Origin: Macrostomum lignano
Taxonomy: Eukaryota
Length of the DNA stretch: 64,000 nucleotides
Direction of reading: 5' to 3'
NCBI GenBank assembly: GCA_002269645.1
Contig: NIVC01001024.1
Coordinates: 248,001-312,000 of the forward strand
Below the pieces are notes generated by a model. That model made no database searches and was not told the DNA's origin. It saw only the letters and a program-made list of their open reading frames with translations. The position numbers and the translations under genes are program-made. Below are positions 1 through 64,000 of the stretch, one piece after another (within the stretch, counting starts at the first letter, position 1; each line of letters starts with the position of its first letter).

Positions 1-2525
1 TGCCATTGTCGCCCTGCGAGGCCAGTTGACGCCCGGGTTTTTGAACGAGCATCAGGGATTGGCGGCTAAGGTGAGTCGATCTGATCCTGCTCATAGTTTT
101 AATGTCACAGCACTCTTTTTTTATTAGAGGCAGGGGGTTGTGTGCACCCTGGCGCACTTTAAGCGACATTGTCTCACAACCGGCGAGAGGCGTTACTGCG
201 CCCATTCCGCCGACTCCCCTGAGTAGGCAGTGTAGGCACACAAGCGCGCGGATACGTACGCAGGCACACACTCACACAGGAGTGTACAGCGGCCCTAACT
301 TTATTTTATCGTTAGGCATGTACACTTCACTGCGCCTTGGGGGGTTGGCTCTCAAGGCCGTTAATTGCACGAGCAGAGCCAAGCCGAGATTCAAATTCAG
401 CCCCAAATTAATGTGACTGCACTTGGAATCGAGCCTGGGCCGCTGGCACACCAGAGCCTGCGCTAGACCGCTGGGCTACGGCCCCTCTTGTCACAGCACT
501 CTACAAACTTTATAAAAGTCAATCTATCTGAAATTACAAGTCGTTTTCGTAAGCTTTCCCGGAGACGTCAATGACAGATTTGTACTTTTACATTACACCA
601 ACTTTCAGCCGGTGTAATGTAAAAGTACATATCTGCCATCGACGTTTAGCGTTGTTCAGCATTTGTATCGTTGACCTATTCGTATCTGCAGTCATCTGTG
701 TCGCTGTTTCCAAGAGTTTCTTTCTTTAAATTGGAATTCAATTAATTTAATGATGCATCCAATTCATCCTGCTTTTGAAAATTCTAATAATAGAGATGAC
801 TTTAAATATGACGTCGAAATCTAAACTTTACTGAATCTAAGATACATGCTTATTTGTACAGTGGAACGGTGCATTTGGGGTCAGTCAGAGTTGATAGTAA
901 CCGCATGGACAGATAGACCGAAGCGCACATTGCCAAGAAATGCTAATGCGTACACATGCGCACGCACTGTACAATGTCAAGAAACGTAAAACGTAGACGA
1001 ATGTTAAAACAGCTGGCGAGCACAGAGGTCGATACGAGGTCAATTCTAATGGATTCAATTAACTTCTGAGCGCTCGCACAAAAGAAAGCCGACAGATTTG
1101 GCGTTCCGAGTAAAAGGATGTTCAGGTGAATTCATTATACCTTAAAAGGCTTCTTGAATTATGCAGAGGCACTATCGGAACATACGTAGCTTACTTGAAG
1201 AGTGAAGCGAGCTACTATGGATATAATTTGATTTTTCGCACTGCTAACCAATCTCGTCAATTCCAGACTTTCAACTCTCAACTTTAATTAAAGTGCAATC
1301 AGAGATGCAGTCTCAAAAAGTTATGGTCCCCTGCACAAAACAATTCCTTCTGTAGTTGCGCTCGTAGAAACTCAGCGACACAGAGTGGATCTACGCAACA
1401 TTTCCACCGTTTCCGCAGGTAAACGAAGCGGCCGACGACACGTTCCAGATGCTCCGTCAAGAATTCGGCAGGAGCTTCCACGGCGGCGACCCCATCCACA
1501 ATACCTCTCTACTGCAGCAGCTCGAAAAGTTCGACCGATTCCTGTCGAAGTTCGAGCTGGCCTGGATATGCGACGGCACAAACCCGGATATTGTGGAGGC
1601 CCTGCTAGACATTCAAGCACTAAGTGAACTTTTTCTCCGAGCAGCGAGCTGGGCAGTGGAACAAAACTGCATAAACCCAGAAGATTTTGCGACATGCGAA
1701 CCGGAAATCATGACGACACTTCCTAGGCTGGCTGTCCTGCTGTACATCAGCGAGTCGACGGTTGATCAAGGATCCGGCAAGGTTCGAAAAGTCTTCCGCG
1801 AGCACCGGGAAGGCCTGGATGAAGCCAGGAAACTTCTGCACCGGCTGGAGCCGCACAAACGCAAAGAGGTGGCTCAACGGCTCTGCCTTAAGACTGACGC
1901 AAGCGATCCGGAAACCAACCGCTTATTCAGAGCCATAGCCAGCGCAGCCGACCAGCTGCAGACCAACCACCCGATCGAGTGCACGTACCTCATGTCCTAC
2001 GTGTGCTCAAAGTACAGCTCTGAGCCTCAAGCCGAGGGTGAGCAGGCTGCAGTGGCGGCCTCTTGCTTTAGCATCGAGCCGTCGGTGCTGTTGCCAGACT
2101 CCGCCTCTATTTCGTGCACTAGTGCGAACTGCGGAGTGGAATTCAGCCTGCTGCAGCACCGGCACCACTGCAGGTCCTGCGGTGACTCATTCTGCAGCCA
2201 CTGCACTACGCATAAGATGCCGCTACCGCTGCTGGGACACCACAGCCCCGTCCGGGTGTGCGAGCCGTGTCGCGACAAAGTGCTGGCCGCGATGCTGACT
2301 AAAGAGGCCCCCGAATGGGTCCCCGACTGTAGCTCGCCCCGTTGCTCGAACGGCGGCTGCAGGGTTGAGTTTACGCTGCTAAGACGACGGCACCACTGCA
2401 GAGCCTGCGGCGGTCTGTTCTGCCACAGCTGCTCCAGCTGGTCGGCCTCGCTGCCGCAGTTTGGCTACAACGAGGCCGTGAGGCTGTGCCAGTACTGCCA
2501 CTCCGTCCACGGCAATCTGCACTGA
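1..2525 (+). CDS. ZFYVE28: Lst2/ZFYVE28-like protein with two FYVE domains (copy 1; 5' end lies before the window). Exons: <1-70 and 1419-2525
   Basis: The exon fragment AIVALRGQLTPGFLNEHQGLAAK ends at AAG|GTGAGT (70/71). Acceptor TTTCCGCAG| at 1418 joins it in phase 0 to VNEAADDTFQMLRQ. Exon 2 matches recalled Lst2 blocks (FDxFxxxFEL, EPxxMxTxPRLA, RLFxxIxxxADQLQTN) and ends in two FYVE fingers (RHHCRxCG, RVC/RLC). The paralogous exon at 14488 supplies the Lst2 N-terminus. Confidence 0.85.
116..488 (-). mobile_element. tRNA-derived SINE family A, full length, in Lst2 intron 1
   Basis: On the minus strand: A-box TAGCCCAGCGG, B-box-like GGCTCGATTCC and an A-rich tail. A 13-bp TSD TGTCACAGCACTC lies at 103-115 and 489-501. 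The insert is absent from the paralogous intron near 14935. Confidence 0.9.
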
Positions 2526-2754
2526 GATTGCAGCTCTTTTCAATTCAGCCTAAAATGGTGCCTCAGCCTAAAATGGTGCCTAACTATTTGGCCAGCTGAG
2601 ATACGTCAAGCTGAACTCGTATTGCTATATGCAGAATCAAAATAAAACAATAAAGATGTACTTGTAATGTGTGTAAACAAAACGTTGGATTAAAGTTGCA
2701 TAGCCAAGGGCAGGTTTGGTGCCTCTCACTGGAGTTTTTGATACTCCTTTGAGG

Positions 2755-3112
2755 TAGCTTTGAACCCGTTAGAGGTAGCTTTGAACCTCTAAAGTAGCTT
2801 TGAACTCCTTTGAAGTACATGTAGCTTTGAACCCCTTTAAAGTAGCTTCGAACCCATTTGGGGTAGCTTTGGATCCCTTTGAAGTAGCTTTGAACCGCTT
2901 TGAACCCCTTTGAGGTAGCTCTGAACCCCTTTGATGTAGCTTTGAACCCGTTTGAGGTAGCTTTGAACCCATTTGAGGTAGCTTTGAACCCCTTTGAGGT
3001 AGCTTTTAACCCCTTTAAGGTAGCTTTGAACCCCTTTGAGGAAGCTCTGAACCCCTTTGATTTAGCTTTAAACCTCTTTAAAAATTTTGAAGTAGCTTTG
3101 AACCCCTTTAAA
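2755..3112. repeat. 21-bp minisatellite (CTTTGAACCCCTTTGAGGTAG)
   Basis: Tandem units are directly visible and explain the NPFEVAL pseudo-ORF. A shorter paralogous array lies at ~16245-16380. Confidence 0.9.
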
Positions 3113-3925
3113 GCAAGCCATGAACACGTGTGAACTTTTTAAAAGGAGTTTTGGCACCTCCAAAAATGAGCTGGCAACCCAAAACATGACAAGCAGTCAC
3201 TCCAAGAAAGATCCAGACTACGTTACTAATAAGCTGCTCCTGGTTATTAAAGTAAAGTAGAGTAAAAGTATTATCTAGCGGATCTATTCGCATCGTTTTA
3301 TGAACAAATTAATTACGCTTTTTATTTGTGAACAGATCAACAACAAAGACACAATAAACCACAGTTAAGCTATGAGTGTAAATGCACTAATAAAGCATCA
3401 CAAATGATGATTTCCCTTTAAGGCTATTTTTCTTTCAATGATATGCTCGAATTGCGTGTTGACAACCCATTTGCCTAGAATTAAAGACAGAAATCATGAC
3501 AGCCATAATTTAACATGCAAATGCGAATTAATAGCGTCGATAGACTCATCGACTCATCTTCGCAAATTAAAGAGATGCACGAACTGCGTTTATGACAGGG
3601 CTGCAAGATAGACAGAACTACAGCTGCAGTCTACTTGATTTATAAGCAGGTGCAAAGCATCCATGTAGAGCATTTGGGATGATTATATCTTTGAAATTCA
3701 TAGATGCCTAAGAAAACTAGTTCGCATTAGAACAGTAGTTTTAAAGTCATGTAGAGGTAGAAGGGGAAGTTTGAACTTGCATGAAGCTTTCAGAAATTTA
3801 CTCAGCAACATTTTAAAAAAGTCGCCAGCCTTCATCCAAGTGACCAGTGTCTTTTGACCATGCAGTGTCTATCAGCTGGTCAATCATTTTAATTTAGCTT
3901 TATGCAGCACATTTGGGCCTGCGCG

Positions 3926-4312
3926 AAGGGGGCCGTAGCCCAGCGGTCTAGCGCAGGCTCTGGTGTGCCAGCGACCCAGGCTCGATTCCAAGTGCAGTCA
4001 CATTAATTTGGGCCTGAATTGGAATCTCGGCTTGGCTCTGCTCGTGCAATTAACGGCCTTGAGAGCCAACCCCCCCCCCCCCCCCCCCCCAAGGCGCAGT
4101 AAAGTGTACATGCCTAACGATAATATAAAGTTAATAATAGGGCCGCTGTACACTCCTGTGTGAGTGTGTGCCTGCGTACGTATCCGCGCGCTTTTGTGTG
4201 CCTGCTCAGGGGAGTCGGCGGAATGGGCAGTAATGCCTCTCGCCGGCTGTGTGCCTATGTCGCTTAAAGTGCGCCAGGGTGCACACAACCCCCCTGCCTC
4301 TAATAAAAAAAA
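3926..4312 (+). mobile_element. tRNA-derived SINE family A, full length
   Basis: Nearly identical to 116-488 in the opposite orientation, ending TAATAAAAAAAA. A 12-bp TSD TGGGCCTGCGCG lies at 3914-3925 and 4313-4324. Confidence 0.9.
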
Positions 4313-4345
4313 TGGGCCTGCGCGCATTGAATTTAATCCAAGGTA

Positions 4346-4922
4346 CGTTTGCCAATGTAATGAAGCTTTTGTCTATGGTACCAAGGCTCTTGCCTTCTCG
4401 CAACCCACTTCGTGGGTTGTTGCGTACCGCTGGAATGTCAGCGTCTCTATCAACAATTTTCAGTCGCTTTTCCAGAGCTCTGCTGATAGTCCAAATCTGA
4501 TAACCTACTGGAACAGTTCCTTCAACTTCTGCTGCATTTTCTGCAACGTCAACAAAGGATTCGTCGCAAGTTGGACCTGAGGCTCTCGAGCACCTTGCCT
4601 TGGCGATTGCCACCCCTTCGCAGGAAATCTCTGCCGGCAGTGATTTTAACGCGCTGATGGATGCTGTAAACCATATTTTCTTTTACATTCAGCAACCTTG
4701 CAATGTCCTTTGGGTGTTCACCTCTGTCCAGTGCTTCGATCACAAGCCAAACGGCATTCGTTCGACTGCCTAGCATATGGTCCACAATTCTGGGGCTGAT
4801 CTTGCTCCTCCGCAGCAGTTGCAAATGAAGCTATGGACCAAATTGGTGCTTGTTGGATCAAATGAAATGCCGCTGTGCCAGCCTTGCTACCATAGACAAA
4901 AGCTCCGTTACTTTCGCAAACG
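4346..4922 (-). mobile_element. Non-autonomous Tc1/mariner (IS630-like) deletion derivative retaining the transposase N-terminal HTH
   Basis: ~43-bp imperfect TIRs (CGTTTGCSAAWGTAAYGRAGCTTTTGTCTATGGTASCAAGGCT) flanked by TA on both sides. The minus strand reads VIEALDRGEHPKDIARLLNVKENMVYSIHQR...RGGNR, then after a frameshift TISRALEKRL...PAVRNNP. Confidence 0.75.
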
Positions 4923-5443
4923 TATCTTAGATTAAAATTAAATTAAATGCGGATGAGAGCATGAGGAGAGCTTTTCAGGTCAGGTGATATAAAGGTCAAT
5001 AGCGCACACAGGAGGAAGGGGTGTGTCCGGTTGGGTTGGGAACTGATCCAGTTTTCAGTTCAAGGCCGAACAGTAAGAAATACTGTAAGACTATAGATTT
5101 CAAGCTGTGCTCAGGTCAATAGCAAGATGAGAAGGATCCGAGCAAACTGCAAGAAACTGGTTAATTTCCCAATTATTCAATTGGTCTAATTTCTGCAGAG
5201 CTTCTAAAGCCGCAGAGCAGCCTCGCTAAATCGATATTGAAGGAGCTTCTGAGAGCTGCCTAATCCACCTGGGTCCCGCTGCTCAAGAGGCCAGAGTATT
5301 AAATAGAAAAGTACAAATGGTTTCATTAGTAGCTTCCATTAGTTTTCAAATTTGTACGTCTGTAACAGGAAAACATGCCTACATGTGCTTTTATTTTTTA
5401 TCGATTTTAAAAGTTCAGAGTTTCGTGACTAACAGATGAACAA

Positions 5444-8150
5444 TCAGAATAGAACTCCTACATGTTCGTGTCTAAACAGGTGAATTACCTAAATAGAACT
5501 ACTAAATGATCGTGTCTAACAGGTGAATAACCTAAATAGAACTACTAAATGATCGTGTCTAACAGGTGAATTACCTAAATAGAACTCCTACATGTTCGTG
5601 TCTAAACAGGTGAATAACCTAAATAGAACTACTAAATGATCGTGTCTAACAGGTGAATAACCTAAATAGAACTACTAAATGATCGTGTCTAACAGGTGAA
5701 TAACCTAAATAGAACTACTAAATGATCGTGTCTAACAGGTGAATAACCTAAATAGAACTACTAAATGTTCGTGTCTAAACAGGTGAATAACCTAAATAGA
5801 ACTCCTAAATGATCGTGACTAACAGGTGAATAACCAAAATAGAACTCCTAAATGATCGTGTCTAACAGGTGAATAACCTAAATAGAACTACTAAATGATC
5901 GTGTCTAACAGGTGAATAACCTAAATAGAACTACTAAATGATCGTGTCTAACAGGTGAATAACCTAAATAGAACTACTAAATGATCGTGTCTAACAGGTG
6001 AATAACCTAAATAGAACTACTAAATGTTCGTGTCTAAACAGGTGAATAACCTAAATAGAACTACTAAATGTTCGTGTCTAACAGGTGAATTACCTAAATA
6101 GAACTACTAAATGATCGTGTCTAACAGGGTGAATTACCTAAATAGAACTCCTAAATGTTCGTGTCTAACAGGTAAATAACCTAAATAGAACTCCTAAATG
6201 ATCGTGTCTAACAGGTGAATAACCTAAATAGAACTCCTAAATGATCGTGTCTAACAGGTGAATAACCTAAATAGAACTACTAAATGTTCGTGTCTAAACA
6301 GGTGAATAACCTAAATAGAACTACTAAATGTTCGTGTCTAACAGGTGAATTACCTAAATAGAACTACTAAATGATCGTGTCTAACAGGGTGAATTACCTA
6401 AATAGAACTACTAAATGATCGTGTCTAACAGGTGAATAACCTAAATAGAACTCCTAAATGATCGTGTCTAACAGGTGAATAACCTAAATAGAACTCCTAA
6501 ATGTTCGTGTCTAAACAGGTGAATAACCAAAATAGAACTCCTAAATGATCGTGTCTAACAGGTGAATAACCAAAATAGAACTCCTAAATGATCGTGTCTA
6601 ACAGGTGAATAACCTAAATAGAACTACTAAATGATCGTGTCTAACAGGTGAATTACCTAAATAGAACTACTAAATGATCGTGTCTAACAGGTGAATAACC
6701 TAAATAGAACTACTAAATGATCGTGTCTAACAGGTGAATAACCTAAATAGAACTACTAAATGTTCGTGTCTAAACAGGTGAATAACCTAAATAGAACTAC
6801 TAAATGATCGTGTCTAACAGGTGAATAACCTAAATAGAACTACTAAATGATCGTGTCTAACAGGTGAATAACCAAAATAGAACTCCTAAATGATCGTGTC
6901 TAACAGGTGAATAACCTAAATAGAACTACTAAATGATCGTGTCTAACAGGTGAATTACCTAAATAGAACTACTAAATGATCGTGTCTAACAGGTGAATAA
7001 CCTAAATAGAACTACTAAATGATCGTGTCTAACAGGTGAATAACCTAAATAGAACTACTAAATGTTCGTGTCTAACAGGTGAATAACCTAAATAGAACTA
7101 CTAAATGATCGTGTCTAACAGGTGAATAACCTAAATAGAACTACTAAATGATCGTGTCTAACAGGTGAATAACCTAAATAGAACTCCTAAATGTTCGTGT
7201 CTAACAGGTAAATTACCTAAATAGAACTACTAAATGATCGTGTCTAACAGGTAAATTACCTAAATAGAACTCCTAAATGATCGTGTCTAACAGGTAAATT
7301 ACCTAAATAGAACTCCTAAATGATCGTGTCTAACAGGTAAATTACCTAAATAGAACTCCTAAATGATCGTGTCTAACAGGTAAATTACCTAAATAGAACT
7401 CCTAAATGATCGTGTCTAACAGGTGAATTACCTAAATAGAACTCCTAAATGATCGTGTCTAACAGGTGAATTACCTAAATAGAACTCCTAAATGATCGTG
7501 TCTAACAGGTGAATAACCTAAATAGAACTACTAAATGATCGTGTCTAACAGGTGAATTACCTAAATAGAACTCCTAAATGATCGTGTCTAACAGGTAAAT
7601 TACCTAAATAGAACTCCTAAATGTTCGTGTCTAACAGGTAAATTACCTAAATAGAACTCCTAAATGATCGTGTCTAACAGGTGAATTACCTAAATAGAAC
7701 TCCTAAATGATCGTGTCTAACAGGTGAATTACCTAAATAGAACTCCTAAATGATCGTGTCTAACAGGTGAATAACCTAAATAGAACTACTAAATGATCGT
7801 GTCTAACAGGTGAATAACCTAAATAGAACTCCTAAATGTTTGTGTCTAACAGGTAAATTACCTAAATAGAACTACTAAATGATCGTGTCTAACAGGTAAA
7901 TTACCTAAATAGAACTCCTAAATGATCGTGTCTAACAGGTAAATTACCTAAATAGAACTCCTAAATGATCGTGTCTAACAGGTAAATTACCTAAATAGAA
8001 CTACTAAATGATCGTGTCTAACAGGTAAATTACCTAAATAGAACTCCTAAATGATCGTGTCTAACAGGTGAATAACCTAAATAGAACTACTAAATGATCG
8101 TGTCTAACAGGTGAATAACCTAAATAGAACTACTAAATGATCCTCTCTAA
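5444..8150. repeat. 43-bp minisatellite, ~60 copies (AAATAGAACTACTAAATGATCGTGTCTAACAGGTGAATAACCT)
   Basis: The 43-bp period was measured directly (5881 to 5924). Units differ only by a few recurrent variants. Confidence 0.97.
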
Positions 8151-8856
8151 CATATCTTAACTCCGACGAGTCATCGGCCATGCAGAACAAAAAAAGTGGC
8201 TTGAACGAAAAAAATTGCTTTTTCGTTATTAAACTCAGAGCATAGATTAAATTCATATGACCAGTGTGGAGGTTACCATACTATATGAAATATTGTCACT
8301 TTCTAATCTCATTATCTATAATAGGACAGCTGCATAATTAAAAAGAGAAAAAGCCCAGACTAGAGACGAAATCGATAAAACTTTTAAAATAGCTTCATAG
8401 CTTCATTAATAAATTGCCATACTGCCTTTACTTGTACAATTCAAAGCAAAACTTACATAATTTAAGTAAATAAAAATTAAATTAGCCAAACACTAATGAC
8501 AACAGCCAAGCAGACGGACAAGGTTAAGGCGGCACCCGATACAGATAAACAAAAAGAAGAAAACTTACAGACAATAATTACGAGCATTTGAAATTGGTCG
8601 GCTAAAATAACAATTAAAACTACAACAATACAATAAGCTATATTAAGAAGTATTCAGTAAATAATATTGTCCATCACATTAGTTATAATTCAATTAAAAT
8701 ACTATAAATTTATTTTGTTGAAACAAAGTTGACCGCACATAAAATGTAAACAAAATCTAAACTTGAATACAGGCAACTTATATAGAAATGATTATTGGAT
8801 TTGGCAATAGCTTATCGAATCCTTTGATTCATTTAATCTGCATCTGCATCTTATAG

Positions 8857-9415
8857 GATCTGGGAGGCTGGCTCAGCAACTGAGGATCTGGGAGGCTGGC
8901 TCAGCAACTGAGGATCTGGGAGGCTGGCGGCCCAGCTACTGGGGATCTGGGAGGCTGGCCCAGCTACTGGGGATCTGGGAGGCTGGCTCAGCAACTGAGG
9001 ATCTGGGAGGCTGGCGGCCCAGCTACTGGGGATCTGGGAGGCTGGCCCAGCTACTGGGGATCTGGGAGGCTGGCCCAGCTACTGGGGATCTGGGAGGCTG
9101 GCCCAGCTACTGGGGATCTGGGAGGCTGGCCCAGCTCTGAGGATCTGGGAGGCTGGCCCAGCTACTGGGGATCTGGGAGGCTGGCCCAGCTACTGGGGAT
9201 CTGGGAGGCTGGTGGCTCGGCAACTAAGGATCTGGGAGGCTGGTGGCCCAGCAACTGGGAATCTGGGAGACTGGCCCCAGCAACTGAGGATCTGGGAGGC
9301 TAGCCCAGCAACTGGAGGATCTGGGAGGCTGACCCAGCACCTGAGGATCTGGGAGGCTGGCCCAGCACCTGAGGATCTGGGAGGCTGGGGAGGCCCAGCA
9401 ACTATAGGATCTGTG
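8857..9415. repeat. ~28-bp GC-rich minisatellite (GGATCTGGGAGGCTGGCCCAGCAACTGA) just downstream of the ERGIC2 copy 1 stop codon
   Basis: Tandem units are visible. Paralogous arrays lie at 18222-18915 and 20983-21570. Confidence 0.92.
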
Positions 9416-9455
9416 TAGTTAACAAGGCATCACAGAGAACGCAGCAGCGAGGTGC

Positions 9456-9956
9456 TCAAGACAAAGGTGACGCATATCTGATGCCAGCATCCGTCACCAC
9501 AGGCAGGTGGCTGGATCCCCTACCGGCCATGGCGCGGCACAGGCGGTCCCAGGCGGCATTCACCAGGTAGCAGAGCAGAGCTGAGCAGGCGAACACTCCC
9601 CCAGTGATGGCCGCCAGGTTAGTGAGGAAGCTGCTAAGCGGCAGGCCGGCGTCCTTGACAACCACCTGCAGCGGGCTGACTTCGTATTTGAAAAACAGGC
9701 CGGGCAATCCGTGGCTGCCCCTGCCGTGGTCGATGACTCTGTCCAGCTCCTGCACCGCGTACTGGAAGCTGCGAACTGTGGCGCCAGCCGCTGCGGACAG
9801 GCCGCGGCGGTGCAGCTCGGTGGGGACCACCTGCGGGTGGTTGGGAACGGCTGCTGCATCAGAAGTGGTGTACTTTGGCCTAGCAGAGAGGCTGTCCAAG
9901 TGCTTGTCTCTGTGATTGTCGCAGTGTCCGTCTGTTTGTCTGTCTGCCTGTCTGCA

Positions 9957-10001
<45 letters not shown>

Positions 10002-10054
10002 TAGTGTCTCTCTGTCTGGCTGTCTGTCTGTCTGTCTGTCTGTCTGGCTGTCTA

Positions 10055-10093
<39 letters not shown>

Positions 10094-10140
10094 GGCTGTC
10101 TATCTGTCTGTCTGTCTGTCTTAGTGTCTCTCTGTCTGGC

Positions 10141-10177
<37 letters not shown>

Positions 10178-12272
10178 GCCTGCCTGCACGTCTGTCTGCC
10201 TGCCTGTCTGTCTATCTATCTGAGTGTCCAGGCCCATGAACTAAAAGTCTCCATCTTAAATTCCACCCAAGTGCTGATCTTAACTGATAATATTAAGCGC
10301 CGACACGGGACCATAAAAAGCCAAACCCATAGTTAGCATAATAACCGGATTCCCCCAAATCGGCTCACCTGCACAAAGTACTGATAATTAGTGCTGGCAT
10401 GCTGGGTGACTTTCTCTTCGTAATCCAATGGATTAATGCGACCGGGCACATCCTCGCCGAAGCTCAGATGGTAGATTCGATGGGAGAAGTTCAACGCCGT
10501 GGCGTGACTGGCCTGTTAGAAACAGGGGGAGGGGGGATGACCCTCACTTCATGGAAATTGAACTTGCAGCGTCAGAAGCCTTGAAATAATTTTCGAATTG
10601 CTTGGTTTGCCCGTGGCAATGTAATTTCCTTTTAAAAGCCAAACTAGTCTAGACTAGTACGAGCTATCTTAATCATGATTGTATTAGAATGTGCTTTGCT
10701 AATTAAACTGAATTTCTCTTCAGGGATTTCGCAGCTTCCTAGATCTCCCAGAGAGGAAATGAAATTTAATTTGACAATCAATCAGCAAATGTAAAAAGAA
10801 GTTTAATCAAGTCTTTTTTCTACAGTGACTCACTACTACAAAGAAGGCTATTGAGTTTGACACCTAAATAGGAATCTTCTGCCCAGCTTGATCTATCAGA
10901 AATAATCAATATTGATACTCGTGCAAACCACAGAATCGCATGGCATGACAAAGATCTAAGATATTTATTTTAAACCTCAAATCATGCATCAGAACCCCAT
11001 AGCAACTGGGGATATTGATCTTAGTTTATCCCAGTTTATCCCCCAACAACAACTAGAAGTAAAAATTTCGTGTACTTATGAGTATTGCTTGAAAAGCGAC
11101 AGTATTGGCCCAGCAGGCTAAATAGAACACTCATCGATCCCCCAATACCTGGAAGTGGGCATGCGTGGCGCCAAAATTGACAGGCTTGCCGCCAGTCAGG
11201 TGCAAATTTCCTGCCACCTTGTTCACCCGGAAGCGGCCACGAAGCCGACAGGCTGAGGCGGCCTTCCGCTCGTTGGGACTCTGGAAGTGCTCGGAGCCAA
11301 GTACGTTCAGCCAGCCTACTACTACTACCACTTGTACTTTACTACTTATACTACTACTTGTAAAAGTAGTCTCAATAGCGAGCTAAGGAATCTAGCTAAC
11401 TTCCTGGGTCAATATTTCCCAGGGTCAATAAAAGATCAATATCCTTTAAACTAAGGGATCAATATTCCTGTAATCTAAGGGATTAATATCCTTGTAATCT
11501 ATGGGATTAATATCCCTGTAATCTAGGGGATCAATATCTATCTAATCAATGGGATCAATATCCTTTAACCTCAGGGATCAATATCCCTTTAATTTAAGGG
11601 ATCAATATCCCTGTAAACTAAGGGATTAATATCTCTGTAATCTAAGGGATTAATACCCCTGTAATCTATGGGATCAACATCCCTGTAATCTATGGGTTTA
11701 TATCCATTTACTCTATGGGATAAATATCCCTAAGCTACCGAATCTAGATAGCACCTGGAGCCATAGCGTCAAGGTAAAATCACCCCTACCTGCATATGCT
11801 GCCGAGTAGAGAATCGATTCCTTGATGACTCATCCAACTCAAAATCGGTAGGAATCTCTTCCAACTCAGAGGTACCATGCGTCTCAGTGCCAGTAATATC
11901 CAGCACATCCATGCCTATAGAGACGCAAGGCGAGGCAACCACCAAGTCAACATTGATGAGCATCTCTGCACTATGGTCAGGATCCACTCCGTAAGCAAAC
12001 TGCACTCTCCGCTCCATGTAATTATTAACTTCAACGCACACTAACAGAAACATGAGCAGGAATGTAACCAGGGTGATGCCAGCAGCCGAGGCGGTTCCAG
12101 AACTTCTACAATCTTCAGGAAGTTTAGTGAACACATCCAACTTGCGAACTGCTTTGACCATTTCCTCTGATACTGGCGATTTCGCAGCTGATTCGGGCGC
12201 ACTTGGCACATTTCGGTGCCTGAGTTCGGTGTCAGACTGAGCTGAATGACTGTTTATGCTAATGTTGCTCAT
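9456..12272 (-). pseudogene. ERGIC2: ERGIC2 (Erv41-like) copy 1 with damaged exon 2. Exons: 12272-11790, residual 11316-11149, 10512-10369, 9830-9456
   Basis: Same protein as copy 2, but the acceptor and first 54 nt of exon 2 are deleted and replaced by (CTA)n-type filler at 11317-11350. The other exons have intact GT-AG sites and reading frames. Skipping exon 2 would stay in frame, so pseudogene status is not certain. Confidence 0.75.
9928..10225. repeat. (TCTG)n microsatellite in ERGIC2 copy 1 intron 3
   Basis: Directly visible. The paralogous array is at 22088-22245. Confidence 0.95.
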
Positions 12273-12409
12273 TACTACTTTATTAGTTGGTAGCAGTAGT
12301 AAGTCAAGCTGTTTTTTGCTGAAAATGAAATTTCAATTATTTGTATTACTTTCAGTAGCCAGGTAGGTATGCAGCACAAAGGGGTCAGGATTATGTAGTG
12401 TAAATATGC

Positions 12410-12720
12410 CTATAGTACAACTGGACTCAACTGAAAGGACGAGGGTTCGATACTCAACACACTTGAAACAATTTGCACCCTTGAGCAAGACACTTAACTC
12501 TGTATTGCTTCAGTTCACCCAGCTGTAAATATCAAATTAATCTAATTATGGGTGCCAACATTTAGCTGGGGTAATTGAGGCTGTGTATGGGGATTGGTGA
12601 CTCCCTCAGTCCTTGGACCAAACTGCCATATGTAGCCTTGAGATGAGCCATGCAATAGCTGCAGCTAAAATGTTGGTGGCACATCTACCCATTAAGGCAA
12701 GTGTAATCAATTATTATTAT
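12410..12720 (+). mobile_element. tRNA-derived SINE family B with a Meta/CORE-type central domain (diverged)
   Basis: B-box GGGTTCGATACT is followed by CCTTGAGCAAGACACTTAACTCTG..CAGTTCACCCAGCTGTAAAT..GGGTGCC. Homologous to 41215-41453, with a remnant at ~26240-26380. Confidence 0.65.
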
Positions 12721-13059
12721 ATGCCTAAATATAGACATATGAGGTATGGTATCAGAGCTTTATTGTAGGCCTTAGGCCAAAAAGTTTGCCTGAAAAACTT
12801 TTGCATACCATTTGCTATATTAATTGTTTATCATAATCGAATTATATAATTATCTGAAAATTAGTGAAAATATATGAGAACATGTATATATATACATGTA
12901 CAATATGAAATGTATGAATGTAAATTTGAATGTATTCATATTGCGTATGAATATGAAAACTCCAGGTAAGGATTAGCTTTTAAAACTAACATTTTTGCGC
13001 CTTGGTCCTCTTTTTAGTGCCAGTAGACCTTCATTTGGCGCCTCGATAAATCTTCTGTC

Positions 13060-13895
13060 TCCTTGTGCATCTTATGGTCCCACGCGTGTCCTGTACGATT
13101 CACAAGCTGTAAAATTGCATCCGCGACAGCGTCCCAGACGATGCTAACAGGCGATCTGCTTTCCAGGATGCGATTTGTTGAGCGTCATTTCAACCAGTCT
13201 CCCAAGGCACATCGCGAATGGAACGATTGCTGCGCTTCGCTAAAAGCTGCGTCATTCAAGGGATTGATTCAGGATGTACGACTCGATGGGATTCGCAGGT
13301 TGCAATGCTGGAGTCTTTCCAAGATCAGGTAAAAATCGAAATGACTAATTGTTGCCTTTTTAATTTTTATGTAATTTTCTTATTTACTGTTATGGAAATG
13401 ATTTTGTGTCTGCATAGTATACATAGTATGGTATAGTATAGTATTTTAATTGGGAATACACAGTTAAACATATCATTTGATGACAGCGTGTATGTACATT
13501 CGATCCATATTTTACATCTATTAAAGGCCAATTCAGGTTTGTTCGGCTATACTGTGCCAAGTCCAAGATTGGAGCCACGATTTCTTGTGCTGATTGGGAT
13601 CTGATCGAGCCACTCATCTTTCTGCTGCGACCGATTCACGACCTTGGGCGACTTGCTTGTAGTCTTTAAGATACTTGAAAATCTTTCCTGAAAAATTCAA
13701 TGTTCAAATTTAGATACGCGTTCAGCACACATTAACAAATTTAATGGGAAGGTTAATTTAATTTAATCGATTATACAAAATACTAAATTATATAATACTG
13801 AAAAAATTCGATTTCGGAACTTTTCCGAAATTATTTCAACTTGGAAGTTGCCGACTTTCGATTTCGATTGAAATTCTGCTTTCGGTTCATCTCTA
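13060..13895 (+). mobile_element. Decayed hAT transposon: transposase fragment plus right terminus
   Basis: Across two frameshifts and a stop it reads CTIHKL*NCIRD...LLSRMRFVERHFNQSPKAH...LIQDV/xTRWDSQVAMLESF, matching the hAT CxxH and DVxTRWNS motifs. The right end reads TAGAGATGAACCG on the minus strand, with TTCGA-rich subterminal repeats. No left TIR or TSD was found. Confidence 0.65.
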
Positions 13896-14487
13896 CTGCC
13901 TAAAGTACGCGGCACAAACTATGGATGCTGTGGCACAACAGGGAAGTAAGATGAAAATTCTAAAATATAAAACGGCACACGTTTTCCCTGCTGCGTCACG
14001 GAGTAGGAGACCAGCAATAGCTCCAGCAATAACTATAACAACTTTCGCAGTTTTTCTAGACAAGGCACTACGATCTTAAGCTCCAAATAATTGTGGCACA
14101 GAATCAGTGACTCAAATATTATAAAATAAAACCAAAATCGGCAGTGGCACAGCTGTTAAAAAATCTATTGCTGAAGCTATTGCTGGCGACCGCTGAGTCA
14201 GAAATCTTGCGTTTGTAGCAGGGTGCGGGGGTTAATTGTTACGAAGTGTCTAGTTTGACTGCGGCGCTGTGCATTTGCTGCTCTATAGCTGCTGTACAAC
14301 TCGGGGGGGGGGAAGTTCGGCACGCGAGTACAAACTGCAGGGGCAGAGAGAGCTACACAGCACTCTGTAAATACCGCGCCACTAAAAAGTCCTTGTTTTA
14401 AGCGAAAGCTTTATTAAATAATCTACAATAGTATCCTTATTCGCTCGTTGTTTTTCTAAAAGACTCCGAGACAATATCTATACGTAA

Positions 14488-14991
14488 ATGACAAAAACAA
14501 TGTCGATCAGTCCCAGACAGAGACGTCACAACTTGTTGATGAAATTTTGCAAAGCAGATCGGAAACTGCTGGAACTGGAGAAGCAAGTGGACGTCCACGC
14601 TCTGTATCTGGAGTTCTCTGGCCTGAAGAAAAGGCAACACAAAGTGATGAAACGACTGATTCAACTGATGGATGAGCTCATTCCCGACAGGAGACAGCCG
14701 AGGCACTACCGAGACACTAGGTACTCAGAAGAATTCAAAGTGAACATCGACAGTATAGTGTTCAATTTAGCCATTGGGATGACCAAATTTCCAAGAAACT
14801 CCTTCATGATTGCCATTGTCGCCAATTGTCGCCAGTTGCGAGTCCAGTTGACGCCCGGGTTTCTAGAGGAGCATCAAGGATTGGCGGTTAAGGTGAGTCG
14901 ATCTGATCCTGCTCATCAAAGTTTTGTAGTAAAGGCACTCAACAACTTTATAAAAGTCATTCTATCTGAAACTAAGAGTATTTTTGTGTAG
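14488..14991 (+). pseudogene. ZFYVE28: Lst2/ZFYVE28-like copy 2: exon 1 only (14488-14892); exon 2 deleted
   Basis: LLMKFCKADRKL...QHKVMKRLIQLMDELIPDRRQPR resembles the recalled Lst2 N-terminus (LLARFYYADEEL...QDNVLNIINQIMDECIPQDRAPR). Donor AAG|GTGAGT is at 14892. The downstream intron aligns to 490-1313, then jumps to 2649, skipping the FYVE exon. Confidence 0.8.
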
Positions 14992-16312
14992 ATAGCAACA
15001 TTACACCAACGTTCAGCGACGCATGACGTCGGTGCAATGTAGAAAGTACATATTTGTCATCGACGTTCAGCATTTGTATCGTTGACCTTCATATCTGCAC
15101 TTATCTGTGTCTCTTTTTCCAAGATTGTCTTTAAACTAGAATTTCAGTTTAATTACGCTAAGATGCATCCAATTCCTACCTGCTGTTGGAAAATCCTATC
15201 AATAGAAATGACTCTAAATATGGTATATGACGTCGAAATCTAAACCATACTGAATCTAGTTAAGATATAAACAACGGCCTCCTCTCGTCTCGACCGGTGC
15301 TATCCAGTCAGACCTGCCACAGTAGACTGATCGCAGCATGCAATGCCTTGGGGGTGATATGGTTGCCTAACAAAGGGACAGAGAAAACTTCTCGAGCGAT
15401 AACCCTGCCTCGCTCAAACTATGCATTGGTCTTCATTTTGTCAGCTAAACCAGTTTGCTTGCTTGACAATAAAATACACTGCCTTGAATAATTTGCGGTA
15501 CAGAGAGATTCGGAGATGTGAGCCTCACACTCATAATAGGGCCCTTACAGGCCAGTGTGTTAGAAAGTCTTTCTGGCTTGTGAGCAGAAGATAACAGAGG
15601 AATAAAGCCTGTTATATAAGATACATGGATATCTGTACAATAAAACTGGATGCATTTGAGGTCAGTCAAAATTGCTAGTGCACATGGTCAAGAAATGTAA
15701 ACGCGTGCATATAGTGCATATACCTACACTGTACAATGTCAAGAAACGCAAAACGTTGACGAGTGTTAAAAAAAGTTGACGAACACAGAAGTCGATGGGA
15801 GGTCGATTCTGATGGATTCAATTAACTTCTGAGCGCTCGCAGCAAAAGAAAGCAGACAGATTCGGCGTTACAAGTAAAAAGGATCATCAAATGAATTCAT
15901 TATACTTTAAAAGGCTTCCTGAATCAGCTTGAGGCACTATCGGAACATACGTATAGCTTAATTGATGAGTGAAGCGAGCTCAGGGCGACTAACTAGGCGA
16001 TTAAGTATATTGATATTTAATTTTTCGCAGTGCTAATCAATATCGTCTATTCTGGATTATCAACTCTCAACTTTAATTAAAGTGCAATCAGAGATGCAGT
16101 CTAATAGCAGTCTAATTTAGATGCAGTCTAATTTACAAGTACTAATAAAGATGTACTTGTAATGTGTGTAAACAAAACGTTGGATTACAGTTGCGTAGCC
16201 AGGGGTAGGTTTGGTGCCTCTCACTGGAGATTTTGATACGATCCTTTGAAGAGTAGCTTTGAACCCTTTTTAAGGAGCTTTAAATCCCTTTGAAGTAGCT
16301 TTGAGCCTCTTT

Positions 16313-19300
16313 GAAGAAGAGATTTGAACCCATTTGAAGTAGATTTGAACCTCTTTGAAGGAGTTTGAACCTCTTTAAAGCAGTTTTAGCACCTCCAAAA
16401 ATGAGGCAGCGACCCAAAACACGATGAGTCATCTTAAAGATCCTGACTACGTTATCCTTATTAATGCAACTGCTCATGGATATTAAGTAAGGTACATGTA
16501 AAAAAGTAAAATAAAGTAGAGTAAAAGTAATATCCAGTGGATCCGTTTGCAACTTTTTATCAGTAAATTAATTACCCTTTTATTTGTTAACTGATCGACA
16601 ACAAAAAGCCACAATAAGCTACGAGTTTAAATGCACTAATAATTAAGCATCACAATTATGGATTTCCTTTTAAGGCTTTTTTTCTTTCAATAATATGCTT
16701 GAATTGCCTGTTGACTACCTAATTGCCTACAATTAAAGGCAGAAATTACAGACAATCATAATTGAACATGCAAATTTGCATTAATAGCATTGATGGAGTC
16801 ATCTTCTGTAAATTAAAGACGCAGGTGGAACGCATATCCATCTAGAGCATTTGGGGGTAATTATGCCTTGAAATTCAAGACTCAAGTCACTTTTACAACA
16901 GCTTCGAATGGCACTAATCAATTGAAAAGTACGTCTTATAAATTTCTCAATCCAGAGTTTTGACCATAGCAAACAATAAACCGGCCTGTAAAACCAAAGA
17001 TTCCTTATGAGAACAGGACCTACTCAAAGCGCCATGTAGGGGTAAAGAAAGTGAAGTTCACTTTTCTGTTTAAGTGTGGTTCGAACTATAATAGTGCTTT
17101 CCGTGATAAATTTAAACAGGGTCGCTTTCAATACGAATACACAGTTTAAATACTCAGTTTGAGAAGGATATTTCAACTCCCCCCCGTTTCGTCGAAAAAT
17201 TCACTAGCTTTTTGTATTTACTTACTTTCGTTATACTAATCAGATTTTGCCGAGCAAATAACATAACATAAAAGACAGGAATTTCATGTCAGGTGATATA
17301 GAGGTCAATACGCTCGTAGGGCAAACAGGCTGTCAGACCAGCTCAAAAGCGATGATTTATGACCCGAAAGTAGCAAAAACCGCGCCTATGTAATTATAAC
17401 TACAAGTATGGAAAAATCAGGAGAAAAATGCCCATAGCCTGCTGTTAGTAGGCTAGTAAGTTTGAAGCGCGTGTGCGAGCGTGAAATTTGGAAAACAGTG
17501 CGTCCTCATCACTTCTTTCAAATAAACTTTACGTGGCTCAACTCGGCACAACTCTTAAATATTCGTGTCTAACAGGTGAGCAATATCTAACTAAATAGAA
17601 CTCTTAGAACTCTAAATATTCCTGTCTACCAGGCTAAATTCACTATTATCTTTATAAGTTCATAGTATAGATTAAATTCATATGACCTGCGTGGGAGTGA
17701 CCAGAATACGTGACAAACCTATAAAGCAACTGCATGATTAAAAAGAGGAAAAGTTCAGACCAAAAAAGAGCTGATCAAAATTTCCCTTATCATTGCTTTA
17801 TCGTTTCATAAATTGCCATACTGCCTATATTTGTACATTTCAAAGCAAACATACATAATTTTATTGTAGTGAATGAAAAATTAAATTAGCCAGCCACTAC
17901 ACGACATAAAATTGAAACAAATTGAACAGGGACAAAAATTACGAGTATTAGAAATTTATAGCCCGTTAAAATAACAATTAAAAATACAACAATAGAAGAG
18001 GCTACATTATATTCAGAAGTCTTCAGTATATAGTAATGTCCATCAAATAGGCTATAATTCAACTAAAATATTATAAATAATGTTGAAGTTATGTTGACGG
18101 CACATAAAATGTAAAGGAAATCAGAATTTGAAGACAGGAAATTTATATAGAATTGACTCTTGTGTTTGACAATAGCTTATCGAATTATTTGACTCACTTA
18201 ATCTGCATTTTGTGGGATTTAAGAGGCTGGCCCAGCAACTGAGGATCTTGGAGGCTGGTGGCTCGGCAACTGAGGATATGGGAGGCTGGCGGCCCAGCTA
18301 CTGAGGATCTGGGAGGCTGGCCCAGCTACTGAGGATCTGGGAGACTGGCCCAGCAAATGAGGATTTTTGAGACTGGCCCAGCAACTGATGATCTGGGAGG
18401 CTGGCCCAGCTACTGGGGATCTGGGAGGCTATCCAAGCTACTGAGGATCTGGGAGGCTGGCCCAGCTACTGGGGATCTGGGAGGCTGCCCCAGCTACTGG
18501 GGATCTGGGAGGCTATCCAAGCTACTGAGGATCTGGGAGGCTGCCCCAGCTACTGGGGATCTGGGAGGCTGGTGGCTCGGCAACTGAGGATCTGGGAGGC
18601 TGGTGGCCCAGCAACTGGGAATCTGGGAGGCTGGCCCAGCAGCTCGGGATCTGGGAGGCTGGTGGCCCAGCAACTGAGGATCTGGGAGGCTGGCCTAAGC
18701 AACTGAGAATCTGGGAGGCTGGCCCAGCAACTGGGAATCTGGGAGGCTGGCCCAGCAGCTCGGGATCTGGGAGGCTGGTGGCTCAGCAACTGAGGATCTG
18801 AGAGGCTGGCTCAGCAGCTGGGGATCTGGGAGGCTGGTGGCCCAGCAACTGAGGATCTGGGAGGCTGGCCTAAGCAACTGAGAATCTGGGAGGCTGGCCC
18901 AGCAACTGAGGATCTGTGTAGTTAACAAGGCATCACAGAGAACGCAGCAGCGAGGTGCTCAAGACAAAGGTGACGCATATCTGATGCCGGCATCCTTCAC
19001 CACAGGCAGGTGGCTGGATCCCCTACCCGCCATAGAGCGGCACAGGCGGTCCCAGGCGGCATTCACAGGCGGCAGAAGAAGAGATTTGAACCCATTTGAA
19101 GTAGATTTGAACCTCTTTGAAGGAGTTTGAACCTCTTTAAAGCAGTTTTAGCACCTCCAAAAATGAGGCAGCGACCCAAAACACGATGAGTCATCTTAAA
19201 GATCCTGACTACGTTATCCTTATTAATGCAACTGCTCATGGATATTAAGTAAGGTACATGTAAAAAAGTAAAATAAAGTAGAGTAAAAGTAATATCCAGT

Positions 19301-21723
19301 GGATCCGTTTGCAACTTTTTATCAGTAAATTAATTACCCTTTTATTTGTTAACTGATCGACAACAAAAAGCCACAATAAGCTACGAGTTTAAATGCACTA
19401 ATAATTAAGCATCACAATTATGGATTTCCTTTTAAGGCTTTTTTTCTTTCAATAATATGCTTGAATTGCCTGTTGACTACCTAATTGCCTACAATTAAAG
19501 GCAGAAATTACAGACAATCATAATTGAACATGCAAATTTGCATTAATAGCATTGATGGAGTCATCTTCTGTAAATTAAAGACGCAGGTGGAACGCATATC
19601 CATCTAGAGCATTTGGGGGTAATTATGCCTTGAAATTCAAGACTCAAGTCACTTTTACAACAGCTTCGAATGGCACTAATCAATTGAAAAGTACGTCTTA
19701 TAAATTTCTCAATCCAGAGTTTTGACCATAGCAAACAATAAACCGGCCTGTAAAACCAAAGATTCCTTATGAGAACAGGACCTACTCAAAGCGCCATGTA
19801 GGGGTAAAGAAAGTGAAGTTCACTTTTCTGTTTAAGTGTGGTTCGAACTATAATAGTGCTTTCCGTGATAAATTTAAACAGGGTCGCTTTCAATACGAAT
19901 ACACAGTTTAAATACTCAGTTTGAGAAGGATATTTCAACTCCCCCCGTTTCGTCGAAAAATTCACTAGCTTTTTGTATTTACTTACTTTCGTTATACTAA
20001 TCAGATTTTGCCGAGCAAATAACATAACATAAAAGACAGGAATTTCATGTCAGGTGATATAGAGGTCAATACGCTCGTAGGGCAAACAGGCTGTCAGACC
20101 AGCTCAAAAGCGATGATTTATGACCCGAAAGTAGCAAAAACCGCGCCTATGTAATTATAACTACAAGTATGGAAAAATCAGGAGAAAAATGCCCATAGCC
20201 TGCTGTTAGTAGGCTAGTAAGTTTGAAGCGCGTGTGCGAGCGTGAAATTTGGAAAACAGTGCGTCCTCATCACTTCTTTCAAATAAACTTTACGTGGCTC
20301 AACTCGGCACAACTCTTAAATATTCGTGTCTAACAGGTGAGCAATATCTAACTAAATAGAACTCTTAGAACTCTAAATATTCCTGTCTACCAGGCTAAAT
20401 TCACTATTATCTTTATAAGTTCATAGTATAGATTAAATTCATATGACCTGCGTGGGAGTGACCAGAATACGTGACAAACCTATAAAGCAACTGCATGATT
20501 AAAAAGAGGAAAAGTTCAGACCAAAAAAGAGCTGATCAAAATTTCCCTTATCATTGCTTTATCGTTTCATAAATTGCCATACTGCCTATATTTGTACATT
20601 TCAAAGCAAACATACATAATTTTATTGTAGTGAATGAAAAATTAAATTAGCCAGCCACTACACGACATAAAATTGAAACAAATTGAACAGGGACAAAAAT
20701 TACGAGTATTAGAAATTTATAGCCCGTTAAAATAACAATTAAAAATACAACAATAGAAGAGGCTACATTATATTCAGAAGTCTTCAGTAGATAGTAATGT
20801 CCATCAAATAGGCTATAATTCAACTAAAATATTATAAATAATGTTGAAGGTATGTTGACGGCACATAAAATGTAAAGGAATTCAGAATTTGAAGACAGGA
20901 AATTTATATAGAATTGACTCTTGTGTTTGACAATAGCTTATCGAATTATTTGACTCACTTAATCTGCATTTTGTGGGATTTAAGAGGCTGGCCCAGCAAC
21001 TGAGGATCTTGGAGGCTGGTGGCTCGGCAACTGAGGATATGGGAGGCTGGCGGCCCAGCTACTGAGGATCTGGGAGGCTGGCCCAGCTACTGAGGATCTG
21101 GGAGACTGGCCCAGCAAATGAGGATTTTTGAGACTGGCCCAGCAACTGATGATCTGGGAGGCTGGCCCAGCTACTGGGGATCTGGGAGGCTGGCCCAGCT
21201 ACTGGGGATCTGGGAGGCTGGCCCAGCTACTGGGGATCTGGGAGGCTGCCCCAGCTACTGGGGATCTGGGAGGCTGGTGGCTCGGCAACTGAGGATCTGG
21301 GAGGCTGGTGGCCCAGCAACTGGGAATCTGGGAGGCTGGCCCAGCAGCTCGGGATCTGGGAGGCTGGTGGCCCAGCAACTGAGGATCTGGGAGGCTGGCC
21401 TAAACAACTGAGGATCTGGGAGGCTGGTGGCCCAGCAACTGAGGATCTGGGAGGCTAGCCCAGCAACTGAGGATCTGGGAGGCTGGCCCAGCAACTGAGA
21501 ATTTCGGAGGCTGGTGGCCCAACAACTGAGGATCTGGGAAGGCTGGGGAGGCTCAGCAACTGTGAGGATCTAGGTAGTTAACAAGGCATCACAGAGAACG
21601 CAGTCAGCGAGGTGCTCAAGACAAAGGTGACGCATACCTGATGCCAGCATCTTTCACCACAGGCAGGTGGCTGGAGCCCCTACCCGCCATAGAGCGGCAC
21701 AGCCGGTCCCAGGCGGCATTCAC
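16313..21723. repeat. Near-identical tandem duplication of ~2.75 kb (16313-19066 and 19075-21723)
   Basis: The unique sequence repeats almost base for base, with only a few substitutions seen. The junction has an 8-nt insert AGGCGGCA at 19067-19074. Confidence 0.92.
18956..19066 (-). pseudogene. ERGIC2: Orphan 3' fragment of the ERGIC2 last exon (third partial copy)
   Basis: Encodes the last ~36 codons (VNAAWDRLCRSMAGRGSSHLPVVKDAGIRYASPLS*) with no acceptor. Confidence 0.85.
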
Positions 21724-22136
21724 CAGGTAGCAGAGCAGAGCTGAGCAGGCGAACACTCCCCCAGTGATGGCGGCCAGGTTAGTCAGGAAGCTGCTAAGCG
21801 GCAGGCCGGCGTCCTTGACAACCACCTGCAGCGGGCTGACTTCGTATTTGAAAAACAGGCCGGGCAATCCGTGGCTGCCCCTGCCGTGGTCGATGACTCT
21901 GTCCAGCTCCTGCACCGCGTACTGGAAGCTGCGAACTGTGGCGCCAGCCGCTGCGGACAGGCCGCGGCGGTGCAGCTCGGTGGGGACCACCTGCGGGCGG
22001 TTGGGAACGGCTGCTGCATCAGAAGTGGTGTACTTTGGCCTAGCAGAGAGGCTGTCCAAGTGCTTGTCTCTGTGATTGTCGCAGTGTCCGTCTGTTTGTC
22101 TGTCTGTCTGTCTTAGTGTCTGTCTGACTGTCTTAG

Positions 22137-22189
<53 letters not shown>

Positions 22190-25100
22190 GCATGTCTGTC
22201 TGTCTGTCTGCCTGCCTGCCTGTCTCTCTGTCTGTCTGTCTGAGTGTCTAAGGCCAGTTAGGATAAGTCTCCATCTTAAAATCCATCCAAGTTTCAACTG
22301 ACAATCCCAAGCGCCGACACGGGACCATAAAAAGCCAAACCCATAGTTAGCATAATCAAGGACGACTTAAGTAGAAGGACGGGAAACCTCGTTTCTTAGA
22401 AAAGTTTTGAAGGCACTTTTTCCCGAAAAAATACACTACGGAGATAGGAAGTTTTCATTTTTTCAGCACAAAAATTGTTATTGCGTTTGATAGGAGGCAG
22501 ATCCAGTGTTCATCTTTTGATATGTTGTGCCTTTTTTATTGCTCTATCGATATTTATAAAGCTTTTCGTTCAGAAAATTGGGATTCTATGTTAATTTTTT
22601 ATTCTACGTATATTTCCTGTATCTAAAAATCACAAAAATGCATGACACAGCTCCAATATTAGGTTTTATGAACCTATTTTATCATCTCTGTTACAAATAT
22701 TTGCTACACAGTCGGGTAAGAATGATAAAATAGACTCATGAAGCTAAAGAGCCGAGCCGTGGCATTCTAATGTATTTCAAGCACAAGACACGCGAAAATA
22801 TACGTAGAATAAAAAATTAACATAGAATCCTAATTTTCTGAACGAAAAGCTTTATAAATATCGATAGAGCAAAAAAAGGCACAACATATCAAAAGATGAA
22901 CACTGGATCTGCCTCCTATCAAACGCAATAACAATTTTTGAGCTGAAAAAATGAAAACTTTCTATCTCCGTAGTGTATTTTTTCGGGAAAAAGTGCCTTC
23001 AAAACTTTTCTAAGAAACGAGGTTTCCCGTCCTTCTACTTAAGTCGTCCTTGAGCATAATATCCGGATTCCCCCAAATCGGCTCACCTGCACAAAGTACT
23101 GATAATTAGTGCTGGCATGCTGGGTGACTTTCTCTTCGTAATCCAATGGATTAATGCGACCGGGCACATCCTCGCCGAAGCTCAGATGGTAGATGCGATG
23201 GGAGAAGTTCAACGCCGTGGCGTGACTGGCCTGTTAGAAACAGGGGGGGGGGGGGATGACCCTCACTTCATGGAAATTGAACTTGCAGCGTCAGAAGCCT
23301 TGAAATAATTTTCGAATGGCTTGGTTTGCCCGTGGCAATGAAATTTCCTTTTAAAAGCAAAAGTAGTCTAGACTAGTACCTCAATCATAATTATATTAAA
23401 ATGTGCTTTGCTAATTAAACCGAATTTCTCTTCAGGGATTTCGCAGCTTCCTAGATCCCCCAGAGAGGAAATGAAATTTAATTTGACAATCAATCAGCAA
23501 ATGTAAAAAGAAGTTTAATCAATTCTTTTTTTTCTACAGCGACTTACTACTACAAAGAAGGCTATTGAGTTTGACACCTAAATAGGAATCTTCTGTCCAG
23601 CTTGATCTATCAGAAATAATCAATATTGATACTCGTGCAAACCACAGAATCGCATGGCATGACAAAGATCTATAATATTTATTTTAAACCTCAAATCATG
23701 CATCAGAACCCCATAGCAACTGGGGATATTGATCCCAGCTATGCATCCATAAATTGAAGCTCCCAACCCCATAGAAACTGGGGATATTGATCCCAGATAA
23801 GCATCCATAAATTGAAGCTCCCAACCCCATAGAAACTGGCGGATATTGATCCCAGATAAGCATCCATAAATTGAAGCTCCCAACCCCATAGAAACTGGGG
23901 ATATTGATCCCAGATAAGCATCCATAAATTGAAGCTCCCAACCCCATAGAAACTGGGGATATTGATCCCAGATAAGCATCCATAAATTGAAGCTCCCAAC
24001 CCCATAGCAACTGGGGATATTGATCCCAGATATGCATCGATTTCAAGATCACAACCCCATAGCAACTGGGGATATTGATCCCAGATATGCATCGATTTCA
24101 AGATCACAACCCCATAGCAACTGGGGATATTGATCCCAGATATGCATCGATTTCAAGATCACAACCCCATAGCAACTGGGGATATTGATCCCAGATATGC
24201 ATCGATTTCAAGATCACAACCCCATAGCAACTGGGGATATTGATCCCAGATATGCATCGATTTCAAGATCACAACCCCATAGCAACAATGAGCTGTTAAT
24301 CCCCAGCTAAGCCTCACAACAAATAGAAGTACAAATTTCGTGTACTTATGAGTATCGCTTGAAAACACGACAGTATTGGCCCAGTAGGCTAAACAGAACA
24401 CTCATCGATCCCCCCAATACCTGGAAGTGGGCATGCGTGCCGCCAAAATTGACGGGCTTGCCGCCAGTCAGGTGCAAATTTCCTGCCACCTTGTTCACCC
24501 GGAAGCGGCCACGAAGCCGACAGGCTGAGGCGGCCTTCCGCTCGTTGGGACTCTGGAATTGCTCGGAGCCGAGTACGTTCAGCCAGCCTTTGTCGGCGAA
24601 TAAGTCGCTCTGCAGCGCGTGATGATGCTGCCTGATGGCCTCCTGGGGGTTATTGACGGTTGGAGTGGGAGATTCGTAACAGCTACTACTTGTATAAGTA
24701 GTCTCAATAGCAAGGGATAAGGAATCTAGCTAACTTCATGGGTTCAATATTCCTTTTATCTGTGGGATCAATATCCTTTAACATAAGGGATCAATATCCC
24801 TGTAATCTAAGGGATTAATACCCTGTAATCTATGGGATTAACATCCCTGTAATCTATGGGATCAATATCCCTGTAATCTGTGGGATCAATATCCTTTAAC
24901 CTAAGGGATCAAAATTTTTAATTTAAGGGATCAATATCCCTGTAATCTATGGGATTAATATCCCTGTAATCTATGGGATTAATATCCCTGTAATCTATGG
25001 GATCAATATCCCTGTAATCTATGGGATCAATATCCGTTTAATCTATGGGATCAATATCCATTTAATCTATGTTATCAATATCTATCTAATCTATGGGATC

Positions 25101-26140
25101 AATATCCCTTTAATCCTTGGGATCAATATCCTTTAATCTATGGGATCAATATCCTTTAATCTATGGGATCAGTATCCCTTTAATCTATGGGATCAATATC
25201 CCTTCAATATATGGGACCTATATGCCTTGAATCTATGGGATAAGTATCCCTTTAATCTATGGCATCAATATCCATTTAATCTATGGGATCAATATCCATT
25301 TAATCTATGTTATCAATATCTATCTAATCTATGGGATCAATATCCCTTTAATCCTTGGGATCAAATTTATCCTTTAATCTATGGGATCAATATCCTTTAA
25401 TCTATGGGATCAGTATCCCTTTAATCTATGGGATCAATATCCTTTAATCTATGGGATCAGTATCCCTTTAATCTATGGGATCAATATCCCTTCAATATAT
25501 GGGACCTATATCCCTTTAATCTATGGCATCAATATCCATTTAATCTATGGGATCAATATCCCTTTAATCTATGAGATCAATATTGATAACTGCCTGAAAT
25601 CAATATCCCTAAGTTACTGGATGTGGATAGCACCTGAATGTAAATTCACCCACCTACCTGCATATGCTGCCGAATAGAGAATCGATTCCTTGATGACTCA
25701 TCCAACTCAAAATCGGTAGGAATCTCTTCCAACTCAGAGGTACCATGTGTCTCAGTTCCCGTAATATCTAACACATCCATGCCTATAGAGACGCAAGGCG
25801 AGGCAACCACCAAGTCAACATTGATGAGCATCTCTGCGCTATGGTCAGGATCCACTCCGTAAGCAAACTGCACTCTCCGCTCCATGTAATTATTAACTTC
25901 AACGCACACTAGAAGAAACATGAGCAGGAATGTAACCAGGGTGATGCCAGCACCCGAGGCGGTGCCAGAACTTCGACAATCCTCAGGAAGTTTAGTGAAC
26001 ACATCCAACTTGCGAACTGCTTTGACCATTTCCTCTGATACCGGCGATTTTGCAGCTGATTCGGGCGCACTCGGCACATTTCGGTGCCTGAGTTCGGTGT
26101 CAGACTGAGCTGAATGACTGTTTATGCTAATGTTGCTCAT
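21616..26140 (-). CDS. ERGIC2: ERGIC2 (Erv41-like) copy 2, intact, ~407 aa. Exons: 26140-25658, 24642-24421, 23230-23087, 21990-21616
   Basis: Four exons joined by phase-0 GT-AG introns give one ORF with the Erv41/46 family motifs LDVFTKLP plus TM1, CRLRGRFRVNKVAGNLH, NFSHRIYHLSFG, YQYFVQVVPT and GSHGLPGLFFKYEVSPL plus TM2. The GSHG motif and N-terminus favour ERGIC2 over ERGIC3. Confidence 0.9.
22357..23052. mobile_element. Foldback / long-TIR non-autonomous hAT element (696 bp) in ERGIC2 copy 2 intron 3
   Basis: Inverted arms of ~258 bp (22357-22615 and ~22796-23052) start with CAAGGACGAC. An 8-bp TSD AGCATAAT lies at 22349-22356 and 23053-23060. The empty site is present in copy 1 (~10335). 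Confidence 0.9.
23708..24283. repeat. 55/58-bp minisatellite in ERGIC2 copy 2 intron 2
   Basis: Two subtypes in blocks (58-bp units, then 55-bp units) share the core CCCCATAGMAACTGGGGATATTGATCCCAGAT. A single monomer exists in copy 1 at ~10995-11020. Confidence 0.92.
24760..25600. repeat. ~22-24-bp minisatellite (TAATCTATGGGATCAATATCCCT) in ERGIC2 copy 2 intron 1
   Basis: Tandem units are visible. A shorter paralogous array is at ~11410-11730. Confidence 0.9.
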
Positions 26141-29100
26141 TACTACTTGATTAGCTGGTAGCAGTAGTAAGTTAGGCTGTTTTTTGCTGAAAATGAAATT
26201 TCAATTATTTGTATTACTTTCTGTAGCCAGGTTTGACTATGCAGTATGAAGGAGTCGTGTGTGGCGACCCCCAGTCCTTGGACTAAACTGCCATATGCAG
26301 CCTTCAGATGCGCCATGCAATTGCTGCAGTTGAGCTATCAGTTTGCATATCTACATATTATGGCAGGTGTATTTAATTATGATTGTATGCCTAAAATGTA
26401 GACATTCAAAACAAATGCATTAGAGCTGTATGCCTTTAGCCAAAAATTTGGCCTGAAAAAATTCAGCATACTGTATACTATATCCAATATGTGTTACATA
26501 TTGGTGTAGACTTGGAATAGGAAGTCTATTTGGCCATAGTCTGGTGGTATGGCATGGCACTTTTATGTGCCAGCAATCATAGGTTCTATTTCAGAAGTAG
26601 ATTTAAAACCATCCCTAATCTTTTATTTATGTCTAACACTAACCTCTAGATGAGATGCTATAATTATTAGTCAAAGCCTCTATATAAGTTTGTTGCTTTC
26701 TATAGTTTTATCATTGGCACCTATAGATACTATATAGTATTTCTTCTTCTACATAAAAATGTCTTTAGTCTAAAATTACTATTGGTTTTAAGTCTTCATC
26801 CAACTCTTACTAATATATATTATATGCCTAGACCTATTGTCATTGAATTAAGGTAGTGCCAATCATACCCAATTGTTTTTCTTAAAATTACGTCATACAA
26901 AAGCTTAAATAAATGTAAATTACTCATATTTTTTCAATCATTTGTATTACTAATAACTAAGCCAATGTTCTATATGAATCACTGCATTTTAAGCCTAAGC
27001 CAATTCTAATTAGCCTTTTTAATCAACTTTTGTTTGAATTGGACCACAAATAGGGCTATCAATATTTTTATATGAACTAAAACAAAGGTGATAAGCAAAT
27101 AAAGCATTGAATATATAAATTATTGCTCAGATAAACAAAACAAAGTTGGAAAGGATTAGGATTTACCAGAAAAAACAACTTTGCTTAGGGCTAGGCAAGA
27201 AAGCTTACTCTTAAATAAAATGTAAAAATATAATAAAGCCTATCATTGGGCATCTTTCATCCTTAATAATGCTAGTCTATCTAGAGTTATTTGTCAATCA
27301 TAGGGCAAAAAACAACCAAGTTCTTATTTCAAAGAAAGCTCTGAGACTTATCTGTACTATAGCATTAAATGACCACCCAGCTACAATTACAACTACCCTC
27401 CGCTAGAATTCGAGGACCTATTTGACTATGACTATTTGAAACTGAAATTATTAAGTTGATGATATACACTTTGTCATTGAGTATTCATATTCATAATTAA
27501 ACTACCTTACCTACTAGAATTTAACTTGAATAGGCTTCACATTTTTTAAAGCAGGATTTCTTTTGCATTTTCATCTGCAGAATATGAGGCCATTATAATC
27601 AAAACATATTTAGTTTGCTGGTGCTGGTAGCAATTTTTTTTAAGTTTTAGACTTTGAGACTTTTAATGAAGACTAATCAAGAGAAACCTACATCTTTTGA
27701 ATCAAACTTCTCTATCCTTGAATAATACATATAACATAAGTACTTTGTTATAGAGATATAGAAGGTCAAACCTAAGATTAAGGAAACCTTAATCTCTACC
27801 AGGTTTGAGGATAAATGTATAAAATTATTAATTTAGCAATATGTAATATTAATAAATTGTGTCCTGCCATAAGGAGGGTCCATGTACTGTAGCCATAGCT
27901 ATAAGCTCCAATTCTCTATATTTTATAGCCATAAGGATTTCAATATTACCATATTCTTGTAGTTCCTATAGCCGTAGCCATAGTTTTAACAAAAAGTCTA
28001 GAAAACAAAATATTTTGAATCAAGAAGATAACCTAGTGCTGAAACAACTGCAAATTAAGTTAGAAAATAAAAGAAACACTCAATTGCCTTTGTAAGACTA
28101 TATTTTTTTCAGAGCAATAATAATAATTCATCAGAAAATGATTGGTGACACTCTTAAGAGAATGCTTGTCAATATAAAGCGCCAATAGAGGATCAAGACA
28201 AAGGGAGGAGTTTCAAAAGAAGAGGACAAACAGGACATCATCAACTGGCAGGACGAGCATGCTGACACTAACATCAATGCTAATGCTACTAGCCACAGCA
28301 ACGCCTTTGAGAAAAAGTGACTCTATTCATTTTTTGCATTTAGTTGGTTCAATTGGTTTATACTTAGTTTTTTGTTTCAGTTGCCTATAGGCCCCTACTA
28401 GGCCTAGCTTAATGGTTTTTTGGTTGGTAAAGTTGGCGAAACCAAATAAACCAAGATAGAAAGCAACATTATTATTATTAATGTGCAAGGTGCCTCCCGA
28501 TTTCTTTATAAAATAGTCACCATTTAGTCAATTTGAATTCACGCCAAAACTAAGAAACATATTTTGTTTTACTTGTAATTTTCATAATATTTTATACAAA
28601 CTAATTTTTGTTTCAACTAGCAGTAAATTTTAGTACAAATAAAAGCATTTTTGGCGGAGGAGAGACCAACCTCGCGCATTGCGGTTCCACAATAAGTGAT
28701 TGATAGTGAATAGCAAGAGTTCCAAGAAAATAAGAATTGAAGAAGTGTTTTCTGTGTTAATTCCTTTTACAAGGTAGGAGTGAAATAGACTGAAGTGTAT
28801 ATAGTGCATACTATTGAGAAGTAGCAATATTGAGTACTAAGAGAATACAAAGTAGATCTAAAGTGATATGTGTAAGAATAACTCGAGGCTGTGACCCTCT
28901 GATCTCGGTAATGCCCAAGGACTTGCAAAGTACATGAAATATATATACCAGTAAGCCAAAATACTGCTTAGGCCAAATTATTAAACAGAACACTACCAGA
29001 ATAACAGAGGAGTAAAATCTTTCAGGGCTAATAGTTTTCTAAGAATAATACTCAGACTAAATACTCAGACCTATTCTAATAAATATTGTCAGACTTATTC

Positions 29101-30418
29101 TAAGACTAAGATTAATAAACTCATAATTTATTAATAGAATAGTCTTGGTGGCAGCTACCAACATTTATAAAAACAGTAGTTTAGCCCTTTGACAACTTTA
29201 ATGACAGCTGTGGAATCATCTAAAGAGACAAAAGAATCAGCCCTTTGACAACTTGGTTGCAGCAGTAGGATAGGGCCTAATTTCAGTGAGAGCAATTATG
29301 CCTTTGACATTAACTGATGAAATAAGTTGAGAAATGTATAGCAGTCTTGTGTTTTTTTTTCCAAAGGAGGAAGAAGCAGAGGAAATACCCTACGTAATGC
29401 CCAAACACATAAAAATACATAAAAAATTACTTCAAAGATGTGCAAAATTTTAGTGAAACATACGTGAAAAAACGCTATATCTCAATACGTAAATTTTATG
29501 TACCTCCTAGGTAAATCCCTAAAAAGTTTTTTTGTACACTTTAGGTAAATTTTCGTTTATTTGTCAGGCAGGTTAGCCTTAAATACTATACACTACAAAG
29601 TTTTACTTACTTTTTAACTAGATACTAAGATAGGCCTAGAATAAGAAATGTTATATATTTTCTTAGGTTTAAATATACAAATATACAATATCCTATTAAA
29701 TTTAAATAAATTGTTCTTTATTTAATGAGAACTTATAAATATGATATTAAAAACGGTTTTTTCTGGATCAACAACAAAAACAGTCTTGCCCTGCATGCAA
29801 TCCATAGGCCTAGGCTAACTTTATAACAACATTGTATAATTTATATTATAGTTTTAGTTGTAGATTGTAAAGTGCAATAGCTTGTCCTTGCCCTGAGTTT
29901 TATTGATTTTCCTAATTGCAATATACCTATCTAATAAATTTAGGATTCGGCCAACATTACAGAAGTTTTAAAATTTTATTAAATAACATTATATTGTCAA
30001 ACACCTAAAAGTTATAAAAAATGTAAACTACTTGTCACTTGCAAGTGACTTATTTGGGTCCCAAGTCAGTTCAGCAAAAAGAGGGTGATTGTAATCGATA
30101 GGTTTAGGAGGTTTTGACTTTTGACATAGGAGGACGGCTTGAAAGTTGAAATGTTCTAGATAGCTTCTTAGTGGCAGGCCAGGACTCCTCGGGTTTCTTT
30201 ACCGCGTTCAAATCTGTGCTGGATTTCCGGCGCTTCAAATTAATTTTAAACAAACTAGGGGAACTTAGAGAGCTCCGGCTGCTGAGTTCCTCAGGCTCAG
30301 GGTTAGTCGTGGTCTTGGCTGAGCATTTAAGATAATGCCGTCCTTTTAGAATGCACTGCAGGTTAGCCGCTACGGAGAGCTAAATGAAACGCAATAAAAA
30401 TTTACTGATTATAATATA

Positions 30419-30639
30419 CATTTTTGCTATCTAGTTTGCCAAAACCGCAATCAATTTTGCCCACTAAGAGAATTTAATTGTATATTTCTAATATCTTGGC
30501 TTAACCTGCCCATTCATTGCCATAGTTTGAACCATAGACAAATCCTTGAAACTGCATTCAATTTTGCCAAAATTCTCTCCGTAAATTCTCTCCGTGGGCA
30601 AAATTGATTGCACTTTTGGCAAACTAGATTGCAAAAAGG
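30419..30639. mobile_element. MITE with ~57-bp TIRs and TA flanks (Tc1/mariner type)
   Basis: CATTTTTGCTATCTAGTTTGCCAAAACCGCAATCAATTTTGCCCACTAAGAGAATTT pairs with the reverse complement of 30582-30639. TATA flanks both ends. Confidence 0.75.
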
Positions 30640-31309
30640 TATAGTACTAGTAGTATAGTATGGCGCTGCCACCACCGCGGTAATACGCAGAGAAGAGCTT
30701 GAATTAACCCGAGAACTCCTCTTAGTTCAGATCGCAAAGGATCGAGTTATGCTTCCGTCTAAATAACAGCTTCATGATAATTACAATTCACTTCGATACA
30801 GTAAATAATTTCGCGCTTCCGGAGATCGTAAAGTTCGAAATTAATTTATTATAACGATAAAGGCTTAATTAAAACGAAATTGATTCGCACTGGGTTGGCT
30901 TCGTCGGGAAAGGAGCTGCAGTCGGGGTTAAACGGACTGGTTCGAGAGAGTTGGCGTGCGAGGGGAGAGACAAAGAATTAAGGCACCACTATTGTGTGCT
31001 AACAAGGACATCAATATTCTGCAGTATTTTTTGTTTTAGGTAGTGTATGCTGTTCTGCGCATTATATTATATTTTCTACACTAACTCTTGAAGTTGGAGA
31101 AGGGAGAGGGAGTAGAGGGTAGATGGGATAGAAGAGAGATTTCTTGACTGTTTCATCAATTTTTATTTACGTGTCCATGGCTTACGTGTACCAGCACTTC
31201 TGCTGCGCGTAATGAAGAAATTGACAAAAAAGTTTTTTCCTTTTCTTTTGCTGCATGGTCTGCACGTCTTAGGAGGTTGCTGACCCTATTGTAGTGATCC
31301 GCTAGTTGA

Positions 31310-32013
31310 TGTTAGGCGTCCCACTTTGTCAGCAGTCTCCCTCGCCCTCGCCCTGGGTTGCTGTCTGCCGCTGGTCAGCTTCCCGCCCCCCTTGGCCCGT
31401 CTGTTGCTGCCCTTGGCCTGTTCTGCCCTTCTGCGTCTCTGTTCTCAGCCCTCAGCTTCTCTGCTGTGGGCTGTCTCTGTTTCGTTCCCGTCCCGTTTTC
31501 CTCTGTCATGTGAGCAAGTCACATGACAGACTCTGCGTTCTTCGAGTCCTAAAGTGCAGTAAACATGTTTACTGCACTCGTTGGCCCTGTTTACCGGGAG
31601 AATCACGTGCTTTCGGAACCCTACCTTCTCTAAGGAGAGAAGTGACTCATGTTGCTAAAAATAGCAACTGAGTCACGGCCGCGTGTACTCTGGCCGGAGA
31701 CCTCAAGTGACGTCAGTTCTAAAAATAGAACGAGTCACGAGGTCTTGCGCGCACTGAGACCCTGCCCCGAGACCTCAAGTGACGTCAGTTCTAAAAATAG
31801 AACAAGTCACGAGGTCTTGTGCGTGGGTGTTTCCCGGCTATAAATAGGACCCCTCTCCCCTTGTTTCCGTCAAGGATTTGGCTTCTTATCTGCGGAGAAT
31901 TCACTAAGATCCCGTGTGCGTCAGTGTCTAACTAAGTGCCCTTTGCGTACTGAATCCGTTTGTACTGGTCTGACTGAGACCCCACTAAAGCCCAAGCCTA
32001 AGGGAGGCTAACA
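31310..32013 (+). mobile_element. Probable solo LTR (TGTTAG...CTAACA) with a duplicated enhancer and TATA box
   Basis: Terminal inverted hexamers, a 72-bp-period direct repeat with TGACGTCA at 31708 and 31780, and TATAAATA at 31839. The 3' part is homologous to the inverted element at 36283. No TSD was found. Confidence 0.55.
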
Positions 32014-32919
32014 CTGCCTTCCCAGCCACCCCTGAGCCCGGCGGGGATCTGCTGATCAGGACGCCTTGTTCATTCATCTGCAAATCTACACGCTGTGCTG
32101 AGTTCGTTGACTTGTTTATTTCGTTCCGACGGGAAGCTCACCTCATCGAAGGCCGAGACCTGAAGGAACTGGTGGCAGCACTACCTACGCTACTGAGAGT
32201 TGAGAGAACTTCCCACTGAAGAGGCTCCAGTCTTAACTAAGGTAATCTTAAGCGCCTAAACCGGGAAGAAACACCATTCTACTTCACTGGTGGCAGCCGG
32301 TGGGATTCAAAGACCTACCAGGCCACCCCGAGAAAACCATAAGCACTTCACTATAGGCCTATACAAATCACAGAGCTTCTTTCAAATTTCAAAACGTGGG
32401 ACTGGAATTGAACGGTTCGTCCTGCATTCGGTATACGAGCGTACAAACGCAAGTCAAAACTGCATGTACCAGCGTACATGTACTGTTCGTCATTAAAATA
32501 AACATTCGAAAGATCTGAAAACATGTTTGTTTATAGCTACCTATAAAACAGCTAAGAAATGAACAAATATTCAAATAATTTCCCTGGGAAATTCAATTGT
32601 TTTATTAAGATATTTTTTAGAACTAAATTGCGTGGCGATATTCAATTGGAAAACAATGATGGTGACGCAGATTGTAAAGACTCAAAATCTACGATTATAA
32701 AAAGTCATGCCGCACCAATTATTAAAAAATTGTAGTAGGTATGCTCGTATAATGACTAAAAAGTAACATCTTTTGAACTGTTGAAGCTCTGGCAAGAAGT
32801 TTTATAGTAACACTATAATTACAGTAGAGTATGGATCTAAAGTAGCACAAATTAATGGAATTGCATGTTCAGCACATAAGCATGAGATAACATTTTAAGT
32901 CTCAATTTCACCCCTGCGA

Positions 32920-33650
32920 TAATGGCATCCTCAAAATCTTACCCCACGATAATGGCATCCTCAAAATCTCACCTAGCGATACTGACATCCTCAAAATCTT
33001 TTCCTACGATACTGACATCCTCAAAATCTCACCCTGCGATTATGACATCCTCAAAATCTCACCCTGCGATACTGACATCCTCAAAATCTCACCCTGCGAT
33101 ACTGACATCCTCAAAATCTCACCCTGCGATACTGATATCCTCAAAATCTCACCCTGCGATACTGACATCCTCAAAATCTCACCCTGCGATACTGACATCC
33201 TCAAAATCTCACCCTGCGATACTGACATCCTCAAAATCTCACCCTGCGATACTGACATCCTCAAAATCTCACTATGTGATACTGACATCCTCAAAATCTC
33301 ACCCTGCGATACTGACATCCTCAAAATCTCACTATGTGATACTGACATCCTCAAAATCTCACCCTGCGATACTGACATCCTCAAAATCTCACCCTGCGAT
33401 ACTGACATCCTCAAAATCTCACCCTGCGATACTGATATCCTCAAAATCTCACCCTGCGATACTGACATCCTCAAAATCTCACCCTGCGATTATGACATCC
33501 TCAAAATCTCACCCTGCGATACTGACATCCTCAAAATCTCACCCTGCGATTATGACATCCTCAAAATCTCACCCTGCGATACTGACATCCTCAAAATCTC
33601 GGCAGATAATGACATGCTCAAAATCTTACCCTACGATACTGAGCCTCTAA
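32920..33650. repeat. 30-bp minisatellite, ~24 copies (ATCCTCAAAATCTCACCCTGCGATACTGAC)
   Basis: Directly visible. It explains the TSSKSHPAIL pseudo-ORF. Confidence 0.95.
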
Positions 33651-34026
33651 AATTTTCATCCACGCTCTGAAAACCGACATTCAAAAAAAACAAATTCTCT
33701 TTCATAGGACAGGAATCAAAACTTTGCTAACAATGGTAACCAAACTGTAAAAAGTGAACTATAGAAAAACACAAAAGCGTTGGAGGATGCGAAAGAACAT
33801 CTGCAAGTAAAGGTGCAGCATTTGAGCAAACTCGTAACTTGGATTAAGTATATTTATTATTTTAGAAAAAACAGCTACTATATGGGGTGATCTGCTTGGA
33901 AATACCGAAGGAAACTAGTAAAAGAATCAGCTGAGCCTACTTAAAGTAGTGTAGTGCAGCTATTATCTATTTTATATTACCTAGAAATCGCTCTAATTGC
34001 CAGACATTCTCAAAAAATGGCATGGC

Positions 34027-37784
<3,758 letters not shown>

Positions 37785-38099
37785 GATAATGACCGTCAAA
37801 AATGCCCTGGAAGTATTACCAATGGTGTCTTCAGTTAAGTTGCAACTTGTTGTCGACCAGAAGCACTCGAAGTAACACCCCCACCCCTACCTGCTGTTTT
37901 ATTTCCACAGGTGCCTGGCTAAACTTAGATAAGATAAAAATTATCGTGCCTTTGGATTTACTAACATTTGTTTAAATTTGTACAATTGTATATATGAATA
38001 TGCATACGTACTCCTGGACTATAGTGGACAGATGACTGACGAACTCTCGAAGTATTGCCGACATGTGATTAAAAGTCCCTGAAGTACCTGAGACTGATC

Positions 38100-38520
38100 C
38101 GTAAAATCCCCTGAAGGACCCGAGACAGCTCAGTAGGGAACACCTGAAGTATTTCAGACAGTTGGCTGAGAAGCCCCTGAAGAATGAGAGACAACTTAGT
38201 AGGGAACCCCTGAAGAACCAGAGACAGCTCAGTAGGGAACCCCTGAAGAACCAGAGACAGCTCAGTAGGGAACCCCTGAAGAACCAGAGACAGCTCAGTA
38301 GGGAACCCCTGAAGAACCAGAGACAGCTCAGTAGGGAACCCCGGAAGGATCAGAGAAAAGTTCAGTAGGGAACCCCTGAAGGACCAGAGACACCTCAGCA
38401 GGGAACCGCTGAAGAACCTGAGACAGCTCAGTTGGAACCCCTGAAGGACCTGAGACAGCTCAGCAGGGAAACCCTGAAGGACCTGAGACAGCTCAGCAGG
38501 GAACCCCTGATGCATTGTAG
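38100..38520. repeat. 33-bp minisatellite (AGAGACAGCTCAGTAGGGAACCCCTGAAGAACC) upstream of KYNU
   Basis: Directly visible, with an 11-aa period in the pseudo-ORFs. Confidence 0.9.
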
Positions 38521-40050
38521 ACAGCTGGCGGAGAAGTCCATGAACTATCATAGAAATTTAGCTTGAAATCCCCCCTGAAGTTCCGTGGGCAGCGGGCTGA
38601 AGAACCGCTAAAGAACTGCGCTTTAAAAAAAGATAAGTGATCAAATTGAATCATAAGGCTTCGGATACTCAAAATTTATAGAAAACTGAGAAAAAACTTG
38701 AATTGTATGCATATATATTCCTGTTAACACAGTGTAATTTCAATTTAAATTTGCTTAATTAGAAGTCGTGCTTTTAAAAACGTGAATTTGACAACAAATA
38801 AACAAAAATTTACAGAGACAGTAATTTAATAAAAAAATGGAATTATAGGTTGTGTAGTGAGAGTGAGGCAGAATCACATAAACTAACAGAATTTGTGTGT
38901 TTAGCTTTCAATAAATCTTTAGTAGAGAAGTTGATACACAAAAATTGTGAACAAAGCTGTTTCAAAGGAATGCGAGGCTTTTCAAAAAAATAGTCTATAT
39001 TTTTCTTAAAAATGATAAACTTGAAGGCAAAAACAGTTGTAAGAACAATTGGAATGTGCAGCAATATTGTGCTTGGAGATTACTTCGAATAACAGTTCAA
39101 ATGATCTTTAAATGACTTATTATTAATTATAATAAAAACACAAATTTTCTTGCATTATTTATACAGTAAAATGTGTAATAACTACTTACTAAGTCAGTAG
39201 TGTAACTGCGCATGCTTAAAAGCAACAATGTTAATTATTATTCGCGTAATTAAAACAGGGCACACAGAGAGATTTAATTTGGTAAGTCTTTATACAATAA
39301 AGTAATACTTGATGCGAATACTAATTATGTGAATGACACTGCTGTGTGCACGTGCTCGCGACTTTGAGATTAATAAATCTGCCACAAGAAAAGCCTCCTG
39401 GTAGTCGTAAAAGGATTCTGAAGATTTTTTATAGGATTATTGTGAACTCAGTTACTTGAGCTGGGAGTAAATCTTCGACAAGCGATGGGGAAAGAAGGGA
39501 TAGTAGGGATAGGATAGGTGAGAGGGGAGAGAGGAGGAGAGGGGAGACGGGAAAACATAAGAAAAGCAAGAACTGAGACATAGGAGAGAATATCTAAGCT
39601 TGAGCAGATGACAGCGATACAGAAACAGTTTACAGATGTGCATATAAACAAGAATAAACATAAAAATAAACAAACAATCCAAGCTGAGAGAAGTCTCAAC
39701 CAGAGCCAAGACAGACAGTAATTCCAGATAAATGAAAAACACCACTCTCAGGCACTCTGGATTAGGCCAAAACACAATCAGACTTGCAACAGCTGTGTGA
39801 CTAAAAAGACAGGAATCCGACTACAAGAAATTCGAATACCAAAATGTTTAATAATTGGCAATATTATTTCAGCCATAATTATGGATAGAACAAAAGTTAC
39901 TTGGCGCAACATATACGGTTTATAAGAGCCATAGTTAACATATTTCCGATATGTATCGATAATAACTTTCGCCAACAGATAAAACTTCTTTATGACTTCT
40001 TTATAGTAGCAAAAATAGCAAGTCAAAAAAGACCCAGCACGACCGCAGGA

Positions 40051-40429
40051 TCACAGATAGTATGTTTCAACATCTTGTCTACCAGCCGGTCCTCCTTGAA
40101 CTGGGATCGGTTGAGGCGGCGGCGGTGGCGGCCCAGCGACTGGCTGGCGGCTTGTGTTAATCAGCTGGGCAGACAGATTTCTACTGCTGCAATGGGGAAT
40201 GGTGTTGGGGTTTTAAAGGTTATGATTAACTACTCAACCATCAGTAGTACATCAGCATTATATTTGTCAGTGACGTTGATAATTGAGCCGACCAAGTGGA
40301 GAAACCAGTTTCATTGCAGCAGCAGCCACTGCCACACAACTTGCGCTCGGACGTAGGCCTATCTATCTATCTATCTACATGTATCTATCTAAATGTATCT
40401 ATCTATCTATCTATCTATCTATCTACATG

Positions 40430-40463
<34 letters not shown>

Positions 40464-40467
40464 CATG

Positions 40468-40505
<38 letters not shown>

Positions 40506-40509
40506 CATG

Positions 40510-40547
<38 letters not shown>

Positions 40548-40585
40548 CATGTATCTATCTATCTATCTATCTATCTATCTACATG

Positions 40586-40627
<42 letters not shown>

Positions 40628-40661
40628 CCTATCTATCTATCTATCTACCTATCTATCTATG

Positions 40662-40722
<61 letters not shown>

Positions 40723-40748
40723 GTCTATCTATCTATCTATCTATCTAC

Positions 40749-40779
<31 letters not shown>

Positions 40780-43501
40780 CCTATCTATCTATGTATGTAT
40801 GTATGTGTATGTATGTGTGTATCTATCTATTCATGAAACTTCTGTGGCAGTGTCTGATGTTGCAGCAATTATTGGAGAGTCTCCACCTGATTTAATTAAT
40901 CATCAACTTTATTGACAAAAAACAATATATCAACACACCGGGTGAATTAAAAATATATATACACAAATATGCATATGAAAAAACTGTATACCAAAAATCC
41001 TTATCTTCGAAACAAACTATAATAACACACCATCTTAAAACTGATTTTTTAAACAAACATGCAATGAAAAGAGAATGTGAAACGTGTTATTGAATATTTT
41101 ATCTTCATCCTTTGACAGACTAGATCATTTCCAATTCTGCACATTCCGCTGAAACCCTCGGTACGTCGGGGTTTGGCCCTCGTGACTGTGAATCGCAGGA
41201 AAACTCCCTCATCGACTAGCCAAAATTTCGTGCTCACAAGCTCCAAATGAATGTTCGACTCCCGATCCCACTCGGAACAATTTGTGTCCTTGAGCAAGAC
41301 ACTTAACTCTGCATTGCTTCAGTTCACCCAGCTGTAAAATGGGTGCCAGCATTAGCTGGGGTAATTGAGGGTGTGTGTGGCGACCCCTCAGGCAGTAGCT
41401 GCGGCTGAGCTGCCGGTTGCACATCTGCCCATTAGGGCAGGTGTAATAAAAAAGTCTAAACAAAGATTAAATCACACCATCATTATGAAAATGAAATTAT
41501 AAACCGACAATAACGCACACAAATAACCCCAATGACCATAAATCAGGCAACATGACAACTCAATAACATGAAATTAATAAATTAGAAACCTTGGAGAATA
41601 TTCGAATAGTTCGTTCTTGAGGCGCAAATCGAACGTGCTGTTGCTGCTGCTGCTGAAATTTCTGTTGCCCCCTGATAGCTGACAGAGCAAACCTGTTGCC
41701 TCCGCTACTACTAGAACTACTATGAGTAGGAGCAGCGGGTATCGCAGCTTTACTGGTTGACAACTGGTTAGCAACCAAGCTAGACGAAGGGAAACTACTA
41801 TACAGACTGGATACCCTAGCAACTGGAGCACTGGATCCGGTTGCTAGGGACTTTTTCTCAGCAGCTTTGTGAGCTGGGAGACTGTAGCTCTTGCCGGACT
41901 GTTGACCGCTGCTATGAGTAGCTGCTTCCTCCTCTAGTTGGGAGAATTTCTTTACAAGATCCCTCACTGACACGGAAGTCAGGGATCTGTTGTTGTTTGA
42001 AAGGAGTTTTGGAACGCGAATCTCATGTAGTAAGGCACACGCATACTACTAAGTAGTAATATTGGCATACACAATAGGTAACAATAGTTTAAAAATTCAA
42101 GATAGACATTTCAGAACTTTAAAGGCATTTTAACAAAATAATTTTCATTGAAACATTACCAACTTTGAAGAGTTTAATAAGTCAAAATAAAAGTCTATTA
42201 AATCTCAAGAGTATTTGAGAAGATTAGAAAATCGATAATCTCTAATGGGGTGGAGGGGAAAATTAGAAAATCGATAATGGGGTGGTATGGCAGATTAGAA
42301 AATCGATAGTCTTTAATGGGGTGGTGGGGCAGATTAGAAAGTCGATAATCTTTAAAGGGGTGGTGGGGCAGATTAGAAAATCGATAATGATTGATGGGGT
42401 GGTGGGGCAGATTAGAAAATCGATAATCTCTAATGGGGTGGTGGGGCAGATTAGAAAATCGATAATCTCTAATGGGGTGGTGGGGCAGATTAGAAAATCG
42501 ATAATCTCTGCTGGGGTGGTGGGGCATATTAGAAAATCGATAATCATTGATGGGGTGGTGGGGCAGATTAGAAAATCGATAATCTCTGCTGGGGTGGTGG
42601 GGCAGATTAGAAAATCGATAATCTCTGCTGGGGTGGTGGGGCATATTAGAAAATCGATAATCATTGATGGGGTGGTGGGGCAGATTAGAAAATCGATAAT
42701 CTCTGCTGGGGTGGTGGGGCAGATTAGAAAATCGATAATCATTGATGGGGTGGTGGGGCAGATTAGATAATCGATAATCATTGATGGAGTGGTGGGGCAG
42801 ATGATAAAATCGATAATCATTGATGGGGCGGTAGGCTGACTAAAAAGACGATTGTCATTAGTGAGGCGGTGGAGCAAATTAAAAAAATCGATAACCTCGA
42901 ACACATGGACACTGCAAGACAGATAGCTCTAATACCAAATTTTGTGCAAGTCACTCACCTTGTGATCTTCAACTCGTGATGGAACTTTCTGTACGGACTG
43001 TCCCAGGCCGGTGCCGGGCTGCGATGGATGCTGGAAAAATCAGCGTATAATATAATAAACAGATGTGCAAATTAACACATTAAAGCATTTACATTGTAGG
43101 AGACTTCGAAATCAATGCGTGCAATTTTAATTAATTTGTGTAGCAAGTCGTGAAATGCAATTTACAAAAATGCATTCCTAGAACAATGATCATTGAAGGA
43201 AGCAGTACAACACAGAGTTGTGCTTGTACTCCGCCCTGCGCAGGGCCCTGCTTGGACTCAACCGCAGGGACATCAGGGCGGTGACCATGGCCCTCCCAGG
43301 TCATGTCTGTTTTGCCAGGCATCGGTCGGCCCAAACCTGGACCTCTTCGACGTTTTAAGGCTCTAGAACCTCTGCCAGCTCGTCCGCTACCTAAGGGCTA
43401 CCGGGCGAGCGACAATTCACCTCCTGGACTCTCCGGAGGGGGACCGCGCTGCGGACACCGCCCCCCCCCCCACTAAAACTCCCTGCGCGACTATCCCTGA
43501 T

Positions 43502-43533
<32 letters not shown>

Positions 43534-43563
43534 TTATCTATCTGTCTATCTATTTGTTTATAC

Positions 43564-43619
<56 letters not shown>

Positions 43620-43620
43620 G

Positions 43621-43679
<59 letters not shown>

Positions 43680-43712
43680 GTCTATCTATCTATCTATATA
43701 TCTATCTATCTG

Positions 43713-43743
<31 letters not shown>

Positions 43744-43744
43744 G

Positions 43745-43783
<39 letters not shown>

Positions 43784-43796
43784 GTCTGTCTATCTC

Positions 43797-43875
<79 letters not shown>

Positions 43876-43878
43876 CAG

Positions 43879-43927
<49 letters not shown>

Positions 43928-43928
43928 C

Positions 43929-43983
<55 letters not shown>

Positions 43984-43986
43984 CAG

Positions 43987-44021
<35 letters not shown>

Positions 44022-47000
44022 GTATCTGTCTCAGTGTCTGTCTGTCTGTCTGTCTGTCTGTCTGCCCATGTATCTCTGGACTGTATGTAAGTACACACTC
44101 TGTCCCTCAGGAATCGGGCTAATACGTTTTTGTGAATTTTATTGCAAAAGCGCTAAAAAAATGAATGATTGATTTTAATACAATGTTAGTCGTGAATTAT
44201 CCATTTTCGACAATACAACAGGGTGTTTGGTTAATTGAAGATTTACAACATACAATACAAGCGTGCACAGCTACTGACAGACAGTAGCAAGCGGCAGGCA
44301 CTGACTTATCGTAAATGATTCGTCCAGCCTCGGAGGCCAGCAGAATTCGTTGAATTTCCGCCCTGATCTCGCTTGAATTCAAATATTATAATTGATGGAG
44401 TATTCACAGCAATAGTGAATAAATTAGGTGAGCAGAGTGAGTGATATAATTATGATTGTAAACGTTCACACATTATTTTTAAGAAAACGTGATCAGTTAG
44501 GTAATAAAATAAAAAGTTTAGGCCTATGTAAAGGAAATATTTTTTATCAAGATGCACTGAAAAATATGGAATTGCTAAGATGCTAAGACGCACAGGGGGA
44601 ATTGCTGGGATGCCAAGACTCACATGGGGAATTTCTGAAATGCCAAGGGCTTCAGGGGGAATTTCTGGGATGCCAAGACTCACAGGGGGAATCGCTGGGA
44701 TGCCAAGGCTCACAGGGGGAATTGCTGAGATGCCAAGACTAACAGGGGGAATTGCTGGGATGCCAAGACTCACAGGGGGAATCGCTGGGATGCCAAGACT
44801 CAGGGGGAATCGCTGGGATGCCAAGACTCACAGGGGGAATCGCTGGGATGCCAAGACTCACAGGGGGAATCGCTGGGATGCCAAGGCTCGCAGGGGGAAT
44901 TGCTGGGATGCCAAGACTCACAGGGGGAATCGCTGGGATGCCAAGACTCACAGGGGGAATTGCTGGGATGCCAAGACTCACAGGGGGAATCGCTGGGATG
45001 CCAAGACTCACAGGGGGAATCGCTGGGATGCCAAGACTCACAGGGGGAATCGCTGGGATGCCAAGACTCACAGGGGGAATCGCTGGGATGCCAAGACTCA
45101 CAGGGGGAATCGCTGGGATGCCAAGACTCACAGGGGGAATCGCTGGGATGCCAAGACTCACAGGGGGAATCGCTGGGATGCCAAGGCTCACAGGGGGAAT
45201 TGCTGGGATGCCAAGACTCACAGGGGGAATCGCTGGGATGCCAAGGCTCACAGGGGGAATTGCTGGGATGCCAAGACTCACAGGGGGAATCGCTGGGATG
45301 CCAAGACTCACAGGGGGAATCGCTGGGATGCCAAGACTCACAGGGGGAATCGCTGGGATGCCAAGACTCACAGGGGGAATCGCTGGGATGCCAAGGCTCA
45401 CAGGGGGAATTGCTGGGATGCCAAGACTCACAGGGGGAATCGCTGGGATGCCAAGACTCACAGGGGGAATCGCTGGGATGCCAAGGCTCACAGGGGGAAT
45501 TGCTGGGATGCCAAGACTCACAGGGGGAATCGCTGGGATGCCAAGACTCACAGGGGGAATTGCTGGGATGCCAAGACTCACAGGGGGAATCGCTGGGATG
45601 CCAAGACTCACAGGGGGAATCGCTGGGATGCCAAGACTCACAGGGGGAATCGCTGGGATGCCAAGACTCACAGGGGGAATCGCTGTGATGCCAAGACTCA
45701 CAGGGGGAATCGCTGGGATGCCAAGACTCACAGGGGGAATCGCTGGGATGCCAAGACTCACAGGGGGAATCGCTGGGATGCCAAGACTCACAGGGGGAAT
45801 CGCTGGGATGCCAAGACTCACAGGGGGAATCGCTGTGATGCCAAGGCTCACAGGGGGAATTGCTGAGATGCCATGAGATACCAAGGCTCCCAAATGTGGT
45901 TGCTGATATCTTAGGCTTGTTAGCTGGCTATAGGGCAATACTATTAGTCTAGCAACTCAAAGCGGATCGTTAATGATTTCTACAAAAAAATCTGTTAACA
46001 CAACCAAAGCACTCACTTCTGTTTAGCCTGCTCCGAGACTCTATCGTAATAGGCCAGATGTTGCGGGTTGTTCACCGGAACAACGCGGCTAGATGGAGCT
46101 CCGACTGCCGTTGTTCTGCCCGAAGGCTGCCGCTGCTGCTGCTGCTGAACAGGAGGCTGTCTGTTGCTACTAACAACCGGAGGAGCAGTTACAGACGCCG
46201 CGGCCATAGCCTGAGCCCGTTCAACCATGCTCGAAGGTGGCGGGCCAGTCTCAAACTGATGCGCCCCAATCTGAGCATAGTAGGCTGACAATTCGGGCGA
46301 GATCAGACGCAATGGACCTGTTAGCAGGCTGTTGCTAGGCACGCCAACTCCGTTGCTAGCCACGCCGCCGCTGTGAGGATATCGAGGCGACTGATGATGA
46401 GTCTGTGGCTGTTGGGAATATGGCTGATTCTGATGATGCTTCATCATCATCGACTGTTGAGGCTGAGGTTGCTGCTGTTGTTGTTGCTGTTGGCGAAACA
46501 GCCGGTCGCGTTTTATCTTCCTGTACCGCTGACGTGCCAGGTGCCCTCTGGCCAGGCTCTGCAAGCCAATCACAAGTCGGCGACGTCTGCGCAGTTCTAC
46601 CTTGGCGCGCCACACCTGCGGGGGAGGGTGTAGAGGAGGGTAAAGCGGGAGTTAGTTTATCCCACATCTGGAATCTTACACATGGAATGTAGTTTAGATC
46701 TGGAATCTCATTATGAAATCAATACTCGTATCCATAAACAAAAAATAGTCAGGGAAATCAGATCAGGAATCTCACCCTTAAAAACCTAAAGTCAAACTGA
46801 GAATCTCACCCTTCAAAAATTAAAATTAGACTGAGAATGAGAATCTCACCCTTAGAAAACTAAAATCAGACTGAGAATCTCACCCTTAGAAAATCAAAAT
46901 CAGACTGAGAATCTCACCCTTAGAGATTCAAAATCAGACTGAGACTCTCACCCTTAGAAAACGAAAATCAGACGGGGAATCTCACCCTTAGAAACCCAAA

Positions 47001-50000
47001 ATCAGACTGAGAATCTTACCTCTAGAAACCCCAAATTCTGACTGAGAATCTTACCCTTGAAAACCCAAAATCAGACTGAGAATCTCAGCCTTAGAGATTC
47101 AAAATCAGACTGAGACTCTCACCCTTAGAAAACGAAAATCAGACGGGGAATCTCACCCTTAGAAACCCAAAATCAGACTGAGAATCTCACCCTAAGGAAC
47201 CCAAAATTGGACTGAGAATCTCACCCTTAGAAAACCAAAATCAGACTGAGAATCTTACCTCTAGAAACCCCAAATTCTGACTGAGAATCTTACCCTTGAG
47301 AACCCAAAATCAGACTGAGAATCTCACCCTTAGAGATTCAAAATCAAACTGAGACTCACCCTTAGAAAACCAAAATCAGACTGAGAATCTCACCCTTAGA
47401 GATTCAAAATCAGACTGAGAATCTCACCCTTAGAAAACCAAAATCAGACTGAGAATCTCACCCTTAGAAAACCAAAAATCAGACTGAGAATCTCGATCAC
47501 CCTTAGAAACCCAAAATCAGACTGAGAATCTCACCCGTAGGAACCCAAAATCAGACGGGGAATCTATTAGATGTAGAAACTAAAAAACTGAAACTAAAAC
47601 AAAATGAACAGTTACAAAAACCAAAACTTACACAGCTGCTATCGAGTGAAGTTCAATAATTAGTTTTAAAAATACACAACGTTATTTGATATTTTAAGGT
47701 AAATTTTAAATGAAAGAGAAATCAAGAAAGAAAAACTTTCTCGCAAAAAAACAACAAGTCGAGCCTAGTTCTTAGCTGGGCGTTGAACCTAAATCTAGTA
47801 ACTAAACCACGGAGACTGAAATAGCAGCTCAAGACTTTTATAGGCTAGTTAAGTTTGGTGTATGAGTGCACACAATAGAGCCTGAGAATGTGTATTTTTT
47901 ACTCTAAAGAGCAAAAAGAGAAGCTGCATTGCAGACAGGCAGACTAGGGCTGCGGAGAAGTTGCCCTATCCACGCCTGCTCTCAAGGCTTTTGAATAGAC
48001 AGAAAAACACACCTATCTAAGAGAAGAGAAGAGCAAATTCAGCTTTTAGAAGCAAAATGCTGCGTACACTTGCCGCTTTTTCATAGGCTATTCATTTTGG
48101 AGACATTTTTAGAGGCTTTTTAAAATATAGCCAGATATTCTTTGAGCTCTGCACTCCGCCTACACTAAGGGCGATAATTTGACAAAGCAAATGACTCAAA
48201 TTATTAAATACAGCTAAACTAACCGTGGCAGATTACTTAAACTTCACAGACCGTGATGAAATCTACTGACCCATCAAAACTGGACCCACCCTGACCCATT
48301 AGAACTTGACCCACCCTGATCCATTGAAACTGGACCCACCATGACCCATTAGAACTGGACCCACCTGACCCATTAGGACTGACTCAAAGCATCAACAAGG
48401 AGGCACATCTCACCTTAACCACCCGCCTAGCAGCCATCAGAGACCAGCGCATTTGTCTCAGGCGTCGCATTGCCAGCCACCTGCGCGCGGCAGCCTGACA
48501 GCGGGTCACAGCAGCCAGCAGATGCGCCCTCCGCCGAATTAACAGCTCAACATGATAATATTTGAGGAACACCTTGTGCCGACCAACTAGCCAGCCGGTG
48601 AGACCGAGCTTCTTGAGCACAGTTCGGCACAGGTCCATAGCCGCTTGGCCGGCGGAGGCGCCCCGACTCACTGGGGAGAAACCCAGCACCAGAGGCCCGT
48701 ATTCGGCTAGGAATTCGCGGAAGCTCAGCCGATGCGAGTAGCCTTGGCGACGGATCTCAACGGTTTCGAGTACGCCCGTGTAGCGGAGCTGCTCCAGAAC
48801 CTGGGCGAGGGAGGTTTAGAGCGATTCTTAGGGTAGGTTTAGGGCGATTCTCAGAGGTAGGTTTAGGGCGATTCTTAGGTGTGCTTTAGAGCGATTCTTA
48901 GGGAAGGTTTAGAGCGATTCTTAGGGGAGGTTTAGAGCGATTCTTAGGGGAGGTTTAGAGCGATTCTTAGGGGAGGTTTAGAGCGTTCTTAGGGAAGGTT
49001 TAGAGCGATTCTTAGGGGAGGTTTAGAGCGATTATTAGGGAAGGTTTAGAGCGATTCTTAGGGAAGGTTTAGAGCGATTCTTAGGGGAGGTTAAGAGCGC
49101 TTCTTAGGGAAGGTTTAGAGCGATTCTTAGGGGAGGTTAAGAGCGCTTCTTAGGGGAGGTTTAGAGCGATTCTTAGGGAAGGTTTAGAGCGATTCTTAGG
49201 GGAGGTTTAGAGCGATTCTTAGGGAAGGTTTAGAGCGATTCTTAGGGGAGGTTTAGAGCGATTCTTAGGGGAGGTTTAGAGCGATTCTTAGGGGAGGTTT
49301 AGAGCGATTCTTAGGGGAGGTTTAGAGCGATTCTTAGGGAAGGTTTAGAGCGATTCTTAGGGAAGGTTTAGAGCGATTCTTAGGGGAAGTTTAGAGCGAT
49401 TCTTAGGGAAGGTTAAGAGCGCTTCTTAGCGGAGGTTTAGAGCGATTCTTAGGGAAGGTTTAGAGCGATTCTTAGGGGAGGTTTAGAGCGATTCTTAGGG
49501 GAGGTTTAGAGCGATTCTTAGGGAAGGTTTAGAGCGATTATTAGGGGAGGTTAAGAGCGAGTCTTAGGGAAGGTTAAGAGCGCTTCTTAGGGGAGGTTTA
49601 GAGCGATTCTTAGGGAAGGTTTAGAGCGATTCTTAGGGGAGGTTTAGAGCGATTCTTAGGGGAGGTTTAGAGCGATTCTTAGGGAAGGTTTAGAGCGATT
49701 CTTAGGGGAGGTTTAGAGCGATTCTTATGGGAGGTTAAGAGCGATTCTTAGGGGAGGTTTAGAGCGATTCTTAGGGGAGGTTTAGGGCGATTCTTAGAAG
49801 AGTTTTTGGCGACTGTTAGGAGGCTTAGTGGGATTCTGAGGGTAGGTTTAGAGCAATTCTTAGTGGAGGTTTAAAGCGATTCTTAGGTGTGCCTAAGGGC
49901 GGTAGCAGGAGGAATTTATTCCTTTATACAATCTACTCAAAGAGCCGTAGAAGAGCAGCCAATCCAGACCTTATCAGGCTCGATGCGATCCGGCCGACCT

Positions 50001-51729
50001 TCCCGATTCGGCCTGAGGCAACGCACGAAGTGGGGCTCCGCAGACAGCAGCCGATTCAACAAGTCGTGCAGCGAAGCTCGAAAATAAGCGGCCAGAGTTT
50101 GGCCGGTGATTCGCGACCCGGCAACACTGCTGCCGCCGCTGCTCAGTTTGTGCAGCCCGGCACTGCTCAACGGAGTCACCAGAGTCGAGCCTGAGCTGCC
50201 TGGTCTTCCCAGGGACACCGCAGCCGATGAGTTGCCGCCACCGCTGACGCCGCCAGGTCCGACATTTTGAGCAAACAAAGACCTCAACAAAGCCAGATTG
50301 GAGCCGCGCAATAGGGCGGCAATTTCAACTGGCAATCGGTCTTTGTTCTTGCTTAGGAAGCTTTGAGTAGAATAGGTCACGTGACCGGCATAGTGGCGCA
50401 CGGTGAAGGCCAAGTCTGTAGCGCTCTTAGGCTGCTGATACAGCCTGGGGTATTTCTCGGCCGCATGCTTGTGCAGTTTCTCTGTCAGGCTGAGGTCCGA
50501 AGCCTTTGGGAAGCTGCATTCTTCATCTAGCAGAGCCAGTAGGCCGTAGGGCCGGCCAAGCAGCAGGTCCAGGACTGGCTTGTTGTCGTACACCTGCGAA
50601 TTGTGGGTCAGATGGGTTTTTTATTGATAGGGTGAGAGATCTGTCTCTAAAAGTGCTGCGTGTAGGGATGAGATCTTGTAATCTAGTAAAAGATTAGATT
50701 CTAGAGAGAGTAGAAATTCACATTTAAGGTGAGATTAGACATCTAGGGTAAGATCAGAGATCTAGGGTGAGATGAAAGATCTATGGTGAGATTGAGGATC
50801 AGGGTGAGGTTAGAGATCTATATGGTAAGATAAGAGATCTAAGGTAAGAGTGGGGATCTAGGGTGAGATTAGAGATCTATGGTGAGAGTGGGGATCTAGG
50901 GTGAGATTAGAGATTTAGGGTGAGATTGGGGATCTAGGGTGAGATTAGAGATTTAGGGTGAGATTGGGGATCTAGGGTGAGAATAGAGATCTAGGTTGCA
51001 ATGAGAGATCTAGGCTGAGGTTACATATCAATAAAGTTTCTCATAAAGTTTCACATTACAAGTACATCATCAAAGCATGGACTCGCTCACCTGTACATTA
51101 ACATTGATCCCCTCCTGCTCCAGTTCATGCCGTTCCCAGTTAAACACGTGTTGTATAAAAAAATAATGCAACTGCTCATTAGCGGTATTAATGCACAGCT
51201 GTTCAAAACTGTTGAAACTCAAATTCTCGAAGCCGAATATGTCCAGGATGCCGATGGAGGACACGGCGGAGGCTGTCGAGCCAGACGCTGAAGCAGCGGG
51301 AGCCAGCAAGTCGTTGGTTCGCTGTACAATCCAGGAGAATAGCTTGTCATAAACAGCCTTAGCCATGGCATCCCTGCTGGCCCTCGCATCTGCCGGGCTG
51401 TGGAACTTTTGAATCGACTCGCCTCTGGCCACCAGCGACGTCTTCGTGAGGGCGTCGGCGAGGTCAGCTGAGGACACGCCAAGGAGATCCGCTGCCGCGC
51501 TGGCCGCCTCCGGGTTGGCCACTTTGGACGAGTCCGTGGCGATGTCGGCGTTGGAGCGCTGGACGTGATCGTTGAAGCGGAGATTTCCTAGAAACAGAAT
51601 GCCGGACAGAAGGCGGAACACGGAGGACACTTCGGTTTCGGCGAAGCCCAGGTCTAGGAAGCCGCGACGCACGGCTGAGAGGTGAGCTCTGCAGTGGGGA
51701 GATGGGTTTTCAGTGGAGTTGACTGTAGC

Positions 51730-51820
<91 letters not shown>

Positions 51821-54800
51821 TAGTCTGTCTGTCTGTTTTGTCTGTCTCTTAGTCTGTCTTAGTGTCTTTCTGTCTATCTGTCCATCTGCCTGCCTCAGTG
51901 TCTGATTGTCAGTCACACAGACCAGCGCACACCCCAGCTCACCTGTGCACGGCAGCCCTGCCGAGTCCGGAGCAAAGGTGGCGTGCAGATACCTGAAATC
52001 GGTCTGCCTGGCCAGCAGGGTTGCGTGCTCGTGCGAGTCGCCGTGAGCCAAGTGATAGAAAATGTGGAAATTCCTCTCCCCCTTGCTCTGATAGACCACC
52101 CGGGCCTTCTCCAGCAGGAAATGGGCCAGCCTGGCGCCACGAATGCATCCGGTAGGCGAGACAAGCAGCTCCAGATATTTTCCGAATCGACTGCTGTTCT
52201 CATTTAGCACAGTGGAAGCGTTGCCGAACGCTTCTAATAGTGGGTTTACCTGCGAGTTGTTTGTATTTTTTCAAATGTAGAACGCTGTGGATGCGCAAAT
52301 TACTCTACTTATACCAGTAGCGTGATGCATGAAGTGGACGATTTTTATAGCTGCCATAGGATAGGTTGTATTGGTGGGTAGGTAGGTAGACTTCCTACCT
52401 AGGTAGGTAGGAAGGTCAAAAAGTAGGTAGGTAGGTAGACTTTTAGGTAGGCAGGTAGGTAGATATGTAGGTAGGTAGACTTTTAGGTAGGCAGGTAGGT
52501 AGATATGTAGGTAGGTAGACTGGTAGGAAGGTAGATAAGTAGGTAGGTAGACTTTTAGGTAGGCAGGTAGGTAGATATGTAGGTAGGTAGACTTTTAGGT
52601 AGGCAGGTAAGTAGATATGTAGGTAGGTAGACTTTTAGGTAGGCAGGTAGCTAGGTAGATAGGTTGATAGGTAGCTATAGTAGGTAGGTAGGTAGACTAG
52701 TAGTTATGTAGGTAGGTAGATAGACTGGTAGGTAGGTAGGCAGGTAGGCAGGTAGTTAGGTAGGTAGGTAGGTGGAAAGGTAGTTAGGCAGGTAGGGAGG
52801 GACGGAGGAGGCACTAGGCAGGCACAGATGTCTATGGCTATTCTACCCTATATCTGCCAATCTATCTGCGGGATTGGTTAGACAGGCAGAAAGGCAATAT
52901 GTACGCAATAAGTAGGTATTTATTCGGCAAAAAATCGATAATAAAGCCAGACCCCCTCACCTGCAACAGCCGCTCCATCAGAGCCGGCTGCTCTGTGCTG
53001 CTCAATCTGACCACCTGCCTGAGCAGCAGATCAGCTGTACAGGTCTTCCCCGCGCCAGACTCGCCCGAGATCACCACGCATTGGCCGCGAGCTCCAGCGC
53101 ACTGTCGCAGCCGTTGAAGGCATTCGTCAGCTACGGCGAACACGTGCGGCGGATTGTCTGCCTTGGCAGCGTCGCGATAGCGCTCGGCAACCGCGTCGGA
53201 GTAGATTGGCAGCTGCTTGAACGGATTGATGGCTAGCAGAATGTCGCCCAAGTAGGTGTACACCATGTCGGATGAGTAGCGCTCGGACAACTGCTGCAGG
53301 ATGCCGTCCTCTGTCAGGTGCGACAGTTGGGCCAGGTCGTCCCAGCGGGTCTGCGCCAGCAGGCGGCGACTCTTGCGGCCTCCGCCACCTGCGCCTAGAG
53401 CGGGTAGGCGGGTAGATAGATAGGTAGGCGGGTAGGTAAATGGGTAGGTGGGTAGGTAGATGGGTAGGTGGGTAGGTAGATGGGTAGGTGGTTATGTAGA
53501 TGAGTAGGTAGATGGGTAGGTGGGTAGGTAGATGGGTAGGTGGGTAGGTAAATGGGTAGGTGGGTAGGTAGATGGGTAGGTGGGTAGGTAGATGGGTAGG
53601 TGGGTAGGTAGATGAGTAGGTGGGAATGTGGGTAGTTAGGCATGCACTGTAGGTAGGTGAGTTGTGAGTGATTAGCTAGGTTATTACTTATACGAGCTAG
53701 ATTTAGCTATTTAGACACACGGGTAGAAGGTAGTAGGTTGCAGGGTCGCTTAGATAAGATATAAATGATGTCTTAAAAGATGACGACCTATTTATATATG
53801 TCGCTAAATACATAGCTACTCCCGCCGTTTACCCAGGCGCAATACTCGTACACTACACCACTAACCTTTGCCGGCGCCCACAGGCCCAGCCGCAGCCGAC
53901 GCCGCCACAACTCCAGCCGGGGACTGGCCGCTGCCGCCAGCCTCCCAGGCTGTCTTATCGGCAATCAGTTTGCGAATCATCGCCACAGGGTCCTGGCCGG
54001 TGGTGGACGCGCCACCTTGGCTAGCCAGGAACAGGTGAGACCGGAGCTCAGAAGCAGCTGGCCTGATCTCGTAGTCTTTCACCAGGCATTTGGCGATAAA
54101 ATCGCGCAGCAGTGCCGTGTATCGTTCTGGACGACGCAATGTCGGTGGCGGGTCACTTGGGATTCGAAACAGGGCCTTGATAGGCGGCAGTTCGGCTAAT
54201 GGAGGCTGGCCCTCGCAGAGTTCGATCACAGAGATGCCCAGACTCCACACGTCGCAGCGATTGTCGTAGCTGGTATTGGGGGAATTTTTATTTTTGGATT
54301 TCTGATTCTTTATAAATATAATAGATTGTTGAGTAATAATTAAATAAGTTCCGGTTAGCTATAGTTACAATTTGGGAACTAAGGAATATTTTGAATCCTC
54401 CCTTGTAGCGCTTATCGAAATCTTCTTTGATTGTGGCGCTAAAATCTCCTTTGATTGTAGCGCTAAAATCTCCTTTGATTGTAGCGCTAAAATCTTCATT
54501 GTGGCGCTAAAATCTCCTTTGATTGTAGCGCTAAAATCTCCTTTGATTGTCGCGCTAGAATCTTCTTTGTGGCGCTAAAATCTTCATTGTGGCGCTAAAA
54601 TCTTCCTTGTGTCGCTAAAATCTCCTTTGTAACGCTAAAATCTCCTTTGTAACGCTAAAATCTCCTTTGTAACGCTAAAATCTCCTTTGTAACGCTAAAA
54701 TCTCCTTTGTAACGCTAAAATCTCCTTTGTAACGCTAAAATCTCCTTTGTAACGCTAAAATCTCCTTTGTAACGCTAAAATCTCCATTGTGACGCTAAAA

Positions 54801-55876
54801 TCTCCTTTGTGACGCTAAAATCTCCCTCGTGGCGCAAAAATCTCCCTCGTGGCGCTAAAATCTTCATCGTGACGCTAAAATCTCCATCGTGACGCTAAAC
54901 TCTTCCTTGTGACGCTAAAATCTCCATCGTGACGCTAAAATCTCCCTCGTGGCGCTAAAATCTCCCTCGTGGCGCTAAAATCTCCTTTGTAAAGCTAAAA
55001 TCTCCCTCGTGGCGCAAAAATTTTTTTGTGGCGCTAAAATCTCCCTCGTGGCGCTAAAATCTCTATTAAGGAGCTAAAATCTCCATCGTGACGCTAAAAT
55101 CTCCCTTGTGGCGCTAAAATCTCCCTTGTGACGCTAAAATCTCTTATTGTGGCTGTTTTGTATTATTGACCTTGGGTCAAACTTAATAAAAAAGCCTCGC
55201 AACTAAAACAAAAACAATACAAAGCAGCCTTCAAAACGCACCGATAGTCTGGCTGATTCTCGCACGCAATGACCTCTGGCGACATCCAGAATGGACTGCC
55301 AATCGCTGTGTTCCGTTTCTCCCCGACCTCCTTCAGATGAGCGCTAACCCCGAAGTCGCTAAGCAGTACCCGGCCATCTTTAGTTAGCAACACATTGGCA
55401 CATTTCACGTCGCGATGAATGATGCGATTGGAGTGAAGGAAAGCCAAGCCAGAGAGTGCACTGCCGGCAATGTGGGCAACTACAGGCTCGGGTACTGCAA
55501 GTGAGTTTGCCGAATGATACTTGCTAAGAGAGGCAACACTGCCGCCCTCACACAGCTCCATAGCCAGCCAAATAGTCTGATGAGCGCTGCTTCGATCAAG
55601 GTACAAACCATAGAATCTTGGCAGATTTGGATGATCAACAAACTGAGTGAGGACTCGAACTTCGGCCCGCAGCTCTTCTACAATATCCTGACCGTCGTTC
55701 ATGATTTTCACGGCGCAGATGCGACCGCTGGTTTTCATTCTGGCCCGTCTGACAACGCCATAGGTGCCACGGCCAATGTATTCGGCAATCTCAAATACAG
55801 AGAGGGGGTCGGCTTTTTGAATTGTGAGACCTGGCAGAGATAATTGCTGCTGTTGTTGTTGGTTCTGTCTATCCAT
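40051..55876 (-). CDS. MYO3: Class III myosin (MYO3/NINAC-like: STE20-type kinase, motor, IQ motifs, tail), ~1540 aa. Exons: 55876-55242, 54269-53866, 53394-52961, 52249-51943, ~51674-51091, 50593-49970, 48800-48414, 46615-46017, 44371-44306, 43030-42959, 41986-41590, 40164-40051
   Basis: Kinase motifs GRGTYG, AVK, HRDVK, DFG and GSPFWMSPE. Motor motifs [41 protein letters not shown] and QLRYTG. IQ-like motifs CQAAARRWL and [11 protein letters not shown]. The exon phases chain into one ORF. The exon-5 acceptor and the four small tail exons are less certain. Confidence 0.88.
40360..40830. repeat. (TATC)n microsatellite in the last myosin intron
   Basis: Directly visible. Confidence 0.95.
41215..41453 (+). 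mobile_element. SINE family B (Meta/CORE-type domain)
   Basis: B-box GTTCGACTCCC, then TTGTGTCCTTGAGCAAGACACTTAACTCTGCATTGCTTCAGTTCACCCAGCTGTAAAATGGGTGCCAGC, then tail GTGTAATAAAAAA. Homologous to 12410-12720. Confidence 0.7.
42225..42830. repeat. 39-bp G-rich minisatellite (GGGGTGGTGGGGCAGATTAGAAAATCGATAATC...)
   Basis: Directly visible, with a 13-aa period in the pseudo-ORFs. Confidence 0.93.
43500..44065. repeat. Compound (TATC)n grading into (TCTG)n microsatellite
   Basis: Directly visible. Confidence 0.95.
44595..45870. repeat. 30-bp minisatellite, ~42 copies (CTGGGATGCCAAGACTCACAGGGGGAATCG)
   Basis: Two units per 60-nt line and highly homogeneous. It explains the [10 protein letters not shown] pseudo-ORFs. 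Confidence 0.97.
46780..47565. repeat. ~33-34-bp minisatellite (AAAATCAGACTGAGAATCTCACCCTTAGAAACC)
   Basis: Directly visible in myosin intron 7. Confidence 0.92.
48820..49890. repeat. 23-bp minisatellite with a TTAGGG core (GAGCGATTCTTAGGGGAGGTTTA)
   Basis: Roughly 45 units fill myosin intron 6 almost from donor to acceptor. Confidence 0.95.
50690..51010. repeat. ~20-bp degenerate minisatellite (GATCTAGGGTGAGATTAGA) in myosin intron 5
   Basis: Directly visible. Confidence 0.85.
51730..51900. repeat. (TCTG)n microsatellite in myosin intron 4
   Basis: Directly visible. Confidence 0.93.
52375..53640. repeat. Two (GGTA)n-based arrays flanking myosin exon 3 (52375-52800 and 53400-53640)
   Basis: Directly visible. 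Confidence 0.9.
54430..55140. repeat. ~20-bp minisatellite (GTAACGCTAAAATCTCCTTT) in myosin intron 1
   Basis: Directly visible. Confidence 0.93.
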
Positions 55877-56588
55877 GTTCTGCTTTTTGTTGCTTTAGGA
55901 ATAGTTGAATATATTTATTACAGAATGTAGACCATTTTGACAGTCAGAAAGTGAAAGAAACAAACTTTAAAATGGAATAAATTAAGTTCAGACAATAATG
56001 ATAACTTGATATTGTAATAGGGCATTATTTTAGGAACAGGAATTAGTCACGGGACGAACACGCTTTTACCCTACTATCAGTAGTTTTAACCCGGGGAAGT
56101 AATTAACTATTGCAATATGGTAATGAAACAAGTGTCATTTTAAACAAACTATCACTAAAATCTAAAATAAAATATTGAAATATTCTGTATTTCTTTTTTC
56201 TTATAACATTCCATATTCAATAACTTAAGTTGTTGAGAACCATGTCAGTCTATTGAGTCAAGCAGTTATATATATTTTTATTTTTCTATTATAACTTAAA
56301 CTGAGTAAAAGCAGGATACTTTTGAGTTATTCCCAAACTCTATTTTACACAACAATGTGCCTGTTTAAATAACCTGTGGTTACATTTAATTTTAATCTCA
56401 AGTCCCTGGGAATGTGCAGTTTCTTTCCTAGATTACATATGTCTGCTAATGTAGAAAAACCATTTAAACATCACTATTAAACTATATACCCCAAACAGAC
56501 TTGAAGTACTTCTTAAAATAACTTAACCAACTTAACTTGATCAATAAAATATTTTAAGAAAAGGTATATCATTATACATGGCTTTTAG

Positions 56589-56752
56589 CAGGGGCGTAGC
56601 CAGGAATTTCCTACAGGGGAGAGATACACCAAGGTAAAAGTGCCATGACAGAGTCACGTGGTAGCATGTATAGCAACAAAGGGCAACAAAAAAGTTTTGG
56701 TCAAGCTCTTTGGGGGGATATATCCCCCCTATCCCCCCTCTCTATGCCCCTG
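56589..56752. mobile_element. hAT-type MITE, 164 bp
   Basis: TIRs CAGGGGCGTAG / CTATGCCCCTG, a perfect 8-bp TSD GCTTTTAG (56581-56588 and 56753-56760), and a subterminal hairpin GGGGGATATATCCCCC. Confidence 0.85.
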
Positions 56753-58868
56753 GCTTTTAGACATTTTTTCTTATATCTATTTGAACTTAAAGGTTCAAAA
56801 GATACATAGTTTCAGAAAACATAAGTTATTAATATTTTTTTTAAATTCAAGCAAAGATCTTTGGCAAAATTGGATATGACAAAGGATATGATATGACAAT
56901 GAGGTTGCAAACAGTTGCTATTATGATCTTAGCATACAGCATATAGCATTTGTTTTAGATAGCAAAGTCACTACAAAGTAATGATAAACCTAACCTAGCA
57001 TCAAATCAAGCTATCAAATCTCCACAGAGTGCAGAGTTCTTGTATCTTATTTATTTTGCTCAGCCCAGAGTCTCCCTTATTGAAGATCAAGGTCTGAGCT
57101 AGCTAGTGGTAGCAACTACTAATGCTATTAGAAAATTTTCAAACTGAGTCAGTAGTAACTCAAGGTCACCCAATAGACCCAATAAGAAGGCCTTTACTTT
57201 ACTGGTGAAGCAGTGATGAGATTCAACCTTCCAGTAGTACTTAAAGCCTCTGGAGGTGTAGCCAAGAGATGGACTGATCACAACACTAGCAAATTAGGCA
57301 AGTGCACTTAAGTGTAAGCTAGTGCCATATGGTGAATGCCAATTGAGTAAGCCTGCTTCAAATGCATCTGTATCTGTTGCTTTGTTTTTGTCTATCCCTG
57401 CATTATCCCCTTCTTTTGATGCTTTGCCTATGGTACCAATCCCAGCTCCATTGCTATGCACTACTCAGGTGGGTCTTTAGAACCTATAGGCTTAGGTAGG
57501 CAAGTTAAGGAATGTAGGCCACCTAAAATGCTTTTTATTTGTGATCCTAGGGCCAAAACTTATATTAGTCGCATTGCCTATGTATGCATAAAATTAACTT
57601 ATTTTAGTGCAAAAATGCACAAATGCTCCTCTAAATGTATTGGGTGCTCTAGCTCTCAAATTGAAAATTGAAAAAATTGAAAGCAGTGGTGGCTAGGTCC
57701 CTATCACACAGGTATATCCTAGGCTGCAGCTAGGCCAACTACCACAATAACTTTTGCCTTTGCTAATCCTTGGTCACAATTTGCCCTTCCCACTGGAGCA
57801 ATAGGCGCATGCATCATAGCCCTACCAGCCTCTGCCATTGCCAAGGTTAGAGATTGGCAGCCACTGCTCCCATTGAGGTTGTAGACCTCACCCTTGACTC
57901 CCCGGAAGGTGCAATGACTACTTTATAAATGATAGCATATAGGCCAGTAGCAAGATCATCAAAAGCCTAACTTTGGCTTATTAGCCATACATGAGCAATT
58001 CCTAGCCTGGCAAGCCCAAGTGAATCAAATGGCAGGTGGCACCCCAAGGATAGGCTGCTTGAAACAGCCTCTAGCTAAAACTGCTTAAGGATTTGCTGAG
58101 CTAGAAGTGCCCAATCTAAGCATTAGCATGATGCCTTTGGATAGACCTGGCCTTGAGAGACTTATTGCACCACCAACACTAACAGTGCTGCTATTTAGAG
58201 AGCCAACCAAAAGCTATTCTGCCACACTTAAAGAGTCTATAAGCATTGCCACTTATATATCTGATGGCTACCTCTGAGTTGGTTACAGAAGTCTGCATTT
58301 TTTTCATTTCATTCTCTTATTATCAGCCTCTCTTATTTGCTACTGAATTTTATCTATCAACTATTCACCTGAGTCTATCCAAATAACAATAGCCAAGTTA
58401 ACAAAATACTCAAACAGATCCCACAATCCCACACTAAGCTTGATAGGACCTACTAACAAGGTGTACACTATTTAATTTGTCAAATTTGCATAGTGTTAGT
58501 TCCTGCCTCTTATTTATTTTGCTCTACTAGGAGCATTCTTTATTGAATATCAAGCCCTAAACAAGCTAGTAGTAGCAACTACTTATGCTACTAGTAGGCT
58601 TCCAAGAAGAATCAGCTAGAAACTTAAGATAGAGATTTTGAGGTACTAGGTCATTTAAGAGATTAGAAAAAATTAAACATTAGTTCTGTAAGAGGCGTGA
58701 ATGTTTTCGCTGTTGTGTGGTTGTTATTGGGTCGGAGTTATTCATCTGCAAATAATCGCGATGTACATTGATTGATGTACATTGCAAATATATAAATCGT
58801 TGCGCGTGGCTTTAGCCACTTCGTGTGTTTTTGGTCTCGCTTAACTCTCGCCTTCTCTCAGTTTACAT

Positions 58869-58880
58869 TGGTGGCAGCGG
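58869..58880 (+). promoter_or_regulatory. Primer-binding site complementary to the tRNA-Leu (AAG/UAG-type) 3' end
   Basis: TGGTGGCAGCGG begins 2 nt after the 5' LTR. Recalled eukaryotic tRNA-Leu ends ...CCCACCGCTGCCA-CCA. Confidence 0.8.
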
Positions 58881-58904
58881 CCTCAGTTGCAAACCGGCTC
58901 ACTC

Positions 58905-59745
58905 ATGGCGCACGCAAATGCACTTTTACCGCCAAAGTTTTTTGGCTCAGATGATACCAATATCAACATGTGGCTGCAGATGTTTGAGGACTTTGCAGCA
59001 GATTCTGAGTGGAACGACACCAAGATGGCATCCAAGATCAAGCTGCTTCTATCAGGTGAAGCCCTTGTGTTCGTCTGGGACCTGCCAGCGGCCAAACAGA
59101 GCAGCTACAAGATCTTAAAGGACGAACTCGTCAAGTTCTACAGAGGCAAGGATAACACTTTTCGCGCTGTCTGAGTTCGAGAGCCAGAAGCGACGCCAAG
59201 GAGAGTCGCTGAGGGAGCTGTGCTACGCACTCAAGCTTCTGTATCAAAAGGCACGCCCGGAGCACGCTCAAACGGTGAGAGATTGCGAAGTGCGACACCG
59301 ACTGCTAGCTCTGCTGCCGACAGAGATCTGTGAGGCTCTGTTGAAAGCTTCGGATTATGACAGCAGCAGTCCTAAACAGCTGGCAGACCGCGCCACAGCC
59401 CTGGAGAGCATCGGCAACAAAGGAGCCCCGGTAAGCGTCGTAGTGACATCGGTGAGCAGCCAAGTGACTGACTGGCTAGAGCAAATGCAAGAGCAGTTGG
59501 CGGATCTGGCTGCGACGGTTGCCACCATTGGCAGCCACGGAGGACAGCGCAGTGGGAGAAGGAATGCAGCTCGTGGAAGAGGCAGCACCTGTGGAAAATG
59601 CTTCAACTGCGCTCAGCCCGGTCATTTTGCTGCTCAGTGTCCAGGCAAGCAAGTCGCTCCAGCTGTGCCATCTGTGTGCAGCCGCTGCTCAGGCAGAGGA
59701 CACCGGGCCGAGGTCTGCCCGACTCCGGCTTCGGGAAACTTCTGA
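58905..59745 (+). pseudogene. gag: Gypsy gag with two CCHC zinc knuckles, frameshifted near 59160
   Basis: MAHANALLPPKF...WLQMFE... then, in a shifted frame, ALSEFESQKRRQGESL...CFNCAQPGHFAAQC...CSRCSGRGHRAEVC. Confidence 0.88.
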
Positions 59746-62700
59746 GGACTGGTGAGTGTGGGCCATCACCAGCCCTGCCTAGCAAGGCCCAAACCATCTC
59801 AATATTTCTGCCCGGCAGCATTGCTGGCCGGCCCTGCAGGTGGCTGTTTGACACTGGCGCACAGGTAACTTTAGTTTCAGCTGCGCTGCTTCAAGTTCTA
59901 GGAGTCAATGCTCAGCTTCATCCTCCTATCAGCACTCCGGTCGGAATCGATGGTCGACACTTGGAGTCTCTGGCGAGTGCAACGCTAGCGATACAGCTAG
60001 AGGGACTGCCATCCGTGGAGCACTAGGTAATGGTGGTTGCCAGGATTCAGCCAGAATACGTGCTTGGTATGGACGCCATCGGGAAAATGTGCTCAAGTTT
60101 TAGCGTCAATCTCCCGGCGTCTTCTGTCCAGCTGGGGTCAACCAGGATCTCGATCTTGCCGGACAGGAGCTCCTCGCAGGCCTGCCGAGTGGTGCCCACC
60201 GCCGTGATTGCCAGAATTGGTAGCACCGTGTCCATTCCAGCCCGCAGCCGCGTCATCATCCTAGTCAAAGTGCCATCGTCTGTCGAGCAGGGTCTATTCG
60301 AGCCTAGCTCAGATTTTATTGACAAGACTGGCCTGCTGCCAAACAGGGCTTGGGTGGTCTCCAGCGTAGACGGAAATCTCCCAGTGGGCGTCTGCAACGT
60401 GAGTGCCGACCTGGTGGTGCTCTACCAGAACCAGGCAATCGGCAACTTCGACGCTGCAGAAGTAAACGGAGCAGATGGTGAACCTGGTGAAGAGGAAGCT
60501 GGCTTTAACATCAACCCGGAGCTGAGCGAGTCGCAGCGCGAGCGCATCAAATCCTTGCTGTGCCAGGCAGAGCAGGCATTCGCCAGGCACGAGTTTGACC
60601 TGGGAACAACACACCTGCTGCAACACGAGATTAATCTGGAACCCGGCAGTCGCCCCATCAAGCATAGGCAACGGACCATTCCCCTGAATTACTGGCAGCA
60701 AGTGGACGAGAAAATTAGCGAGATGCGGCGTCACGGGATTATCGAGCTATCCTGCAGTCCATGGGCGAGTAATCTGCTTGTGGTGCAAAAGAAAAACAAC
60801 GAGATTCGAATCTGCACCGACTAGAGAGCCCTCAACTCGTGCACCGTGAAGGACGCCTACCCGCTGCCTCCACTGTCTGCTGCGCTGGACGCGCTCACTG
60901 GAAGCAGTTGGTTCAGCACTCTTGACCTCCGCCAAGGGTTCCTGCAGGTTGAGCTGCGAGAGCAAGACCAGGAGAAGACCGCTTTCTACACCATGCAGGG
61001 CCTGATGCAGTACACGAAACTCGGGTTCGGCCTCTGCAACGCCCCGGCAACCTTTCAGCGCCTGATGGACCTAACGATGGCCGGCCTGAACTGGACAGAG
61101 GTGCTCACGTACATGGACGATCTGATTCTGTTTAGTCAGACCTTTGAGAAGCATGCGGAAACACTGGAATAGGTCCTAGGAAGACTGCAGTCTGCCGGCC
61201 TCAAATTGAACAAACGCAAGAGCTACTTCTGCTTCCAGGAGGTTGAGTACCTAGGACACAAAATCTCGGCAGAAGGCATTTGACCAACTCAGGACAAGGT
61301 CAGCGCTATCCAGTCCATCCCGATACCCAAATGCGCTGAGGATGTTCGCCGGCTTGTCGGCATGCTGGGCTTCTACCGGCGTTTTGTTCCGCACTTCGCC
61401 AGCATCGCTAATCCGCTTCATCAGGCGACTCAGAAGAGTTAACAGTTTCAATGGACAACTCAGTGCGATGATGCTCTGCAGAAGCTGAAGTCAGCTCTGT
61501 CGACACCACCCGTACTGAAGCCGCCTGACTTCTCCAAGGGATTCCAGTTGTGCTGTGACAGCAGCGGAGTGGCCGTCGCCGGCGTCCTGAGCCAGCTCCA
61601 CGAAGATGCCGAGTGTCCAGTAGCCTACACGTCGAGAGTCCTGAACAAAGCGGAGCGCAATTATTCGACTACCCACAGAGAGCTTCTTGCGGTGGTCTGG
61701 GCGATGAAGCATTTCCGGAACTACTTGGCGTCCACTGGCGAAATTCTCGTCTTCACCGACCACAAGCCGTTGCAAGGGCTGCTTAACACCAAGGAGCCAG
61801 AAGGCCGGCTAGCCAGATGAATTACGTTTCTGCAGGAGATCAACTTCAAGCTGCTTTTCAGACCTGGTCGCGAAAACATGGTTGCGGACACACTGAGCCG
61901 AGCAGCGGCGACCCAGCTGCACCCTGCCTGGTTGGACAACGACATCCGTGTAGTGTAGGCTGACGACCCAGTGCTAGCGGCGGCTCGACAAGTGCTCCTC
62001 GGACAAAGGCCAAGACGTGGCAAGGCTGCAGATGACGCAGAACACCTGGTGAGGACAGAGAAGCTAGACCTTGGTGAAGATGGCGTCCTCAAGAAGAGTG
62101 GCCAACCCGTCATCCTGCGGCAGCTTCGCCAGGACCTGCTGCAGCTGCTGCACGACGATCCTGCAAGCGGGCACCTCGGAACCGAAAGGACGCTGGCCAG
62201 AGTTGTCAGCAGAGCTTGGTGGCCCGGCCTAAAGGACGACGTCCAGCACTGGGTGAGAAGCTACGAAGTGTGTCAGCGTTGCAAGGTACCGCATCAGCAC
62301 CAGAGGGCACCGCTGCAGATCAACACCGTGCCATCAGCTCCTTGGGAGATGGTGCAGGTGGACATCAAAGGGCCCCTCCCAGAGACTGAAGCCAGCCTCA
62401 GGTACATCATCTGCTTCACGGACGTGTTTTCCAAGTGGGTTGAGGCGACCGCGGTGTCCAACATTGAGGCCCGGATGGTTGCGGATGTGCTGCTAAGGAG
62501 TGTCGTTCTTCGCCACAGAGCGCCCGAAGTCATCCACTCCGATCAGGGTCGTCAGTTTGAAAGTGACATCTTCCAAGAGCTGTGCCGCCTGCTGGATATT
62601 CGCAAGACAAGAACGACACCCATCCCAGCGGCAACCCTGCAGTTGAGCGGTTCAACCGAACATTAGGCGACATGCTGGCGGCGTACTGCATGGAACAGCA

Positions 62701-63352
62701 GAACAAATGGGCGGACTTCCTGCCGTACGTCATCTGGGTGTACAACTCTTCAGCACACTGCACCACCAAGAGGTCGCCCTACACAGTGCTTCACGGACGT
62801 GAACCCAGGATCCCGGCAGAGCTCAGTTTACCTGCAGGCAGTGAAAGAAGGCTCGTCACGGACACGCTGGCAGATGCTCGCACCGGCTTGCAGCTCGTGT
62901 GGCAGCGCCTGCAGTCGACACAGTGGTCACAGAAGCAGCAGTACGACAAGCGCCAGCACTTCACGCCGATCCAAGTCGGGCAGCTGGTGATGCTCAGCAA
63001 CCTGGCGGTGTTGAAGGGCCAGTCCAAGGCTCTCCATCGGCGGTGGCTGGGACCATACCGTGTGCTCGAGAGGCTGGGCCCCGTCACCTACCGGATCTCA
63101 AAACCCGCCAGCCGGAGACAAAGCACGGCGGTGCATCACAACCGGCTCAAGCTGTTCGTGCGCAGGCGGCCGCAGCCCGCTTCCTGGCAGTCCGCCCCGA
63201 CTCTGCCCGCTGCAGAGGCCAGCCGACCGCCTAGCCTGGCTGTCGATCTGCGGCTGACCTGGACGGACTTGCTGGATGAGCCGACTGCAGTCGGCCCTCG
63301 GCATTCTGCAAGGACTCGAAGACCGCCTGATTTTTATGCTGCACAAAACTAG
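59733..63352 (+). pseudogene. pol: Gypsy pol (PR, RT, RNase H, IN), disabled
   Basis: Motifs FDTGA, KDAYPLP, YMDD, CDSS/ELLAV/TDHKPL, VDIKGP/HSDQG/AVERFN and GPY. In-frame stops lie at 60024, 60822, 61170, 61281, 61440, 61818 and 61956, and a ~4-nt deletion disrupts TTPYHP near 62620. A slippery heptamer G GGA AAC is at 59733. Confidence 0.93.
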
Positions 63353-64000
63353 TTTACTGGTTCATTTTTGCTATTCGTGCATTTTTAATTCTCATGGTTT
63401 TACTGCCTCTTTTGTCTTTTTGCAGTTTTTTTATTATCCTCAATTTAGGGAAGGAGTGATATAAGAGGCGTGAATGTTTTCACTGTTGTGTGGTTGTTAT
63501 TGGGTCAGAGTTATTCATCTGCAAATAATCGCGATGTACATTGATTGATGTACATTGCAAATATATAAATTGTTGCGCGTGGCTTTAGCCACTTCGTGTG
63601 TTTTTGGTCTCGCTTAACTCTTGCCTTCTCTCAGTTTACAGTTCGAATCAAATTTATGCAATTGCAATATGGATTTGAGCACACTGATTCTAATATAATT
63701 TGCATAACAAGAGCATTAAGCCTTTTCAGAGATTTTATGACTAATATTTTTATGGCAATATATTTCAAAGCACTAACACTTTTAGTCAACTGTAGTTGTC
63801 ATGGAAGTGTGCACATTGTGCAGGTTTAGAGTCCAAGAGCATCAACAGGGAGTCCTATGTGATAGATACAACTTTTGGCATCACCGAAGTTGCTTGACTA
63901 GAAATGCAGCCATTTCTTTGGCACAGTATAAGCAATGAAAATGCAGAATTTGTTTCAATGGAAATGTCCTAGCAATGAGACAACCAATCCCAATTACATT

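Follow-up and report, generated by a model that had tools for sequence, protein, structure and literature searches.

Complementary (reciprocal) loss of duplicated genes was reportedly described by Lynch and Force in 2000 as divergent resolution, and reciprocal gene loss following whole-genome duplication is known from yeasts and teleosts. Tandem duplications of several genes are represented by the human RCCX module (C4A/C4B-CYP21A1P/CYP21A2-TNXA/TNXB), and unequal crossover in tandem arrays gives rise to hybrid genes, as in the alpha-globin -3.7 deletion and the red/green opsin genes. Macrostomum lignano is a neopolyploid in which most loci occur in three copies of ~98% identity. In its DV1 line, ~85% of the genome is present in three copies showing 2.2% SNP divergence, and the subgenomes are named S, L1, and L2 (Zadesenets et al. 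2023, PMC10733133). In its assembly Mlig_3_7, 36% of the length lies in chimeric scaffolds (PMC10733133).

Self-comparison of the window, i.e., the whole stretch of 64,000 nucleotides analysed here (M. lignano NIVC01001024.1, 248001-312000), revealed two collinear direct units of ~13 kb, each containing a convergent pair formed by an Lst2-like gene and ERGIC2, in agreement with the tandem duplication proposed by an earlier sequence-only reading. The layout of the locus is as follows:

about -596 (upstream of the window) to 12820: unit 1, from self-comparison
14199-26483: unit 2, from self-comparison
12821-14198, no strand: unique 1.38-kb spacer separating units 1 and 2
5423-8152, no strand: 43-bp satellite, 63 copies, amid the convergent 3' ends of copy 1
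16313-21734, no strand: secondary 2.76-kb tandem duplication within copy 2 (16313-19076 and 19075-21734, 94% identical)
11022-24103, no strand: inner segment of ~13.1 kb, carrying both lesions and missing from the single-unit contig NIVC01002864.1

The identity between the units ranges from 73 to 90% in non-coding DNA and reaches ~97% in the ERGIC2 exons, with a block of 690 bp (10335-11020 versus 23053-23734) at 95.8%. The spacer had no match elsewhere in all the sequences compared. In copy 2, only ~90 bp of the satellite are present (17550-17640 and 20311-20401), and the secondary duplication left an additional piece of the tail of ERGIC2 exon 4 (19084-18962).

The Lst2-like gene is encoded on the plus strand in two exons, the second of which codes for two FYVE zinc fingers and the remainder of the Lst2 homology region:

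1-70, plus: end of exon 1 of copy 1, starting 307 nt upstream of the window; donor AAG/GTGAGT
116-485, plus: dispersed repeat of ~370 bp inserted in intron 1 of copy 1
1419-2525, plus: exon 2 (last) of copy 1, stop codon at 2523-2525
14500-14892, plus: remnant of exon 1 of copy 2, open frame, GT donor intact
16102-16144, plus: deletion junction of copy 2, ~40 nt of GCAGTCTAAT-like filler

Copy 1 is intact and encodes 494 aa. Its 5' exon, beginning just upstream of the window, was located at 10001-10378 of sequence L001, and the annotated P0121 corresponds to the complete 494-aa product; the intactness that the first reading could claim only for the visible part thus extends to the whole gene. 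In copy 2, the filler occupies the place of copy-1 positions 1314-2650, including the entire exon 2, and a tblastn search did not find the FYVE exon in this copy, confirming the complete exon loss already suggested. The remaining exon 1 of copy 2 shows a further in-frame ATG at 14488 and two in-frame indels with respect to copy 1. Further copies of the intron-1 repeat were detected at 3929-4311 (inverted) and 35753-36281, and the intron-1 insertion is absent from the paralogous contig NIVC01002864.1. The name Lst2 applies to this gene only in a qualified sense, as it is a divergent double-FYVE paralogue, and the role of canonical Lst2 orthologue in M. lignano falls to a separate gene, P0123.

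ERGIC2, with domains ERGIC_N and COPIIcoated_ERV, is encoded on the minus strand in four exons, every intron being in phase 0:

25658-26140, minus: exon 1 of copy 2
24421-24642, minus: exon 2 of copy 2, complete, 74 codons, acceptor ccccag/GAG
23087-23230, minus: exon 3 of copy 2
21616-21990, minus: exon 4 of copy 2
11790-12272, minus: exon 1 of copy 1, 161 codons, ATG at 12272
11317-11350, minus: lesion of copy 1, 34-nt GTA-rich filler
11149-11316, minus: remaining 3' part of exon 2 of copy 1, 56 codons, donor intact
10369-10512, minus: exon 3 of copy 1, within the 690-bp block
9456-9830, minus: exon 4 of copy 1, with stop codon

Copy 2 is complete, as had been claimed, with a 407-aa product and GT-AG at every splice site. 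In copy 1, the 34 nt of filler stand for 94 nt of copy 2 (24682-24589), corresponding to the first 54 nt of exon 2 and the 40 intron nt before them, with the ccccag acceptor, so that 18 codons (EAIRQHHHALQSDLFADK) are missing. The net change is -60 nt, a multiple of three, and in-frame AG sites are found at 11370 and 11280, the latter a cryptic acceptor (ttccag/AGT). Splicing to such cryptic acceptors would substitute 18 aa or delete 30 aa of the luminal domain. In addition, both copies conserve an AG (tttcattttcag/C) 46 nt before the ATG (at 26186 and 12318), likely marking the transcript start or a trans-splice acceptor.

In ERGIC2 exon 1, the two copies differ by exactly the 16 nt and 2 aa counted before, i.e., 14 synonymous and 2 non-synonymous differences (binomial P against neutrality 8e-8; dN/dS 0.04). 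Over all shared coding sequence (1170 nt), 25 synonymous and 6 non-synonymous differences give a dN/dS of 0.07 (P = 5e-11) and a dS between units of 0.095, leaving at most ~14% of the time since duplication as the neutral share for one copy. For nearly all the time since duplication, purifying selection acted on both ERGIC2 copies, in line with the earlier proposal. For the Lst2-like gene, exon 1 showed a dS of 0.28 and a dN/dS of 0.28 between units, and the dS between paralogous contigs (g1 versus g3) was 0.027. The tandem duplication is thus far older than the whole-genome multiplication, as the units differ by 10-27% in non-coding DNA and by a dS of 0.10-0.28, while subgenome copies differ by ~2%.

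The same assembly contains the locus in two further paralogous versions, on contigs NIVC01002864.1 and NIVC01001547.1, and the presence of the locus on three contigs matches the published three-subgenome structure (PMC10733133). NIVC01002864.1 carries one unit with both genes intact (a 494-aa Lst2-like gene and an ERGIC2 of 407 codons, all GT-AG and with full exon 2), in the order Lst2-like, ERGIC2, and kynureninase, the last one 6.4 kb beyond. This contig is collinear with the window minus ~11024-24103, which is equivalent to the left part of copy 1 joined to the right part of copy 2. Its informative sites are of copy-1 type up to 11021 (~206 consecutive sites) and mostly of copy-2 type thereafter, the switch coinciding with the border of the 690-bp block, within ERGIC2 intron 2. 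ERGIC2 exon 1 of this contig combines sites of copy-1 type, sites of copy-2 type, and changes found in neither copy, and its history is therefore more complex than a single clean crossover. In addition, the region ~2490-11021 of the window is near-identical to NIVC01002864.1, with surrounding flanks differing by 1-2.5%, which could be the consequence of an assembly artefact or of recent conversion; the chimeric scaffolds of Mlig_3_7 (36% of its length) leave room for such assembly mosaics. NIVC01001547.1 shows a frameshift in the Lst2-like gene and 10.6 kb between its two examined segments (L003, L004), a second unit requiring at least 19 kb; without room for it, this contig appears to be single-unit.

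We favour, with a probability of roughly 0.72, an old tandem duplication of the Lst2-like/ERGIC2 pair on one subgenome copy, with complementary lesions there and single-unit collapse elsewhere. The locus would have originated by tandem segmental duplication of the convergent pair (the plus-strand double-FYVE Lst2 paralogue and minus-strand ERGIC2, of the Erv41 family); both ERGIC2 copies were then long maintained by purifying selection, and two complementary lesions would have followed later, probably after polyploidy brought more redundancy. One of them, a 1.3-kb deletion, took out the FYVE exon of copy-2 Lst2; the other, in which 34 nt replaced 94 nt, cost copy-1 ERGIC2 18 codons and its exon-2 acceptor. 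The single unit actually found in the assembly, on at least one of the other subgenome copies, may have arisen by non-allelic homologous recombination between the units. The lesions, in the 5' half of copy-1 ERGIC2 and in copy-2 Lst2, both fall within the inner 13 kb of the duplication, where the order is ERGIC2 5' half, unique spacer, Lst2 remnant, and ERGIC2 3' half. An intact pair, with no gene lost, is therefore what unequal crossover between them gives back, and as collapse removes the lesions, the duplication is neither locked in nor needed by either gene. The polarity, from a duplicated ancestor to collapse, would follow from divergence arguments.

The sequence-only reading had instead proposed reciprocal damage leaving a single intact copy of each gene on different repeats, so that collapse could cost a gene; in the strong form of this model, the duplication would be locked in, with an essential gene lost on collapse. 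This count holds within NIVC01001024.1, where the intact Lst2-like gene is found only in copy 1 and the canonical ERGIC2 exon-2 acceptor only in copy 2; it fails genome-wide, as two further paralogous loci exist in the assembly and both genes are intact on NIVC01002864.1. This contig also contradicts the predicted cost of collapse, being the intact single-unit hybrid that a crossover between the inner lesions gives, and the best recombination substrates, the longest exact inter-unit matches (213, 132, 108, and 104 bp), all sit between the two lesions; a locked-in duplication is thus highly improbable. An alternative in which the single unit is ancestral, and this subgenome copy gained the 13.1-kb inner segment by insertion from a paralogous locus elsewhere, older and diverged, seems rather improbable to us, even though two of the three contigs appear single-unit and the extra segment contains both lesions. 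With its right half, spacer, and left half in this order, the inner segment corresponds to a circularly permuted unit, for which a single-copy donor and one exchange are insufficient, its ERGIC2 exons show long-term purifying selection, and exons 4 and 3 in it belong to the intact copy-2 gene; moreover, copy-1-type patches in exon 1 of NIVC01002864.1 suggest an ancestor with both units.

The many chimeric scaffolds known in Mlig_3_7 (PMC10733133), together with the tandem arrangement being present on one of three contigs (one other being single-unit and the third lacking room for a second unit), could also point to an artefactual scaffold joining diverged paralogous loci. We regard this as very unlikely, because the divergence between units exceeds that between subgenomes five to ten times, so that copy 2 is not a misplaced subgenome copy, the permuted inner segment would require three independent misjoins, and the fused model P0345 maps at 100% identity across the arrangement. 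Regarding copy-1 ERGIC2, the damage proposed earlier is real as to the missing acceptor, but this loss is no proof that the gene is dead, because in-frame cryptic acceptors are present and gene models read through both copies. Its expression, through a cryptic in-frame acceptor or as part of a read-through ERGIC2-ERGIC2 fusion transcript, is doubtful. In its favour, all four exons of copy 1 have open frames, the lesion keeps a multiple of three, in-frame AG sites exist, omega is 0.07, and both an NCBI model (800 aa; ERGIC_N, ERV, ERGIC_N, ERV) and P0345 (772 aa) run in frame through copy 1. However, the missing 18 residues correspond to a stretch that is moderately conserved in the family, one of the two amino-acid changes in exon 1 of copy 1 is G63A, at a nearly invariant glycine, and at 11370 the candidate acceptor follows a poor pyrimidine tract, with G in position -3. 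Furthermore, P0345 leaves out a portion of exon 3 and includes an "exon" lying antisense to the Lst2 remnant, as is typical of ab initio over-prediction, and a very recent lesion explains the low omega equally well.

Since an intact single-unit version is present on a sister contig, M. lignano is not dependent on the duplication, and the case is one of ordinary decay of redundant copies, i.e., routine complementary decay after segmental duplication. As in divergent resolution, redundant duplicates decay, different members are lost from each copy, and purifying selection acts until redundancy permits the loss. In contrast to it, the M. lignano copies are adjacent tandem units of one chromosome and not homeologous chromosomes, further subgenome copies render both losses harmless, and the inner position of the lesions makes the state reversible through unequal crossover. 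With RCCX and the hybrids of tandem arrays, the locus shares a multi-gene tandem segmental duplication with truncated or pseudogenised members in its inner part, and, probably, non-allelic homologous recombination leading to single-unit hybrids with the junction in a high-identity tract. However, RCCX collapse often yields a defective chimeric CYP21, whereas the single-unit hybrid of M. lignano retains the intact half of each gene, and the M. lignano units are far more diverged (73-90% identity in non-coding DNA). At the protein level, ERGIC2 is 40-43% identical to named ERGIC2 proteins of the Erv41 family. The Lst2-like protein shares with the Lst2/ZFYVE28 family the N-terminal Lst2 homology region and the ADQLQTN motif region, but has two FYVE fingers instead of one and is only 21% identical to an arthropod Lst2 in the N-terminal region. 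Finally, the three-subgenome description of DV1 (PMC10733133) gives genome-wide statistics only and describes neither this locus nor a difference in tandem-unit number among subgenomes; the locus agrees with it in being present on three contigs ~2% SNPs apart and in showing large indels between them (a TE insertion, satellite length, and the 13-kb unit).

Comparison of the window with itself revealed two collinear direct units, both genes being present in each of them as a convergent pair, with an Lst2-like FYVE gene on the plus strand and ERGIC2 on the minus strand.

Direct matches between the left unit (unit 1, carrying copy 1 of each gene) and the right one (unit 2, carrying copy 2), from self-comparison, in window coordinates
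5-100 with 14825-14925
590-1313 with 14998-16102
2649-3550 with 16144-16803
8327-10093 with 20488-22249
10335-11020 with 23053-23734
10988-12386 with 24268-26256
12603-12820 with 26268-26483

The homology continued upstream of the window, as positions 9712-10308 of L001, the locus of NIVC01001024.1 retrieved with its upstream flank (its positions 10309-22833 are window 1-12525, 100% identity), matched window 14199-14810. The matches inside and upstream of the window thus define two units of about 13 kb each, with a unique spacer of 1.38 kb between them. A TRW motif in this spacer had led to the guess of a hAT transposase fragment, which was dropped, as Pfam gave it no support. Non-coding identity between the units was 73-90%, and a 690-bp block around ERGIC2 exon 3 was 95.8% identical. 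In addition, large indels have separated the units since the duplication, in DNA that is of eukaryotic character and rich in repeats.

Repeats and secondary rearrangements in and around the units
116-485: dispersed repeat of about 370 bp, gained in the copy-1 Lst2 intron; others at 3929-4311 (inverted) and 35753-36281
5423-8152: 43-bp satellite, 2.7 kb, 63 copies, gained in copy 1 between the convergent 3' ends
16313-19076 and 19075-21734: secondary 2.76-kb tandem duplication inside copy 2, 94% identical
12431-12718, 26257-26386, 41253-41447 and L001 6954-7215: second dispersed repeat of about 260 bp, one upstream of each ERGIC2 copy and others elsewhere

The 370-bp repeat is missing from the Lst2 intron on contig NIVC01002864.1, and therefore represents an insertion difference between subgenome copies; two of its copies, at 116-485 and 3929-4311, flank Lst2 exon 2 in opposite orientations. 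Adjoining the inverted copy, a 91-aa ORF (4549-4824, minus strand), probably left by a transposase, shows weak helix-turn-helix matches that stay below the cut-off (HTH_23). The satellite forms an array of at least 7 kb on NIVC01001547.1 (15731-22688 of locus L003), and two degenerate units of it are all that is found in copy 2. The secondary duplication yields a third fragment of the ERGIC2 exon-4 tail (last 41 codons, 19084-18962). The 260-bp repeat could pass for the trace of a third unit, and a third upstream unit was in fact considered from a 260-bp match upstream of Lst2; it was rejected because the element also occurs at 41253-41447 and is a dispersed repeat. Further downstream, the window contained the following features:

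34027-37778, minus strand: kynureninase (P0341), with three paralogous copies in the assembly
about 40020-55876, minus strand: myosin-III-like gene, whose product of at least 1398 aa combines a protein-kinase domain with a myosin motor
58689-63640: LTR retroelement with 179-bp terminal repeats (97.8% identical) and gag-like CCHC, integrase zinc-binding and integrase core domains, its reading frames split over several

The introns of the kynureninase and myosin-III-like genes are packed with minisatellites and (CTGT)n runs, resulting in many spurious long ORFs.

The FYVE gene of the window matches the M. lignano protein PAA73200.1 (P0121, BOX15_Mlig021178g1; 494 aa) and consists of two exons on the plus strand, exon 1 of 126 codons and exon 2 at 1419-2525. 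The sequence-only reading depended on a sound 5' part of copy 1 beyond the edge of the window, and this exon was indeed found intact, 307 nt upstream of the window. An N-terminal Lst2 homology region is present (21% identity over 294 aa to Lst2 of the copepod Eurytemora, E = 6e-7, together with the ADQLQTN region). In place of the single C-terminal FYVE finger of Lst2/ZFYVE28, exon 2 bears two fingers, at about residues 350-410 and 425-488, so that the family architecture is modified. The gene is also related to another M. lignano protein, P0123 (32% identity over 422 aa, E = 1e-59), which aligns far better than P0121 with Eurytemora Lst2 (40% identity over 297 aa, E = 1e-65). Judged by these alignments, P0123 is the canonical Lst2 orthologue of the species, and the window gene is not that orthologue, being instead a divergent paralogue; given its two fingers, the accurate name would be "Lst2-like, double-FYVE paralogue".

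ERGIC2 is encoded on the minus strand in four exons with phase-0 introns, and in copy 2 every splice site is canonical, giving a product of 407 aa. This product contains ERGIC_N (PF13850; residues 42-130, E = 1.3e-21, 77 bits, cut-off 27), which exon 1 by itself also matches, and COPIIcoated_ERV (PF07970; residues 188-368, E = 6.8e-43, 147 bits, cut-off 23.6), and the hydrophobic stretches ITLVTFLLMFLLVCVEV and LAAITGGVFACSALLCYLV are evident by eye. It aligns end to end with animal ERGIC2, the best matches (37-43% identity, 82-91% of the query) carrying the name ERGIC2 in nemertean, echinoderm, fish, and flatworm records, and an ERGIC3 protein among the matches reaching no better than E = 7e-37. 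No M. lignano protein was among the matches of the first homology search with ERGIC2; a representative search returned P0345, a fused model of 772 aa. At 12318 and 26186, the ATG of each ERGIC2 copy is preceded, at a distance of 46 nt, by a conserved tttcattttcag/C site, and the counterpart of this site on NIVC01002864.1, at position 22182 of locus L002, is exactly where a 5'-partial annotated CDS begins, with the AG of the site altered on that contig (ttgcatg). This site may be a spliced-leader trans-splice acceptor.

According to the sequence-only reading, the two units had suffered complementary damage. It was right in that a different gene is hit in each unit, and the Lst2 lesion is clearly disabling; for copy-1 ERGIC2 the loss is less certain, since in-frame alternatives exist. 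In copy-2 Lst2, about 40 nt of short-repeat filler (16102-16144) replace the equivalent of copy-1 1314-2650, including the acceptor, the entire exon 2 with both FYVE fingers, and the beginning of the 3' flank; tblastn found no FYVE exon in copy 2, where exon 1 has been kept with an open frame and an intact donor. In copy-1 ERGIC2, a 34-nt GTA-rich filler (11350-11317) replaces 94 nt, namely 40 nt at the end of intron 1, ccccag acceptor included, and the 54 nt with which exon 2 starts. The net change is -60 nt, and in-frame AG sites are available at 11370 and 11280. Pointing towards decay, the 18 residues lost (EAIRQHHHALQSDLFADK) correspond in the alignment to a moderately conserved part of the family, and the copy also carries G63A at a nearly invariant glycine. 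Inactivation of copy-1 ERGIC2 is, on this sequence evidence, unproven.

The deposited annotation presents both ERGIC2 copies as one 800-aa product with the domain order ERGIC_N, ERV, ERGIC_N, ERV (9456-26186, minus strand; L001 19764-22833), which by accession order should be PAA73201.1, and has no gene model for the copy-2 Lst2 remnant. P0345, in turn, strings together copy 2, an "exon" on the strand opposite the Lst2 remnant (14864-14718), and copy 1 via RQHMQ/SPNERK. Enumeration of GT/GC-AG introns for the 800-aa model gave 7 candidates without a 5' leader and 57 with it, so the model is under-determined, and none of the 7 candidates nor either of the 407-aa proteins was found by exact look-up in the protein collection. 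Both fusion models look like over-predictions, ab initio in the case of P0345, which for this reason was not counted as RNA evidence. Co-transcription and splicing of the two copies into a tandem ERGIC2-ERGIC2 protein of about 800 aa, a predicted fusion born of the duplication, is improbable in our view. It would be topologically feasible, since both termini of Erv41-type proteins face the cytosol, and if it were true, the altered start of copy-1 exon 2 would be part of a functional new isoform and no lesion at all.

Substitutions between the copies bear on the age of this lesion. The sequence-only count for ERGIC2 exon 1 was exact, with 16 nt differences corresponding to 14 synonymous and 2 non-synonymous changes (omega 0.04). 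Along the 1170 coding positions that the copies share, there were 25 synonymous and 6 non-synonymous changes (dS 0.095, omega 0.07), the synonymous excess being highly significant in both cases (P = 8e-8 for exon 1 and 5e-11 for the 1170 positions). With omega so low, neutral evolution of one copy can have taken up no more than about 14% of the time elapsed since the duplication; the copy-1 lesion is thus either very recent or does not inactivate the gene. Lst2 exon 1 showed a dS of 0.28 and an omega of 0.28 between the copies, plus two in-frame indels, and the lower dS of ERGIC2, together with the 96% identical exon-3 block, suggests gene conversion between the units.

In the neopolyploid M. 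lignano DV1, about 85% of the genome occurs as three paralogous sets (subgenomes S, L1, and L2), with about 2.2% SNP divergence and numerous large indels among them (PMC10733133). Accordingly, the Lst2-like gene has three annotated copies: g1 (NIVC01001024.1), g2 (NIVC01001547.1), and g3 (NIVC01002864.1). The analysis covered the loci of g2 and g3 together with the kynureninase genes that neighbour them. In g2 (P0213, 446 aa; L003 12359-12828), a frameshift between the FYVE fingers removes the second one, which is either true decay of the third copy or a long-read indel error. On this contig, 10.6 kb lie unseen between the two retrieved loci (L003 and L004), too little for a second unit, which would take up at least 19 kb; from these distances, we infer that NIVC01001547.1 must lack a second unit.

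Contig NIVC01002864.1 contains, in this order, an intact Lst2-like gene (494 aa), ERGIC2, and, 6.4 kb on, kynureninase. Its ERGIC2, of 407 codons plus an annotated 15-codon leader, has four exons, with a full exon 2 and its acceptor. This contig follows the window collinearly from about 47.5 kb down to position 24103, and then resumes directly at 11024. In an alignment of the contig with both copies, an unbroken run of about 206 informative sites was of copy-1 type as far as 11021, and past this point the contig was of copy-2 type (93-99% identity to copy 2 versus 75-96% to copy 1), with a few copy-1-type patches and some unique changes in ERGIC2 exon 1. The switch (copy 1 11021/11022, copy 2 23735/23736) falls at the right-hand end of the 95.8% identical 690-bp block. 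The pattern thus identifies NIVC01002864.1 as a hybrid, copy 1 on the left and copy 2 on the right, which a single unequal crossover between the units (non-allelic homologous recombination) would have produced. From the divergence, the duplicated state appears to be ancestral and the single unit to have arisen by collapse. In addition, window positions of about 2490-11021 and L002 12800-20563 share an 8.5-kb tract with three mismatches outside repeats, between flanks differing by 1-2.5%, which reflects either recent conversion between subgenomes or a mosaic introduced in assembly.

Between contigs, the dS of the Lst2-like coding sequence is 0.027, about one-tenth of the divergence of the tandem units, which places the duplication long before the subgenomes split. 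The alternative that the duplication is recent and its inner segment has decayed fast was also considered and rejected, since this segment shows 5-10 times the synonymous and intron divergence of the subgenomes, an excess that relaxed constraint cannot explain. The tandem structure could alternatively be an assembly artefact, and 36% of the length of the Mlig_3_7 assembly, to which the contig belongs, lies in chimeric scaffolds (PMC10733133); however, such an origin requires three misjoins, and the units are far more diverged than the subgenome copies, making it unlikely. The locus is best read as an old tandem segmental duplication in ordinary, complementary decay, carried by one of three neopolyploid subgenome copies.

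Two further claims of the sequence-only reading did not hold. Each gene was said to be back to one intact copy, but NIVC01002864.1 also carries an intact Lst2-like gene and an intact ERGIC2. Likewise, collapse of the duplication was expected to cost a gene; both lesions, however, lie inside the inner segment (11022-24103), and any crossover between them retains unit 1 on its left side and unit 2 on its right side, with the intact Lst2 from the one and the intact 5' half of ERGIC2 from the other, so that both genes of the pair are restored. Of the exact matches that the units share, the longest (213, 132, 108, and 104 bp) are all located between the lesions. The duplication is therefore not locked in, and the intact single-unit form coexists in the same genome.

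The main value of this analysis lies in a correction and a worked example. The deposited annotation needs to be fixed where it fuses two ERGIC2 genes into one 800-aa product and overlooks the Lst2 remnant. Anyone relying on the M. lignano gene models in RNAi, CRISPR, or expression studies should consider that ERGIC2 and the FYVE gene exist in several near-identical copies, that one locus is a tandem pair, and that some copies are damaged. As an example of rediploidisation, the locus offers a base-pair view of neopolyploid subgenomes that differ by whole repeat units, and of unequal crossover as able to purge decayed inner copies. Complementary damage locks a tandem duplication only when the lesions fall in the outer halves, and inner lesions, as here, leave it reversible. 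The locus is a case of a known kind, and the current understanding of gene duplication is unchanged by it.
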